From an uncultured virus (IMG/VR IMGVR_UViG_3300035422_000248) (Duplodnaviria > Heunggongvirae > Uroviricota > Caudoviricetes): 64,000 nucleotides of DNA. The notes beneath the pieces are model-generated. The model was not told the DNA's origin. It did no database searches and saw nothing but the letters and a program-made list of their open reading frames with translations. How positions within the stretch are numbered: position 1 is the stretch's first letter; every line of letters starts with the position of its first letter. The DNA is taken from positions 1 to 64,000 of IMG/VR virus record IMGVR_UViG_3300035422_000248, one strand, 5' to 3'. This document shows, one piece after another, positions 1-64,000 of the stretch. Both the position numbers and the translations under genes were made by a program.

Positions 1-456
1 ATGAGAAAGCTATGTTTTATTCTTCTGCCATTTATTCTTATCGAGTTTTATTCGTGTGGCAAATCGCAGTCCGTTCCTAATGTAAATAAAAACGATAAGG
101 GGCTTGACTTTTCTCTATTTTATCGTTTGAACGAATCAGATGAATATATTTATGATGCTCACCGAAAAGTGCCATTAGGAAAGATGGTAACACTAACCCA
201 TTTGGATAACCTTTTCGGCAAGCCTTTTGTCTGCGACACTGTTAAGCAAACATCAAATGACTGGGCGCTATATGAACAAGAATGCCAAGCCGCTGATTTT
301 ATGCCTGCCGAAATTGGAGATACTCTCGTGATGATACGTAGAATATACGGGAAAGAAGGCGATTGGATTATCTGGATAGATTTGGAAATACAAAAGTCTG
401 ATTCATTGCGTGTACTGAATTTCATTGCATACGACAATAGCGAAGTTGATATATAA
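1..456 (+). CDS. Putative lipoprotein, probably outside the prophage
   Basis: Basic N-terminus, hydrophobic stretch, then FYSC lipobox-like Cys; AT-richer than the phage genes. Confidence 0.55.
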   Translation: MRKLCFILLPFILIEFYSCGKSQSVPNVNKNDKGLDFSLFYRLNESDEYIYDAHRKVPLGKMVTLTHLDNLFGKPFVCDTVKQTSNDWALYEQECQAADFMPAEIGDTLVMIRRIYGKEGDWIIWIDLEIQKSDSLRVLNFIAYDNSEVDI

Positions 457-913
457 CTCTCGTCTTTTCATCATAGTTGGCGTTCCCATACTTTTGCCGA
501 TTTATCTCTTGCTATACAAGAAACGCCCTTTTTACATACTGCCCCCACACCATGCCGCAAGGCTGAAATGAGTTTTCCTACGTGCAACATCGTCACACTT
601 TCAAGCTTATCGTCAAAAGCTATACTTCTAATGACAAACAGTGCTACCGAGAGCAGTTCCACAGCTATGCCGAGTGCAGCTTGTTTAGCTGTAAAAAGAT
701 AAAGACACTGCGCCTTTATTGGTAGGTGTGTTGTCGGTAAGACACCGCCACAACAGCGACTTTGTCTGTAGCCTCGGCAAGCAGACTTTACACCTCTCGA
801 CCCTGCAAACCAACGTAATGACATACTCGCCCAACACTGCTCTCAACTATTTCTCAACATTCTTGCTCATTCTGCCCGATTTATGCGCTGGAATGAACGA
901 ATGTGTCAAGAGC

Positions 914-958
914 AAATTAGGTCGCAACCTCTGATTCGCAGAGCGTTACGACCTAATT
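914..958. repeat. Imperfect inverted repeat, possible end of an integrated element
   Basis: AATTAGGTCGCAAC-CTCTG attcg CAGAG-C-GTTACGACCTAATT. Confidence 0.5.
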
Positions 959-1162
959 GTCTATGATTTAGAAACTGTGTCTTAGTCTTCGATGGCAGCC
1001 TGCGCCGCGGTTGAAGTATAACATTTGCCGACACTTAGGGCAACGCTGTACTCCATTTGTACACCGTGCCATTTGGGGTTATTTTGGGGTCTTGTCATAT
1101 CTTTTTCTTCTTGTTTTTAGTTTTGTTGTTATAAGGTTGGGCAGAGAATGCCCAAATTTCGC

Positions 1163-1612
1163 TCAGATTTGCCCCTCTGCCGGACTTTGTGGTCTCGGTT
1201 GAGGGTTTGGTTGTCTTTGTGGCTGACCTGCCTCTATTCGCCTTATATTGGCTCTTGCCTCCGCGAGGAGGTCATAGAGTTTAATTGAACGGTCGGTGGC
1301 AAAGTATTCTGCCCAGTCTTTGAATGAGTGGCACTCGCCGGTCTGCTCGTCCTCGTAGTCCTCGGTCTCCCACATATCAGCGAGTGAAGCATACGTCTCC
1401 GCAGGGTGTGAGCCGATAGCGTCAACCACTTCGGAGGGGTATTGCCCCATGAGGGTCTGTACCCATTCATCAAAGCCGAAGCCGGGGTTCTCGTGCAGGA
1501 CGTTCCATGCAGCTTCTTTCAGTACCGCGTAGAAGTCCGGCTCTTCATCCTCCATAGCCTCAACCGCATTGAGCAGGATGCGGAGTTTGTCAAGTTCTAT
1601 ATCTTCATTCAT
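1163..1612 (-). CDS. Acidic hypothetical protein in the repressor operon
   Basis: 149-aa ORF overlapping the upstream gene by 4 nt; Q/P-rich tail. Confidence 0.7.
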   Translation of the reverse strand: MNEDIELDKLRILLNAVEAMEDEEPDFYAVLKEAAWNVLHENPGFGFDEWVQTLMGQYPSEVVDAIGSHPAETYASLADMWETEDYEDEQTGECHSFKDWAEYFATDRSIKLYDLLAEARANIRRIEAGQPQRQPNPQPRPQSPAEGQI

Positions 1613-1821
1613 CGCTTGGACTTGATTAAATGTTTGACTACGCCATATACTCCCAGCAAGATGTAAAGCAGAAATATTCCTATTGAACCAGTCAATATCT
1701 TAATAGCCTTGGGCATTGGCTCATTCGCGGTATAGGCCCATGTGACATTAGCCGCCCAAAGACCAGCGGAGACTGCGAGGCTAATACCAACGCCATATAT
1801 GAACCATTTTAGCCACTTCAT
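1609..1821 (-). CDS. Small membrane protein with 2 TM segments in the repressor operon
   Basis: Two hydrophobic helices; 4-nt overlaps with both neighbours. Confidence 0.7.
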   Translation of the reverse strand: MKWLKWFIYGVGISLAVSAGLWAANVTWAYTANEPMPKAIKILTGSIGIFLLYILLGVYGVVKHLIKSKR

Positions 1822-2216
1822 TTTGCTTTCAGTTCTTCTATTCGTTCTTTTAGTTCGCTAATCCTTTCATCCTTTTCGTTGAGGAGGCGTTGGAGTAATT
1901 TCACACGTTCCGCGAGGACTGCATCGCCCACTATTACTGATACGTCTCCACTATCAGACGCCGGGGAATAATCTCCCTCGGTATGTACTTTGCTCGTTGG
2001 TGTATTCTCGCCAGTGAGAAGCCAACGTGCATCTACATCAAGCGTGGTTATGATCTTGGTTACCATCTCTACGCTAAACTTGCTCCGCCTTTGCTTTCCG
2101 AGGTAACTGGACATGCCTGCAACGGATAGACCGACAGCCTTGGCAAAAGCGGACTTGTTGCCATCAAACTGCCTGTCAATAATGGTCTGAACTCGGTCGT
2201 TAATAGTTTCCTGCAT
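1818..2216 (-). CDS. CI-like XRE-family HTH repressor
   Basis: NKSAFAKAVGLSVAGMSSYL helix-turn-helix, DVDARWLLTGE motif, C-terminal coiled coil; divergent from the early operon. Confidence 0.85.
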   Translation of the reverse strand: MQETINDRVQTIIDRQFDGNKSAFAKAVGLSVAGMSSYLGKQRRSKFSVEMVTKIITTLDVDARWLLTGENTPTSKVHTEGDYSPASDSGDVSVIVGDAVLAERVKLLQRLLNEKDERISELKERIEELKAK

Positions 2217-2238
2217 TGTCTAATTGTTAAAAAATCTT

Positions 2239-2298
2239 AAATGACTTAATAAAACATCGTCAATCGCTTGCTTGATTAAAGCAAATGACTTAACTTTG
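2239..2298 (+). promoter_or_regulatory. Early rightward promoter with repeated operator-like boxes
   Basis: Bacteroidetes -7 element TAACTTTG at 2291-2298; AAATGACTTAA at 2239-2249 and 2283-2293. Confidence 0.6.
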
Positions 2299-2383
2299 CG
2301 TCATCAAATCATTGCATTAGCGGTGCAAGTGTCTGATATTAAACGCAAATATACGAAAAATCAACGAAATATAAACCATAAAG

Positions 2384-2602
2384 ATGAGTGAAAATAAGTA
2401 CCTCGTGAAAAAAGTCTCTGTTATTGACACTTTCAGAAACTTACCGGTAGGGAAACCTATCCAATTTGACTGTCGTGAACTCTGCTCTTATGGCACAGCG
2501 CAGTCAGCAGTGAGCCGACTTAACTCTTCCGCAAAGGAGGAGGTGTACAAAATCAGTTCCACCGATAACGGCGTTACTTACTCCGTCATTCGTTTGAAAT
2601 AA
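2384..2602 (+). CDS. Cro-like small DNA-binding protein
   Basis: First gene divergent from the repressor; 72 aa with a putative HTH (SYGTAQSAVSRLN). Confidence 0.6.
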   Translation: MSENKYLVKKVSVIDTFRNLPVGKPIQFDCRELCSYGTAQSAVSRLNSSAKEEVYKISSTDNGVTYSVIRLK

Positions 2603-2610
2603 TAAAGCAA

Positions 2611-2790
2611 ATGACTATGGCAACAACATCCAGTACTCATGTTTTCCGTGATGCCCTCGGCTACACATTCGTGGTGAAAGAGCATAAGAACGGCACAGCC
2701 AAATGGCGCAAAACAACATACAAGTCTCTCGCCCATGCTCGCCGGGCAATCAATCGTTGGGCAGAGGGTGGCATTGAGAAAATCAAATAA
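2611..2790 (+). CDS. Hypothetical protein, 59 aa (not in the ORF track)
   Basis: Read by hand: MTMATTSSTHVFRDALG...GGIEKIK*; fills the operon gap. Confidence 0.6.
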   Translation: MTMATTSSTHVFRDALGYTFVVKEHKNGTAKWRKTTYKSLAHARRAINRWAEGGIEKIK

Positions 2791-2792
2791 TC

Positions 2793-3050
2793 ATGGACTA
2801 CGCAATCTACAAAGAGCGTGACGGCAAAAATCCTCACGTTGTCCACCGCTTCACACAGGAAGCGTGCAATCACAAGGCTAAACTCGCCGCTCGTGAAAAA
2901 CTGAGCGAAATGTGGATGCGAGTTCTCCAACGTCCGTATCTATGCCACAACCCGAAAATGGAGCCGGGCAAGATATACGGCTTTAGCTACGACTACATGA
3001 CGAGTGTAAACACCTCTGAAAGCATTCGCTTCTACATTGCAAAACTCTAA
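2793..3050 (+). CDS. Hypothetical phage protein
   Basis: Tightly packed in the early operon. Confidence 0.7.
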   Translation: MDYAIYKERDGKNPHVVHRFTQEACNHKAKLAAREKLSEMWMRVLQRPYLCHNPKMEPGKIYGFSYDYMTSVNTSESIRFYIAKL

Positions 3051-3069
3051 TCTCTAAATCAACAATAGA

Positions 3070-3312
3070 ATGAAAAAGTACATCATCCTCATCGCCCTCT
3101 CGGTTGCAGCTATGACGGCTTGCACCTCAACCAAACTCGCCTCCGTCTCCGACAATGAGCGTGGCGAAATCTCGTGGAACGCTTTCTGCGATGCACGCGG
3201 ATATGACCGCAACGACAACACCTACCTCACCATGAATGAGTATCTCGATACTTGGTGCGGCTCCGTGGAAGAAGAGAACGCTTTCATCAAGGCAGGAGTT
3301 GAACCCTACTAA
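3070..3312 (+). CDS. Small lipoprotein
   Basis: MKKYIILIALSVAAMTAC signal peptide II. Confidence 0.7.
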   Translation: MKKYIILIALSVAAMTACTSTKLASVSDNERGEISWNAFCDARGYDRNDNTYLTMNEYLDTWCGSVEEENAFIKAGVEPY

Positions 3313-3323
3313 ATCATACGACT

Positions 3324-3533
3324 ATGGCAAAAGCATACTACATCGGACAGGTCGTTATGTCCGTCTGCGTGATACTCTTCGGAGTTTCCTATGGCATTCG
3401 TTGCCTCGTGAGCAATCAGATATTCTGCGCCGTCTGCTTCGGCTTCATGGCATACGTCAGCGGTTACAAGTTGATGCTCCCTGCATCGCTCGCAGAGTTG
3501 AGGGAGTATAACGAAAGGAGAAAAGCCAAATGA
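3324..3533 (+). CDS. Small membrane protein
   Basis: Two hydrophobic segments; ATGA overlap with the next gene. Confidence 0.65.
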   Translation: MAKAYYIGQVVMSVCVILFGVSYGIRCLVSNQIFCAVCFGFMAYVSGYKLMLPASLAELREYNERRKAK

Positions 3534-3796
3534 CGGTTCAGTTCGCAGACAAAAGTGTTCCCTACGGCGTATTCGTGAATGACTTAGCCGCCAAGATTGT
3601 CAACCTCCTTGAAAAGGATAAGACCGATCCCGAATTTATCAGTCAGCGCAAAGCCTTTGAAATCTTCGGGCGCAAAAACATAGAGCGTTGGCGCAGGCAA
3701 GGCAAAGCCAATCCAATCAAGCGTCCTCACAAACTGGAATACTGCACCGCAGACCTGCGTCTGCTCCAACGCACACAACAAGATTACTACGATTGA
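3530..3796 (+). CDS. Excisionase-like / MerR-type HTH DNA-binding protein
   Basis: ISQRKAFEIFGRKNIERWRRQG winged-HTH pattern. Confidence 0.6.
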   Translation: MTVQFADKSVPYGVFVNDLAAKIVNLLEKDKTDPEFISQRKAFEIFGRKNIERWRRQGKANPIKRPHKLEYCTADLRLLQRTQQDYYD

Positions 3797-3805
3797 TAGC
3801 CGAAT

Positions 3806-3900
3806 GGGAGGTTAGCCAAGTGGACGAAGGCAACACCGATAGTTGAAAGCATCGGGTTCGGGTGATACCGACATCGCAGGTTCAAATCCTGTACCTCCCT
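3806..3900 (+). tRNA. Type-II tRNA-like gene (Ser-TGA-like) with an aberrant anticodon arm
   Basis: Acceptor GGGAGGT/ACCTCCC, D arm GCC-AAGTGGACGAA-GGC, variable arm TCGG..CCGA, T arm GCAGG-TTCAAAT-CCTGT; no encoded CCA. Confidence 0.7.
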
Positions 3901-3938
3901 CTAATAAACATAAGTTTAACATTTTAACAATATCCTCT

Positions 3939-4961
3939 ATGGGTAATATCAATCTCACGGTTGAGGAAATCAACCGACTTGAACCTACGGCAATCGCTAC
4001 CAACGAACTGGTGCGTGCCAAGTTCATTCAAATCTACGAAGCCATGTGGACACCCTCCACTGGCATAACCGGCGAAGCTGCCTATGAGCGTGAGAGCCGT
4101 AACTTCAACCGCATACTCGGTGAAAAAGAAGACCTCCGCAAAAACTGCACGCGTTTCTCACTCTTTACTGCGTTTCTTGACGTAGCAATCTCCGGCCTCA
4201 CACTTGACCCCGGCACCCGTGCGCAGGCTTACCTCCTCTCGCGCTCAATCGCAGTGGACTCTTACCTTGATCAGCAGGGTAACAAGAAAAACAAGTATGA
4301 GACCCAGTGTATCCTCACCGTCTCCGGCTATGGTGAACTTATCCTCCGCGCTCGTTGCGGTCAGATACGCCATGCCGACAATCCCGTAATCGTTTACGCC
4401 GAGGATGAATTTGAATATGGCGAACGCAACGGCAACAAATTCGTGAACTATACCTGCCGTCTGCCTCACACATCCGGCAATATCGTTGCCTGCTTCATGA
4501 AGATTACACGCGCCGACGGCTCAATTGACTACGCTGTTATGCTCCCCGAGGACTGGAACCGCCTCGCAGGTTTCTCGGCACGTCAGAACCGCCAGTGGGA
4601 TAATCAACGCCGTCAATGGGTACTGGGCAACCCCAACGCCCTCTACGGCCAACAGCAGGACGGCTCTCTGAAGATTGACACTGGCTTCCTCATCGCCAAG
4701 TGTATCAAGCACGCTTTCAAGACCTACCCCAAAGCGCGTGTCGGTCGCGGTACTCAACTGGAGTCACAGCAGGTAGATGAAGTTGAAATCAACGATGACA
4801 TCTACGGACTTGAAGATGGTTCTTCAGTCAATCGCTCAACCGGCGAAGTTCTGCCCTCGCAGGACACTGGCTTTGCCCCGGCTCCCGATACTTCCGCAGG
4901 CGTGAGGGTAAACCCCGAAACCTCCTCTTCCGATGCAGGAGGCTCTGATGACACATTCTAA
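3939..4961 (+). CDS. recT: RecT-family single-strand annealing recombinase
   Basis: SLFTAFLDVAISGLTL, AYLL, VSGYGELILRARCGQI and KCIKHAFK motifs; acidic tail; start moved to ATG 3939, after the tRNA. Confidence 0.8.
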   Translation: MGNINLTVEEINRLEPTAIATNELVRAKFIQIYEAMWTPSTGITGEAAYERESRNFNRILGEKEDLRKNCTRFSLFTAFLDVAISGLTLDPGTRAQAYLLSRSIAVDSYLDQQGNKKNKYETQCILTVSGYGELILRARCGQIRHADNPVIVYAEDEFEYGERNGNKFVNYTCRLPHTSGNIVACFMKITRADGSIDYAVMLPEDWNRLAGFSARQNRQWDNQRRQWVLGNPNALYGQQQDGSLKIDTGFLIAKCIKHAFKTYPKARVGRGTQLESQQVDEVEINDDIYGLEDGSSVNRSTGEVLPSQDTGFAPAPDTSAGVRVNPETSSSDAGGSDDTF

Positions 4962-4981
4962 ATCCTATAAATCAAAGTACA

Positions 4982-6193
4982 ATGAGTGAAACTAATAACC
5001 TCCCTATCTTACGCCAAGAGAATGTGCAGATGATAGCGCAGTCTGCGCCGGACACCTACAACACCAATGCACTCTCTTCCCAGCGTTGCGCCGACTACGG
5101 CGAAAAACTCCTCGCGGAAATTCAGCGCGGAGGCATGACCGATGCGCTTGACAAGCAGTGCGCCGACTACATAGACAAGTCAAAGCGCACTCTGAAAGCC
5201 ATGAACGAACGCCGTTCACCGATCACCAAGTTGTTTGACCAAATCCGTTCAGAGTTCACTGGTATGGAAAATACCATTGACCCGACCAAAAAAGATACGG
5301 TCCCCTACAAGATACAGCAGGCCCGCAACGCCTACGCAGCCAAGAAGCGCGAGGAAGCCGAGCGCGCACGTCAAGAGGAAATGCGCCGTCAGCAACGTGA
5401 GCAGGCTCTCAACCGCTACAAGCAGGAGTCCGAAGATGACTACCGCCGTCAGTTTGATAATCTCGTTACCGAAAAAATCAACGAACTCACCAGCCTCAAT
5501 CAGTCGCTCACCGTTGAGAACTTCGATGAAGTCAGCAACAAAATCAAAGAGTTCAACATCACGCTCGGCAACGAATGGTTTCAGCAGTGCCAGTGCCATG
5601 CCCACAAACCCTACGAAGTTACCGATGCGGAGGCGATCGAAATTCGCCAGTCTATCCTCAACCGTCTCTCCAAGCAGTTCAAAGACCAGTTTCAGGCCGA
5701 GGTCGGAGAATACCGCGACACTATCACTGACGCTCTGCCCTCAAAGAAAAAGGAACTTGAACGCATGGCGAAAGCCAATGCCGAAGAGCAGGCACGTATA
5801 AAAGCCGAACTGGAAGCACGCGAAGCCGCCGAAACGCGCCGTCTCGATGAGGAGCGCAGACGCAAGGAGGAGGAAGCCAAAGCCGCCAAGCAGGTTCAGC
5901 AGTCTGCCAACGAAATGGACGGTCTCTTTGCTCAGAACGCCGTGGCTACCCCGGTAGGCTATCAGCCCAAGACCTCCGTCAAGCAGAAGATTGTCTGCGC
6001 CAACGCTGACGGCATTCTCGCCGCTGTCTCCATGTGGTGGAGCAAAGAGGGTCAGTTCCTGCCGATTGAGGAACTCTCCAAAATCTTCAAGAAGCAGCTC
6101 ACATTCTGCGAAAAGGTTGCCAACGACAAGGACAATCCCGAGTTCATCAAGTCTCCTTTTGTCCGCTACGAAGAGGAGGTTAAAGCCAAATAA
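4982..6193 (+). CDS. Coiled-coil protein of the recombination module
   Basis: 403 aa, E/R/K/Q-rich helices, between RecT and the nuclease. Confidence 0.75.
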   Translation: MSETNNLPILRQENVQMIAQSAPDTYNTNALSSQRCADYGEKLLAEIQRGGMTDALDKQCADYIDKSKRTLKAMNERRSPITKLFDQIRSEFTGMENTIDPTKKDTVPYKIQQARNAYAAKKREEAERARQEEMRRQQREQALNRYKQESEDDYRRQFDNLVTEKINELTSLNQSLTVENFDEVSNKIKEFNITLGNEWFQQCQCHAHKPYEVTDAEAIEIRQSILNRLSKQFKDQFQAEVGEYRDTITDALPSKKKELERMAKANAEEQARIKAELEAREAAETRRLDEERRRKEEEAKAAKQVQQSANEMDGLFAQNAVATPVGYQPKTSVKQKIVCANADGILAAVSMWWSKEGQFLPIEELSKIFKKQLTFCEKVANDKDNPEFIKSPFVRYEEEVKAK

Positions 6194-6195
6194 GC

Positions 6196-6862
6196 ATGAA
6201 CAATCCCGATGCATACTATCAGCGCAGTGAGGTCTCCAACTCTGACCTCACTGCATTGAAAGAACTCTTGCACCGTCGCCCGGTGTTCGGTGACCGCGAG
6301 GCGGCTTTCCGCTTCGGGTCTATCGTGGACGCAATTATCACCGAACCCTCGCGTGTTGATTTCCTGCACATGACTATTGACGGCGAACCGGTCAACGAGG
6401 ATGAGTTTCTGCACGCACGCGAAATGCAACGCGCCCTCCGCGCCGAGGCTCGCCGTGACCCGTTCCTCGCCAAAGTCCTTGAATGTGCCGAGACACAGCG
6501 GTACATGGTGAACAAGGCGCAGGAGTTTGAGAATGGCGGNNNNNNNNNNCTTCCACTTCACTCTTGACACCCGTTGCAAGTGGGATTGGTGGTTGGGCGC
6601 TCCACACTTCGGAGGTGATCTGAAAACCTGCGCGGCCGCTACTCAAAAGGAATTTGAGGACGCGGTGGACTTCTTCGACTGGGACCGGTCCCGCGCTTGG
6701 TACATGGATATAGCGAAGTCCGACAAAGATTTCATATATGCCATTAGCAAAAAGAACTGCAACATCTTCAAGTTATTCATCAACCGAGGCGATGCAATCT
6801 ACTCTCGCGGACGCGAGAAGTATGAAGACCTCGCTTTCAAATACTGGTGCTTTGCCTTATGA
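6196..6862 (+). CDS. RecE-like PD-(D/E)XK exonuclease; frame interrupted by the N gap at 6540-6549
   Basis: VSNSDL and FRFGSIVDAII in the N-part, RCKWD..GDLKT in the C-part; partner of RecT. Confidence 0.7.
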
Positions 6863-8325
6863 CCGAACTCAAACATAATCTCAAAGTTGAGCCATACGAC
6901 TACCAAAAGGAAGGTATTGAAGCAGGTCTGCGGTGGAAGCGTTTCCTCATCGGCGATGAGCCAGGATTGGGCAAAACACTCCAGAGTATCGGCGTGGTGG
7001 ACTGCGCCAACGCTTATCCCTGCTTGGTTATCTGCCCCTCCTCGCTCAAAATCAACTGGCAGCGCGAGTTTGAAAAGTTTACGGATAAGAAAGCACTTGT
7101 GCTTGATAACTCCGTGGCTACAACATGGCCCTACCTCCTGCAAATGGGTATGCACCATGTTGCGGTTGTCAACTACGAAAGCCTGCGCAAATATTTCGTA
7201 TGGGATATTGAGGCACGCAAAGGGCAATCGTTTCGGCTCAAAGATGTTGTGTTCAATCCTCACATCCAACTCTTCAAGTCTATCATCATAGATGAGTGTC
7301 ACCGCGTCAAAGACCCCTCTGCACAGCAGACAATCTTCACGCGCGGTATCGTGGAGGGCAAGCAATGGCGCATACTCCTTTCGGGTACGCCTGTTGTCAA
7401 TCGCCCTGCTGACCTCATTGCGCAGCTCTCAATCATGGGTAGGCTTGCCGAGTTCGGCGGCCGTTCAAAATTCCTTGCCGACTATGGCGGTGGCGAAATC
7501 TCCAAAGAACGCCGGAATAAAGATGAAGAGGACAAACCGCGCAACCTTGAACGCCTCTCGGAGGAACTCTACTCCCGCTGTATGATACGCCGTGAGAAGT
7601 CAAAGGTGCTGACGCAACTCCCCGACAAGACCCGAACCGACCTCTACGTTGACATCTCCAATCGTGATGAATACAACTTGGCGGCTGAAGATTTAGCCGA
7701 ATACCTGCGCCAGTACACCGAGTGCGATGACATAGACATTCGCCGTAAGCTGCGCATGGAGGCTCTTGTAAAGTTCATGACCCTGCGGTCACTCTCTGCC
7801 AAAGGTAAGGTCAAGCAGGCTGTTGACTTCGTTAAGACGTTCCTTGCCAACGGCAAACCTCTGATACTCTTCTGCTCCCTCCACGAGATTGTGGACGCTC
7901 TGAAAAAGGCGTTTCCCAAAGCGGTCAGCGTCACCGGGCGCGACTCCATGACGATGAAGCAGGCGGCCGTTGATGCTTTCCAGTCCGGGCAAGCCCAACT
8001 GATCATCTGCTCGATAAAGGCCGCCGGTGTCGGTCTGACCCTCACGGCTTCCTCCAACGTGGCGTTCGTGGAATTTCCGTGGACTTATGCCGACTGCTGT
8101 CAGTGCGAGGATCGCGCCCACCGTATCGGGCAGAAAGACAACGTGACCTGCTACTACCTCATCGGACGGCATACCATTGACCGCACCCTCTACGACATCA
8201 TCCACACAAAGAAATCTATCGCCAGTCAGATTATGGGTACTGACGATGAAATCCCCACGGATGAGATGTACTTCAACCAACTTGCAGACCTCTTCCTTAA
8301 CCCTGACAACGATGCCGGAGATTAG
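6859..8325 (+). CDS. SNF2-family helicase
   Basis: DEPGLGKT, DECH, LSGTP, AAGVGLTL and QCEDRAHRIGQ motifs. Confidence 0.92.
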   Translation: MTELKHNLKVEPYDYQKEGIEAGLRWKRFLIGDEPGLGKTLQSIGVVDCANAYPCLVICPSSLKINWQREFEKFTDKKALVLDNSVATTWPYLLQMGMHHVAVVNYESLRKYFVWDIEARKGQSFRLKDVVFNPHIQLFKSIIIDECHRVKDPSAQQTIFTRGIVEGKQWRILLSGTPVVNRPADLIAQLSIMGRLAEFGGRSKFLADYGGGEISKERRNKDEEDKPRNLERLSEELYSRCMIRREKSKVLTQLPDKTRTDLYVDISNRDEYNLAAEDLAEYLRQYTECDDIDIRRKLRMEALVKFMTLRSLSAKGKVKQAVDFVKTFLANGKPLILFCSLHEIVDALKKAFPKAVSVTGRDSMTMKQAAVDAFQSGQAQLIICSIKAAGVGLTLTASSNVAFVEFPWTYADCCQCEDRAHRIGQKDNVTCYYLIGRHTIDRTLYDIIHTKKSIASQIMGTDDEIPTDEMYFNQLADLFLNPDNDAGD

Positions 8326-8473
8326 TAAAACCGATACGCTCAAAGCAATCTCGTATCTCGAAGAGGCTGCCAAACTATACGATGTCCTCCCCATGCAGAA
8401 ATGCAAGTGCAGGGCGCACATGATAAGATTATTAACAACAAAACTAAAATCAAAAGTTTATGACAAAAAATGA
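8312..8473 (+). CDS. Hypothetical protein, 53 aa
   Basis: MPEISKTD... overlapping both neighbours in an operon. Confidence 0.5.
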   Translation: MPEISKTDTLKAISYLEEAAKLYDVLPMQKCKCRAHMIRLLTTKLKSKVYDKK

Positions 8474-8747
8474 ATTAGTCAAGGAGTTGGCGGTTTCCGA
8501 GAAGCTGCACCTCTCAACTGCGGTAAAAGCCGTGGACGGAGTAATCCGTATCATTAAGGAGGCTCTTACAAAGGGCGAGGAAATAACCCTGCGTGGCTTC
8601 GGCACACTCTCGCCGGTCCAGCGTGAGGAGCGCAATGCAACTCACTTCAAGACCAAAGAGCCGATTGTCGTTCCGGCTCACACCTCCGTGAAATTCAAAA
8701 TCAGTAAAGAACTTAAATCAACACTCAACAATGGCACAGTGGATTGA
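8460..8747 (+). CDS. HU/IHF-family DNA-binding protein
   Basis: MTKNELVKELA, GEEITLRGFGT and VKFKISKELK signatures. Confidence 0.92.
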   Translation: MTKNELVKELAVSEKLHLSTAVKAVDGVIRIIKEALTKGEEITLRGFGTLSPVQREERNATHFKTKEPIVVPAHTSVKFKISKELKSTLNNGTVD

Positions 8748-9351
8748 AGTCAGAGCGCGCTATGACAAGATGATGGAAAACGGCGTGGTTAAGAAAGTCA
8801 CTGAACCTTACCTCGTGGACGCGCTCTCTTGCACCGAAGCGGAAGCAAGAGTAACCGAGGAACTCACGCCCTTTATCAGCGGAGACTTCCGCATTTCTTC
8901 AGTAATCACCACCAAAATCTCTGAAATATTTTGGGATGCAACTGGCGATAGGTTCTATAAGGTCAAGGTTAATTTCATCACGCTTGATGAAAAGACCGCA
9001 ACCGAGAAGCGAACCGCCTCTTACATTCTCGTGCAGGCTTCCTGCTTCAAAGATGCCTATGACAACTTCATTGAAGGCATGAAAGGCACAATGGCTGACT
9101 ACGAGATTGAGGCGATCAACGAGACAAAGATTGTGGAGGTGTATCCGGCTAACCTCACGCCTCAGCAGGAAGCCGACAAAATGCTGCGCCATCCCGAGGT
9201 TCAGCGTCATGTAAAGAAGTTTGTGGAAGCCTGCGCCGAGGGTGGTGTTGAAAGTGTAACCATGACCGCCTCTGACGGCAAGACGGTCCAGTCTGCAACA
9301 TTGGAAATTCCTCGTAAGGATACCAAGCCAAAACCTAACGATAATGGCTAA
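8731..9351 (+). CDS. DUF4494-like Bacteroidetes protein
   Basis: KKVTEPYLVDALSCTEAEAR and GTMADYEI motifs. Confidence 0.75.
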   Translation: MAQWIEVRARYDKMMENGVVKKVTEPYLVDALSCTEAEARVTEELTPFISGDFRISSVITTKISEIFWDATGDRFYKVKVNFITLDEKTATEKRTASYILVQASCFKDAYDNFIEGMKGTMADYEIEAINETKIVEVYPANLTPQQEADKMLRHPEVQRHVKKFVEACAEGGVESVTMTASDGKTVQSATLEIPRKDTKPKPNDNG

Positions 9352-9775
9352 ACGCAGGACTAATCAACTTGAATTGCTCAAACGATTAGGTTATGAGGTT
9401 GACAATGCCAACGCGCCACGCAAGGCGAATAAGTATCACGCAAAGCGCGTTGGCACTCATGCCTCTCAAAAGGAGCATGGCCGGGCAGCTACCCTCAAAC
9501 TATGGCAGCGCGCCGGGGTTATCTCCAATCTTCGTGAGCAAGTATCCTTTGAACTCATTCCTGCCCAGTATGGCGAGTGCGGCACCAACCTCAAAGGCAA
9601 GCCGGTCCGCGTCTGCTTGGAGCGTGCCTGCAAGTATATCGCCGACTTTGTCTATACCGACAACGAAACCGGGCAGACCATCGTGGAGGACACCAAAGGC
9701 GTGTTAACCGAGGTATATAAAATCAAGCGGAAACTCATGCTCTATGTGCATGGCATCCGCATTAAGGAAGTCTGA
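9344..9775 (+). CDS. DUF1064-like PD-(D/E)XK endonuclease
   Basis: NKYHAKR, YIADFVY, IVEDTKG, YKIKRKL. Confidence 0.8.
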   Translation: MAKRRTNQLELLKRLGYEVDNANAPRKANKYHAKRVGTHASQKEHGRAATLKLWQRAGVISNLREQVSFELIPAQYGECGTNLKGKPVRVCLERACKYIADFVYTDNETGQTIVEDTKGVLTEVYKIKRKLMLYVHGIRIKEV

Positions 9776-9777
9776 CT

Positions 9778-10371
9778 ATGGAGAGAGAAAGTTTTATATT
9801 CTACCGCAGTTTTTATGAGGCAATCAAATGTATGCCCCCGGATGTGCAGGCAGAGATTTATCCTGCCATCTGCGAGTATGCTCTATTCGGACGGACACCC
9901 AAAACCCTTTCCGAGGTCGCAAAGGGTATGTTCACTCTGATTAAGCCGAATATTGACGTTAACACGGCTCGGTTTGAGAATGGTAAGAAGGGCGGTCGCA
10001 AAAAGAAATCTCGCCCTGCTTCCTCCAAAGATGACTATTCTCTGACCTATGAGCAGGAGGTGGAGCAGATGCGCAATGATGAGAACTGGCGAAAGACTAT
10101 CTGCGAAGATTTCAACATCTCGGCGGAAGAATATGACAAACGTCTCTCTCGCTTTCTTGATCGTTGCAACGATGACAAGGAGCGCAAGGGCAAACTCCAC
10201 CATGATAGTTTCGTGGATTGTCAGAGCCACTTGCGCTACTGGATGACAAAAGCATATCCCGCTCCGCAACCTGCGCCCCCGGCCCCCGACAACAATATTG
10301 ACAATGACCCTCCTTTCCCCACGACCTCCGACTACACTTTCAACGGCGGCTTCGGTGGAATGGATGATTGA
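9778..10371 (+). CDS. Putative replication initiator (DUF6291-like N-terminus)
   Basis: ESFIFYRSFYEAI...ENGKKGGR N-terminal domain; precedes the loader ATPase. Confidence 0.7.
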   Translation: MERESFIFYRSFYEAIKCMPPDVQAEIYPAICEYALFGRTPKTLSEVAKGMFTLIKPNIDVNTARFENGKKGGRKKKSRPASSKDDYSLTYEQEVEQMRNDENWRKTICEDFNISAEEYDKRLSRFLDRCNDDKERKGKLHHDSFVDCQSHLRYWMTKAYPAPQPAPPAPDNNIDNDPPFPTTSDYTFNGGFGGMDD

Positions 10372-10383
10372 CACTAAACTCTT

Positions 10384-11247
10384 ATGGCATATCCGTCTTG
10401 TTTGATTGAAGAACTTGCGAAGTACAATGCTAAACCCACTGGTGATATTGAGTGGGACCGTGCTGTTCTGCATACTCTTCGCTGTAACGCCCAGTCAGCT
10501 GCCTCGTTTGAAAGCATGAGGCTGTCAAGTGCAGTTACAAAAATGAAAGATGAGCAACGCCGTGCGATGCAGGCGTTTCCCGACCTTTCAGATGAAGAGG
10601 TGTATGGATTTCACTGTCGCTTCCTCGTGAGGGTGGCAAATGAAATTCTCGGCCTCCAGTCTCGCAAGTTTGTCATTGATGACAACAATCGTGACATCCT
10701 GCGGTTTCTGCTCCTGTACTTCAACGAGTGTCCTCTTGCCGAAGAGGTATTCCCTGGCCGAGGTTATAAACTCCACAAGAACCTAATCCTCATGGGCGCA
10801 GTCGGTGTCGGTAAAACACTGCTCATGCAGATTTTTTCCGAGTATCTCCGGCGCGTGGGCAATCCTCGCTACTTCCAGTGTGTATCGGTCACACAGGTTG
10901 TCAACCATTACAAGCTGCACAACAACATGGATCTATACACCTACAACGAAGAAGATTTGCGCGGCTTCCAAATCAACCCTTACCATATCTGCCTCAACGA
11001 TATTGGTATGGACAATGCCCCGTTCTATGGAGTTGACACCCTCTCGGTAATGAATGATTTTCTCCACGCTCGCAATGAATTGTGGTCTAATCTTGCCATT
11101 TCTGACCGCCGGTTCACTTACCTCACGACAAATCTCAACGTCAAGCAACTGGGCGATACATTCAAGCGCAAAGATGCCTTTGGGCGCACGGTTGACCGCT
11201 TCAAGACCTTTAATGTCATAGACTGCCCCGGCGAGTCTCGCCGATAA
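10384..11247 (+). CDS. DnaC-like AAA+ ATPase (helicase loader)
   Basis: Walker A GAVGVGKT, LTTNL, C-terminal GESRR. Confidence 0.8.
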   Translation: MAYPSCLIEELAKYNAKPTGDIEWDRAVLHTLRCNAQSAASFESMRLSSAVTKMKDEQRRAMQAFPDLSDEEVYGFHCRFLVRVANEILGLQSRKFVIDDNNRDILRFLLLYFNECPLAEEVFPGRGYKLHKNLILMGAVGVGKTLLMQIFSEYLRRVGNPRYFQCVSVTQVVNHYKLHNNMDLYTYNEEDLRGFQINPYHICLNDIGMDNAPFYGVDTLSVMNDFLHARNELWSNLAISDRRFTYLTTNLNVKQLGDTFKRKDAFGRTVDRFKTFNVIDCPGESRR

Positions 11248-11259
11248 TCTTATCAAATT

Positions 11260-11487
11260 ATGGATAAAGAAATTAACAACTCCGATGTTGCAGGCACACT
11301 TCTCTCCGTGGAGCAGACCAACCACTGCGCCGAACGTGCCTACTGGTGGATGAAAGGTGTTGACAAGGATACCGCTGAACGCCTCGGTGTCGCGGATATG
11401 GTGAAAAACGTCTTATCCCTCCTCCAAAAGGTTGACAACATCACAATGGATATTCAGATTACAATCAAAAACAAAACTCAACAATGA
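11260..11487 (+). CDS. Hypothetical protein
   Basis: Operon packing. Confidence 0.6.
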   Translation: MDKEINNSDVAGTLLSVEQTNHCAERAYWWMKGVDKDTAERLGVADMVKNVLSLLQKVDNITMDIQITIKNKTQQ

Positions 11488-11855
11488 CTACAGTAACTAT
11501 CATTTCTATCTGCCTTGCCGTGGTACTGGCTTTCTTCCTCGGACGCTGTATGTATATCAGCAAACGCAGAGCCAATCGTGTGGCAAAGCAAAAAGATGAA
11601 ATCAAGAAACTAAACCACCGCTTGGACAAAATCGCCGACTCTTCAAAGTATGACCGATACTATGAAGTTGAAGAGGACGAACTCGGCAATGCCTATAACG
11701 TCAATATGAAAGTTTATATCCGCGTATCAACCTACGCCGGAGAGCATATTGACACCGTGTGCTACTGCCTTATCAAGTCATTCCCCTTTGAGGATGACAA
11801 GGAGTTTGCCCTCAACGAAGCAACTGAATTACTTGATAAACTCAACGAAAGATGA
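11484..11855 (+). CDS. Membrane-anchored hypothetical protein
   Basis: N-terminal TM helix, then coiled coil; ATGA overlaps. Confidence 0.65.
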   Translation: MTTVTIISICLAVVLAFFLGRCMYISKRRANRVAKQKDEIKKLNHRLDKIADSSKYDRYYEVEEDELGNAYNVNMKVYIRVSTYAGEHIDTVCYCLIKSFPFEDDKEFALNEATELLDKLNER

Positions 11856-12277
11856 AAGCACTTACAGCATCTAACATTTATCAAAGCAATCGGTTGATTT
11901 GTTACGGCGTTGACACGAAGACCGCAGATATGTTTTGGCAAGTTCCAGTAACAGTATCTCAGAAACGACAAGGCGAACATATACTTTTAATCCGACATGG
12001 AGAATATGAACTCTACCCCGGTGACATTCCTGCATGGTCTTTATCTGCATTACTCACATCCGTATTGCCAGCACGCATCGAGATAGGATCATTAAAGGCC
12101 GAATTAAGACTTTCCACACGACTCACCGATAATGGTAACTGTGTGTGGGGCATCTCTTACCAATTTGGTGAGACGCCGATGTGCTACCATGAATCCGCCG
12201 ATCCAATTCAAGCGTGCATTGAAATGATTGAATGGCTTGCTAAACATAGGCGTGCCGACAAAATCTATTTCCTCTAA
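11852..12277 (+). CDS. Hypothetical phage protein
   Basis: IPAWSLSALL motif; operon packing. Confidence 0.65.
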   Translation: MKALTASNIYQSNRLICYGVDTKTADMFWQVPVTVSQKRQGEHILLIRHGEYELYPGDIPAWSLSALLTSVLPARIEIGSLKAELRLSTRLTDNGNCVWGISYQFGETPMCYHESADPIQACIEMIEWLAKHRRADKIYFL

Positions 12278-12289
12278 ATCAATAATGGT

Positions 12290-12601
12290 ATGAGTTACTT
12301 TGAAGACAATTCCGACTATTTGATTTACGGGCCAAGACTTCGCCCTGCTGATTTAAGTCGGCAGACATACGAAAGACAAAAGCAGTTAAAGCAGGAAGAA
12401 GAAAATCAAAACCGAAAAAGAGCATTAAAGAACAAAGTTTGGAGATATTGGGCATCGGGTATCAATATTTCAAGTATGACTATTGAGCATCTTGAACGTG
12501 CTATCAAACTTTGTCTCGATAACCCCACAAATCCTCGGTATGACGGCTTTCTCCCCTTGTTGCAAGAACGTCTGAATTATAAGAAATCAAACTTGAAATA
12601 G
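12290..12601 (+). CDS. Hypothetical protein
   Basis: Operon packing. Confidence 0.6.
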   Translation: MSYFEDNSDYLIYGPRLRPADLSRQTYERQKQLKQEEENQNRKRALKNKVWRYWASGINISSMTIEHLERAIKLCLDNPTNPRYDGFLPLLQERLNYKKSNLK

Positions 12602-12604
12602 AAT

Positions 12605-13054
12605 ATGAGAGAAATAAAATTCAGAGGAAAAGTCAAAGGCACACAAGACTGGGTGCATGGGTCGCTCATCATTTATGGCGATGGAGAACATAACATTCAC
12701 GTTCAACGGAAACACAACTTCAAGATGGACGCATGGAATGTTGAGCCGGACACCGTAGGTCAATACACTGGCTTGAAAGACGGCAACCGCAAAGAAGTCT
12801 ATGAGGGCGATATAGTCATGACTTACGTCCTTTTCATTGACGAAGAGGAAATGCAGCGAGAGTTTTGGCGTGTAGGCGAGGTGCGTTTCATCACTGGAGG
12901 TTTCCGTCTTACCAACTGCACCAACTATGATGACTGTCGCATGGAAGAAAAGTCCGACATTCAACCCTCTCCTAAATCAACATTCTCATTCCCTGCTTAT
13001 CGCTCCGAAGTAATAGGAAACATATTTGAAAACCCCATTTTAATTAACAAATAA
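12605..13054 (+). CDS. YopX-family protein
   Basis: MREIKFRGK, VGQYTGLKD..EVYEGDIV, EVIGNIFENP. Confidence 0.9.
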   Translation: MREIKFRGKVKGTQDWVHGSLIIYGDGEHNIHVQRKHNFKMDAWNVEPDTVGQYTGLKDGNRKEVYEGDIVMTYVLFIDEEEMQREFWRVGEVRFITGGFRLTNCTNYDDCRMEEKSDIQPSPKSTFSFPAYRSEVIGNIFENPILINK

Positions 13055-13056
13055 CA

Positions 13057-13641
13057 ATGAAAAATCCCGAATTAAAAGACATCAAAGCTGCCTATGGGGT
13101 AGCCGATGAAAACGGAAAGAAGATGCTCCGCGCTCTCTATCCCGATGTGTTCACAACCGCAACCACCGACAACCGCCCCGTCACTGCGCGTATCAAGACC
13201 TTTGAGGACGCTTGCAATGCTCTCGGCAATCATCCCCTCGTAAACCACTACCGCTACATCGTTGAGGAAGCAGAGAAGAAAATGGACGAAACCGGCGCAG
13301 ACATCGTGGCGTTCCTCAAACTCCGTATCGTAGCGGCCGCCCTCAACGAGGGGTGGACTCCCGACTGGGGCAACAAGGATCAGCGCAAGTGGTATCCGTG
13401 GTTCTATATCCTCACCGAGCAGGAGTACAACGACCTTGAAGAGGAAGAGAAGTGCCGTGTGGTTGGTCGTGCGAGCGTCAGTGCGAGTGCGTATGGCGGT
13501 CTCGTTTATGCGAACGCGAACTACGTTTCTTCGTACTCGTACACGAACGGCGGCTCTCGGCTCGCCTTCAAATCTTCAGAACTGGCCGAATACTGCGCAA
13601 AGCAGTTCGGCGAATTGTGGGCCGCGTTCCTCATCGCTTGA
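13057..13641 (+). CDS. Second DGR target protein (194 aa) carrying VR2
   Basis: Contains CRVVGRA...GGSRLAF encoded by an adenine-mutated copy of TR. Confidence 0.9.
   Translation: MKNPELKDIKAAYGVADENGKKMLRALYPDVFTTATTDNRPVTARIKTFEDACNALGNHPLVNHYRYIVEEAEKKMDETGADIVAFLKLRIVAAALNEGWTPDWGNKDQRKWYPWFYILTEQEYNDLEEEEKCRVVGRASVSASAYGGLVYANANYVSSYSYTNGGSRLAFKSSELAEYCAKQFGELWAAFLIA
13453..13563 (+). repeat. DGR variable repeat VR2 (remote)
   Basis: 111-nt ungapped match to TR with 11 mismatches, all at TR adenines; followed by GCCTTCA like VR1. Confidence 0.95.
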
Positions 13642-13659
13642 AACATCCAAAACTATTAT

Positions 13660-13683
13660 GGCCGCCGGTCCCATCCGGCGGCC
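13660..13683 (+). other. GC hairpin downstream of the VR2 gene (DGR homing hairpin or terminator)
   Basis: GGCCGCCGG-TCCCAT-CCGGCGGCC, perfect 9-bp stem. Confidence 0.65.
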
Positions 13684-13711
13684 GATTTCCAAAACCTAAA
13701 AAGAAAGAATT

Positions 13712-14080
13712 ATGAGCAAACAACAATGTGAAATCTGCGGTCAGATGAAATCACAGCAAGAAATGTCAAAATCATACAAGCACCGATGTAAAGAGTGCGT
13801 GGCGCGTCTCACCCGGATTGAACGCCAAGCCGCAAAACAACGTGCAGAGAATATAAATCAGCAACTGGAGGGGACAGGCTATACTCCGGTCTCTCCCGAA
13901 GATAGACGCCGGGAGCGTATTCAAATCGCCACGGCCGCCATGCAGGGAATGATTACCGCTGATATGCATTACAACAGTCTAATGGATATGAAAGGCTTAG
14001 CCGTCACTTCATTGAAGTTCGCGGATGCTCTCCTTGCCGAGGTTGACAAAGAAGAGAAAGGAGGTAACGATGCTGATTGA
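13712..14080 (+). CDS. Zinc-finger hypothetical protein
   Basis: CEIC...CKEC; C-terminal RIQIATAAMQGM...FADALLAE phage motif. Confidence 0.7.
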   Translation: MSKQQCEICGQMKSQQEMSKSYKHRCKECVARLTRIERQAAKQRAENINQQLEGTGYTPVSPEDRRRERIQIATAAMQGMITADMHYNSLMDMKGLAVTSLKFADALLAEVDKEEKGGNDAD

Positions 14081-14375
14081 AATTCTCTCACACCTCGCGT
14101 CAGTAATCGTTACTGCCGTGGTAATCTTTCTCATCATCCTGCTCATCAACCGCCATGAGCGCAAGCGTCACGAGAACTACCACATCACTATCGAGTATAG
14201 AGGCTTTCGGTTCTCGTACAGCAAAATGGCAGAATGCCTTGAAGTCCTCAACGAACTCGGCGCAGAGGGTTGGGAAATCGCAACCTGCGCAGGCGAAGAT
14301 AGTTTTGCAGCTTACCTCATCCTCAAACGTGAAACCCTCCATACATCAAAGCCAAATGAAAATAGACAATCATGA
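14070..14375 (+). CDS. Membrane-anchored DUF4177-like protein
   Basis: TM helix plus LNELGAEGWEI motif. Confidence 0.6.
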   Translation: MLIEILSHLASVIVTAVVIFLIILLINRHERKRHENYHITIEYRGFRFSYSKMAECLEVLNELGAEGWEIATCAGEDSFAAYLILKRETLHTSKPNENRQS

Positions 14376-14602
14376 GTACTATCAGCAAGCAACTCGCCCT
14401 CATCCTCGTTAAAGAGGTCATCGCCGAGAAACGAAACAACAAAATCCATCCCGACTATGCCCTCGGCCTGGAAGTCGGAGCGAAGATAACCGAAGCGTTA
14501 AATGAACTGGTCGCTGACGGCTCGCTAATCGAACGTCAAGCCTCCGTCAATCGTCTCCCAGCCTATGCGATACCCGAAACGCCGAGCCAACCTGCTCTAT
14601 AA
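14372..14602 (+). CDS. Hypothetical protein, possible winged helix
   Basis: EALNELVADGSLI pattern; ATGA overlap. Confidence 0.55.
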   Translation: MSTISKQLALILVKEVIAEKRNNKIHPDYALGLEVGAKITEALNELVADGSLIERQASVNRLPAYAIPETPSQPAL

Positions 14603-14741
14603 GTTGCGCCGTAAGGGGATTGAAGCCGACACCAAACAGCGTGTTATCTTCATCCCCTACGGTGAGCAACCGCAACAATACATTCAAGCCGTCCGGCTCT
14701 GCCGTGAGTTTTATTTCAACATCCAATACATAATCACATGA
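14565..14741 (+). CDS. Hypothetical protein, 58 aa (not in the ORF track)
   Basis: Read by hand: MRYPKRRANLLYKLRRKG...NIQYIIT*; ATGA overlap with the radical SAM gene. Confidence 0.55.
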   Translation: MRYPKRRANLLYKLRRKGIEADTKQRVIFIPYGEQPQQYIQAVRLCREFYFNIQYIIT

Positions 14742-15640
14742 ACATAGGTCTCGTAGATGTAGATAGTCATAATTATCCTAACCTCGCATTGATGAAAATT
14801 AGTGCGTGGCACAAAGCGCATGGAGATATTGTTGAATGGGCAATGCCTATGTTCGGAGATTATGACCGCGTGTATCAGTCCAAGATATTCACCTTTACTC
14901 CCGATGAGCAGACTAACTGGAACTGCGAAGTTGTAAGAGGTGGCACCGGTTATGACATTCGCAGTCGCTTGCCGGAGGATATGGAGAGGTCAACGGCTAT
15001 GGATTATTCAATCTATCCGCAATATGAGTTTTCGATCCAATTCTTTTCGCGCGGTTGTATCCGGCATTGTCCGTTCTGCCTTGTGCATGACAAAGAGGGT
15101 TTAATCCACCCGGTAGAGCCGTTGCAACTCAATCCCAACGGCAAGCATATAGAGGTGCTTGACAATAATTTCTTTGCCAATCCCGAATGGAAATTTGCCG
15201 TGGACTTTCTGCTTGCCACAAAGCAGAAAGTAAATCTGCATGGTGTTGACATCCGCATTATGGACGAGGAGCAGGCTTTTTGGCTCAATAAATTGCCGTT
15301 GCATAAGAATGTGCATATCGCATGGGATTTGCCTCAGATAGACCTCACCGACAAGCTGCGCGAGGTTATCCGCTACATCAAGCCGTGGAAACTCATGTGC
15401 TATGTGCTTGTCGGCTTCAACTCCACGATTGAGCAGGATATGTACCGCATTGAGCGTCTGCGAGAACTCGGCATTAAGCCATACGTTATGCCTTACCGCG
15501 ACTTTGAGAATAAGACCCAGCCGAGCCAGTATGCAAAGGATTTGGCGCAATACGTCAACAAGCCGATGATTTTCAAGTCCTGCAAGTTTGAGGATTTCTC
15601 ACCGCGCAAAGGTTTCATTTGTAAAGCATATCTGACATGA
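14738..15640 (+). CDS. Radical SAM protein
   Basis: SRGCIRHCPFC CxxxCxxC motif; N-terminal YPNLALMKISAWHK; LDNNF. Confidence 0.88.
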   Translation: MNIGLVDVDSHNYPNLALMKISAWHKAHGDIVEWAMPMFGDYDRVYQSKIFTFTPDEQTNWNCEVVRGGTGYDIRSRLPEDMERSTAMDYSIYPQYEFSIQFFSRGCIRHCPFCLVHDKEGLIHPVEPLQLNPNGKHIEVLDNNFFANPEWKFAVDFLLATKQKVNLHGVDIRIMDEEQAFWLNKLPLHKNVHIAWDLPQIDLTDKLREVIRYIKPWKLMCYVLVGFNSTIEQDMYRIERLRELGIKPYVMPYRDFENKTQPSQYAKDLAQYVNKPMIFKSCKFEDFSPRKGFICKAYLT

Positions 15641-15888
15641 GCCACAAGGTAAAATATCCCATCTGCGGATTGTGTGAAAACTTCCGTTGGTTTAGCCTCG
15701 CACCTCAACATGGAGAATGTGTTGTTATCCCCGGCGAACGCTCACCGCAATCCGACCCCTGCGATAATTACCGCTGTGGCTACAACGAAGAGACAATCAA
15801 ATCATACATAGAACTCGGTCAGCGGTTAGCCGACATCGACCTAAACCCTAAAAACATCATTCCGATATATGACACTCCGCGTCTTTGA
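15637..15888 (+). CDS. Cys-rich hypothetical protein
   Basis: CGLC..C..C; overlaps both neighbours. Confidence 0.55.
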   Translation: MSHKVKYPICGLCENFRWFSLAPQHGECVVIPGERSPQSDPCDNYRCGYNEETIKSYIELGQRLADIDLNPKNIIPIYDTPRL

Positions 15889-17410
15889 AGCCTTTGCAGG
15901 CTACGGCTCTCAATCAATCGCCCTCGGACTACTCGCCGAGGCTTTCCCCGATTTCCGCTTTCAGACTGTCGGAATATCGGAAATTGACAAGTACGCAATC
16001 AAGGCATACGCCGCTCTCCACGGTTCAACAATACCCAACCACGGAGACATTACCAAGATTGACTGGTCGCAGACCGCCGATTTTGACCTCCTCACATACT
16101 CGTTCCCCTGCCAAGACATTTCTTCAGCAGGCAAACAGCGCGGTTTCTCCGAGGGGAGCGGCACACGCTCCTCCTGCCTATGGGCCTGCGCCAACGCCAT
16201 TGAAAAGAAGCGTCCTAAGTTCCTGCTCATGGAGAATGTAAAAGCACTCACTCAAACCAAATTCGCCGATGACTTCCGGCGTTGGCGCGAGTGGCTCATC
16301 AAGCAGGGATATAAAAACTACTACACAATCCTCAACGCAAAAGACTACGGCGTACCGCAGAACCGTGAGCGCGTCTTTATGGTCTCGTTCCTCGGCGATC
16401 ATTCCCCTTACTCTTTCCCCAAGCCGTTTGAACTCACACGGCGGCTGAAACACATCCTCGAAGATGAAGTTGAAGAGAAATACTGGTTGAAGCCGGAGCA
16501 GATACGCGCCATCATCAACCACAACGAGCGCAAGCAGTCCGAAGGGTGCGGTTTCAAAACCAACTTTCAGACCGGCGAGGGTATCAGCGGAGCAATCAAG
16601 ACAAAGGAGGGGAGCCGCGAATACGACACCTACGGCAAAGTTCCTACCTACGGCAATAGCCGTCTCAACTCCATGATAGCCGACGGCAAGATTGACCCCG
16701 AAGAAGTAATGTGGATTGACTGTTACAACCAGCGCGTTGACCCCGACATCGCCGGAACAATCCTTGCACGAGTGAATGCAACCGGGCATTATCTTGTGTC
16801 CGACCCTCGCGGTTGCGCCATGCGTGGCCGCCCCGATGCATCCGGGCGCAATGCACAGCAGATTGAACTCGGTTCTGACATCGCCAACGCCCTTACCTCC
16901 GTCCAAAAGGACAGCATGGTTGCCGAACCGCGCGTTATACAGGTTGGCAACCTCATCGAGGACTCCAACTATAAGAACCCACACCGCGGACGTGTCTATT
17001 CCATTGAGGGAATTGCGCCCTGCTTAAACTGCAACGAGGGGGGGCAGCGTGAAGTCAAGATATTACAGCGTGGCCACGGCTTCGCCAAAGGAGGTGTCTA
17101 TGACGTTGCGCCCGCGCTCACCTCCTCCAAATGGCAGGATAATAATTTTGCTATTATTGAGTATTGGATACGCAAACTCACTCCGCGCGAATGTTTCCGG
17201 CTCATGGACGTTCCCGAACACCTCATTGACCGCCTCCTCTCCGCAGGTATCTCCAACAGCCAACTCTATAAACTGGCAGGTAACTCAATCGTGGTGGCAG
17301 TTCTTTACCACATCTTCCGCAAGATGTTCACCGAGACTGCAAAGGAATATGGCGCACCGATCGCCCATAGCCATGAAGCACCCATAATTCAGCAACTCTC
17401 GCTTTTCTAA
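15869..17410 (+). CDS. DNA (cytosine-5)-methyltransferase (orphan)
   Basis: FAGYG, SFPCQD, MENV, QNRERVF, LTPRECFRL, AGNSI motifs. Confidence 0.95.
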   Translation: MTLRVFEAFAGYGSQSIALGLLAEAFPDFRFQTVGISEIDKYAIKAYAALHGSTIPNHGDITKIDWSQTADFDLLTYSFPCQDISSAGKQRGFSEGSGTRSSCLWACANAIEKKRPKFLLMENVKALTQTKFADDFRRWREWLIKQGYKNYYTILNAKDYGVPQNRERVFMVSFLGDHSPYSFPKPFELTRRLKHILEDEVEEKYWLKPEQIRAIINHNERKQSEGCGFKTNFQTGEGISGAIKTKEGSREYDTYGKVPTYGNSRLNSMIADGKIDPEEVMWIDCYNQRVDPDIAGTILARVNATGHYLVSDPRGCAMRGRPDASGRNAQQIELGSDIANALTSVQKDSMVAEPRVIQVGNLIEDSNYKNPHRGRVYSIEGIAPCLNCNEGGQREVKILQRGHGFAKGGVYDVAPALTSSKWQDNNFAIIEYWIRKLTPRECFRLMDVPEHLIDRLLSAGISNSQLYKLAGNSIVVAVLYHIFRKMFTETAKEYGAPIAHSHEAPIIQQLSLF

Positions 17411-17450
17411 ACTTAAAACCCCCAACATCGCTTTATCCCCTAACTTTGCC
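17407..17450 (+). promoter_or_regulatory. Late-promoter motif, copy 1
   Basis: CTAAACTTAAA-N22-CTAACTTTGCC. Confidence 0.65.
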
Positions 17451-17452
17451 AA

Positions 17453-17830
17453 ATGATTAAACTCTTGGAACATACTCGCCGACCCGACATAACCTTTTGG
17501 CGTGACGGTCGCATTTACATCACGGCACGAGTGGCGCGCCTGCTATCCCTGCGTCCGGGCGATGCGCTCAACATCGCCGTCAGAGACGGTGAGTATCTTC
17601 TGCACGCCATTCACCTTCATAACGCTATCGGCTACCACGAGGCACAATGCTTCCCTACGAATAAAAGGAAAGGCAGAGGCAACAATCTCCGTGCAAACTC
17701 CGTGCGCTTGTGTCGCATTCTCCTTAATTCCTCTGGTATCACTGCCGACCGCGCTTCATACATGATTGGCGAAGCCTTTGTGCAGGACTCAGTGACGTAT
17801 GTTCCAATCATAACCCTGCATCCACTATGA
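17453..17830 (+). CDS. Hypothetical protein
   Basis: 125-aa ORF directly after the promoter motif. Confidence 0.7.
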   Translation: MIKLLEHTRRPDITFWRDGRIYITARVARLLSLRPGDALNIAVRDGEYLLHAIHLHNAIGYHEAQCFPTNKRKGRGNNLRANSVRLCRILLNSSGITADRASYMIGEAFVQDSVTYVPIITLHPL

Positions 17831-17869
17831 CTTGCTTTAGCATGGTGAGCACCTATAAAATTTAACAAT

Positions 17870-20728
17870 ATGGCGAACAACAAAGAGATTAAATACAATG
17901 GCTATTCAGCACAGCCGTCCGACTACGAATGTCAGGACGGAGACCTCGCTGTCGCAATCAATCTCATTCCCGAAGATGGAGCGTTGAAGCCGGTCCACCC
18001 TCCCAAGTTGGTAAAGGCAATGGGTGATAGTGGCAAGGTCGCTTACGTTCATGAGACCTCTGCCTTTACTCACTATATCCTCTACGGTGATAACTCGCGC
18101 ATTTCCTATCAGAAGAAAGGCAGTTCGGCGGCTCCGCAATCTATTGACACCAGTTATGACTATCTCTTCGGGGTCACGCATTTCAACTCCGTTGGTAATA
18201 CCTTGTTGGCGTTCACCGCTACTGGCATCCATTACTACCTTTGGAAAGACAACGCCTACACCTATCTCGGAGACCATGTGCCGGAGATTGATGTGTCGTT
18301 CGGTCTTATCGGCCGTCCGCGCCTGTTCAGCCAGTGCGATGACAGCAAAAGCACATTCAATATCTCCTTTGACAGCATAGCCGAAGATGCAATCAACAAT
18401 GAGTTCACCGAGAACAACAAGACGCGCATAACCGAACAGGTCATGGCAAAGGTCAATAAGTTTGTGCGTGAGCAGACGGTTGAGAAAGGACGCTTTTGTT
18501 TCCCTTTCTTCGTGCGCTATGCCCTGCGCCTCTTTGACGGCTCACTGGTTAATCACTCCGCACCCATTCTGATGAACCCCTCCACGGCTGCCTGCCCCGT
18601 AGTCTTTTGGAAACATATCCGTGGAAAGAAGAGTTACACCGAGGCAGAACTTGATATTATGATGGTTGCTTCCACGCTTGACTACAAGATACTCTCCACC
18701 TCTGATGCCTACAAACTGGAGAAGTGGAGCGACATTGTTACAGGTATTGAGATATTCATCTCCAAACCGATTTACACTTTCGATCAGAACGGCAAATGCT
18801 CATCGTGGAAAGACACCGACAACTTCTCTACAAAATTCATCGGCAGGCTCTACGCTACCAACAAGACCACAACAAGCACCTCCATTGCCGAAGATAAAGT
18901 AATCGGCGCGTTCACAAGCAAAGAGTTCCTTGACATTTATGCCGAGTGGGAGTATTCACGTATCTACGCAATATTCTTCTCAACTGATAGAACCTACCCC
19001 GGCGAGTCTCTACACCTCCCCGAATTTACCGATGAGAAAGTCACCGAGACTATCCGCAACACCTCCACGTTCTATAAGCTGCGCACCATTGAGACAGCCG
19101 AGGCTATTGCCAATCGCGGTCAGCGCAAGGAACTGGTTATTGAAGATGAGTATTTGCAGTCATTAGTCACACGCGAAGTTATGACCGATGACTATCTCAC
19201 TCACGATATTCTTGCCGCCGAGAGTTCCTACGCCTACAACAATAGGCTCAACCTCTCCGGCGTCTCTCGCAAGCCGTTCCGAGGCTTCTTGGGGCAATCA
19301 ATGTTCGCGTGGTTGACCCACAATTATAGTTGGCAGTTAAGTGGCACAACACTCACAATCTCTCCCAATCCGTTCAGCGGTTGGGAGATGTCGGTCACTG
19401 TCTATCTCAAGGAGAATGGCAAGGACTATGCAGTCAATGCAAGCGATTACTACGCAGGCAATATGTGCCTCTTCCTTTCCTTTGACATGACAGACAGCAA
19501 TGGCAAATCTTTCAAGACTAAACGCTCATGGGGTTGCTACGTTTTCTATCCCAATGTCAATGCCCACAAGATGCTCATCAGCAATTCTACATTCGGCTCG
19601 TATCTGATAACGCTGAAACCGCATGAGTTCCTCAACGGTGCCTACGCCGTACTGGATTATGAAATGGTGCGCGAGATAAACTACACCAACGCTGACCTCC
19701 CTACAATAGGCTACAATCCCTCTACGGTCGTTGAAGATACCTATATCCGGCAGGACAATAAGATTTACACCTCCGAAGTCAATAACCCTTTCTTCTTCCC
19801 TCTGCTCGGTGTCAACACTATCGGGACCGGCAAGATGTTGGGTATCTGCTCGGCGGCAAAGGCTCTTTCGCAGGGTCAGTTCGGTCAGTTCCCTCTTTAC
19901 GCCTTTACCACTGAAGGAGTGTGGGCGTTGGAGGTCTCCGCTACCGGTACATATTCAGCGCGTCAGCCTATCACACGCGATGTCTGCATCAACGCCGAGG
20001 GCATTACTCAACTCGATAGTGCCGTCCTGTTCCCGACCGAACGGGGCATTATGCTCATATCGGGTTCGCAGACACAATGTATCTCCGACACGATCAACTC
20101 CGAATATCCATTTGACGCGCTCTCATTGCCCGGCTTCTCAAAGCTGCACGATATGTTGGGGCATGACCCCACTAACGACAAATGCCTGCCGACACTCCCG
20201 TTTACGGAGTTCTTGAAGCAGTGCCGTATGATTTACGACTACGTCCATCAGCGCGTGATTGTATTCGCCCCCGGCATTACCTATGCCTACGTCTATTCTT
20301 TCAAATCCCAAATGTGGGGCATGACGTTCTCTGACATTGCCTCTCATCTCAACTCCTACCCGGAGGCTCTTGCCGTTGATAATGACAACAACATTGTCAA
20401 CTTCTCGGAGTCTGACGTGGCGCAGGTGAAATGTTTGTCGGTGACGCGCCCTCTCAAACTCGATGCCGTCAATATCCATAAGACTATTGAGAGTATCATT
20501 CAGCGTGGCAATTTCGCCAAAGGACACGTGCAGTCCGTCCTCTTCGGCTCGCGTGATCTCATCAACTGGCACATGATTTGGTCTTCAAAAGACCATTTCC
20601 TCCGCGGCTTCCGTGGCACGCCTTACAAATATTTCCGCGTGGCTCTCCTCTGCAATCTCGCGCCGGGTGAGAGTATCTTCGGAGCGTCCGTGCAGTTCAC
20701 GCCACGCCTAACCAACCAACCCCGATAA
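17870..20728 (+). CDS. Putative tail/head-stabilisation structural protein
   Basis: 952 aa, beta-rich; IYTSEVNNPF and ALSQGQFGQFPLYAFT motifs; convergent with the adaptor genes. Confidence 0.65.
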   Translation: MANNKEIKYNGYSAQPSDYECQDGDLAVAINLIPEDGALKPVHPPKLVKAMGDSGKVAYVHETSAFTHYILYGDNSRISYQKKGSSAAPQSIDTSYDYLFGVTHFNSVGNTLLAFTATGIHYYLWKDNAYTYLGDHVPEIDVSFGLIGRPRLFSQCDDSKSTFNISFDSIAEDAINNEFTENNKTRITEQVMAKVNKFVREQTVEKGRFCFPFFVRYALRLFDGSLVNHSAPILMNPSTAACPVVFWKHIRGKKSYTEAELDIMMVASTLDYKILSTSDAYKLEKWSDIVTGIEIFISKPIYTFDQNGKCSSWKDTDNFSTKFIGRLYATNKTTTSTSIAEDKVIGAFTSKEFLDIYAEWEYSRIYAIFFSTDRTYPGESLHLPEFTDEKVTETIRNTSTFYKLRTIETAEAIANRGQRKELVIEDEYLQSLVTREVMTDDYLTHDILAAESSYAYNNRLNLSGVSRKPFRGFLGQSMFAWLTHNYSWQLSGTTLTISPNPFSGWEMSVTVYLKENGKDYAVNASDYYAGNMCLFLSFDMTDSNGKSFKTKRSWGCYVFYPNVNAHKMLISNSTFGSYLITLKPHEFLNGAYAVLDYEMVREINYTNADLPTIGYNPSTVVEDTYIRQDNKIYTSEVNNPFFFPLLGVNTIGTGKMLGICSAAKALSQGQFGQFPLYAFTTEGVWALEVSATGTYSARQPITRDVCINAEGITQLDSAVLFPTERGIMLISGSQTQCISDTINSEYPFDALSLPGFSKLHDMLGHDPTNDKCLPTLPFTEFLKQCRMIYDYVHQRVIVFAPGITYAYVYSFKSQMWGMTFSDIASHLNSYPEALAVDNDNNIVNFSESDVAQVKCLSVTRPLKLDAVNIHKTIESIIQRGNFAKGHVQSVLFGSRDLINWHMIWSSKDHFLRGFRGTPYKYFRVALLCNLAPGESIFGASVQFTPRLTNQPR

Positions 20729-20759
20729 CTCATGTACTTTAACATATCTATTGTAAGAG

Positions 20760-20794
20760 AAGAGCCGCCATGCGTGATGCACAGCGGCTCTTTT
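20760..20794. terminator. Intrinsic terminator between convergent genes
   Basis: AAGAGCCGC...GCGGCTCTTTT hairpin. Confidence 0.75.
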
Positions 20795-20813
20795 GATTAG
20801 GTTGGGGATTATT

Positions 20814-21338
20814 TCAGAACGGTGCCAGTCTCCTGCGCTTCCGCGACATTCGGGTGCTTACATTCACCCTTATCTCGCTCTCCGCTTCACTGGCTTTCGC
20901 TTTCCATATCTCCGCTTTCGCGGTGTTGGTGATGCTCATCCAGTCGGCTACCGCCTCGCACACAAGATACTCGTGTATCAGTTTCTCCAAGAGTTGGAGC
21001 GTAGTCTGTGAGTAGGTTGCAGGCACTTTCAACACAATCCCATACACACCCGGCTCTCGCAGTTTATCATCAAGCACCGAGCGGCGGATTTCTCGTTTCG
21101 TGTAAGGATAGAGAAATTCCTTACACTTCGCTACTCTCAAGTCAAGCACTCGCGTTACACGGTCCACATTCCCGGTTTCCCCCACGTCCTGCACCATGTG
21201 GCGGTTGTGGTTGCTTTCCGTGTCCATGACGCTACCCTCTATAAAGGCATAATTCTTTATGTCATATAGAAGTTCCTCGCGCTTGAACATTAGCACGGCA
21301 ACGCGAGTGCCGTTGTCATCATCTAAAAAGCAACTCAT
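20814..21338 (-). CDS. Putative head-tail adaptor/ring protein (paralog 3)
   Basis: ELLYDIKN...IHEYLVCEAVADW, basic C-terminus. Confidence 0.6.
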   Translation of the reverse strand: MSCFLDDDNGTRVAVLMFKREELLYDIKNYAFIEGSVMDTESNHNRHMVQDVGETGNVDRVTRVLDLRVAKCKEFLYPYTKREIRRSVLDDKLREPGVYGIVLKVPATYSQTTLQLLEKLIHEYLVCEAVADWMSITNTAKAEIWKAKASEAESEIRVNVSTRMSRKRRRLAPF

Positions 21339-21350
21339 TGTCGGTAGGGT

Positions 21351-21866
21351 TTAGGGATTGTCGGAGGGGCGCACGGGGCGACTGCGCTTGCTCACGGTCT
21401 GACGGATCAGTTCCATGTTCTTGTTAGCAAGAGCATAATACTGGTCTGCGTCAGCCTTGTTGGTGACGGTGTACCAGTCGGCGATAGCCGTATTGGCGAG
21501 ATAAGCGTGTACTGCTTCGCCTACGCCGGTGGTCGCAGCTTCGTTGAAGTTGCTCGGCATGGTGAGGTTCAGCACAAGGTCGGTGCTTCCGTCATAGTGG
21601 CTGTTGTCAGTGGTCGTGCCGTTTTCGTTCAGATACTCGCCCAGTTCGGTCTGCACCTCTGCAAACGCACGCTTCACCGAACGGAGTATCTTCTCGCGGT
21701 TTTCCTCATCTTCAGAGGCAAACATACTGGCAACCTCCTTGTGGTTGTCCTTGTTCTGAATGGTACGTCCGCGCAGGAACGTCTCATTCATGATGTCATA
21801 CAGCAACCACGAGATTTTGATGGTGGCGGTTACGTTTTTCTTCGCGCCTAATGTTGGTGTGGGCAT
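21351..21866 (-). CDS. Putative head-tail adaptor/ring protein (paralog 2)
   Basis: WLLYDIMN...VHAYLANTAIADWY, SKRSRPVRP C-terminus. Confidence 0.6.
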   Translation of the reverse strand: MPTPTLGAKKNVTATIKISWLLYDIMNETFLRGRTIQNKDNHKEVASMFASEDEENREKILRSVKRAFAEVQTELGEYLNENGTTTDNSHYDGSTDLVLNLTMPSNFNEAATTGVGEAVHAYLANTAIADWYTVTNKADADQYYALANKNMELIRQTVSKRSRPVRPSDNP

Positions 21867-21891
21867 GATAATTTAATATTTGTTGTTATAA

Positions 21892-22470
21892 TCAGTCGTT
21901 TGGTCGGGTTGGCTTCCGGCGGCTGTAAAGCAATCTCTCAGCGGTCTCAAGCATTTCCGAAGCCTGCATGAAGTAATCTTTGGCTTCTCCCTTATTGGCA
22001 AACTTAAACCATTGTCCGATGATCGAAGCGATGAAGAAACTGCGTAGAGTGGACTGTACGCTTGCCGTCAGTGTCTTGTCAAATGACTTGCTAACCTCAA
22101 TCACCGCTTCGTAGCCGGGCTTGCTCAACGCTCCGCTAATCGCAGGGGGAATGGCTACTGACTGCACCGCAATGTCGGGGTTGAACGGCTGAACTGGCTC
22201 TACCGGGGGCAGTATCGGGTCAATCAGTGCGGGCGTATCTGTGATTTGCTTTGTCTTGCCCGAAACGAGCATCTCCTTGAAATTCTCGTTGGTGGCAAGC
22301 ACTGACTCCTCCCAAAACCTGCCCAGTTCGGCGAGGTCATCATCAGCCGCGAGTATGCGGTCGCGTGCGTTCTCATCGCCGTCTATCAGTTTTGAACCTG
22401 TGTAGTCGGTAGCTTTTGCTACTTCCGCATAAACGTCGGCCTGGAATATTTGAATGGTGATTGTTTCCAT
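21892..22470 (-). CDS. Putative head-tail adaptor/ring protein (paralog 1)
   Basis: Start re-assigned to METITIQ; LRSFFIASIIGQWF, SRRKPTRP C-terminus. Confidence 0.6.
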   Translation of the reverse strand: METITIQIFQADVYAEVAKATDYTGSKLIDGDENARDRILAADDDLAELGRFWEESVLATNENFKEMLVSGKTKQITDTPALIDPILPPVEPVQPFNPDIAVQSVAIPPAISGALSKPGYEAVIEVSKSFDKTLTASVQSTLRSFFIASIIGQWFKFANKGEAKDYFMQASEMLETAERLLYSRRKPTRPND

Positions 22471-23066
22471 CAGAAAGATATGATTGAATACGTTATGCTG
22501 ACCCCGAAATATGGCTGAAAGCCTTGTGGAGTATAGCCGTAGCCTATTGTCGGGCCAATGTGCCACCGCTTGGGAGGTTTCCATTCGCGCTTCGTGATGA
22601 GCGTTGTCGGGATAAACACTCTCACGCTGTCGAGCCGTGGGTCTATCGGGCCGCTCACCCATGCCTCGTATGTGCTGTCGGCATAGTGGCGTTGGATAAT
22701 GGGCAGCTCCACGATTGCACTGTCATTGCTACATCGTGGTTCGCCTCCTGCGCCGGTGCCGTAATGGGTTGAGGTTATCAGAGTGTCAACACAAAGGCTG
22801 TCCGGCGCGCTCCATTGTCGCGGTTCTCCACCTGCCCCCACGCCGATAAAGTAATACTTCGGCAGGGTGTAAGTGCGCGTGCCTAACGCAATTTCCGACT
22901 GCGGTGTCGGCGCGATATAGGGAATGGTGTCATACACGGTTAACGTGTCGGTCACACACTCCGTAAAGTCGGGGATATTGCCGGGGGGTGACTGGCATTT
23001 GTGGAGCATCGCGCCTGCTATGAGGCCCGCTGTCACGACAAGCAGGAGTTTCAGATTTTCTTTCAT
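22470..23066 (-). CDS. Lysis-cassette membrane protein (spanin-like, DUF6808-like)
   Basis: N-terminal TM; YEAWVSG..PRLDS; C-terminal beta-hairpin PYFGVSITYSIISF; follows the endolysin. Confidence 0.65.
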   Translation of the reverse strand: MKENLKLLLVVTAGLIAGAMLHKCQSPPGNIPDFTECVTDTLTVYDTIPYIAPTPQSEIALGTRTYTLPKYYFIGVGAGGEPRQWSAPDSLCVDTLITSTHYGTGAGGEPRCSNDSAIVELPIIQRHYADSTYEAWVSGPIDPRLDSVRVFIPTTLITKREWKPPKRWHIGPTIGYGYTPQGFQPYFGVSITYSIISF

Positions 23067-23074
23067 GAGGATTA

Positions 23075-23764
23075 TTACTTGAAGTTCTTAAATTCGGTTC
23101 GTGCGTCAAAACTGGGGCAGGCTTTCGCCGCGAAGTCGCGGTGTCCGTAAACTTCGGGATTGCCGTATTTCCCTTTCAGTTCTCTCACAAGTTTGTTGAT
23201 AGAGGCTTTCTGCGCTTCGGTGCGCGTGTCCTTTCCCTGCTTGTTCCAGTCCTTGACCGAACGCGCCGGGCAACCGCCGATATAGCAAATGCCTATGGAG
23301 TCGTAGTTGTGGTTACTGGTGTGGCAACCTCTCACATTCTCCGGGCGGCACCTCACTATCGTTCCGTCACGCTTGATGATGTAGTGATAGCCGATGTAGT
23401 GCTTCTCTTTCGTGTCGGGGTCGATATAGTATGAGAAGTTCCGCGCCTTGTGCGAGTGGTCTATGGTGTCAATGGAATAATCCTCACCCTCCGGGGTTGC
23501 GGAGCAATGCAGGATTATCTTCTTGATAGTGCGGCCGCCGGGCGTGACTTCATCTGCTGTCTCGTAGCCGAGTTTGCTCCACGTCTTTGCGCCTGCAATG
23601 CCGTCCACCGACAAGTCATTGTGTTTCTGAAAATCCTTGACAGCCGCTTCGGTCTTTTTCCCGAACACGCCGTCAACTGTCAGTCCGTAGGGGCAGGCTT
23701 TGTTCAGAGCCGTTTGCAGGGTTTTTACCTCTGCGCCCTTGCTTCCTAATTTCAGTGTTGTCAT
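23075..23764 (-). CDS. Endolysin: peptidoglycan-binding domain plus N-acetylmuramoyl-L-alanine amidase
   Basis: LKLGSKGAEVKTLQ/DGVFGKKT PG-binding domain; IILHCSAT, IGYHY, SIGICYIGG, GHRD..KACPSF. Confidence 0.92.
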   Translation of the reverse strand: MTTLKLGSKGAEVKTLQTALNKACPYGLTVDGVFGKKTEAAVKDFQKHNDLSVDGIAGAKTWSKLGYETADEVTPGGRTIKKIILHCSATPEGEDYSIDTIDHSHKARNFSYYIDPDTKEKHYIGYHYIIKRDGTIVRCRPENVRGCHTSNHNYDSIGICYIGGCPARSVKDWNKQGKDTRTEAQKASINKLVRELKGKYGNPEVYGHRDFAAKACPSFDARTEFKNFK

Positions 23765-23767
23765 ATC

Positions 23768-24220
23768 TTAGTCCTTTGCTGTTGAGGGGTTGTTGTCGGT
23801 GCAGATAAGGTCAAGTATCCGTTTGGCTTCCTTCTTATCCGCGGCCGCGATAATGTCATTGATGATTTTGGGCAGTTCGGTCATGTGGCTCTTCCTGCGG
23901 TTGGCGTGTTCAAACATACTCTTCGCTTCAACCACTATCAGACCGGCCCCGAAAAGCACAGCCACAAACGGCAGGATGTAGAACGAAAAGAAAATGCCGA
24001 GGCAGTCCACCAAAAAGCCAATCATTATGAACCTCCAATACTCGCTCATCTTCCCGATCGTCACGCGGAGTTTATGCGAGTGGACGCGCTGATTGGTTTT
24101 CTTCGCCGTGTGTACTCCGTCCCATAAGTCAAGCATAATGGCAGATATTACCAGTATGCACACGGCAAGGAAGATGCCGAGGAACAGGTAGAGTTTTTCA
24201 AGTGAAATGATTGTGTCCAT
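23768..24220 (-). CDS. Holin
   Basis: Three hydrophobic segments, directly upstream of the endolysin; start re-assigned to MDTII. Confidence 0.75.
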   Translation of the reverse strand: MDTIISLEKLYLFLGIFLAVCILVISAIMLDLWDGVHTAKKTNQRVHSHKLRVTIGKMSEYWRFIMIGFLVDCLGIFFSFYILPFVAVLFGAGLIVVEAKSMFEHANRRKSHMTELPKIINDIIAAADKKEAKRILDLICTDNNPSTAKD

Positions 24221-24241
24221 TATAAAAATATCTTTGGTTTG

Positions 24242-24290
24242 GCGCAAAGTTACCGATAGCCTGCGCCTCGCTCTCTTTAACTTTTGTGAC
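24242..24290 (-). promoter_or_regulatory. Late-promoter motif, copy 2 (lysis/adaptor operon)
   Basis: Minus strand GTCACAAAAGTTAAA-N22-GTAACTTTGCGC. Confidence 0.7.
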
Positions 24291-24299
24291 ACTTACCCA

Positions 24300-24328
24300 C
24301 ACGGCGCAAGATTGCTCCTGCGCCGTGC
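24300..24328 (-). terminator. Hairpin after the tail/DGR operon
   Basis: CACGGCGCA...TGCGCCGTG stem. Confidence 0.5.
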
Positions 24329-24334
24329 CTGCTG

Positions 24335-24808
24335 TCAGCAAAGAATGTAGATGAGTGAGGCGTAAAGGTTATAGAGCAGTCCTGCCTCAACCCAAAAGAG
24401 AATGTGCCTGCGGTCAAGTATGGCGATTACTGCCCCTGCGATGGCTATGTATGGCACACCTGTTGTCAGTATCAGCCATAGCGTAGCCGACAATCCGAGC
24501 GTCAGCGCGGCTCCGTAGTGTACCTGCTTTGTCAGTTCCTCTTTGAACGCAGGGGCGGCCGCTACAAACAATATGGATGCCACGATGAGGAACGCCACGA
24601 ACTGGTATCTCTCGGGCGTGATGTTGAGCAGTGGCACGAGTGCCAGCACTCCCGACACTCCCGTGCAGACCGGGAAGAGCCATTTGCACTCTGTTCGGTA
24701 ATAGGTGTCGCTGATTGAGCAAGGCACACCTTGATTGAGTATGTAGGCTGTCAGATACAGCGACATGATGATGCACGACAGCGTGACTGCGATTAGTTCT
24801 AAAATCAT
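24335..24808 (-). CDS. Multi-pass membrane protein
   Basis: About 5 hydrophobic helices; PCSISDTYY motif. Confidence 0.75.
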   Translation of the reverse strand: MILELIAVTLSCIIMSLYLTAYILNQGVPCSISDTYYRTECKWLFPVCTGVSGVLALVPLLNITPERYQFVAFLIVASILFVAAAPAFKEELTKQVHYGAALTLGLSATLWLILTTGVPYIAIAGAVIAILDRRHILFWVEAGLLYNLYASLIYILC

Positions 24809-24815
24809 GATGATG

Positions 24816-25310
24816 TTACTTTTCGGTTGTGTAGATTTCTAAATTGAGTTCGTTGATTTCGTTCCACTCGGCTTTTGCCACGGCGGTCTTGTGAGCTGCG
24901 ATGAGCGCGGCCACTTCTCCGATCTCCTCTGCGGTGCTGAACGTGTAGATTGACGGAGTGCCGTCCTCCGATGAGCCGAGGTTTATCTCGATAGGCAACT
25001 GCACGAAACCTGCCTGCATCCCGACAATGATGCCTGTTAGGTCGCTTTTCCGCTCCTCAGTGTATTCCACTGGCAAGCCGTTCCACTGCAAGCCGTAGCG
25101 CAGGCGGTGTGCGCTCTCCTCCTTGATTGCGCCCACAATCTCCTCCTTGATTTCTTCAAGGCTCGGACGCCGGGCGTATCGCTTGCGCCAGTTCCACCCT
25201 GTGGAGTCTGCCTCGTTGTCTTTGCCGAAGCCATAGATTAACTCCCACTTGTTGCGGCCTATCTTATACAGCCCGTCCTGCCGCACAGGGCTTCCATATA
25301 CCTTTTCCAT
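24816..25310 (-). CDS. Hypothetical protein, possibly a DUF4376-like tail-fibre assembly factor
   Basis: RPSLEEIKEEI...GLQWNGLPV; downstream of the RT in the tail operon. Confidence 0.55.
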   Translation of the reverse strand: MEKVYGSPVRQDGLYKIGRNKWELIYGFGKDNEADSTGWNWRKRYARRPSLEEIKEEIVGAIKEESAHRLRYGLQWNGLPVEYTEERKSDLTGIIVGMQAGFVQLPIEINLGSSEDGTPSIYTFSTAEEIGEVAALIAAHKTAVAKAEWNEINELNLEIYTTEK

Positions 25311-26969
25311 TACACGTAGGGATTGATGTTGAGATTTAGGGTTCTGAAGATGTAAGCGACCTCTTCATCCGAGGGAGGGGTCACGTTGATTGTTGATGCG
25401 TCAACAAAGTTGGTTTTCGGGTACTGCCCGGAGTAGTCCACCGTGATGCCGACAAAGAACGGCAAACCTCTCTGAGCGTCTATCTCTTCAAGGATTTGCC
25501 ACAACTCTTGGTCTCCGGTCCACATCTTGTAGAGTTCGCCGTTGTGGATGAGTTGGATTTAGATACTTGCTCTTCGGCTTCGGCACTAACGACAAGTCCA
25601 CGCCCTGCGCCGATGCGGCCTCACAACGGCGTTGATACTCTTCTCTCTCTCGCTTGGGTATCATTTCACGTTCAAAGTCATACACGATGATACCCTTGTG
25701 GTCTAACTCTCTTCCGCTGATGCGTTTGCCCTTGAAGTTCTTTTTGCCGTCAAAGGAGAGTTTCTTGACTTTGAAGTTTCCGAACTGTTTCATTTTTCTC
25801 TTGTGCTTTAGTTTCTTGTATTCTTGGGGTGTGAGTAACGTCTTTAACAAGTGCCTGCAATCGGCGTGAGCGGCCATGCCGAAGAATGAACCGATGAGCG
25901 ACTGCCTGCGTTTGCGTGATTTTACGCGACTGAGACGGCGTGCGAATTTCTGCTTCGTGCGTTTCCTTATCCGCGAGTACACAACTCTCTCGCCCTTGCT
26001 GTCATCAACAAAGGTGTTATAGCCGAGATAGTCTATTCCCTCGGTCAGCGGTCTCACCGCCTCGCTCGGCTTTATCTCCAATCCCAGTTCAGCGAGTAGT
26101 GTTGTCAGATAGTCGCGCAGCTTCCACAATCCTTTCTTGTCCGTACCGAGTATGACAATGTCATCGCAGTATCGGTAGTAGTGATAACGTACTTCTTTGC
26201 CATTGGCGATTATTGTCACCTCGCCTTTTACAACGACTTGGCTTTCGGTCGATACATCGCGCGGTGTCTCAACCAAATGGTATTCCACAACCTCGCACAT
26301 CTTATGGTCTATGACATTCAGATGCAGGTTAGCGAGGCATTGTGATGAGCGCAATCCTTTTGAGAGTCCGCGCTTCATTAGAGTGATGAAGTTGTCAAGC
26401 ATTTTCAGAGCAAGAGGGTCGCTGATGTACTCTCTGATTTGCTTCTTCATAATATCTTGACTGATGTGGTCGTAGTAGCCGCGGATGTCACACTGATAGA
26501 AATACAGCGTCTCAGCCGATGCCAACAAGTCCTCTTCAAGAATGTCATGCAACCAGTGCATACCACGCCCTTTGATGCTCGCGGCCGTGTTCGTGATGAG
26601 TGTGGGATACAACCTGCGCTCCACCGGTACCATTACAGCGTGGCAACCGACACGATGATACACCAGCGGACACTGAACAATCCTTTTCTTCGGACCGTCC
26701 TCCACCTCCATTTCTCTGATGTCTTTCGGGGTTATCACAAAATCCCCCGTTTTTAATTGCTTCTGCAACGCCTTGCAGTAGCAAGCCTTTTTAGGCCTCA
26801 TGTTTTCCCTTTGTTCCGCGCACTCAAGATGGTCTATGACGTAATCAAAACTTTCGGATATGTTGACCGCGTCCGCAATCTCATCTATGATATTACGGAT
26901 CGGGAATGTAGTCTTGGCAAGTATGCTGTCCGCTACATCGGTCATATATGGAATGTCATTCTCTTTCAT
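25310..26969 (-). CDS. DGR reverse transcriptase with a C-terminal extension; +1 frameshift near 25558-25560
   Basis: CDIRGYYDHI, KGLRSSQCLAN (DGR GxxxSQ), YRYCDD, GIDYLGY; start re-assigned to MKENDIPY (ORF track 25488..27053); removing one A joins it to ORF 25310..25525. Confidence 0.92.
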
Positions 26970-27126
26970 AAAGCCTTCAGGCGCTTCAGTGATGTTCCGG
27001 CTTTCTTCCTTGCGGAGAGGGTTGCCGAGGCTCGCGTTCCTCGCAGATTGCATTACCCAACTCGTGGGCGGTGCAGGGTCATACGATTATGATGTCCAAA
27101 GGGGCAAATATTTTGCGTCTTAATGT

Positions 27127-27237
27127 GAGCCGAGAGCCGTTGTTCGTGTTCGAGTTCGAAGAAACGTTGTTCGCGTTCGCATAAACGAGACCGCCATTCG
27201 CATTCGCATTGTTGTTCGCACGACCAACCACACGGCA
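27127..27237 (-). ncRNA. DGR template repeat (TR)
   Basis: 111 nt with 12 AAC/AAT codons and 26 adenines, between target and RT; 3' flank ACATTAA (IMH*) versus GCCTTCA in both VRs. Confidence 0.95.
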
Positions 27238-27319
27238 CCGGGGAACACTCTACCTTTTTCGCCACCGCTTACGGGTGAACGTGTTTCGTTAAACTTCCGT
27301 TAATTATCTCTTGGGTTGA

Positions 27320-27345
27320 CCCCGACCGCCTGCAAGCGGTCGGGG
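27320..27345 (-). other. Hairpin/cruciform downstream of VR1
   Basis: CCCCGACCGC-CTGCAA-GCGGTCGGGG perfect 10-bp stem just after the target stop codon. Confidence 0.75.
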
Positions 27346-27353
27346 AATGATAG

Positions 27354-30300
27354 TTATGCTGCCTCCGCTTCCTCATCATCAAAGACGATAGTTCCACTGA
27401 AGGCGAGCCGAGAGCCGCCGTTCGTGCCCGAGAACGAAGAAACGTGGCTCGCGCTCGCATAAACGAGACCGCCATACGCATACGCATTGCTGTGCGCACG
27501 ACCAACCACACGGCACCTGTCATGCGTGTAATAGAATATATCTGAATAGTTCTTATTCCACGCTGAATTGTCGTTGGTGAGTTTGGATGCTATGGTGTCC
27601 ATGAAGCGACCGAAGCGCACACGTCCGATGCAATACCCGGTAGCGTTGATGCCCTGCACCTCGCGCTCCGTATCATCATGCACATTGTAGATGTGCCAAC
27701 GCATATCAATCGGATACGTAGAGTCCGTTGTCGGGCATTTCTTCGCTTTCCAGTCTTTGAACGAAAGGACATTTACCGCAACGTGGGCCATCCATTCGTA
27801 GTTGCAGGCTACGAAGTTCTGAATACCGAACATGAGGTTGCCGTTTGAGGTGCCGCCATTTTCAAGTGTGCGGTTACCCCACTCGTTGATATTCTTGCCT
27901 ACGAGGGTCTGACTGCCTGTTGTGTAGCCGGATGAGCAACCGCGTCCGCACAATGCTTGGATGTCGCGTGTGCCTGTCAACTCCATAATGATGTTTGCGA
28001 GGTCTTTTGACTGCTCGTAACTGATAGCATGGAAGCCGTCACCGCGCATTTCGCAGAGGTTGATGAAGTCCTGACGTGTGCGGTGCAGGTTAGGCGGTGC
28101 GGAGAGGTTTGTCACCCTCCCTTGTGCATCATACGTCCACGCGGTGGAGGTGGAAGCTGTGCCGTCTCCTACCTGCGCTTTCGTGCCGGAGATCGAACGC
28201 GCACGTCCGAGTCCGTCAATGCCCACGGCATAGATGCCTACCAAATCCTCCTCATGTCGCGCCCAGTCGGGTTCTATCGCTTCAATCGCTGAACTATCCA
28301 CCGAGATAGCCTCTTGATTGTCGCAACCTGTCTGCGCCGTGAACACAAACTTCTTCGCCCCGGAGGGTACGTCAGTGAAGATGTAATCCTCGCCGGGCAT
28401 GAAGTCAAACTGCGAGGTGCTGTTAGCCATTTTGAATGTGTCAATGATTTTACCATCGCCGTCAAGGAACACACACCCTAACTCGTTGGAGTTGATACCG
28501 GGCCAACGCACCTGTTTCATACCCTCTACGTCTATCTCATACACGTTCATGTTGGCGTTGGTGGAGTATGCAGGAGTGTTCCCTATGGGATTGGACGCAA
28601 GCACTAATGCGGAGTTGGCTTGCACCAATGCTTCGTTCAGTTTGACACGGTTGATTTTCTGATAGGTTGCCAGTGGCATATCCTTGCAGATAGAGCGCAG
28701 GGCATATTTGGTTTGGTCTTTGAAGTCATTGATACCTTTATACCAGTGGCCTGGGATATACTTGAAAAAGTCATAACCCATACCACTGCTGTCGGAAAGG
28801 CCAATGCTTGTGCCGTCAGCGAGGAAGTTGTAGTTGTCATCGCTCAGTTTCACGCAGTGCATCACACCCTCAACGTAGGTGCCGCGCACAGCCTTGCTCA
28901 TCTCCTCCAGTCGCTTGAAGTGTCCGCTTGCCACGAATGGTTTGTTAAACAGGTAGCCGGTCTTGTTGTCAAGGTTTGTGATGTTCTCACAATCATCCTC
29001 CGTGTCGGAATAGCATACCATTGAGAACTGCGAGTTGATGAGGTCAAGTTCGGGGAAGTAAGCTGCAAGGGTATTCATGCCTGCCTCTCCGTCCACGTCT
29101 CCGTCCTCAATGAGTTCTGACAATATCCAGCGGCCTGTGATGCCGGAACACTTGTTGCTCTCTTCGTAGGCGGCTCCGCTTGCATCGAGACCTATCGCCC
29201 CGGTGCTTCGCAACTGGCGCAGAACGCTCACACTCGCTGTCATATTGATGCCGGGAATGCGCACCTCTTGGATTGCTCCTGCTTCTGCAACATTCATTAC
29301 GAGAGTTTCCACGTCCACAAACTCACAACCCTCTACCCATAGACGGCTGATGTTACCTACACTTGCCAGTGTAAGACCTCCGGGATATGTAAGTTTCGGC
29401 AGGTTCACAAGTTCAAGTGATGTCATCGTGCCGGGCAGTATTAATGCCTCAATAGGTGCTGTCTGCGCAATCGTGCAGGTTGTCAGTGAGGTATTGTTGG
29501 CAATGATACTTTCAATGCGCGGACACCCTTTTGCGTCAACACTGGTGGCTGTGGTATAACTCACGTCAAGCACGCGCAGGAACGGCATATTGCCGAGTGT
29601 TACGTTACTTAACGGATTGAAGCCGTTGAGTGAGGTATTGGCGGTATGCTTCGCGCCTCCGAGTATGATTTCTTCAGCAAGTTCCAGTTTGCTCAAATCA
29701 TCAAAGTGGAACGCAAGCGACATTTCCGAAAGGTCAATCTTTCTCATGCGCCCCGGCTGATAGATATATAGCAATGCTCCTGCATCATGGGCGAACACGG
29801 TAAACGCATGACTTTCTCCGGCTTCAAGAAATACAATCTCCGACAACTGACCGCTTGCATCATTACCGATGCCATAATAGCCGGTCACGCCTGCGGTGAT
29901 ATATATCTTCGATGAATTGGAGATTGCCGACACACGACCGCTCAACGGATTGGTGAAGAAATCGCCGGTCTGATAATAGCCGTCGCGGATACTCCACCTC
30001 TGCTCGATAAATCGGGGCAGGGAGGTTAATCCCAGGCCGTGCAGTGCATAGAAGTACGGCAGGTTCGCAATCCCGGTGTTGTCAATGTATTTGCGCTCGC
30101 CGTCATACGAGGATATGACTTTGGGCCAGAAGAGCAGTTTGGTCTCAACAAAGAAATACATCGCTCCATCGGGTGAGAACGGTACCATTGTCTTGCCGTC
30201 AATCTCCGCTGTCTGATTTCTCATGCGGTTGATTACGCTCTTCAGTGAGATTGTCGTAACGCCGAGGTCGTTGCTGTTCCAGCACTCCTGCTGTTTGTCA

Positions 30301-33300
30301 ATATTGTTGAACAGCACCGAGCCGCTACCCATGTAGGGGTTGGTGTAACCGCTCGCTTCATCGGTCGGCTTGTTGGGGTCAACCTCCGGGTCTATGTCGC
30401 GGCCGCCGTCATTATCCGCGCCGTTGCAGGTGTCGCAGTCATATACCTTGTTGAGATACATTCGGGTCGGCTCCATGTTCTTGTAGCCGGAGTAAACGCC
30501 GTTCTCTACCGCGCAGCCGTCCTCCAAAAAGAACATCGGCTGCATATTCTTCGCTCGTTGGTCAACGGCGGCGAGATAGTCCGTGAAGCCTGTGTATGCC
30601 ATTGCGCTCTCCAACGACATATACCGATAGGCGTTCTTCTTCCATATATCCTGCCATCCTGTCACCTTTGAGTAATCGCAGGAGTCAAAGAAGCGGAGCA
30701 TATTGAAGAGGTCGTAGGGGACTTTCTTGCCCAGTGCCAAATCCTCTTGGAGTTGGTCATCGTCAACCATGCACTCGAAATAGTACGTCCACGCAGGATA
30801 GGTCGTAGCGGCAAGTCCGAGTTTATTCACCCATGAGGATTTGGACGTGGTCGGGGCCATCATGTCAGCAATGCTGCTCACACCCTGCCACCAGTCCATG
30901 CCTGCGTATTGCAGGAGTTCATAACCGCTCACGGGGTTAAGCACATCGCCTGTTACGACCCACTTGCCGTTTACCTGCTTCATAGAGCCTGTTGAGCGTG
31001 TCCACGCACCGTTCTTGTGTCGGTAGATGGCATAGTCGCGTCCACAATACTGGGAAATAAGATAGACTTTGCTCGTGTCCGTACTTGCATCTGCCTTGAA
31101 ACGTGCCTCAGTCTGAGCGAGTGTCTCCGACTGCGTGCCGAAGTATTCAACGAAATCTCCGTAGTTCAGACAGCCGAGGTTGTAGCCGGGAGTGTCTTTG
31201 AAGCCGAGGGCCGTCTGCTCTCCCTTATCCTCTTTCCAGTTCCCTTTGGCGTGAAACCATGCGTCCTGCAATGTGTCCGTGGTCGCACGGAAGCAGGCAA
31301 TCGGGTGGTTCTTGGTGGAGTGATCCATTTCTATGCCGGTCAGAATATCATCGCCTCCGAGAAGCTGCGTGCCGTTGAACGCTCTCTGCGCAGGGGTCAT
31401 GTACGATGAGCCGAGGGAGCGGAACGTGGCGTTCATCATGTCGCACACTCCGCAGTCGTTGGCATTACTGCTGTCCGAGAAGTCAACCTTGACCGTGATA
31501 ACATCTACAAAGTGTCCTTTCTCATGAACGAATACCTTGTTGTGCTTGGCCGCGAGTATAGCCTTGCGCCCCAATTCGGTGGTCTCATCGGGGTTAAGCA
31601 AGGTCACGGTCGCTTTCAGGCCTGTGGTCTTGTTCTTCTTGTTGAAGTTGAAGCGGTCGTTCTTGATAGGACGCTGTGCCGAAGTCGTACCTTGTCTGCG
31701 CCACAGCACGTTTACAGCCTTGAAGTTGCATTCGGGGTGCTGGGGGTTGAAGTAGTAGAGCGTGCAGGCAAACTGGTCGGAGGTGGAGGTGCCGCCGTTC
31801 AGCGCATAGTCAAAGTTGTTGAATGTGGTTTGGTCGGCTACAATGACATAATAAGGCATACCTTTTGCAGCCATAAGCGACATTGACGGCTTGCCTGTGG
31901 TGTCAAGCACATTCTCGCTGTCATACTCGGCGGTCATTACTTTTACATCGCTCAACTTGCAGAGGTAGTTGCGGAACGCCTGCAACCATTCCATGTATGA
32001 TGAGTATGCCATGAAATAGTTGAGGTTGAAATCGCCGTTTTCCGAATTGAACTTTATGGTCTTGGTCTGACGCAGTGCGCTCGTGCCGGGTTGATAGCCG
32101 ATAGCCGCACACTCCTCGCCGTTCACATAGAGTTTCACAAAAGAATAGTTGGTGCCGGTGGTCGCGCCCGATGCCTTGTAGGTTACATACTTGCTCCCCG
32201 GCTCCACTACCACAGCGACTGTCACTTTCTCGTTGCACTTGAAACCTACGCGCTGTTGCTTCGGCGTGCCGTTCAGCACCGTCAGCACAACCTCGTTGCC
32301 TCTGATATAGAAGCCTAAGCCTGCCGCCGGGTCGTAACACTCGCAGAGCATGGCGTTCTTGTCCTTGATGCTCTTCGTTGAGAAAGCCAACTGGATAGCG
32401 GCTCCGCTCGTTTCAAGCGATGAGGAGGCGAACGGCGCATAAGGTATCTCGGCTTTCACATTCTCGGCGATGCGCAGTGTAGTCTCGCCTAACACGTTCA
32501 CAAAGCCGTTGGAGTTGAAGTTGCACCCTTGCAGGTTCAGCGTGTAGTCTCCGTCTTTGATGCTGTGGTCGGTCTCGTTGTTGCTTCGCGTGGAGAAGTC
32601 AAAGGCAAACAGCGCACCCTCTTTGATTGTCGCGTCTATGGCAGAGCCTTCCACAATCAGCGTCAGTGTCGTTGTCTTTACTGCTCCGCTTCGGGCGAAC
32701 ACCTGTAAGGACTTCGAGCCGTTGGAGGTGTATCCCTGCACCTGCTTGCTGACGTTGTACGACTGATTGACTGCGCAGTTCACCGCAGTTACCACCACGT
32801 TGTCTATTACCACCTCCACGGCTGTTGATGTCTTGCCCGGAGTGTAGGCCGCTACATCCACCGATAGGTTGTCATAGAGACGCACCTTGCCGTTGTTGGT
32901 GTCATTGTAGCGCATGGCTACCACTGGCACCGTACTTGCAGGGTCGATGCACATCACGGCGGTATAGATGGTGTTGCCGGTAACTCCCGAAGCTACATCT
33001 TTACCTTGTATGCGCAGGGGATATGCGCCGTGCGTCAGTTTCTCGTTGTTGCCGAGCAGATTGTTGGGGTTGATGCTGATATTGTGGCTGTACTGGTCGG
33101 TCACCGTTGCCGTTCCGAGGACGCGCCACTGCCCGTTGTAGAAAATTTCGGTCGTTACCAAAATTCCGCTCTTGGTGCTGACGTTGTTTTCAAATTTATA
33201 CATGGGCAGACTCTTCTCGCGTCCTCCAACTTCAAGCGAGGTTGCCGAGGAGTAACTGAGCGACTGCACACAGGTGCAGGTCACATCGACCGCCGTGCAG

Positions 33301-35774
33301 GTGATTGTTCGGGTTTTCCTGTTGCCGTCTGCGTCAGTGGCCGCGATGATGAAGTCTTTGCTCGATGCGGCTGTGATGAAGTCGGTGAAGTCAAACTCAA
33401 ATGAATAGTTCGTTGCACTCGTTGAGGACGGTGCATTGACAGCCTCGCTCCATAATACCATATTTGTCAGCGCGTCAAGAATACTGATTGTCTTGATCGT
33501 ACCGAGGATTTCAGTATCTCCGTCAAAACTTACACTCTTGATTGCTACATTCAGAGCGATGCGGCCGCCGAAAGCACCCCACACTGCCTGCGACTCCGGG
33601 TAGATGTTCAGAGTGCTGCCGCCTGTCGTGCCTGCGCCGTTGCTTCGGGGTATGGAAATGGGGTCTCCCACGGCGTTGCCGAGTTTGTTCACACCTTGAA
33701 AGATGTAGTTCTCGCTGTCGCTCATATCGTCAAAGTTGACAATAGGCTCAGTCTGTATCGCTTCATATACACCGCCTGCCGTGATAGCCTTGTCGCTGTC
33801 CTTTTCGGGAGTGTCGGTAGTCTCTATGTCGGTGCCGCCTCCTCCGAAATCTTTCCACTGCTTTTCATTGGTGGCGGTCATGTCGGTTACCGCGCCTTGA
33901 TATTGCTTGGTCTCCCACGTCTTTGTGTCGGCATCCCGGCGGTAGGTGATGACAAGACCCTCCTTGCGGTATTTGATACCGCTTGAAGTCTCATAGTCAA
34001 GAAGAGCCTGCACCGCTGTTGATAGGGTGTAGTCCTTGTCTCCGCATAGATTGTTGATGTTGATTACCGGTTCAGTGCCTGCCGACATTCCGGCGAGGTC
34101 TATCCAGTTCTCTGTAGGCTTGTGGACAAACTGCGCTTCGGTCACGTTCGGCCCGATATACTGATAGGTTTTCCACGAGCCGGGGCCTATGGCGAATGTT
34201 ATCTGCAAGCCGGGCGAAGCCACGTCTGCGTCAAACACGGCTTGCAGTACGTTGTGTACCTGTGTCTCCGCGATGATGTCAGTGTAATACTCTCCATCGG
34301 GCAGGGGTATTTCTACCGTAACATTGAATGTGTTGCCAACGGCGGCTCCGCCTCCTCCGAATGGTTTCCACTGGTCGAGGTCAAGCCAGTTGGAGTTGGA
34401 TTTGAATACGTCCGTCTGCCATTGATAACTTACCCATTTTCCGCTTTCCTCGCCTTGCTTCTCATCGGCAAGCAGAAACGACACTACAACACCATAGGCG
34501 CGTAGTTCATTAGGAACGGCATTGAGGGCTGAACGTAGCGAATAGAACGGCTCATCGCTGTCGGCAAGTTGATTGATGTTGATATACAATGCACCTCGCA
34601 CCATTGGCTCTAATATGTTGAGCCAATTTCGGTTTTGCTTTGCAAGGTCGGCGGCTGCCTTACCCTCATCGCCGGGGAACGCTGAGTTGGCGGTGTAACC
34701 GAGCGAGAGGTCATTGCCGATGATGACAAGATTGCTACCTCCCCAACGATACGTCTTGTTGTCTGATGTGGAAGTATAAATCTTGCCTGCTTCGGGTACT
34801 CTGCCGTTAGCAGTGCCGGTCCCGAACTTATCTGCATCGCCCCAGTTGTTGTAATAGGTAAACATGGTATGATCAAGGATTGCGACATTATCCTCAATCT
34901 GCCAGTAATCGCCTATGCTGATTGTTGGTGTACCTAAATCTCCTCCTACGATTGAGGGCGCAGGAGTGAAAAGCGTTCGTGTCGGGCGAAGCACGAGTCC
35001 CCAATCATCAGCGTTGCTGTCGGTTAATGATACTTTGGAGACCGCAAGCAAAAAGGTGTTATGGTCGCTGTCATACACTACCATGCACCCGACATCAGTT
35101 GATTTCTTTGATGAGGATTGTGGCGTAATGGTTACATCCGATACCATTGCGTTGAACTCTACCACGTCATCAACGTAGCCGGGCAACTGCGAGGACGGAA
35201 CTCTGCCGCTCGCGTCCAATGTGGCTATGCCGTTTGCTTGACCCTTACTGTTGTTGATCGCCGTGATATTGGTCTCCGCTGTTGTCATTCTGGTTTTCAA
35301 GCCGGACACATCGCTTGTGAGCGTATTGACCGTGCCGCCGATTGTGTTAATCTGCGTGCGGATTTGTGAAATACTCTGCTTGTTTTCGGCAACATCAGCG
35401 GCCACCTCTTTGAGGTCTGCATCAAGAGCTGCTACCGCTTCATTGTACTGCTGGCTGTCAATGGTCGGATTGCCCGCGGTCTCCCCGGTGGATACCCATG
35501 CACCGCCGTCAGCGATGTATAGGGCCGCAGGGAGGGTATTGCCAACCAATGCCCACCAACCGTCATGGGGGAGCGGATACGCTTCACGCAGTTTTACCGC
35601 TGTCAAAAATATTCCCTTATTGGGGCCTTTGATGTTCTTTGCATCAAGCCAACCCTCAACTTTGAGATTTTTCTTGACAGTAGTATTCCCCTGCACTGAA
35701 ACATTACCGCCTGCGGTGACGTGTCTGCCAACAGACACGTCACCCTCTAATTCGGTTGTTTTAATTTGGCTCAT
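27354..35774 (-). CDS. Large tail/receptor-binding protein, DGR target 1
   Basis: 2806 aa: coiled coil, beta-rich domains, CotH-kinase-like segment (AVDQRAKNM..YDCDT), LRR-like repeats, C-terminal CLec-type VR ending GSRLAF. Confidence 0.85.
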   Translation of the reverse strand: MSQIKTTELEGDVSVGRHVTAGGNVSVQGNTTVKKNLKVEGWLDAKNIKGPNKGIFLTAVKLREAYPLPHDGWWALVGNTLPAALYIADGGAWVSTGETAGNPTIDSQQYNEAVAALDADLKEVAADVAENKQSISQIRTQINTIGGTVNTLTSDVSGLKTRMTTAETNITAINNSKGQANGIATLDASGRVPSSQLPGYVDDVVEFNAMVSDVTITPQSSSKKSTDVGCMVVYDSDHNTFLLAVSKVSLTDSNADDWGLVLRPTRTLFTPAPSIVGGDLGTPTISIGDYWQIEDNVAILDHTMFTYYNNWGDADKFGTGTANGRVPEAGKIYTSTSDNKTYRWGGSNLVIIGNDLSLGYTANSAFPGDEGKAAADLAKQNRNWLNILEPMVRGALYININQLADSDEPFYSLRSALNAVPNELRAYGVVVSFLLADEKQGEESGKWVSYQWQTDVFKSNSNWLDLDQWKPFGGGGAAVGNTFNVTVEIPLPDGEYYTDIIAETQVHNVLQAVFDADVASPGLQITFAIGPGSWKTYQYIGPNVTEAQFVHKPTENWIDLAGMSAGTEPVININNLCGDKDYTLSTAVQALLDYETSSGIKYRKEGLVITYRRDADTKTWETKQYQGAVTDMTATNEKQWKDFGGGGTDIETTDTPEKDSDKAITAGGVYEAIQTEPIVNFDDMSDSENYIFQGVNKLGNAVGDPISIPRSNGAGTTGGSTLNIYPESQAVWGAFGGRIALNVAIKSVSFDGDTEILGTIKTISILDALTNMVLWSEAVNAPSSTSATNYSFEFDFTDFITAASSKDFIIAATDADGNRKTRTITCTAVDVTCTCVQSLSYSSATSLEVGGREKSLPMYKFENNVSTKSGILVTTEIFYNGQWRVLGTATVTDQYSHNISINPNNLLGNNEKLTHGAYPLRIQGKDVASGVTGNTIYTAVMCIDPASTVPVVAMRYNDTNNGKVRLYDNLSVDVAAYTPGKTSTAVEVVIDNVVVTAVNCAVNQSYNVSKQVQGYTSNGSKSLQVFARSGAVKTTTLTLIVEGSAIDATIKEGALFAFDFSTRSNNETDHSIKDGDYTLNLQGCNFNSNGFVNVLGETTLRIAENVKAEIPYAPFASSSLETSGAAIQLAFSTKSIKDKNAMLCECYDPAAGLGFYIRGNEVVLTVLNGTPKQQRVGFKCNEKVTVAVVVEPGSKYVTYKASGATTGTNYSFVKLYVNGEECAAIGYQPGTSALRQTKTIKFNSENGDFNLNYFMAYSSYMEWLQAFRNYLCKLSDVKVMTAEYDSENVLDTTGKPSMSLMAAKGMPYYVIVADQTTFNNFDYALNGGTSTSDQFACTLYYFNPQHPECNFKAVNVLWRRQGTTSAQRPIKNDRFNFNKKNKTTGLKATVTLLNPDETTELGRKAILAAKHNKVFVHEKGHFVDVITVKVDFSDSSNANDCGVCDMMNATFRSLGSSYMTPAQRAFNGTQLLGGDDILTGIEMDHSTKNHPIACFRATTDTLQDAWFHAKGNWKEDKGEQTALGFKDTPGYNLGCLNYGDFVEYFGTQSETLAQTEARFKADASTDTSKVYLISQYCGRDYAIYRHKNGAWTRSTGSMKQVNGKWVVTGDVLNPVSGYELLQYAGMDWWQGVSSIADMMAPTTSKSSWVNKLGLAATTYPAWTYYFECMVDDDQLQEDLALGKKVPYDLFNMLRFFDSCDYSKVTGWQDIWKKNAYRYMSLESAMAYTGFTDYLAAVDQRAKNMQPMFFLEDGCAVENGVYSGYKNMEPTRMYLNKVYDCDTCNGADNDGGRDIDPEVDPNKPTDEASGYTNPYMGSGSVLFNNIDKQQECWNSNDLGVTTISLKSVINRMRNQTAEIDGKTMVPFSPDGAMYFFVETKLLFWPKVISSYDGERKYIDNTGIANLPYFYALHGLGLTSLPRFIEQRWSIRDGYYQTGDFFTNPLSGRVSAISNSSKIYITAGVTGYYGIGNDASGQLSEIVFLEAGESHAFTVFAHDAGALLYIYQPGRMRKIDLSEMSLAFHFDDLSKLELAEEIILGGAKHTANTSLNGFNPLSNVTLGNMPFLRVLDVSYTTATSVDAKGCPRIESIIANNTSLTTCTIAQTAPIEALILPGTMTSLELVNLPKLTYPGGLTLASVGNISRLWVEGCEFVDVETLVMNVAEAGAIQEVRIPGINMTASVSVLRQLRSTGAIGLDASGAAYEESNKCSGITGRWILSELIEDGDVDGEAGMNTLAAYFPELDLINSQFSMVCYSDTEDDCENITNLDNKTGYLFNKPFVASGHFKRLEEMSKAVRGTYVEGVMHCVKLSDDNYNFLADGTSIGLSDSSGMGYDFFKYIPGHWYKGINDFKDQTKYALRSICKDMPLATYQKINRVKLNEALVQANSALVLASNPIGNTPAYSTNANMNVYEIDVEGMKQVRWPGINSNELGCVFLDGDGKIIDTFKMANSTSQFDFMPGEDYIFTDVPSGAKKFVFTAQTGCDNQEAISVDSSAIEAIEPDWARHEEDLVGIYAVGIDGLGRARSISGTKAQVGDGTASTSTAWTYDAQGRVTNLSAPPNLHRTRQDFINLCEMRGDGFHAISYEQSKDLANIIMELTGTRDIQALCGRGCSSGYTTGSQTLVGKNINEWGNRTLENGGTSNGNLMFGIQNFVACNYEWMAHVAVNVLSFKDWKAKKCPTTDSTYPIDMRWHIYNVHDDTEREVQGINATGYCIGRVRFGRFMDTIASKLTNDNSAWNKNYSDIFYYTHDRCRVVGRAHSNAYAYGGLVYASASHVSSFSGTNGGSRLAFSGTIVFDDEEAEAA
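27405..27515 (-). repeat. DGR variable repeat VR1
   Basis: Ungapped match to TR with 13 mismatches, all at TR adenines. Confidence 0.96.
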
Positions 35775-36406
35775 ACTAAAAGTTGTTTGCTGAGTTCTGA
35801 CATTATTGAGGATAGGTCACTTTGCCCTATGGTCGCAAGCACGAGCGAGGCCGCTTCATACACCACCGACTGATAACACCGCTCCGGGATGTCAATGCCT
35901 CCGTCTCGGTCAACCCTCGGAAGAGGAAAGTAAACAGCCTGCTCAACGGTCGCGGTCGTGTCCTTGCACGAGAATAGTTCAAGCGCACGGCCCTCCGCTC
36001 GGCTCACTATCGCCACTACTGGCTTCTGCGGATTACCGCGCAAACCTTTGTAGCGTGAGAACTGAAGCTGATACTTCGGGTCGGCCGCCGTGATTGGTTC
36101 ATACACGGGCCGCTCCCAATCGCTCATCTTGAATATCAAGAGGCGCATGAAATCTTCGGGGAGTAATACCCAACCCGAACCCATGCTGCGCCAATACACT
36201 GCATCCCCGAATGGCACACCGCCGTCAAGCAGATGCGTGGGTGCTTCCGTGATGATACGGCGCACCGCCTCAACTATCTTGGAGCGAATTATGTCATTCA
36301 ACGATAGGGTGTCAATATCCTCATCGGCTATCAGTTGTTCGCTCGTTTTGTTTTCATCTATGGCGATACGCACGTCTCGCGCTATATGTAGGATTTTGTA
36401 CACCAT
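35771..36406 (-). CDS. Putative adaptor/connector protein
   Basis: LPEDFMRL and CYQSVVYEAASLVL motifs; between head and tail genes. Confidence 0.55.
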   Translation of the reverse strand: MVYKILHIARDVRIAIDENKTSEQLIADEDIDTLSLNDIIRSKIVEAVRRIITEAPTHLLDGGVPFGDAVYWRSMGSGWVLLPEDFMRLLIFKMSDWERPVYEPITAADPKYQLQFSRYKGLRGNPQKPVVAIVSRAEGRALELFSCKDTTATVEQAVYFPLPRVDRDGGIDIPERCYQSVVYEAASLVLATIGQSDLSSIMSELSKQLLV

Positions 36407-36418
36407 ATCGCCGGATGT

Positions 36419-36991
36419 TTACACAAAGAGGATTTCTACTCCGTTCTGCTTACCTGCGTTCACAATATCCTCGCGGTTGCGCAGCTTGCTGCGGATGAGG
36501 CCGAAAGTCTGCTCAAGGTAGTCCTTCGCGTCATCGTTGCATGAAAACTCTACCTGCGTGAGGTTGGCAGGCTCTTCGGTTGCTTCGGCAGTTTCCTCTG
36601 CGGCTTCGGCGTTCTCTGCCTCAGTCTGCTCGGCTACCTCCTCGGTGGTCTCCACCTGTTCAGTAGGAGCGTTCTCCTGCTTGGCAGGTTCATCGCTCTT
36701 GGTCTGCTTTGCAGACTTGGGCGCAGGGGTCGGAGCGTTGCGATATATAGGCAACTCTTCTGCGAGGTCTATTGACCGCACGATGCTGATGCGACCGCGT
36801 TTGAAGTCACTGCTCGCCTCGATAGCATTCTGAATGATGATATTGTCGGTGGTATATGTGGCAGGATTAGTACCCATTGCACTTATCGAGCCGTCCGAGA
36901 AATTGATACTTACGTTTTTCTTGCCCACCTTGACAACGGCTTGGTACTCCATCATGCCGGATACTCCGTAAGTGATTTTTTTCTTATTCAT
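36419..36991 (-). CDS. Hypothetical head-module protein
   Basis: Two small domains joined by an acidic linker; downstream of the capsid gene. Confidence 0.7.
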   Translation of the reverse strand: MNKKKITYGVSGMMEYQAVVKVGKKNVSINFSDGSISAMGTNPATYTTDNIIIQNAIEASSDFKRGRISIVRSIDLAEELPIYRNAPTPAPKSAKQTKSDEPAKQENAPTEQVETTEEVAEQTEAENAEAAEETAEATEEPANLTQVEFSCNDDAKDYLEQTFGLIRSKLRNREDIVNAGKQNGVEILFV

Positions 36992-37010
36992 TGTCGTTTG
37001 GAGTTTTACT

Positions 37011-37044
37011 AAGAAAGGCGGACGGCATTACTACCTGTCCGCCT
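37011..37044 (-). terminator. Intrinsic terminator after the major capsid gene
   Basis: Minus strand AGGCGGAC...GTCCGCCTTTCTT. Confidence 0.65.
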
Positions 37045-37075
37045 CTGATTGGTTGATTTCGGTTGAAGAAAAGGA

Positions 37076-38632
37076 TTAGTCGGTTGCCATTACGTCACCG
37101 GCATACTCACTCCACTCGGTCTTGGCGGTATCGCCCGAACCGGTTGTCTTAGCCTGCCAAAGTGTACCCTTGACAGCATTGGTGGCTATGCCGGGGCAGT
37201 CCGAAAGCATGTAGAACACACAGCCGTCTGCCGGGTTGGCAGGTGCGTCTGCGCCGCCCTCATAGAGGTGATAGTGGACGGCTTCGGTGTTGAGGTTGCC
37301 GTCGGCGGTAGATGCTTCGCCGTTTATCCACACATGGCATGAGCCTTTGAGCGCGAGTGCATCCCACACGAGCATTGACTCGCGAGTTGCCTCTTCACCC
37401 TCCATGCGGTCGCGCGAGGTGTGTTCTGCGCTGTATTGGTAGTGGACAAGGCGGTCGGGCGCAACGATGAATGCCGAGTTGCTCCATTTGAGGCGGTCGA
37501 GGGTCGGGTCGTGCTTGAACTCAAGGTCTCCGAACACGGTGTGGAAGTTGGTGACAACCCAGCCCACGGGATTGGTCTTGGAGGTAATCTGAATTTCGGG
37601 GTGCTTGGAGTAGTCAATGCACTGGATGTTTTCAAGAAAGTTCTTACCTGCAAGGCAGATTACGCTCTTGGGTACATCCTCACCGGTGAACACCATCTTG
37701 GCGAGGGCGATGATTTCCTCAACGGTCCACTTGCCGATGTGCTGGAGTTCTTTCTTCACCTGATAGCGGACACCCTCGGAGCAGTACACGGTCTGCACAC
37801 CTGCTTTTGGTGTCTGCACGGAGAATTTCGCCTTGCGTCCGGCGTAGAGCGTGCGGTTACCGCGTACCTTGAAGTTGGTGATGGCGGCTTCCGCGATGAC
37901 AGCCTTGCCGAACGGGATGCGCTTCTTCTGCGCTTCGTAGTAGTCCGATACTATCTGGTTCATGCCGCGCTTCTGCAAGAACACGGTGGTGGGCTGCGGA
38001 ACAATGAGGTCGGGGTCAACTTCTTTCTGCGTCTCGTAGAGGGCGTTGGAAAGGATGATGAGGGTCGTTCCGGCAGGGATAGCAGGAGTGGTGCAATACT
38101 CGTCTGCCTTTGCTGTCTTGGGACCGTTGACTGCGCGGACGATGGGGTTGCCTGTGGCAGGGTCGTGACCTACGACAAACAGCATGAGGTCTTTGCCGGG
38201 GGTGACGCTCTGACCGTCCTCGGTGTAGCCGTCAACACCTTTGGCAAGCAGTGTGCCGTAGGGGCGAGGTATGGCTGNNNNNNNNNNNNNNACAGGCAAC
38301 ACGAACTGCTGGCTTGTGCCTTTTGCTACCGCGGTGGTGGTGATGATGCTTGAACGCGGTTCATCGATCATGTAGTGGTCAACTTCGGGGGAGTTGACTT
38401 TGACTTTCTTCGCTTTCAGCATGAGCTGCATAAGCGGAGTGTCATCCGATTTGAACTTGTAGAGTTCCTGGTCAAGGTCACTCTGCACGAGGTTGCCGGG
38501 GCCTACGCCACCAGTTGCATCTGCAACACTGCTGACGGTGGTGGCGGTGCCGGGGACTTGCGACTGGACACCGGCTGATCCCGGTGTCGGGGTGGGATTT
38601 GTACCACCTACGTTTACTACTTCTCCGTCCAT
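37076..38632 (-). CDS. Major capsid protein (N gap at 38278-38291)
   Basis: DTPLMQLM, FHTVFGDL..KHDP pattern; downstream of the scaffold, followed by a terminator. Confidence 0.75.
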   Translation of the reverse strand: MDGEVVNVGGTNPTPTPGSAGVQSQVPGTATTVSSVADATGGVGPGNLVQSDLDQELYKFKSDDTPLMQLMLKAKKVKVNSPEVDHYMIDEPRSSIITTTAVAKGTSQQFVLPXXXXXXAIPRPYGTLLAKGVDGYTEDGQSVTPGKDLMLFVVGHDPATGNPIVRAVNGPKTAKADEYCTTPAIPAGTTLIILSNALYETQKEVDPDLIVPQPTTVFLQKRGMNQIVSDYYEAQKKRIPFGKAVIAEAAITNFKVRGNRTLYAGRKAKFSVQTPKAGVQTVYCSEGVRYQVKKELQHIGKWTVEEIIALAKMVFTGEDVPKSVICLAGKNFLENIQCIDYSKHPEIQITSKTNPVGWVVTNFHTVFGDLEFKHDPTLDRLKWSNSAFIVAPDRLVHYQYSAEHTSRDRMEGEEATRESMLVWDALALKGSCHVWINGEASTADGNLNTEAVHYHLYEGGADAPANPADGCVFYMLSDCPGIATNAVKGTLWQAKTTGSGDTAKTEWSEYAGDVMATD

Positions 38633-38659
38633 GTCTTAAAATTTTGCGGATTAAAAAAT

Positions 38660-38857
38660 TTATTTTGTATCACGTTGTGCAAGATTGCCCGGCTTGATAC
38701 CGCCGGTCGCTCCTGCGAGGTTGCTTACCGATGCCATTGCGCCGGGTACTTGCGTCTGCAACCCTGCGCTCCCTTTCGTTGGTGTGAGCCGATGAGAACT
38801 CGGAGGGAATTTTACAACTACGCCGTCCATGCTACATTGCTTCGTTGGCGAGTTCAA
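38660..38857 (-). CDS. 65-aa protein paralogous to the capsid N-terminal arm
   Basis: PTKGSAGLQTQVPG..ATGGIKPGNL versus capsid PTPGSAGVQSQVPG..ATGGVGPGNL. Confidence 0.65.
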   Translation of the reverse strand: MNSPTKQCSMDGVVVKFPPSSHRLTPTKGSAGLQTQVPGAMASVSNLAGATGGIKPGNLAQRDTK

Positions 38858-39572
38858 ACATTGACTGCGCTTTCTTCGGTGCGCCTGCGCCCTCGCCGTT
38901 CTTGCCGCCGAGAGGTGCTATGCCGTCACCTTTCTTGCTCTTGCGCAGACCCTCAACTATCTTGCTGTTGCGTCCTGCAACCTCACCCTCTTCTCCGGCG
39001 GCTGCTACGTCTGCATCGTAGTTGAGTGCCTTGCAGGCCATGTCAAGTGTCTCTGCGCTGAATTTGCCCATAACGCCGTCACGGACTATCGTGAGCAGGA
39101 AGTCAACAACCTTGTCAACCTGCTCATCGCTCATGCCTCGCTCGGCTTGGAATTTGCGCAGGGTTTCAAGAGTTGCGTCCATATTGGCCTCATACTCTTC
39201 ATCAAGTTTCTTGCTCTTGGCAATACGCTCGATATATTCTTTGTTGGCCTCCTCAATCTTGTCCTGCATTTCGGGGTCATCAAGAACATCCTTGACTTCC
39301 ACGCCGAAGTTCCGAACCAGTCCGAGCACCGGGTCTTTGCCGTTGTGCATATCCGTGAGGAACTGCGCACTCCGTGGGTCGGCGGCAAACATATTAGACA
39401 AGGATTGTTCCCTGCCTCTGAGGTCCCCCAACTCTTGCTCGTATTGGTCGTAATCATCGGAAATCTGACCGTAGATTTCCTCATCGTCCTCAAACTTTTT
39501 GTCGGGGTATTTTTTGCGCAGGCGTTCAACGTGTTGGTCGCGTCTGCTCTTAACTTCGTTATTTTCAGCCAT
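38832..39572 (-). CDS. Putative scaffolding protein
   Basis: Acidic and helical; upstream of the capsid gene; start re-assigned to MAENNEV. Confidence 0.65.
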   Translation of the reverse strand: MAENNEVKSRRDQHVERLRKKYPDKKFEDDEEIYGQISDDYDQYEQELGDLRGREQSLSNMFAADPRSAQFLTDMHNGKDPVLGLVRNFGVEVKDVLDDPEMQDKIEEANKEYIERIAKSKKLDEEYEANMDATLETLRKFQAERGMSDEQVDKVVDFLLTIVRDGVMGKFSAETLDMACKALNYDADVAAAGEEGEVAGRNSKIVEGLRKSKKGDGIAPLGGKNGEGAGAPKKAQSMFELANEAM

Positions 39573-39607
39573 TATTTTGAATATCTTATGGTTGGGGGTT
39601 ATCTTTT

Positions 39608-39656
39608 GCGCAAAGATACGCCGTTGGTGTGTGGTAGGACTTTTAAGTTTTGTGAC
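39608..39656 (-). promoter_or_regulatory. Late-promoter motif, copy 3 (head/tail operon)
   Basis: Minus strand GTCACAAAACTTAAA-N22-GTATCTTTGCGC. Confidence 0.7.
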
Positions 39657-39666
39657 GCGAATTTTG

Positions 39667-39674
39667 TAACTTTG
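39667..39674 (+). promoter_or_regulatory. -7 promoter element for the terminase operon
   Basis: TAACTTTG upstream of 39711. Confidence 0.55.
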
Positions 39675-39710
39675 CAGTGACAACTAATCACCAAAAGGGC
39701 AATGGAATAG

Positions 39711-40169
39711 ATGGCTAAACATTTTGGCTCAATAATGGATTTCACACGTCAGCGCAACGATGACCTCATGCGCGCCTATCGTGAGCAGCTTGCATTAGCG
39801 AGTTACATTGTTATGCCCGATATTTTTCAGAAGATTGCCGACTCTCCTGCAAGACGCTTTTGGGTGTCCGAGGAAAGAGCCGCCGTGGAGGTCTCGCGTA
39901 TGCTGATTGGCAAACCGTTCTCGCGTATGAGACCCAACAAGCGTGAGATGTTTGAGGAGATATTCCGCAGATTTCTCGCTCTCCGCGAGGAGCAACCCGG
40001 CAAGTCGGTCTTTGAACTGGTTTCTATCATCGTTCATCAGCCTGCACCTAAATTCTATTTCACTGCCCGGACCGTAGGAGAGTTCATTTACCGCATTAAG
40101 AATGGTTGGTATGACAGACAGCACGACCGCTATAAACAAAATATTGACGGAGAACGACCGCCGCAATGA
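39711..40169 (+). CDS. DNA-binding protein (small terminase or transcription activator)
   Basis: Helical and basic; PAPKFYFTARTVGEFI; precedes the large terminase. Confidence 0.55.
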   Translation: MAKHFGSIMDFTRQRNDDLMRAYREQLALASYIVMPDIFQKIADSPARRFWVSEERAAVEVSRMLIGKPFSRMRPNKREMFEEIFRRFLALREEQPGKSVFELVSIIVHQPAPKFYFTARTVGEFIYRIKNGWYDRQHDRYKQNIDGERPPQ

Positions 40170-42222
40170 GATTATGTTCGCTCCCTGCGACTATCTCACT
40201 GGCGAGGGTTCTATCGGCGAGAGAGTCCGCGTGACTGTCTCCGACTTTGTGTTGCCTGTTCAGTGGTTGCCTGTGGATATGATGAATATCCCCTTTGTGC
40301 GTAAACTTGTCTCCGCAGGTTCTATTGACGCTTTCCTCGCCGATGTGCTTCACGTTGAGCCTAACGATGTGGATTATCACAAAGTCTCTGAGAAATTCAT
40401 TCGCCTGCGCTACCGACACGACTTCGCCTTTTGGGCGGCTTCGCTCGTGTGGATTCACAATAAGGACGCAGGTGCTGACGTGCTGTTCCGGCTTCGCTAC
40501 CCACAGCGCATACTCGTTTCTCACTTTGAAGAGAAACGCCGTGCCGGTCTGCCCATTCGCCTTATACTCCTCAAAGCGCGTCAGTGGGGCGGCTCCACCA
40601 CTACGCAGATTTACATGATGTGGTTGCAGCTCTTTCACGCCCTCGGTCTCAATTCCCTTATCATCGCTCATCAAGGTGCGGCCTCCGATGAAATCAAGGA
40701 TATGTTCGACACCATGATTAAGGCTTACCCGGTTGAGTTGCTCCACGAAATGGGAGAAACTTTTTCAGAGAATGAGCCGAAGATGATTGGTGTCGGCAAG
40801 TCTGGCTCAACATCCCGCGTGCCTCAACGCAACTGTAAGATTAAGGTCGGCACTGCCGAACGCCCCGATGGTTGCCGTGGCGGTGCTTACTCTCTTGTGC
40901 ATCTCTCCGAGGTTGGCATTTGGAAAAAGACTGAGGGCAAGTCTCCCGAAGATATTGTGCGCTCTGCCTGTTCGGGTATCCTCCTGCGTCCGCTCACCAT
41001 GATCGTAATGGAGTCAACTGCCAACGGCACCGGCAATTTCTTCCACACTGAATACAAAGCGGCCTCTGACCCCGATACTCCCTCGCAGTTTGATGCGCTA
41101 TTCATAGCATGGTTTCAGATTGAGCAATACTCTCTCCCTTTTGAAAACTCCACCAAACTAAGAGAATTTGCACGTTGGCTTTACGAGAACCGGGCCAACG
41201 ATAATGTTGCTACCACTCGTGAGGAAAGCGGACGCTATCTTTATTGGCTATGGCAGAAAGGTGCGAGGTTGGAGGCAATCAATTGGTATGTGCAGGAGCG
41301 AAGCGGTAAGAACAGCCACGCGGTCATGGCTTCCGAGTTTCCATCTGACGATGTGGAGGCGTTCGTTCATTCGGGAACTATGGTCTTTGACAAGTACCAA
41401 GTGGAGGAATTTCAGAAAGCCTGCCGTCCTCCTCGCTTTGTCGGGGATGTCTATGCCGATGGTGATGAGGGGGAAAAGGCTCTTGAAAATCTCCGCTTCA
41501 AGGAGGATAGGCAGGGGCAGTTGTGGATTTGGGCGAAGCCGGAAGATGATGATGAAGTAGAGGTAACCGACCGCTACCTTACTATCGTGGACGTGGGCGG
41601 TCGCTCCTCTAAGGCTGACTGGTCGGTTATCCTCGTTATTGACCGCATGAATATGATTGAGGGTGATCGTCCTGCCGTTGTCGCTCAATGGTACGGACAC
41701 TGCGATATTGACCGCCTCGCGTGGAAAGCTGCGCAGGTGGCGGCTTATTATAATAACTCGCTCCTTGTCATTGAGAGTAATACATTGGAGACCCACGACC
41801 GCGAAAGGCAGGTTGAGGGTGGAGACCAGTCGCAGTATATCCTCAACCAAATCTCAACAATCTATCCCAACCTCTACGCCCGGCGCCAGTCTGAAGATGA
41901 GATTAGGCAGGGCATTCCGCGCAAATACGGCTTCCATACCAACATCGCCACAAAGCCTATGATTATCTCTACTCTTGTCAAGGCTATCCGCGACCATATC
42001 TATACCGAGCGCGACAGCCGCTGTCTCGATGAATACCTCACCTACGAACGTAAACCAAACGGCTCTTACGGCGCAATCATCGGACACCATGATGACCTCC
42101 TCATGACACGAGCAATCGGTCTCCACATCTGCTTCTACGAAATGGATATGCCCCGTATCATTCCCAAGCGCAAGGGCAGGACGGCAAAAAGAAAAGGCCC
42201 CGTCTCCGAGGCCGTTTTCTAA
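40102..42222 (+). CDS. terL: Terminase large subunit
   Basis: LKARQWGGST Walker A, HLSEV, MESTANG, IVDVGG nuclease, HDDLLM. Confidence 0.92.
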   Translation: MVGMTDSTTAINKILTENDRRNEIMFAPCDYLTGEGSIGERVRVTVSDFVLPVQWLPVDMMNIPFVRKLVSAGSIDAFLADVLHVEPNDVDYHKVSEKFIRLRYRHDFAFWAASLVWIHNKDAGADVLFRLRYPQRILVSHFEEKRRAGLPIRLILLKARQWGGSTTTQIYMMWLQLFHALGLNSLIIAHQGAASDEIKDMFDTMIKAYPVELLHEMGETFSENEPKMIGVGKSGSTSRVPQRNCKIKVGTAERPDGCRGGAYSLVHLSEVGIWKKTEGKSPEDIVRSACSGILLRPLTMIVMESTANGTGNFFHTEYKAASDPDTPSQFDALFIAWFQIEQYSLPFENSTKLREFARWLYENRANDNVATTREESGRYLYWLWQKGARLEAINWYVQERSGKNSHAVMASEFPSDDVEAFVHSGTMVFDKYQVEEFQKACRPPRFVGDVYADGDEGEKALENLRFKEDRQGQLWIWAKPEDDDEVEVTDRYLTIVDVGGRSSKADWSVILVIDRMNMIEGDRPAVVAQWYGHCDIDRLAWKAAQVAAYYNNSLLVIESNTLETHDRERQVEGGDQSQYILNQISTIYPNLYARRQSEDEIRQGIPRKYGFHTNIATKPMIISTLVKAIRDHIYTERDSRCLDEYLTYERKPNGSYGAIIGHHDDLLMTRAIGLHICFYEMDMPRIIPKRKGRTAKRKGPVSEAVF

Positions 42223-42236
42223 TCGTGTTATTGGTG

Positions 42237-44192
42237 TCATGCCGCCTGCAACATCTGCTGTGCGCGTTGCACGGCTTCCATGTTCGCGCCCTGCTGTGCC
42301 TGCTGTGCAAGTTCGGGGGAGATGCCGTCCGGCACTTGACCCTGCTCCAGTTGCTCGCGCTGGCTCTTGATGCTTTGCAGGAGTTCATCGGCAAATGGGA
42401 ACTCGCCGTGTTCAAGCAACTGCTCTACGCTGATAGCGTGCATCTCAAACAATTTCATCAGAATATCATTCGACATTGCGCGGTATGTAGGCGTTGCAGT
42501 GCTTTCTACGATTGAGAGGTCAAATTCCACATCGCGTATCTTCTTCGGATCATACTCCACAATGGTGGAATTTCTGCCTGCGATGTTGAATACTCGCGGT
42601 GTGTCGTAGAACTGCTGAATGTTCTTGACATCCTTTGTCGCGCCCTCACGGATAAACATTGAGAACGTATCAAGTATATCAAGCAATGAGGTCGTGGCGT
42701 TCTGCGCCTGCTGATTGTAGAGGCTTGCCGACATTCCGCTGTATCCCGGCTTGCCCTGCAATGCACCGTTCACCCCCGATATATCCTCAAAGAATTTCAA
42801 CTGCATATTCAGCAATTCAGTGATGCCTATCTGCGTGCAGTTGTTGGCGATTTGCTGAGGGAGGGCGGTGCCGGTCTTTGGCTGTTTAATCATTATCACA
42901 CCGTTGAACTGCGCCCACTCGTCCGCAACATCATCCATTGTCATGTCATCAGGCAGACACTCTTTCGGGAAGAGAAGCACACCCTTTGCGCTGGCTCGCA
43001 TAATCCAGTCATACATCGTGATGAGGCGGTTGGTATATCGCTGTTGGTCTATCACGTTGCTAACGAATGAATGTATCTCGCCGTCAATGAACGGATACGC
43101 CTTGAACACGTAGGGGTGGCTCTTATGCTCGTAGGGGGTCTCTCCCTCATCCAGTATATCCCCGAATGGGGTCAGATAGTAATAATACCAGTAACTATCC
43201 ATGAACCACTCATACTGAATAAGGGGAACATCCTCCATATCCATGCCCAGTTCCTGCGCCTCGCGCACTCGCTCGCGGTTCACACTGCCGACAAATTCTT
43301 CAAAATCTTCGGGGTCAATCTTGAACACATCGCCGTTGTTCACATCGTGACAGCGGTAGCGAGGCTTGCTCTCCTTGCGCCATACTTCTATCACCCTGCA
43401 TCGAGTTGCGTCTCTCGGCACAAGGAAGTCATAATATCCCTGCAACGGATAGCCGAAATAGTCATAGGTCGCTCCGAGTTTAGAGGGTTCTTTCGCGTCA
43501 TGGTATATCTCCCCAAACCTCTTGACATCAGCCGGACTTTTGGCAAAACGCTCACAGAGTTCTCCGAACGATATGTCATGCACCTCTCCGAGACATGAGA
43601 CATCCCAACCTCGGAAATCGCGCATATTGTTGTCAATGAAAAAATTGTTTGGCTGAACATAGTCCGTCCAACAATCCAGTTTGTTCTCTCGCCAACCGAA
43701 CCATTTGCGTTGTACCACGAAGCCGGAGATAAGAAACTCCTCCATGCACCGCGCGTTAATCTCGGTCATGCGGTTGAGCTGCATATTGCATTGAAGCACC
43801 GTGGACATGGTCTCGCCATACTTCTGCTCATCGCGGTCGCGGGCCGTGCAGGTCGGCTCTTTGGCTTGACTGCGATACACACCGAGGACTGCCTGCACCA
43901 TGCGCCGGATAAGGTTGTTTTTCAACGCCACATTACCCTGACTCTTGATGTAGTCCTCCTCCTTTACCTGCTTACCATCAACGCAGATATAATCATCCCA
44001 CTGCTTGCCGTAGGTGTATTTCTTGTTGCGCTCGCGGTCTTGGCGAAACGTCTCCATAGCCTGCCAGTATTGCTGTGCCTCAAACAATACGTCAAAGGCC
44101 CGTGCGCGTCCGTTCGTACTCTTGGCGTATGCTACGCTGTCAAGTTCGGAGCGCGGCATCACTCGCCTTGCCTTATGTAATTTTTTTGCCAT
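42237..44192 (-). CDS. Portal protein (P22-like)
   Basis: YTYGKQW, NNLIRRMVQAVLG, VIDQQRYTNR, ISGVNGALQG; Q-rich tail. Confidence 0.85.
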   Translation of the reverse strand: MAKKLHKARRVMPRSELDSVAYAKSTNGRARAFDVLFEAQQYWQAMETFRQDRERNKKYTYGKQWDDYICVDGKQVKEEDYIKSQGNVALKNNLIRRMVQAVLGVYRSQAKEPTCTARDRDEQKYGETMSTVLQCNMQLNRMTEINARCMEEFLISGFVVQRKWFGWRENKLDCWTDYVQPNNFFIDNNMRDFRGWDVSCLGEVHDISFGELCERFAKSPADVKRFGEIYHDAKEPSKLGATYDYFGYPLQGYYDFLVPRDATRCRVIEVWRKESKPRYRCHDVNNGDVFKIDPEDFEEFVGSVNRERVREAQELGMDMEDVPLIQYEWFMDSYWYYYYLTPFGDILDEGETPYEHKSHPYVFKAYPFIDGEIHSFVSNVIDQQRYTNRLITMYDWIMRASAKGVLLFPKECLPDDMTMDDVADEWAQFNGVIMIKQPKTGTALPQQIANNCTQIGITELLNMQLKFFEDISGVNGALQGKPGYSGMSASLYNQQAQNATTSLLDILDTFSMFIREGATKDVKNIQQFYDTPRVFNIAGRNSTIVEYDPKKIRDVEFDLSIVESTATPTYRAMSNDILMKLFEMHAISVEQLLEHGEFPFADELLQSIKSQREQLEQGQVPDGISPELAQQAQQGANMEAVQRAQQMLQAA

Positions 44193-44218
44193 TGCTGTTT
44201 AGTTTAGTGTTGGGGAGT

Positions 44219-44265
44219 GCGCAAAGTTACTGCTTTACACACTCCCCAATCGTTTAACTATTGTG
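44219..44265 (-). promoter_or_regulatory. Late-promoter motif, copy 4 (portal)
   Basis: Minus strand CACAATAGTTAAA-N22-GTAACTTTGCGC. Confidence 0.7.
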
Positions 44266-47200
44266 CCTGCTTCAAGTCGTTCATCATTTCTCGTTTGAGG
44301 GCGATGATTGCCTGCGCGCAAGAGTCTCTCTCGGCAGGGGTCTTGGCTTTCAGCCATTCCTTTGTCAGTGCGTCCACATCGCGCTTGTAGTCCTTGATGA
44401 TTTCGTAGCGGTCATATTCGGGGGTCGCTTCCAGTTCATCAAGCAAGTCATAATACCGGTCCTCATCGTGGCTCTTGACTTTCTTGATTTCGCTGACACG
44501 CTCTTTGGTCTGCTCATACTCTCCGAGGATTTCTGCCATGTTCGGACTGACCGCCTTGTCGGTCGCGGTGGCAAGGCGTTCCTTTGCGAGGGTATTGCTC
44601 CGCGTGCGGTACTTCTCCATTAGTTTCTCGCGCTGTTCGTTGCCATACGCCCAACCGGTCAGCGGCGCGCCGCGTCTCACCTTGTATCGGGCATATCGCT
44701 CCGCAATCTCCGAGGGGGTCATCTTGCTTGCATCCCTGGCCGAAGCGTCAAGTTCATCAAAATAGATCTTGTCAATCTGACTCTGCGGACAATTCAGCAC
44801 TATCAGCAACGCGCACTCGCGTGAGGTCTCTGCATCATCTCCGCAGAAGTCCATGACTGCGGTTACTGCATCGGTCAGAGACTGCGGATTGACACCGAGG
44901 CCCGACTGCACGCATAGGTTGATGACATCGTTCATGGCGACTACTTGGTCTTTATCCATATTCTTTAGGATAGAGAGGACATCGCTTGCCAACGGCATAT
45001 CCTTTGTGAGATAGGCAGGGTTACCCTCGCCCGATACCCACATATTCCCGGCGGCACTCATCACATCACCGCCGGTCAGACCCTCTATGCTTCCGAACAT
45101 GGTGTGATTGAACACATCGTTCATCATCTTGTCTTTCTCATCCTCATTGTCTCCGAGGATGAGATAAGGAAGATATGCGCCTAAGTTCCACAGCAACTGC
45201 AATCCATATCCGAAAACAGCCACGCGCACAAGGTCGCGCACTATGCCACGGCGGTATTCCTGCTTGGCGTTGCGGTCGGCTTGGTCGGGGTCTATGCCGT
45301 CACGCTTCATCTGCTTCGCCATAAATTCCTGCGAAAGGTCTTTGTATCCTTTGATGCCACGATGCTGGAGATTGCGCATTGCATCGTAGAGTTGTCGGCT
45401 GTACGACATGGAGGAGTTGCGGAACACCGTGAAGAGTACGCTCAACCATGAACGGTCAACCTGCATAGTTGAAAGGAACGCGCCCTCGCTTGACTGCTGA
45501 GTCTGATTGAAGAGAATTGTTGCGTCCTGCTTCGCTCTCTGCTCTGCCACATCCGGGTCATAACCTTGTCGCTTGTACTTGGCGAGTTTGGTCTGATACA
45601 TGGAGTGTGCGCCGATCGCAACTGTCAGTGCGTCCACAAAGGCGTTCGGAGACATACCTACGCGAGAGGCTAACTCTACAACGCGGCTGCGCCACATCTT
45701 CCAGTCCATATCGGTTTTCAGCAGGCGCGGGTCTCCTGCCATACGGCTCTTCCATCGCTTCTCAAACAAGGGCAGGTTCTGCATTGTCCACTTCCATGCT
45801 CGCCACGGCGTTGCAATATTCGCCGCGAGGTAAACGGGATTGCTGTCCGATAAGTAGGCAGGCATTGAAAGGAACTGCTTTAATGCCGTGAAGATGCGGA
45901 AACTTACCTTTGCAGCCGTCACACCTTTGGCGATATTCACTGCCGACTTGTCAAGAGCTGCAATCGGTGGACGATATGCGCCTGCGGCCATACTGCACAC
46001 GTTGCGGAAATTATTCCACAACGTCTTGCCTGCGCCGTAGGCACTACTCATGTTCATCACTTGGTTGCGGAAACGCTTGTATGAAAGCAGGGTGTTGAGG
46101 TCGCGGTTGAACTCTGCGAAAGCCGCCCAACGCTCCATTTGCTGAAGGTGGTCGAGGATTACGGAGAATGCGTTGGCACCGGTAACGTCAAGCGCGAGAT
46201 TATTGCGTCTGCGCTTGATGATACTTCCTGTTGAGGTCGCAGGCAATGCGGTGTCGGTCGTATCGTCTGCCACATCTACATTCTCCAGTCTTGCGTTGGC
46301 GAGTATCTTCAAGGGGAAGTAGTTCTCAATAGCGGCCATTGATGCACCGAACATACGCTTGTGTACCTCGTTGTACTCGTTGCGCTTGTCAACGAGGAAC
46401 TCTTCCTGCATCCAGTCTGCAAGTTGAATGAAACGTGGGTCAAGGAAGTTCTTGATGTTTTCAACATCATCTTCCGTGATACCCATACGGCGCAGTTTCA
46501 TCCGTCCGTCACTCATCTTGTCGGCCATGTAGATATACAGCAGATTGCCCTGCGTCAGTTCGTGGTCTTTCATCTCGCCTCCATCCCAAAAACTTACACT
46601 CGCTTTCGGGAGTTTGCGGTCTATGGCGAAGAGGTCACCCCACGTCATATCCTTGCCGAACACTTCACTCACTTTCTCATCAAGCACTTTCAAGGCTTTC
46701 TGATAACCTGTGTACTCTTTCTCGGAGGCTTCCACCCAACCGCGCATATAACGGTTCCATAGATAACCCTCTCCGCAACTGTTCTTCTTGCCGAACATCC
46801 TCAGCATTTGGTCAAAAGTGGCGAGAGGTGCAAGCAGGAAGCGTGCGAAACTATTGTTCACAATCTTCTGCGTGCGGTCATCCTTGTGGTGTTCATCGGT
46901 CGGTCTGCCCTCCATGTCGGAGTTGGCATTGTGGTGGATTTCCTCAACGCGCTGTTTCTCGGCTTCACGCCACGCTTTGGCACGTTCGATACTACCGCTC
47001 AACACATCGCCAACCTGCTCTACAAGCGAGTGGAACGCCTCGGCGCGGTCTATCTTGTTCTGTCGGATTGCGTCATTCGTAGCCTCCACATACTGCTTAT
47101 AAGCCGCTTCGGTCATCTGCCCGGCGTCCTTATCTTCTTTAGCCTGCTTGATGGAGTCGCGCAATGCCTTTTCCTCGGCTTTGCTCTCGGTGATGTCCTC

Positions 47201-50200
47201 CACATACTGGCGTGCGATTTGCAGACCTGCATATTCGATTGTCGCTTCATCGGCAATGGTAGTGTCGGTACTGCTCATGCGGTTAATTGCGTCAGCGATG
47301 CGGTTGTCAATATCATCTTTTGGTAGGGAAGTTGACTTCCTTACCACCTGCGCAATGCGCTGTCCGTCCGGGTCAAGTTCGCCCTGTACCTCAATACCGC
47401 GTGCATCAACACGACTGCCACGGATACTCAATAGCCTGCCCAGCGTGTTTGCTCCCATTCGCAACTGATTATCCACCATTATGTCCATGACTTTCTGAAC
47501 ATACTGGCTAACATCCTGCCGTCCGACAACATTGTTGATTGCTCCGAGTATGCGCTTGGTCTCATACTGGCTCAAATCATCGAGCAGACCTGCCTCCATG
47601 AGTACACGCGCAAGGTCGCTGACACTCTTCACGGTCGTAATATCATACTCCCTCTGACGTGCCATTGCTTGGCGCAGGTAGTTGAGGTTGCCGCCGATCG
47701 CTTTCATAGCGTCTCGCTTCGCCTGCAAATTCCCTGCGTTTGCTTGCATCGCTTCGGCTTTCATCTTGGTTATGGTCTCCTCCAATCCCAGGCCGGGGTC
47801 GCGGAAACGTGTAACCTCGTCTGCATCGTAGCCGGACTGCCTGCGTCTCACTGCGTCCTCTGCATCTGCAAAGACACTTTTCTTGCGCAGGTTCTTCCAT
47901 GACTTGTAGAGAATGTATGAGAGGTCTTTGTCGTTGAGGCGTATGCTCTTGGCGATTTTCAGACCTTGCAGGAATTTGTCAAGGAACTGCTGAACCTTTG
48001 CCTTGATTTTTCCCCAAAGCGTCAGTTCATCACGGTTCATCTTCTCAAACCCCTCGCTTCCGATGCGGCCGCCGAGGTCTGACATATATTCCTCCGTGGC
48101 TTCATTGCGGAATTGCCCGCGCTTCTTCTCGGCTTCTACACGTGCCTCTGCCATGTCGGTATAGTAGTGTGAGTTCACATCTTCTCCGGCACGCTCATGA
48201 GCCATGCTCTTGCGCACACGCAGGCGGTCGGCTTCGGCTGATACCATCTCATCAGTCATTTTGTCAATGACCTTGCGAATGGGATTAGAGGCATGAGCAT
48301 AAACCTCTCCGAGGAACTCATCAAACCGATCTTCGCCGATAAGCGCACGCAGGCCCTTATGCCCGACAACCTCATGCACCACCGTGTTATCCACGTCAGC
48401 CACATTCACGTTGTTAGGCAGAACGACAACAACGCCATTATCATCCGAACTCCACCAACCTTTGGCACGTCTTTCCCTGCGAGTGGAGAGGTTGTTAACC
48501 TCCGACTGGTTGCGGATTACTCGGATATGCGTGTGTAGGTCATTAGATAGGCTTTCCACTCGTGCCTCCTTTGCTTCGGGCGATGACTCGTAAGCGTCCA
48601 TGTATTCACGCGCTCTCTCCAGTCCTGCATCCCATTCGCCTGCATTTACACGATCGCGCAAATCTTCAAGCATAGTAACGTCTCCCTCGGCTACACTGCC
48701 GCTGATACCGCTGAACTTCGCGCCACGTTTGGCGAGTTCTGCGCGGAGCATGGGAGGTACGGCGTTAATCGGGAATGCAACCTTTTGGTCACCCACACGC
48801 TCCATGATGAGGTCTGCAACCTCGCTCCACGGAACAATCCTGCTCGGCTTGAAGTAGCGCGACAGCATGGTCTGAACCTTTGTCTCCTCGCTCAACTGGC
48901 CGTTAACGCTTCCGCTGTGCCAGTCCATAAGACCTACACTGTCTTTTGCGCCTTCGGCATGGTAGCCGCTGGTCTCTTCGCTTTCGGGATAGTAACCCTC
49001 CACGACAAGAAGTTCGGGGCGGTCGTAGGCGGCTGTGAACTGATCGTTGAGCGGTGAGGTGCGGATATGGAAATAGGGATTGTAGGCAACACCGCCGGTC
49101 GTGCGTCCGTTACCCTGCACAAGGTCGGCCTTGCCGTTGGCGTTCATCATGCCCTCTTCGCTCTGCTCCCAACGGCTGAATATCATCGGAGCGCGCCACT
49201 CACCATTCTGCTTGGCCGTCATGGGAGGCAACACACCCATGTTCGCCCACTGCGAATAGCGGAAGCCTTTCTTCAGCGGCTGATTGTTGAGGAAGTCAAG
49301 CACCGGTCCCTCTTCAACGAGACGATACTTGTTGCCGTCTCCATTGGTGGGAGTGTCCTCTCCGTCATCATCTAACGTAATGTCGGAAGCTGCATCAACG
49401 GATTTATCCATTTCGGCATACTTCTTCTCCTTTTCCTCCAGTTCTTTTCTCATCGCTTCCTCATATTGAGCGAGACGCGCCTTAGCCTCGGCGAGTTGCT
49501 GTTTATGGGGGAACTCCCTGCCGTTGCGCTCCTTGAGTTGGCGGTAGTCATCGGAGTATCGCGCGAGTTGCTTCTGGCCGCGTGAGAGAAGTTCTTGGCT
49601 GTCCGCGCCGGTCACAATCCTCTCCGCGATTTCCTCCATGATATTCTTGATGCGATTGCCTTTTACGGCCCGGTCCTTGATGCCGAGTGCCTCACACGAG
49701 TATGTAACTTCTCTCTTCGGCTCAAAGGATATTTGACCCTGTCCGTTGTTATCCACAATACGCGATACGTTGGTAGTCACCTCAAAAGGCAAACCGTCAA
49801 CGTCAATGGTGAGTTTGCTTATCCAATTATCTGCACCCTCTTGAATTTGATCGGCGGCTTCATTCATCTTGGCGTTCTGCTCTTTGAAGAAATCGCCCAT
49901 TGCTCCCACGCTGTCAAATGTGAGTTTGCCGATGGTTATCTTCTTGATCGTGCCGTCGGGCCAATGTTTGCCGATGATTTCAAGGTTCTTGGTCTCAATC
50001 TCAATACGGCGTTCCGCGCCCTTGATGAGACCCTCCACCTTTGGCAATTGGTTGTGGATGTAGATTTGGTCTATCTCATGACCTTTCTGCTTGGCGGTAA
50101 GATTGCGAACCTCGCGCTCGGCTTGGTTCTTCAGTATGGCATACTCACTGCCCGACAACTGAGCGGTCATATCACCGAAAGAGTCCTCTTCCTCTTCAAG

Positions 50201-53200
50201 TACTCGGTTCTCCATTGAATTCTGCATCATCTTTGAGCCGTTCATAATGGAATCCGCGATTGCGCCTTTGGTTTTCAGTCGCTGATATGCGGTAACGTCA
50301 AGACTATCCTCAACGCCGAAACGGATTATGCGCACCGGGATACCCATATCCTTATGCAGGTTGCCCTGTCGCAGGGCACGTCCGTTGCGCTGGGTATAGT
50401 CCATAGGACGGTTGGGCGCGTCCACATGGATAAGCGTGTGCAGACGCTCCTGAATATTCACGCCGGTACCGAGTGTGAATGTTGAGCCGAGTATCACACG
50501 GATTTCTCCGGCATTGACTTTCTCGAAGATGTCTAACTTCTTCTTTATTGTCATGCCCGATTTGATAATCACAATCTGCTCGGCAGGCACGCCCTCGGCA
50601 ATGAGTTTGTTTCTGATCTCCTCGTAGAGGTTGAAACCGCTTCTCTTGTTTTGGTAGTTGTCGGAGAAGATTGCAACGGTGCCTTTATACTTCGCACTAT
50701 CCTTGAGGGAACGCAGTGTCTCGCGCACGGTTGCGTTGGTCTTGCTGTTGGGGTCATCCTCGGCGTTGTCAACGACAAGTCGTGCATCTACGGCGGCCGC
50801 TTTGGCTATGCCGTACATGGTGAGGGGGATGTGAGAGTTCTCTTTTTTCTCCTTACCCTCCATTTTGTCGTAACGGTCCAGTTCTGCCTTTACATACTTC
50901 ATCACACTGCGCAGGGCGCGGGTCTGAGGCAGGTAAATGTCAGTCGGCTTTCCTCCCTCCATTTCGGGGATTTTATCGCTCACACCGCCTGCCTCGCGTG
51001 TCAGAACGGTATCGGCTACACCGCTCCAAATGCGCACGAGTTCGGGTAGGTTTACATACCCGGCAAAGCGGCTCACCTCGGCAAACTTGCCGTTGGTCTT
51101 GAACTCAACCATCTGTGCGAGGTTGCCGAAGTTGCGGACAAAATCATCAAAGTAATATATGCCGTACTCTTTCATCGTGTCGGCAGGCATGAGGTAGCGC
51201 ATGAACGTCCAGATTTCAGCGGCTGTGTTGGAGATAGGCGTACCTGTCGCAAACACAACATTGCGCCCGTGGTTGCGCTCCATGACTGCCTGCGTTTTCA
51301 GATATACGCCCTGCGACTTCTTGCTGTACGAGGGGTCAACACCTTTCACTCCTCTCTGCATGGCAGTGGAGAAACCGAGGTGTTTGTATTCATGAGCCTC
51401 ATCTATGAGAAGAGCGTCAATGCCCATATCATCGAAGTTTTCCACATCATCCACCTCGCGGTCAAGCATCTCCATTGCTCGCACTTCGGCGTTCTGACGT
51501 GTGGTTGCCTCTCTCTTCTCATCGCGCTTTTTCTTCTTGCCCTGTATCGCTTCGGTCAGTTCGGCAAGGCGGTCGCGCTGTTCCTCAATCTCCTTTTCGG
51601 CCTGGCGCACAATCATGCTTCTGCCGTTATCATCGGCTTCACGCATGGCATCAAGAACTTTCAATTTTTCCTCAATGACATCTTGAATGTATGCCAGTTC
51701 GCGCTCCTCGCTGTCGGGTATGCGCTCAAATACCGACTGAGGAACGACAATCATATCCCAGTCGTTGTACTTGATTTTCGCGTAGAAATTCTTGCGGCCC
51801 TCGGCTGTGCGGTCTGCTTCCTCAATAGTCAGCACCTTTGCATTGGGATAAATCTCCTTTGCGCTCTCCACAAACTGACCGACTGTTGCGTTCTGCACAA
51901 CTATCATAGGCTTGCGTGCTGTGCCGAGACGGCGCATTTCCATTGCCGTGGTGATAAGGGTGTAGGTCTTGCCGGTCCCGACCTCGTGAGCAAGCAGTAT
52001 CGGCTCGGTCGTGCCTCTGACTACCGCTCGGCCTTGATGAGGACGCAATGCAAAGGGTCTGCCGTGCAACTCTGTCACTTGACCGCCGAAATGCTTGGGA
52101 ACAAACTCATCGGGAATTGACATAGGCACATAGTTGTTTAACTGCTCGTTGTAGGTATGCTCGATACGCGCCGACATATCCGGGTCTGCCTGCATACGTT
52201 CACGCGCCCAGTCTTTGAACTCTGCGCGGATTTCATCAATCTTGGTACTGCACTCTGCGGTGGCGGCCTTGTCGGTTATGGTCTCTGATGTGCCATCCCA
52301 TTTCTTTGTGGTCTTGCTGACGGTGATCTGCTTGTTGGTTATGGCAGCTTCAATCAGTTCATGCCCCATGATAGTCTTGTCACACATCTTGCTCGTTACC
52401 GACATGGCGCGGTTCTTTTCATTGAAGGTACTCCACGGAGTTTTCATAAACCATGTACCGCCTGCATTTGTCAGTTTCACACGGATACCTGTCTTTTCCT
52501 CCACGAAGTCCTCATAGAGTTTAGGTTCTATCCATGAAGAGCCGAGCGAGAACTCGATGAGGTGCGCAGGTATCGTCATGGGCATAACCTTTTCAAGAGC
52601 GGTGATATTCGGGTTATATCTGCCGTCCTCGTTGTTCTCCTGCGCGATGTGCAGCTTCTCACGGACGTTGCCCGAAAGATACTGATACGACACCTCCATT
52701 GCCCCGGTTGAGGGGTTCTCGAAGCCGAGTCCGCTTTCCACGATTTCCTGCTTCACCTGCTCCTTGCTCTTGCCGAGTGCCTCGCTGATGTAGTCCACAT
52801 CTATACTGCCACTCTTATAGAGGCTTGCAAGTATGCCGTCCTTGACTGTCGTAGGCTGTGGCTCTTTCTCCTTTTCAATCACACGGCGGCTGAAAATATC
52901 GGTCTTACCTGCCTTGACAACCTTGTTGCCTTTGTTGTCTCCTTTCTCCGAATAGGTCTCAAGTGCCATGATGCTTGAGAAGTCCACATCGTTGCGGAGG
53001 AAAGAGATTGCAGTATTCTTGTGGAGGTTGCCGTAGGTGCGCGTGAATGTATCAAAGGCGCGGTTCAGTTCTTTCAACAGCGGCTCCAGTCCTGCGTCAT
53101 CTTCATTGGTTGACTGATATTCCAGTACGTCCGACAACGCTTTCTTGATCGCGCTGTATGCGTTGAAACACTCTGCCTTTGTGTGACCCTTGACCTTGTT

Positions 53201-56200
53201 TTTATTCAGTCCAATAGGCACAGCCTCGCCCATTCGGGCCATGCAGAGTTCTCCTTGTGAGTTCAACACCATGCTTCCCTCCTTGACACCATCGCCGAGT
53301 TTCTCATTGATGCGCATCACGGCTTCCTCTACATCGTGGTCTGAACGGAGTGAGGACATATCCTCCTCCATGTCTGCAAATCGGCTGACCCATTCGCTCA
53401 ACATCTTATCCTGCGGTTTGTCAGCCGAGGGGAAGAGGGCGCGGCTTGTCGGTTGCCATGTCTCACCGCGCTCAAAGTTGAACATCATCTCGCCTGCCAT
53501 ATTCTCCGGGTGTTCCGCAAAATATTTGTTGTAGGTCATGCTGTACGGCTTGATGATAGGTACTTCCTGCCCCTTGACCTTGCGAGTATCCCCGGTGTCA
53601 TAGTCTGCTACACGCACTGCGGTCACATCCGTAACGTCTATGGCGTTGGCTGACTGCTTGCCATTCACGCGCTTGCGCACAACGATAATATCAGAGGTTG
53701 CCCCGGTGCCTCCGAATGTCTTGTTGTGCATACGGAATGCCCCTATAACATCGGTATTACCCTCGTTGATAATCCAACGGCGTAACTCTTTGGAGTTATC
53801 CATTGTACCGCTTGATGTGATGAAAATACCGATACCACCCTCGCGGAGTTTACGGACATTCTTTGCGATGCAGAAATCATGAATATTGCGGAATTTCTTG
53901 GAGAGGTCTTTGTCTCCAGTATCATCCTTAACGTGCAGACCTGTTACGAAAGGCACGTTGGTTATGGCAAGGTCAATGCTGTTGTTGCGCACTTTCGTTC
54001 TCTCAAAACCTTGTACGTCAACTCGTGCATCGGGATATAGCAACGAGAGTATGCCACCAGTGGTACGGTCAATCTCAACCGCATGGATATTACTGCGGTC
54101 GCTCATATCAGTGGGCATAAGTCCGAGGATATTGCCGATACCTGCTGAACCCTCAAGCACATTGCCTCCCTTGAAACCTAATGCTCTCGCAACATTCCAC
54201 ATAGCATCAATGACTGGGGCAGGAGTATAGTATGCGCTATTTCGGCTCATGACGGCATCATTATATCCGTCCTCGCCTAACAACTCACGCAGGCGGCTGA
54301 CAGTCGGGTTATAGCCATTATCATTGAAAGCCTTACCGAGACCACCCCAACCGCTGAATTTTCGGAGTACCTCCATTTGTTCGGGCGTGGCGGTCTCTCC
54401 TGCATCAAGCAATTGCTTGGCAAGTTCAATAGCCTCAATGTTAGCCTTGATACGTGCGTCCTCACCTTTGGGGGCGTAGTCCACACCACGCTCCGCATGG
54501 TTGTTGCGCACGTTCCTACGCTCACCCTCAGGCAATCTCTCATTGTGGGAGGAGGTCTTATCGGTAGTTAAGGCTGATTTCGCAGGCTGTTCAGATACTC
54601 CTGCGCCTCCCTTACCGTCAGAGACAGGATGGTCGCTATCACGTCCACCCATTCCTCCTCGGTCAGTTCGCTTAACTTCATTCCGCTGGCTCTCTCCCAA
54701 CGGTTCATTCGGTTGAGGTTCGTGTCCTCCTGCTCGCTCGGTAGTGCCGGGGCGAGGTTGTACGTCAGTTTTCTTTTCATCGCTTATCGGTTCATCGAAC
54801 AATCCACCGAAGAGGTCTCCGATCGGCTGTTCGGGTTTAACTTCCGCTTTTTTCTTCGCAGGTGCTTTCGGCTTCTTCTCCTGCGCCTCCTTTGCCACTC
54901 GCGCAGCTTCCTCAAAGATGTCCTCTTTGGGAGCGACAGCAGGTTTGTCTTTGGGTGTAGTCGGCTCTTGCTTCTCAATCTGACTCCACTCGCAAGCCTC
55001 ATACATAACCGGTGCCATGCCGGTGTCAAGAGTAACATCAGAGCCGCCTCCGAAGTCAACGATGGTGGCGAGTTCGCGTTTGTGCTTGCCATCATTTCGG
55101 GTGTACCAAACCTTTTCACCGACCTTAAAGCCGTTCTTCTCGGTCTCGGCGATTTCGTGACGGTTCCAATAACCGCCTGCATCGTAAGGCTCGGCTTCCT
55201 CCGCTTTGGGCAGATAATTTCGCGCCTCGTATTTTACAGCGTTAAGGAAGTCAGAGTATGTGCAATCGGGTTGTATCCATTGATTATTGCCATATCGGTC
55301 TGCACCTTTCACTTCGGGTGCTTCCACTCGATACATGATGCTACGCACTTCAAGGTTATCGCCATACCCATAGCCGTTCTTGTAAGCGTCGCCTCCGCGT
55401 CTATGCACAGGGTCAAGTCCGATGTAGATATGCAGTTCGCGTCCGTCCTGCAAAGGCAATGCAATAGTTACGTCACCTCCGGCGGGAGCGAGGTTTGCTC
55501 TTACAGCAGTGCCTTTCTTGACACTCTTGCGTCCGAGGGGAGTTGTCGCGCTCGTAACCTTGATGTCAAGACCAAGGTCATTAACCAACTGCTTGGCGAG
55601 TTTCGTTGCGTCTGCCACGGCTTTCTTCTCGGCTGTGAGCATATAGCCGTAACTCTCGTGGAATTTCGCGTCATCTGCCTCGGCTTCATAGTAGCCGAGC
55701 AGGGCCAGTTGATCGTTTATCTCATCGAGCGTGTTGTCTATTTCTTCTCCTGCTCGGTTGAGGGCTGTTGTATCTTCTGAAGTTTCTGCGAGACTTTCCG
55801 CTTCGCTTGCAACAGCCTCTGCTTTTTCTGCAAGAGCTGCTGTATCTGCTGCTGTTTGTTCATCCTGTTTCTTGCGGTTATTGTTACGGATTTCGGTTAA
55901 TTCTTTCTGCGCCTGCTCTGATGCGGTGGAGGCTTTACGCTCCTCCACAATCATGGCCGCCTGCGCGATTGGGTCTGCCTGCTTCTTGTCAAAGTTCTGC
56001 ACATCGAAGCGTGCAACCTCCTCTGACGGAGTAAAGGCATAATTCTCATAGCCGGGTGTCCAGCGTGCGCCCTCATAGAACGACTTGAGCCACGGACGTA
56101 TCTTATTACCCAACAATCCCACCATCTTGGTAGCATAGTCAGGGAATGACGTTGTGCCACGCTCCACGAGACCCATTGCCAATCGGATACCTGCCGACTG

Positions 56201-59200
56201 GATGCGCTGACGCTCCTGCGGGGTGAGTTCGCCCGGATCGCGGAATTTGAGAGTGCTGTCTCCCTCATCTTCTCCTATACCGAGGAGGTCACGCAACTCG
56301 TTAGCCAATGACTGCATCTCATCATCGCTAATCTCGTGCTGTGCCTCTTTCGGTGTGTCAGCAGGTTTGTCTTTGGGTGAAAGCGGCTCTGCATGGTCGC
56401 TTAACTTCGCTTCCCCCTTTGTCTGCAAGTCCTTTGCCACATCTTCAAGACTGACGCGGTTGATAGCTGCTTTCTTCGGCTTCTTTTCCGATGTAGGTTT
56501 CTTCTTTGCAGGCGCAACCGCCTCGCGGAGTTCCTCTGCGGTCATAGGCTGTGCGTCTGCAACCGCCTCGCCCGACTTGTCGGCAATCATCTCGCCTGCC
56601 TTGCGTGCGTCCTCCTCGGTGCGGAAGAGCCACTCTGAATATGTGTCTTTGTCCGAACACCAACCGCGGGCCTTTCTGCCGTCTGCCTTTTCACGAGCAA
56701 AGGCGGCCAACGCCTTGCGCTGTTCATAGGTGGGAGGTGTAGCGAAAGACACTGCGTGCATCGGCGTGGTCTTGCCTGCCTTGTTGGTGTACGTGGAGGG
56801 AGTGATTGTGTAGGGTGCTGACGGTTCGGCGGGAGCAGGAGCATTGGACGCTCCGACCGCTTTCACGCTCTTGTATTCAGAGAATGGTTTGGTCTTGCGC
56901 TTCGATGACTGCACCCACTTCTTGAACTCATCTTTGCTCACTTGGGTTATTGCTCCCAGACCGGTCCACCCGGCTTCATAGTTGGAGAGGTACGCCTCGC
57001 GTGCAACTTCCTCCGAGGGGAAGCCATACATAACCTTGTGTTCATCAAACGAGCCGTCCGCGTTGCGTTGGTCGATGACAAACACATCGCCCTCTTCGGG
57101 AGTGTCCGAGAGGAACACGTCAATGTGGTCTCCGTCCACACCCTCCGTGCCACGAATATAGCCGTAGTCATTGTGCATCTCGGTTTCCCACTCCGTGCCG
57201 TCTGCGTTCTTACCACGGCGCACACTTCCTTTGGGGTTCTCAATGCTGATGTTGTAACCATCAATACGGCGGTGTTCCATCTTGTAATTTCCGGCGGCTT
57301 TCTGCGCTTCGGTAGGCTCGGCAGAGGCGGTGTCTATCGCCTGCGCTATGCTTGCGAGGTCTCCGTAGTCCTTGCCGTTATAGGTGAGTTGACTGCCCGT
57401 GTACGAGCCTTTATCGTCCGGCGCATCAGTTTGGATAATCTCATGCTTGCCGTCAACGTAAAGTTTACGCTTGTATATCGGGTGAGCCTCATCGGGACCG
57501 GCTTCTTCCCACTCATCGCCTACGCTGATACGCGCACGCAGGGCGGCTTCTTCGGGGGTGTCCTCGTTGATGTCGTTACGGTCATTGCCGAGCGGCTCTA
57601 AATCGGTGCGCTCCTCCGCTACTGGTTCTGAACGCTCTGCATTGCGTTCATCAACATTCGGAGTTTGTTCACTTGCTTGGCCTCGTCCACGCTGTTCTGC
57701 TTCGGCTTCTGCTCTGCGCTTGCGCTCCGCAATGGCAGCGTCCACGAGTGCCTGCTGTTCTCTTGGGGTTGCATTTCTGAAATGTTCATTTACGTTTGTG
57801 AGAATATTTTCTTTGGTGGGTATCTCGCCTGTGAATAGGTCTGCTTGACCGCTTGCAGACTGCGATGCCTCGTTGTTGTAGGAGGTCAGAACCTTGCGCA
57901 GGTCGCTCGGCTTGCCGCTGTTCAACAGGTCTGCAAGAAGAAGAGTGGTGGCGTCCGTCACGCGGCTGTCTCCGTACTCATCATCAAACAAACCCTGCAT
58001 ACGTCCGAAAGGTGACACTGGCATACCGTCAGTGTAGATGTCCGGCTGTGCGGCTTTGGCACGATACACGAGGTCAACCGCTTTGGATAGTTCCTCGCTC
58101 AAATCGTAGCCGGAGCGAGAGAGAGTGCGGTTGCTTGCAATCTCATTCAATCCCATGACGATAGACTGGCGCATGGTCGGCATGGAGATAATCTGACGCA
58201 CTGCATCGGGCGAGGTTTGGAACACCTTGCCGATAAGTGTATTTTCGATCAACTCCTTGCCTGCAGCCGACAGTGCGGTGCCGGTCCGCATTTCGGGCAT
58301 TTGCTTGTCGTTGATTACACCTGCCTGCATCAGTGCGCCTAAAGCGTGCGCCACGGCTTTCTCATCGGCATAATAATCCGAAAGTCGGTCATAACGGCTG
58401 ATCTCGCCTACAAGGTCATTGAAAATATTGTCGGGAACAATCTTGCCGAGTTTCACGGCGGCTTCGGGTTTAGACTGGCTCTTCATCTCCTGCGCGTTGA
58501 AACGTGAGAAGGTGGTTGCATCGTAGGGGAGGGCCTCATCCGGCACGAATACCAGTCGGGGGTTCTTCATCCCTGCAACCTGCTCCGGGGTGAAGCCGTA
58601 CTTCTGCCCGAACTCTCGCAGATAATCAATATAAGCCTTGTCAGTACCCTGCCGTGCGGCGAGGTCTCCGCTCATGGTGCGGTTGTTGCCCGACAGCACC
58701 ACGCCGTCACGACTGACAATTACGGGAGTCTGCAAAGCGCGGTTGTCGTATGCGCCTGCCATTTGCTCCACAATGCGCTGTGCGTCCTTGTCGCGGAGGT
58801 AGTCGCGGTCATTCACGCTCTGTCCGTTCTCATCAATCGGGAAACCCTCGGTCGGCTCGTATGCGTTGTTGACATCGTGGCTCGCGGAGGCGGCTCCTGC
58901 TTCGGTAAGTACATAGCGACCGTGGATTGTAGAGCCGTCCGGCAAAGTGATTGCATCGGGGTTGCCCTCAATCTTCGGAGTGTTATCCCATTTCTCTTTG
59001 ATTTTGGGATTGACCGCATGAACGCCTACGCGCTCCTGTTCGGCCTGCTTCTCGGCTTTGATGCGCTGTTGCTCTTCAAACTGAGCCACGGCTGCATCAT
59101 GCGCCTCTGCATCACGCTGACGGCGTTCCTCCTCGCGCTGACGGCGTAATTCTGCACTGCGTGAAGTATAGACACCCAATATCGCGTTCCATGCGTCAAG

Positions 59201-60127
59201 GCGCGCCTGCGTGTCGGCAATCTGCTGATTGTATTGGGCGAGTTCGCTCTGATACTTTTCGGCCGCCTCGCGCTTCGCCTGCGCCATAGCCATAGGTGAA
59301 CCTTTCAGTTTGGGTGCTTTGGGTGTAGGCGGTTTCTTCTTGAGTGCTTCAAGGTCGGAGGTTGCCTGCTGAACCTGCGCCGTGGCAATGTCAGCCGCGT
59401 CACTCTCACCGCCGACAGCCTCAACAAGTCCATCCCAGGCCGTCTCTTTCTCCACGGCTTCAAACATCGGCTCTCCCTCCTCGTTGAGAGGGATGCGAGA
59501 GAGTGCCGTTTCCTGTCCGTTTCCTACACTTGCGTCCGTTTCAGACACGTTTTCACCCTCTGAAACGGCGTTTTCGGTAGAATTGGGAACGCTTTCATCG
59601 GTTTTGGGAACGCTATTGGCGGCTCTGTCCTGCTGAACAAACTCCAGTGCTTCAAGTCTGCCACGGATATAATCATCCACGCGCCCTTGCTCCTGCATCT
59701 GCTTCTGCGCACCCTCGCGCAGTGCGTCCACATAGGTGGCAAGTCGCTCATCGGTGAGGCTCTCTGCCTCCTCGATTGCGTCACTATATCCACGGTCATA
59801 CTCCTCAACATTGGGGGTTGGAATATTTTCCTCCCCATTGTTGCCTTCTACTGGAATATTTTCATCGGGGTTGTTGCCTGTCGGCTCTTCCGCAACCTCG
59901 GCAGTTTCCTCGGCAGGGTTCTCACGTCCACTGAACATTGACATCTGCTCCTGCTCAATGACTTCATGAGCGGCTCGCAACTCCTCCTGCGGATCCACCG
60001 CCTCGGAGATATTCAATATTTGGTCGGGTGAGGTAAACTCATACTCACCGCTCTGCGCGTCCATGACAACGACACTCTCCGAAGAGTTCCGTACGTCAAC
60101 GGCAGTGCCGTCGGGGAACATCACCAC
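44258..60127 (-). CDS. Giant polyvalent DarB-like protein, C-terminal part
   Basis: ParB-like VVLSGNNR; PPase-like DYGYIRGTEGVDGDHIDVF; adenine MTase LEGSAGIG/TNVPF; SNF2 HEVGTGKT/DEAH/QRNGR; zincin HEVVGH. Confidence 0.88.
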   Translation of the reverse strand: MVMFPDGTAVDVRNSSESVVVMDAQSGEYEFTSPDQILNISEAVDPQEELRAAHEVIEQEQMSMFSGRENPAEETAEVAEEPTGNNPDENIPVEGNNGEENIPTPNVEEYDRGYSDAIEEAESLTDERLATYVDALREGAQKQMQEQGRVDDYIRGRLEALEFVQQDRAANSVPKTDESVPNSTENAVSEGENVSETDASVGNGQETALSRIPLNEEGEPMFEAVEKETAWDGLVEAVGGESDAADIATAQVQQATSDLEALKKKPPTPKAPKLKGSPMAMAQAKREAAEKYQSELAQYNQQIADTQARLDAWNAILGVYTSRSAELRRQREEERRQRDAEAHDAAVAQFEEQQRIKAEKQAEQERVGVHAVNPKIKEKWDNTPKIEGNPDAITLPDGSTIHGRYVLTEAGAASASHDVNNAYEPTEGFPIDENGQSVNDRDYLRDKDAQRIVEQMAGAYDNRALQTPVIVSRDGVVLSGNNRTMSGDLAARQGTDKAYIDYLREFGQKYGFTPEQVAGMKNPRLVFVPDEALPYDATTFSRFNAQEMKSQSKPEAAVKLGKIVPDNIFNDLVGEISRYDRLSDYYADEKAVAHALGALMQAGVINDKQMPEMRTGTALSAAGKELIENTLIGKVFQTSPDAVRQIISMPTMRQSIVMGLNEIASNRTLSRSGYDLSEELSKAVDLVYRAKAAQPDIYTDGMPVSPFGRMQGLFDDEYGDSRVTDATTLLLADLLNSGKPSDLRKVLTSYNNEASQSASGQADLFTGEIPTKENILTNVNEHFRNATPREQQALVDAAIAERKRRAEAEAEQRGRGQASEQTPNVDERNAERSEPVAEERTDLEPLGNDRNDINEDTPEEAALRARISVGDEWEEAGPDEAHPIYKRKLYVDGKHEIIQTDAPDDKGSYTGSQLTYNGKDYGDLASIAQAIDTASAEPTEAQKAAGNYKMEHRRIDGYNISIENPKGSVRRGKNADGTEWETEMHNDYGYIRGTEGVDGDHIDVFLSDTPEEGDVFVIDQRNADGSFDEHKVMYGFPSEEVAREAYLSNYEAGWTGLGAITQVSKDEFKKWVQSSKRKTKPFSEYKSVKAVGASNAPAPAEPSAPYTITPSTYTNKAGKTTPMHAVSFATPPTYEQRKALAAFAREKADGRKARGWCSDKDTYSEWLFRTEEDARKAGEMIADKSGEAVADAQPMTAEELREAVAPAKKKPTSEKKPKKAAINRVSLEDVAKDLQTKGEAKLSDHAEPLSPKDKPADTPKEAQHEISDDEMQSLANELRDLLGIGEDEGDSTLKFRDPGELTPQERQRIQSAGIRLAMGLVERGTTSFPDYATKMVGLLGNKIRPWLKSFYEGARWTPGYENYAFTPSEEVARFDVQNFDKKQADPIAQAAMIVEERKASTASEQAQKELTEIRNNNRKKQDEQTAADTAALAEKAEAVASEAESLAETSEDTTALNRAGEEIDNTLDEINDQLALLGYYEAEADDAKFHESYGYMLTAEKKAVADATKLAKQLVNDLGLDIKVTSATTPLGRKSVKKGTAVRANLAPAGGDVTIALPLQDGRELHIYIGLDPVHRRGGDAYKNGYGYGDNLEVRSIMYRVEAPEVKGADRYGNNQWIQPDCTYSDFLNAVKYEARNYLPKAEEAEPYDAGGYWNRHEIAETEKNGFKVGEKVWYTRNDGKHKRELATIVDFGGGSDVTLDTGMAPVMYEACEWSQIEKQEPTTPKDKPAVAPKEDIFEEAARVAKEAQEKKPKAPAKKKAEVKPEQPIGDLFGGLFDEPISDEKKTDVQPRPGTTERAGGHEPQPNEPLGESQRNEVKRTDRGGMGGRDSDHPVSDGKGGAGVSEQPAKSALTTDKTSSHNERLPEGERRNVRNNHAERGVDYAPKGEDARIKANIEAIELAKQLLDAGETATPEQMEVLRKFSGWGGLGKAFNDNGYNPTVSRLRELLGEDGYNDAVMSRNSAYYTPAPVIDAMWNVARALGFKGGNVLEGSAGIGNILGLMPTDMSDRSNIHAVEIDRTTGGILSLLYPDARVDVQGFERTKVRNNSIDLAITNVPFVTGLHVKDDTGDKDLSKKFRNIHDFCIAKNVRKLREGGIGIFITSSGTMDNSKELRRWIINEGNTDVIGAFRMHNKTFGGTGATSDIIVVRKRVNGKQSANAIDVTDVTAVRVADYDTGDTRKVKGQEVPIIKPYSMTYNKYFAEHPENMAGEMMFNFERGETWQPTSRALFPSADKPQDKMLSEWVSRFADMEEDMSSLRSDHDVEEAVMRINEKLGDGVKEGSMVLNSQGELCMARMGEAVPIGLNKNKVKGHTKAECFNAYSAIKKALSDVLEYQSTNEDDAGLEPLLKELNRAFDTFTRTYGNLHKNTAISFLRNDVDFSSIMALETYSEKGDNKGNKVVKAGKTDIFSRRVIEKEKEPQPTTVKDGILASLYKSGSIDVDYISEALGKSKEQVKQEIVESGLGFENPSTGAMEVSYQYLSGNVREKLHIAQENNEDGRYNPNITALEKVMPMTIPAHLIEFSLGSSWIEPKLYEDFVEEKTGIRVKLTNAGGTWFMKTPWSTFNEKNRAMSVTSKMCDKTIMGHELIEAAITNKQITVSKTTKKWDGTSETITDKAATAECSTKIDEIRAEFKDWARERMQADPDMSARIEHTYNEQLNNYVPMSIPDEFVPKHFGGQVTELHGRPFALRPHQGRAVVRGTTEPILLAHEVGTGKTYTLITTAMEMRRLGTARKPMIVVQNATVGQFVESAKEIYPNAKVLTIEEADRTAEGRKNFYAKIKYNDWDMIVVPQSVFERIPDSEERELAYIQDVIEEKLKVLDAMREADDNGRSMIVRQAEKEIEEQRDRLAELTEAIQGKKKKRDEKREATTRQNAEVRAMEMLDREVDDVENFDDMGIDALLIDEAHEYKHLGFSTAMQRGVKGVDPSYSKKSQGVYLKTQAVMERNHGRNVVFATGTPISNTAAEIWTFMRYLMPADTMKEYGIYYFDDFVRNFGNLAQMVEFKTNGKFAEVSRFAGYVNLPELVRIWSGVADTVLTREAGGVSDKIPEMEGGKPTDIYLPQTRALRSVMKYVKAELDRYDKMEGKEKKENSHIPLTMYGIAKAAAVDARLVVDNAEDDPNSKTNATVRETLRSLKDSAKYKGTVAIFSDNYQNKRSGFNLYEEIRNKLIAEGVPAEQIVIIKSGMTIKKKLDIFEKVNAGEIRVILGSTFTLGTGVNIQERLHTLIHVDAPNRPMDYTQRNGRALRQGNLHKDMGIPVRIIRFGVEDSLDVTAYQRLKTKGAIADSIMNGSKMMQNSMENRVLEEEEDSFGDMTAQLSGSEYAILKNQAEREVRNLTAKQKGHEIDQIYIHNQLPKVEGLIKGAERRIEIETKNLEIIGKHWPDGTIKKITIGKLTFDSVGAMGDFFKEQNAKMNEAADQIQEGADNWISKLTIDVDGLPFEVTTNVSRIVDNNGQGQISFEPKREVTYSCEALGIKDRAVKGNRIKNIMEEIAERIVTGADSQELLSRGQKQLARYSDDYRQLKERNGREFPHKQQLAEAKARLAQYEEAMRKELEEKEKKYAEMDKSVDAASDITLDDDGEDTPTNGDGNKYRLVEEGPVLDFLNNQPLKKGFRYSQWANMGVLPPMTAKQNGEWRAPMIFSRWEQSEEGMMNANGKADLVQGNGRTTGGVAYNPYFHIRTSPLNDQFTAAYDRPELLVVEGYYPESEETSGYHAEGAKDSVGLMDWHSGSVNGQLSEETKVQTMLSRYFKPSRIVPWSEVADLIMERVGDQKVAFPINAVPPMLRAELAKRGAKFSGISGSVAEGDVTMLEDLRDRVNAGEWDAGLERAREYMDAYESSPEAKEARVESLSNDLHTHIRVIRNQSEVNNLSTRRERRAKGWWSSDDNGVVVVLPNNVNVADVDNTVVHEVVGHKGLRALIGEDRFDEFLGEVYAHASNPIRKVIDKMTDEMVSAEADRLRVRKSMAHERAGEDVNSHYYTDMAEARVEAEKKRGQFRNEATEEYMSDLGGRIGSEGFEKMNRDELTLWGKIKAKVQQFLDKFLQGLKIAKSIRLNDKDLSYILYKSWKNLRKKSVFADAEDAVRRRQSGYDADEVTRFRDPGLGLEETITKMKAEAMQANAGNLQAKRDAMKAIGGNLNYLRQAMARQREYDITTVKSVSDLARVLMEAGLLDDLSQYETKRILGAINNVVGRQDVSQYVQKVMDIMVDNQLRMGANTLGRLLSIRGSRVDARGIEVQGELDPDGQRIAQVVRKSTSLPKDDIDNRIADAINRMSSTDTTIADEATIEYAGLQIARQYVEDITESKAEEKALRDSIKQAKEDKDAGQMTEAAYKQYVEATNDAIRQNKIDRAEAFHSLVEQVGDVLSGSIERAKAWREAEKQRVEEIHHNANSDMEGRPTDEHHKDDRTQKIVNNSFARFLLAPLATFDQMLRMFGKKNSCGEGYLWNRYMRGWVEASEKEYTGYQKALKVLDEKVSEVFGKDMTWGDLFAIDRKLPKASVSFWDGGEMKDHELTQGNLLYIYMADKMSDGRMKLRRMGITEDDVENIKNFLDPRFIQLADWMQEEFLVDKRNEYNEVHKRMFGASMAAIENYFPLKILANARLENVDVADDTTDTALPATSTGSIIKRRRNNLALDVTGANAFSVILDHLQQMERWAAFAEFNRDLNTLLSYKRFRNQVMNMSSAYGAGKTLWNNFRNVCSMAAGAYRPPIAALDKSAVNIAKGVTAAKVSFRIFTALKQFLSMPAYLSDSNPVYLAANIATPWRAWKWTMQNLPLFEKRWKSRMAGDPRLLKTDMDWKMWRSRVVELASRVGMSPNAFVDALTVAIGAHSMYQTKLAKYKRQGYDPDVAEQRAKQDATILFNQTQQSSEGAFLSTMQVDRSWLSVLFTVFRNSSMSYSRQLYDAMRNLQHRGIKGYKDLSQEFMAKQMKRDGIDPDQADRNAKQEYRRGIVRDLVRVAVFGYGLQLLWNLGAYLPYLILGDNEDEKDKMMNDVFNHTMFGSIEGLTGGDVMSAAGNMWVSGEGNPAYLTKDMPLASDVLSILKNMDKDQVVAMNDVINLCVQSGLGVNPQSLTDAVTAVMDFCGDDAETSRECALLIVLNCPQSQIDKIYFDELDASARDASKMTPSEIAERYARYKVRRGAPLTGWAYGNEQREKLMEKYRTRSNTLAKERLATATDKAVSPNMAEILGEYEQTKERVSEIKKVKSHDEDRYYDLLDELEATPEYDRYEIIKDYKRDVDALTKEWLKAKTPAERDSCAQAIIALKREMMNDLKQAQ
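54568..54780 (-). CDS. Possible nested out-of-frame gene (70 aa) within the giant ORF linker
   Basis: Amphipathic helical translation, while the main frame here is a G/R/D/P-rich linker. Confidence 0.4.
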   Translation of the reverse strand: MKRKLTYNLAPALPSEQEDTNLNRMNRWERASGMKLSELTEEEWVDVIATILSLTVREAQEYLNSLRNQP

Positions 60128-63100
60128 TTGACAACATAGACCTGCCTGTCATCAACTTTCATCGTGGCAGGGATAATCACACCGCTGTCCTTGTGGGTGC
60201 GCTTCTCCACAGCCTGCTCAACCTCCGCACGCTTGCGGTCAGCGGCCTCATTGGAAGCGTCCATAACGCCGTCAAGCGCGGCCTTGGCGTTGATGTAGTA
60301 CAGAACCGCGTCCTGCTGTTCAACGGTCAGTTCGGGGTCATTGAGCAAATCCCACGGATTTTCATTGAGGTGGAACATATAATATTCGCTCTCCGCTCCG
60401 AAAGCGTCCTCAACGCCTTGGTATGCCTCCTGCATACGTATGGTGATAGCGTCCACGTCAGCCTGCGCGGTCGGGTCACCCTGCTCAAAGCGGCCATACA
60501 GCAATCGCCCCTCCTTTTGCATACGCCACGCACGGATTACGTCCTTACGATGTTCATCTTTGGCTTCTTGGTATGCCTTTTGCCAAACATCATTGGCATT
60601 GCGTGTGCGCTCTCCCTCGGTGTAAAGACGCTCGATATACATCTGAATAGCATCCTGCTCTTTGGGTGTGCGGTCTTTGGCGCGTTTCTTCAGTGCAGTG
60701 TCAATATCAACACCGAATTTGTCATTTATATGCTCCCTCAACACTGCGGGATTAAGCAGGCTCTCTTTATACATTCCCTCGGCGAGAGTGTTGACATCAT
60801 CAATTATCTTCTGCTCGGCTTCCGAAACATTCTCACCGCGCAGATACTTCTCATAGATATTCTCAATGCCTTCGGGAATGATGCCGTGCTTCTCGCTGAC
60901 CTCCCAAACAACATTGTGGGCCGCTGTCCTCTGCATTTCTTGATTGGCAAACTGCTCGCCTACGTCCACCGAATTGAGTTCTGCCTGTCGCATGATGTTG
61001 TCAACCTCACCCTGCGCTTTCTCCTTGTTGGCAAACCTGCGACTGGTAACGACATCGCCGTTGGCGTTGGTGGCGTTCACAATCACACTGCCGTCCTCGG
61101 CTGTGGTGGTCTGATACCCGGTGACGCTTGACATCGGGAGCATACGACCCGTGAGGATATAGTAGGCTTTGGCGCGGGCCGCTTCACTGACCCTGCCGTC
61201 CTGCATCAGTTTCTCCATTGCCGAATAGCCGTCAAATTCGGGTCTGCCGTTGTATATGATCTCAGCCTCCGCACGCTCGGCTCTCAACTCGATTGCTCCC
61301 TCCGCAGGGTTAGGCTGTGAGATAGGACGCTCCTTGTCGCGGCTGAACAGGTCGGCAAGTTCGCCATAACCTGCCCGGCGCAACTCCTCGCGCTCATCGG
61401 CTGTGAAAGATAGATCGTTCGGACTCGCGTCCATATTCTTGCGCAGACGCTCCTCAAAGTTCATGCGGTTGTGAGTGCGCTCTGCCTGCGTCAGAGGTCT
61501 GCCCTCAGTCGGCTTGATAGGACGCAGACCTGCAATGACACGCGGTGCGCTCTTGATACCGTGCTGTGCCTTGAAGCCAAGCATCATTGCCATGTTGTCA
61601 GTCCACACGTCCATTGCATCACGCTCTCCGCTTATCCATTCGGGGATAGAGAAGATTGTACCCTCCGCAAGAGTGGACACTGCAACCTCACCACCGCGCA
61701 CAGCCATCTTGCCTGCCGTGGAGGTCGTAACCTTGACCGCCTTGTCAGCCACATTGCCTATGAGAGGGGATGCAGTACCAACTATACCACCCATTATGAA
61801 ACCATGCTTGGTGGCATTGAGTAGGTCTTGCCCGGAAAATCCGTTGGAAGTGCCGGTTGCATAGTCGGGCATACCCCCGGTTGAGGCTTGCTGTTGCAAG
61901 TTCTTTAATGTCTCATAAGTGGCAAAGTTAAATGCACCTCCGGCTGCACCCTGCACAAGTCTCCCAGTGAGGGTTCTTGCTGCAATCCGCTCGGCCATTT
62001 CTTTCGTAGCACCTTTAATCATTTGCTTACCCGCAATCTTTAACGCCTGCTTTCCCGCTGCGCTCCCAACACCTCCCGATATGTATGTGGTCGGGTCAAT
62101 TGCCATATTGCCGATTGTGCCGATTATATCAAGCACACGATGCTCTTGACCGTATTGAGACATAGCAGCTTGGTCTGCTATTGTCATTCCATACGAGCCA
62201 GTCATAGCCGAAGCGGCCATATCCATTGCTTGATAAGTGGAAACGAAAGGCTGATCGGCAAGTTTTCGCAAAAAGAACTCAGTTTTACTCTTAGGCATAC
62301 GCGAGTCTACAGCGTGCTGATAGACCGCTTGGTAAACTTCACCTTTGAGTGCTTCCTCTGCGGCTGACTGGACGGTACGCCCATTCAGTTCGTTGGTATG
62401 AGTTGAGAAATACTGCTGATAGGCCTGAAGTTGAGAATTGCGATACGATGAGGGCAACCCGGCATAAACGCTTTCAGCCATTTTTTCAAGGTTGAATGTC
62501 TCCTTACGCTTGACTGCCCGATTGTAGTCTCGTAAGTTCTCTTCGGGAGTAGGCAGAGGCATTCCGTCCGGTCCATAGGCTCGGATATTGCTCCGAACGG
62601 AATTATTATACTCCTTGAGTTGGCGTGTGTATTCCTCATCAGCCTCTCTATCCTCGGCTTCGGCTTGCGCCCAGACATTGCTAAGAACTTTGCGCATAGG
62701 TGCCTCATAGTCCAACTGCGCCTGTTTCTGAACGTCCTCCTGCTTGCTCGGGTCAAGTCCGTTCTGCTTCATGCGCTCTACAAACTGATTGCGCAGACGG
62801 ACCGTGCGTGCGCCGTACTCCGCTTGGTCTGCCTCGATAAGGCTTGTAGTCAGTCGGCCATCGGGCAACAACCACTCCGTGACAGGCTTGCCGTCCACAT
62901 ACTTCACTCCGTAGGGGACTGGAGACTGACCGCTCTGAATAGGCTTCTGCTCTGCACCGTCCGTCTCACCGCCTTGTGTATCGGGCGCGGACACTGATGT
63001 TGGGGGGGTAAGACCCATGACCTGCGTGGGAGTGCCTGCAAGCTGCGCTTGAAATTTCTTCGCTTTTAGTTTCTTGCGACCCTCCGGGGTGAAATGTTCG

Positions 63101-63522
63101 GTCATTCGCCGCGTCTGCTCAATCCTCGCCTTTGACCTTTGGTTGAAATCGTTGAGCATGGTGTTCAACTGATACGACATTCGTATCTTATCCTGCTCCG
63201 AGGGTTTCCACGTCTGCGCAGGCTTCGGTGCTTTCTGCTCCGCTTGTGGGGCCGGTGCAGGTGTTTGAGCAACGGGAGCCGCCGGTGCGCTCTGCTGTTG
63301 TTTGGATGCAGGGGCAGGAGCGGCCTGCGGTTTCGGAGCATAGCCGATATTGCGCTCAAAGTCGGCATACGCCTCCATGTTGTAGCCATCTTTCACAAGA
63401 GCGTCATAGGCTGCTTTACGCTTCTTGGGGTCTTTGAGGTTCTCGCGGAATTGAGCCTCTGACTCCATAGCATACCCACTCTTGATAAAAGCGTTGTATA
63501 AATTGGTTACTTTATCTGCCAT
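60121..63522 (-). CDS. Giant polyvalent protein, N-terminal part (virion/ejection-protein-like)
   Basis: 1133 aa with Ala/Gly-rich helices; joins the 5289-aa ORF through a frameshift at ~60125. Confidence 0.8.
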   Translation of the reverse strand: MADKVTNLYNAFIKSGYAMESEAQFRENLKDPKKRKAAYDALVKDGYNMEAYADFERNIGYAPKPQAAPAPASKQQQSAPAAPVAQTPAPAPQAEQKAPKPAQTWKPSEQDKIRMSYQLNTMLNDFNQRSKARIEQTRRMTEHFTPEGRKKLKAKKFQAQLAGTPTQVMGLTPPTSVSAPDTQGGETDGAEQKPIQSGQSPVPYGVKYVDGKPVTEWLLPDGRLTTSLIEADQAEYGARTVRLRNQFVERMKQNGLDPSKQEDVQKQAQLDYEAPMRKVLSNVWAQAEAEDREADEEYTRQLKEYNNSVRSNIRAYGPDGMPLPTPEENLRDYNRAVKRKETFNLEKMAESVYAGLPSSYRNSQLQAYQQYFSTHTNELNGRTVQSAAEEALKGEVYQAVYQHAVDSRMPKSKTEFFLRKLADQPFVSTYQAMDMAASAMTGSYGMTIADQAAMSQYGQEHRVLDIIGTIGNMAIDPTTYISGGVGSAAGKQALKIAGKQMIKGATKEMAERIAARTLTGRLVQGAAGGAFNFATYETLKNLQQQASTGGMPDYATGTSNGFSGQDLLNATKHGFIMGGIVGTASPLIGNVADKAVKVTTSTAGKMAVRGGEVAVSTLAEGTIFSIPEWISGERDAMDVWTDNMAMMLGFKAQHGIKSAPRVIAGLRPIKPTEGRPLTQAERTHNRMNFEERLRKNMDASPNDLSFTADEREELRRAGYGELADLFSRDKERPISQPNPAEGAIELRAERAEAEIIYNGRPEFDGYSAMEKLMQDGRVSEAARAKAYYILTGRMLPMSSVTGYQTTTAEDGSVIVNATNANGDVVTSRRFANKEKAQGEVDNIMRQAELNSVDVGEQFANQEMQRTAAHNVVWEVSEKHGIIPEGIENIYEKYLRGENVSEAEQKIIDDVNTLAEGMYKESLLNPAVLREHINDKFGVDIDTALKKRAKDRTPKEQDAIQMYIERLYTEGERTRNANDVWQKAYQEAKDEHRKDVIRAWRMQKEGRLLYGRFEQGDPTAQADVDAITIRMQEAYQGVEDAFGAESEYYMFHLNENPWDLLNDPELTVEQQDAVLYYINAKAALDGVMDASNEAADRKRAEVEQAVEKRTHKDSGVIIPATMKVDDRQVYVVKW

Positions 63523-63534
63523 AATGGGTTATGA

Positions 63535-63999
63535 TTATGCGGTGGGAGATTGGCGGCCGGTCGGACTGGGTTTGCCTGCGTGACCGCCTTTCTTGGTCTT
63601 GGTTTGTGATGTGGATGACTTCTTACCTCGTGCATCCGTTTTTTCGGTAGCGGTGACTTCGCTGACATCCTCCTCTTGCCATGTGCCGTGTTGCTTGGCA
63701 AAAGCCTCTGCAGCTTCCTTCGTTCGGAATGGATGTGCTTTGCCGTGTTCATCCCATGCCGTGAACTCCGACACGTTGGAGCGGTCATGCGCCCTCGCTG
63801 AAGCATAGGAGTTGGCGGCAGAGGCTCTTGAAGCACTCGCGGATGCGCGTTGTGCTTCTCCTCGCGCCTTTTCCGTACTGAGTTTTGCGGCTTGGAGTGC
63901 CGGAGCATTGTCGGCTTCTGCCTGCGCTGTCCTCGCGTCCTGCTCGGCTTTGTCTGCCTTACCTGCCTGTTCACGCTGTTTGTCGGGTTGCAGGAGGGC
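63535..63999 (-). CDS. Partial Ala/Ser-rich virion-like protein, 5' end outside the window
   Basis: Frame is open from the window edge (ALLQPDKQREQAG...) to the stop at 63535. Confidence 0.7.
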   Translation of the reverse strand, partial: ALLQPDKQREQAGKADKAEQDARTAQAEADNAPALQAAKLSTEKARGEAQRASASASRASAANSYASARAHDRSNVSEFTAWDEHGKAHPFRTKEAAEAFAKQHGTWQEEDVSEVTATEKTDARGKKSSTSQTKTKKGGHAGKPSPTGRQSPTA

Positions 64000-64000
64000 A

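Follow-up and report, generated by a model that had tools for sequence, protein, structure and literature searches.

A diversity-generating retroelement with a local and a remote target in a mouse-gut prophage

The element and its two targets

We found a diversity-generating retroelement (DGR) in a mouse-gut prophage, within a window of 64,000 nucleotides (the whole stretch of DNA that was analysed). In DGRs, reverse transcription of the template (TR) RNA introduces errors opposite adenines, and the resulting cDNA can home in trans to any site with the homology and an IMH, so that the distance and the strand of a target are immaterial. The features at this locus are as follows:

13057..13641 (+), remote DGR target gene (target 2), 194 aa, phrog_11581 (unknown function, E 8e-69), homologue of the LoVEphage/Quimbyvirus distal target
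13453..13563 (+), VR2, 111 nt, 11 mismatches to TR, all at A
13564..13570 (+), IMH of VR2 (GCCTTCA), directly 3' of VR2
13660..13683 (+), 9-bp GC hairpin, candidate cis hairpin or terminator, 3' of the target-2 stop
24816..25310 (-), 164-aa acidic ORF, pI 5.0, after the RT
25310..25525 (-), 71-aa orphan ORF, encodes the end of the RT C-terminal extension, out of frame
25488..26969 (-), DGR RT (RVT_1, YCDD), start uncertain: 27053, 26969 or 26945
27120..27126 (-), IMH* (ACATTAA), directly 3' of TR
27127..27237 (-), TR, 111 nt, 26 adenines, mostly in AAC/AAT codons
27320..27345 (-), 11-bp GC hairpin, 3' of the target-1 stop
27354..35774 (-), local DGR target (target 1), 2806 aa, phrog_14959, giant multi-domain protein of the late module with a C-terminal VR
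27398..27404 (-), IMH of VR1 (GCCTTCA), directly 3' of VR1
27405..27515 (-), VR1, 111 nt, 13 mismatches to TR, all at A

Ungapped 111-nt alignments bore out the repeat coordinates of the first-pass annotation, as well as its mismatch counts (13/13 for VR1 and 11/11 for VR2, all at TR adenines and without indels) and the GCCTTCA that follows both VRs where TR has ACATTAA. As adenines make up 26 of the 111 TR bases, the probability of such a pattern arising by chance is 3.5e-10 for VR1 and 1.6e-8 for VR2, which rules out a chance repeat. VR1 forms the end of the 2806-aa ORF, while VR2 encodes residues 133-169 of the 194-aa ORF, 13.6 kb from TR and on the opposite strand; the full 67,948-nt provirus record holds no further copies of the repeat. 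The RT gene (RVT_1, E 2e-8; phrog_1423, E 2e-65) has the catalytic YCDD motif and adjoins TR. With a YxDD RT beside TR, adenine-only TR/VR pairs and an IMH, found twice, that differs from IMH*, this element is almost certainly a DGR, and its remote target a real one that belongs to a published family.

The two targets are unrelated, as had been proposed: hhalign aligned only 42 shared columns, which correspond to the VR/IMH segment. VR1 and VR2 have four identical nucleotide substitutions (TR positions 40, 82, 97 and 98), hence the same mutated codon at only two positions, and no copying from VR1 to VR2 is evident, in agreement with the independent mutation suggested earlier. The GC-rich hairpins 3' of both targets had been overlooked; the one behind target 2 also occurs at two related loci (L005 and L006) and is absent from several more distant ones.

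The C-terminus of target 1 contains candidate FGE-like motifs, recognised by eye. Sequence searches of Pfam and the PDB gave no match for a C-terminal CLec domain in this protein, and Pfam domains CotH, Laminin_G_3 and LRR were not matched in it either; a homologue (P0397) carries PF08757. No ORF flanking TR and RT matched an Avd family. The 164-aa acidic ORF resembles the CH1 accessory class by size, charge and position alone. The window contained no tRNA genes, and a promoter scan remained at chance level.

The remote protein and its family

The 194-aa gene is housed in the replication/recombination operon of the window, with RecT, SbcC, helicase, replication-initiator and DnaC neighbours, and is flanked on one side by YopX/DnaC-like genes and on the other by a radical SAM/C5 methyltransferase pair. 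Hydropathy revealed no hydrophobic signal or membrane segment (maximum over 19 residues 1.27, polar N-terminus). The earlier picture of a small, probably cytoplasmic protein among replication and accessory genes is thus supported, whereas the anti-defence function attached to it, suggested by the gene context, is not supported as stated, and methyltransferases are no constant neighbour.

An AF2 model (overall pLDDT 82.6), which superseded a first one built from 87 close sequences (pLDDT 61), shows a helical scaffold without sheet, in which residues 134-163 remain below 50. With this model, Foldseek found no PDB match at E<=0.001, an absence that is no proof of a new fold, and a VIA-wide fold search gave a best Z of 4.5 and no CLec in its rows. 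BFVD matches were uncharacterised phage proteins only. Pfam yielded no common family across the 135 members searched and no DUF6273 match, PDB sequence searches and a named Atlas search returned no usable match for the family, and no plasmid homologue was found. The scaffold is therefore predicted to be helical and has no lectin-fold match, with the VR itself modelled at low confidence.

The family is large, comprising 2,854 clusters at 50% identity. Where a viral record with a relative also bore an RT, the family member matched the TR of its own record in 37 of 43 cases, and 32 of these 37 were placed remotely, at 9-48 kb. All 17 RT-bearing records of a first set matched (15 with all mismatches at A, one with 14/15 and one degenerate with 20/26), as did 20 of 24 in a second set and neither of two records found by Pfam. 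In relatives, VR2 varies and its variation is concentrated at TR-adenine codons, a check that the first-pass annotation had proposed: in one 90% cluster (48 rows in all, 15 of them listed and 12 of these full-length), 13 of 14 TR-A codons vary and none of the 157 positions beyond the VR does, and 213 proteins comprised 148 distinct alleles. Diversification is nevertheless dispensable, since the family also persists in complete genomes without a detected RT (G026, G030, G046), without a TR match (G014, G035 and four of the 24 records of the second set), and in one frozen cluster with a VR deletion.

Could VR2 be no more than a bystander, or a store of variants for recombination with VR1, its own variation having no function? 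VR1 and VR2 are inverted repeats, two database proteins (P0122, P0128) join a target-2 body to a target-1-type tail, and 33 triples contained 135 identical VR1/VR2 substitutions against 113 +/- 7 in a class-wise shuffle. However, sharing within a phage (mean 4.3, n=9) is similar to sharing across phages with identical TRs (3.5, n=12), so that position bias can explain the excess, and both chimeras are single short contigs that may be mis-assemblies through the repeat. Moreover, the body of the protein is conserved, members of the family follow a wide range of TRs, and the small protein is the sole target found in some phages (in records that are 24-82% complete). A role as bystander or reservoir is very improbable.

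A scan of 17 loci found RecT, SbcC, helicase, replication-initiator and DnaC genes as neighbours in most, and a methyltransferase within about 4.5 kb in only three (L006, L027, L040), which makes a counter-defence context weak. A methyltransferase island was accordingly rejected as the defining context; the constant one is the replication/recombination operon. In environmental Bacteroidota, tandem paralogues of 120-170 aa lie directly beside TR and RT, and at L042 and L040 whole cassettes devoted to such paralogues reside inside this operon. The minimal tandem paralogues, of 122-135 aa (for example L042:10441-10818), have a shorter VR. In a quick tree, a branch with a support of only 66 divides the gut remote-type rows from the environmental tandem-type ones; as its labels were assigned per locus, we claim no order of events.

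These neighbourhoods also bear on the possibility that the hypervariable protein has as its partner not a defence system but a replication, recombination or regulatory protein of the host or phage, and so tunes host compatibility or the outcome of lysis-lysogeny or superinfection. RecT, SbcC-like, helicase, replisome organiser and DnaC-like genes are its most constant neighbours, and the tandem-paralogue cassettes of L042 and L040 sit in the same operon, but unrelated accessory genes accumulate in early operons as well, and conserved host replication proteins would offer little reason for lasting hypermutation. We consider such a partner unlikely.

It is still less probable that the protein is, despite its early site, a minor virion component, a second adhesin, or packaged and ejected. 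Its VR loop is common to the presumed receptor-binding protein, residue usage at the variable sites is alike, a Versailles homologue is annotated 'tail protein', and receptor binding has been proposed for other small second targets (10.1101/2024.10.15.618418; PMC10743442). Against this, non-structural genes surround the target in the window and at most of the 17 loci, the fold searches of the model gave no match of virion type, and the likeness to target 1 does not extend beyond the VR, from which the Versailles label probably derives.

Alleles and RT in the window's lineage

The first-pass annotation overlooked a fixed 1-nt insertion near position 25560, which shifts the frame and cuts the C-terminal extension of the RT short. 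Hundreds of contigs carry this insertion, and contigs from X9 and X15 cover the stretch without a gap, so that assembly error is ruled out as its source; truncated RT forms occur on 174, 75, 35 and 40 contigs. A single VR2 allele of the window's lineage is found on 227 contigs, and one VR1 allele is shared by four proteins on 95 contigs. The present activity that had been assumed for this prophage lineage is thus not borne out, as its alleles are largely fixed and its RT extension truncated, and the lineage is probably frozen or damped. Truncation of the RT may have largely switched off the element in the lab-mouse lineage and thereby left both VRs fixed. Two exceptions, a VR2 allele with eight A-codon changes on a 684-nt contig of the window's own cluster (P0123) and a VR1 allele with one such change (P0419), indicate that the freeze is incomplete, or independent of the RT lesion.

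A cultured relative, the prophage of Muribaculaceae Isolate-002, has an identical TR and an intact RT frame (591 aa), and its VR2 is a different allele, with 11 of 11 differences at adenines. The raw-read runs X21 and X22 yielded 86 and 366 reads, mostly partial, from relatives rather than from the phage itself, so that no within-population polymorphism was seen. An 'opposite strand' joint in X22 was rejected as evidence of inversion, because it stems from a repeat of a relative, and contig breaks at the repeats are what such repeats would produce in any case and do not indicate polymorphism. Fifteen runs contain all words of the VR2 region; these runs are ranked by identity and are therefore no measure of variation.

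Known systems and possible role of the remote protein

The arrangement had been presented as novel, which it is not: the same family, layout and conflict hypothesis are already in print. For the distal target of Quimbyvirus (ORF80/84), called a C-type lectin, a role in phage-host conflict was proposed (Benler et al. 2021, PMC8008677). LoVEphage protein QVQ57199.1 (MW660583, PMC8525569) belongs to the same family as the 194-aa protein (41% identity over residues 46-194, E 6e-19), and six LoVEphage-like records align over the same residues at 41-43% identity (E 1e-20 to 6e-19). The VR of the LoVEphage homologue is remote too, some 15 kb away from TR and on the other strand, with 19/19 mismatches at A. 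Compared by eye, the LoVEphage TR agrees over 96 nt with the Quimbyvirus TR of Benler's supplement (PMC8008677), both phages match the CP011531.1 prophage, and their RtcB, Dam and C5 methyltransferase neighbours agree, which identifies this homologue as the published Quimbyvirus VR gene.

The window shares with these phages the non-structural site of the distal target near a methyltransferase, but is a different phage with a different TR, a P22-like portal, an SU10-type capsid and a Muribaculaceae-type host. Its local target has 2806 aa, in contrast to their 439-aa tail-collar fibre, and RtcB or DUF2400 neighbours were not detected at its locus. Our model has no CLec match and low confidence at the VR residues, so that the C-type lectin label is neither shown nor excluded.

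Further systems resemble the window in part. Dahlman et al. (2025, PMC12629997) describe a second, distal VR in four induced gut prophage species; these human-gut isolates have the same layout. The lineage-3/CLec3 category f1 of Wu et al. (2018, PMC5758913) and 'domain group 3' of a Bacteroides DGR preprint (10.1101/2024.11.15.621889) likewise combine an Avd-less cassette, a very long target (>2000 aa), an RT with a C-terminal extension and a small acidic flanking ORF, although their CotH and Laminin_G_3 matches were not obtained in target 1. Lineage 3 DGRs lack avd (PMC5758913), and targets that are not adjacent but lie within 50 kb are reported to be common among phage DGRs (PMC5758913; 10.1101/2024.11.15.621889). 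The DGR of Bordetella phage BPP-1 (mtd-avd-TR-brt) has TR/VR, adenine mutagenesis, IMH/IMH* and a downstream hairpin in common with the window, but is Avd-dependent with a single tail-fibre target, whereas here no avd was detected and a second, remote target exists. In Toutatisvirus, nd4 and nd12 (10.1101/2024.10.15.618418; PMC10743442), one TR also serves two dissimilar proteins, one of them 17 kb away in Toutatisvirus; these are Firmicutes phages with DUF6273 lectin domains, for which the 194-aa family gave no match. The literature consulted, which excluded subscription papers, contained no function or virion proteomics for phrog_11581.

An Avd-less Bacteroidales prophage DGR (target 1 - TR - RT) here uses one template for two genes, and we regard the full explanation that follows as reasonably likely. 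Adenine-mutated copies of TR lie in both the giant late-module protein and the 194-aa early protein. The latter would be soluble, non-virion and made together with the recombination and replication genes, and its conserved helical body would display a loop in which 14 codons vary (mostly Y, S, G and N) and which may bind a fast-changing intracellular protein, with a defence component of the host or a competing element as the likeliest candidates. The 194-aa protein is probably a non-virion intracellular binder; that its putative partner is a defence or conflict protein has, in our view, a little less than an even chance. Only tentatively do we extend this to Bacteroidota prophages at large, where one large family of small helical proteins, no canonical C-type lectin, might use its DGR-randomised loop as an antibody-like library against host defence proteins in the infected cell, and might be of enough value to receive a dedicated tandem-paralogue cassette in some phages and to share the tail protein's template in others.

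To our knowledge, the phage DGRs that have been studied experimentally act on receptor-binding proteins. Hypervariation of one family in the early operon of many Bacteroidota phages suggests that targeted hypermutation has a second, intracellular use, an idea already published, to which our analysis adds the frozen-looking lineage, the replication/recombination operon context, the helical scaffold prediction and the environmental tandem paralogues beside TR and RT. The locus furthermore offers a tractable comparison between a cultured Muribaculaceae lysogen with an identical TR and an intact RT, and a widespread lineage in which the RT extension is truncated and the alleles are fixed. This pair could test the role of the RT extension and whether VR2 alleles matter.

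The two-target cassette and its phage

The window carries a temperate Bacteroidales phage in which a repressor and rightward operon face a leftward late region. The operon encodes RecT, an SNF2 helicase, HU, a replication initiator, a DnaC-like loader, YopX, the 194-aa protein, a radical SAM protein and a C5 methyltransferase, and the late region comprises portal, capsid, the 2806-aa target, TR, RT, holin and amidase. Most runs containing this phage are labelled mouse gut. The closest relative with a name, a prophage carried by Muribaculaceae bacterium Isolate-002, is 89% identical in its target. The early operon ends with a 952-aa protein (17870-20728, plus strand; phrog_32516), with similar-sized ORFs at the same position in several related loci. 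Three neighbouring paralogous ORFs (20814-22662, minus strand; phrog_19255/35482) end the late operon, and contigs of sequencing run X15 show a divergent variant across them. Between the portal gene and a 1133-aa ORF lies a 5289-aa polyvalent protein (44258-60127, minus strand) with ddrB-ParB, inorganic pyrophosphatase-like and SNF2 helicase domains, which we take to be DarB-like. At the provirus end outside the window, a 497-aa ORF (locus L231, 4456-5949, minus strand) resembles, by eye, a tyrosine integrase.

The full 67,948-nt provirus record contains three copies of the DGR repeat only:

27127-27237, minus strand: TR, 111-nt gapless alignment to both VRs
27405-27515, minus strand: VR1, 13 mismatches to TR, all at TR adenines, no gaps
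13453-13563, plus strand: VR2, 11 mismatches to TR, all at TR adenines, no gaps

Positions and mismatches are exactly as the first-pass annotation had them. With 26 adenines in the 111 nt of TR, the odds of adenine-only mismatches by chance are 3.5e-10 for VR1 and 1.6e-8 for VR2, and the repeats show that the template has been copied, with changes at adenines, into two target sites. GCCTTCA directly follows both VRs on the 3' side, ACATTAA directly follows TR, and in each target gene the stop codon is followed by a GC-rich hairpin. No avd was detected among the ORFs flanking TR and RT; a 164-aa acidic ORF after the RT has just its size and charge in common with the CH1 class of Wu et al.

A profile comparison of 135 target-2 with 34 target-1 sequences aligned only 42 columns, the VR and IMH; at profile level, the two proteins served by the single TR have nothing else in common. 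In 33 TR/VR1/VR2 triples, VR1 and VR2 carried 135 identical substitutions, whereas shuffling without control for position bias gave 113 +/- 7. Among identical-TR phages, substitutions shared within a phage (4.3, n=9) lie near those shared across phages (3.5, n=12), and the window's pair has 4 in common, a typical number. Independent homing into VR1 and VR2, as originally proposed, gains support, short of proof.

A recurrent target family

The 194-aa family counts 4,765 relatives at 90% clustering (2,854 at 50%). In our survey, where match counts take in IMH/IMH* differences, a protein query found an RT in 17 of the 51 viral records of a first set, and a relative matched the adjacent TR in all 17, with 14 RT-less loci left out of TR matching. 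Fifteen matches were all-adenine, one was 14/15 and one a degenerate 20/26; in 12 records the relative was remote (9-36 kb), and in five it formed a tandem pair adjoining TR. Rechecking five complete records with Pfam gave an RT in two, without a TR match within ~1.5 kb, and none in three. The second set drew on 67 new loci, from which the longest 35 were taken and 34 searched. An RT was present in 24, and in 20 of those a relative matched the TR, always 9-48 kb away (16 all-adenine, four at 87% or above). Overall, 43 records have an RT, many coming from related phages, and in 37 a relative matches the record's TR; by these alignments the family is a recurrent DGR target. In a 154-kb phage with a family member (G061; loci L116/L200), five TAG codons interrupt the RT, which suggests stop-codon recoding; a TR match near this RT was not found.

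At family level VR2 varies, mostly at TR adenines, and the refuting condition set in the first-pass annotation (an invariant VR2, or variation away from TR adenines) does not hold there. In Isolate-002 an identical TR shares a contig with a VR2 that differs at 11/11 adenines. Among the 15 of 48 members listed for one 90% cluster, the 12 full-length sequences show changes at 13/14 TR-A codons, 3/23 other VR codons and 0/157 positions outside; five further clusters vary at 11-14 of 14 TR-A codons, and one is frozen and carries a deletion. The loop is, from these comparisons, hypervariable family-wide, and that VR2 is a mere bystander or reservoir appears very improbable.

The window's two-target DGR is real, and its kind is already published. 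Benler et al. 2021 (PMC8008677) describe a second Quimbyvirus VR in a distal ORF on the opposite strand, near methyltransferases and a tRNA ligase, with adenine-specific alleles and a proposed role in phage-host conflict; the target ORF numbers vary in that text (47/80 and 51/84). LoVEphage and Quimbyvirus match the same B. dorei prophage (PMC8525569), and by eye the LoVEphage TR equals the one published for Quimbyvirus. LoVEphage QVQ57199.1, a homologue of the 194-aa protein, has a remote VR (19/19 mismatches at A), as do phages Versailles (14/14) and BT-TP2 (13/13). Four prophage species with a second distal VR are reported by Dahlman et al. 2025 (PMC12629997), and many non-adjacent targets, as well as giant f1 targets, of phage DGRs by Wu et al. 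2018 (PMC5758913).

RT lesion and largely fixed alleles

Relative to Isolate-002, the window's RT has a fixed 1-nt insertion near 25560, which puts the end of its C-terminal extension out of frame. In relatives this extension is fused (587-642-aa frames) or a stand-alone 160-aa protein (P0429-P0432), and in other phages a ~100-aa ORF after the RT; no Pfam family was found for it, and it is a candidate Avd substitute. Among the 15 of 25 RT cluster members listed, two are fragments and the remaining 13 terminate in the out-of-frame tail; the most frequent forms occur on 174, 75, 40 and 35 contigs.

For VR2, the allele found in the window occurs on 227 contigs and is identical in 6/10 full-length cluster members. 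The others comprise one with a non-adenine change, one (684-nt contig) with eight adenine-codon changes and two 186-aa chimeras (P0122, P0128) of target-2 body and target-1-type C-terminus joined inside the VR, which could reflect either mis-assembly or real recombination between inverted VRs. Four proteins, on 95 contigs, have the VR1 allele in common; one more protein departs from it at a single adenine codon. Three target-1 cluster members (P0417, P0422, P0427; 2177 and 2108 aa; 11, 3 and 2 contigs) end before the VR and are frameshifted or truncated alleles. The lineage thus looks frozen and this DGR copy seems inactive; truncation of the RT may be the cause of the frozen alleles.

A possible partner for the variable loop

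Family genes usually neighbour recombination/replication genes (PHROGs on 17 diversity-chosen loci; 141 neighbouring ORFs of at least 110 aa), with a methyltransferase within ~4.5 kb in 3/17 loci. That the protein has a replication or regulatory partner seems rather unlikely. Environmental Bacteroidota genomes (Chryseobacterium, Flavobacterium, Dysgonomonas, Chitinophagaceae and others) carry 120-170-aa paralogues, mostly in tandem, immediately upstream of TR and RT. In environmental prophage loci L040-L042, L044, L045 and L172-L195, DGR cassettes sit in the early operon, with 2-3 such tandem paralogues as visible targets; no further VR was found in five viral records of this form (24-82% complete).

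The 194-aa protein is acidic (pI 5.35) and no hydrophobic segment was found in it. Its better AF2 model (pLDDT 82.6, pTM 0.70) has a helical body with VR residues 134-163 unresolved, and fold searches with this model matched uncharacterised phage proteins only. Benler et al. 2021 (PMC8008677) label the Quimbyvirus homologue a C-type lectin, and the protein could possibly be a reduced CLec. A role in the virion is unlikely.

DGR homing acts in trans (Wu et al. 2018, PMC5758913). We infer that the 194-aa protein would be an early, soluble binder, whose variable loop may track a variable intracellular partner. This partner would most likely, albeit tentatively, be a defence or competitor protein.
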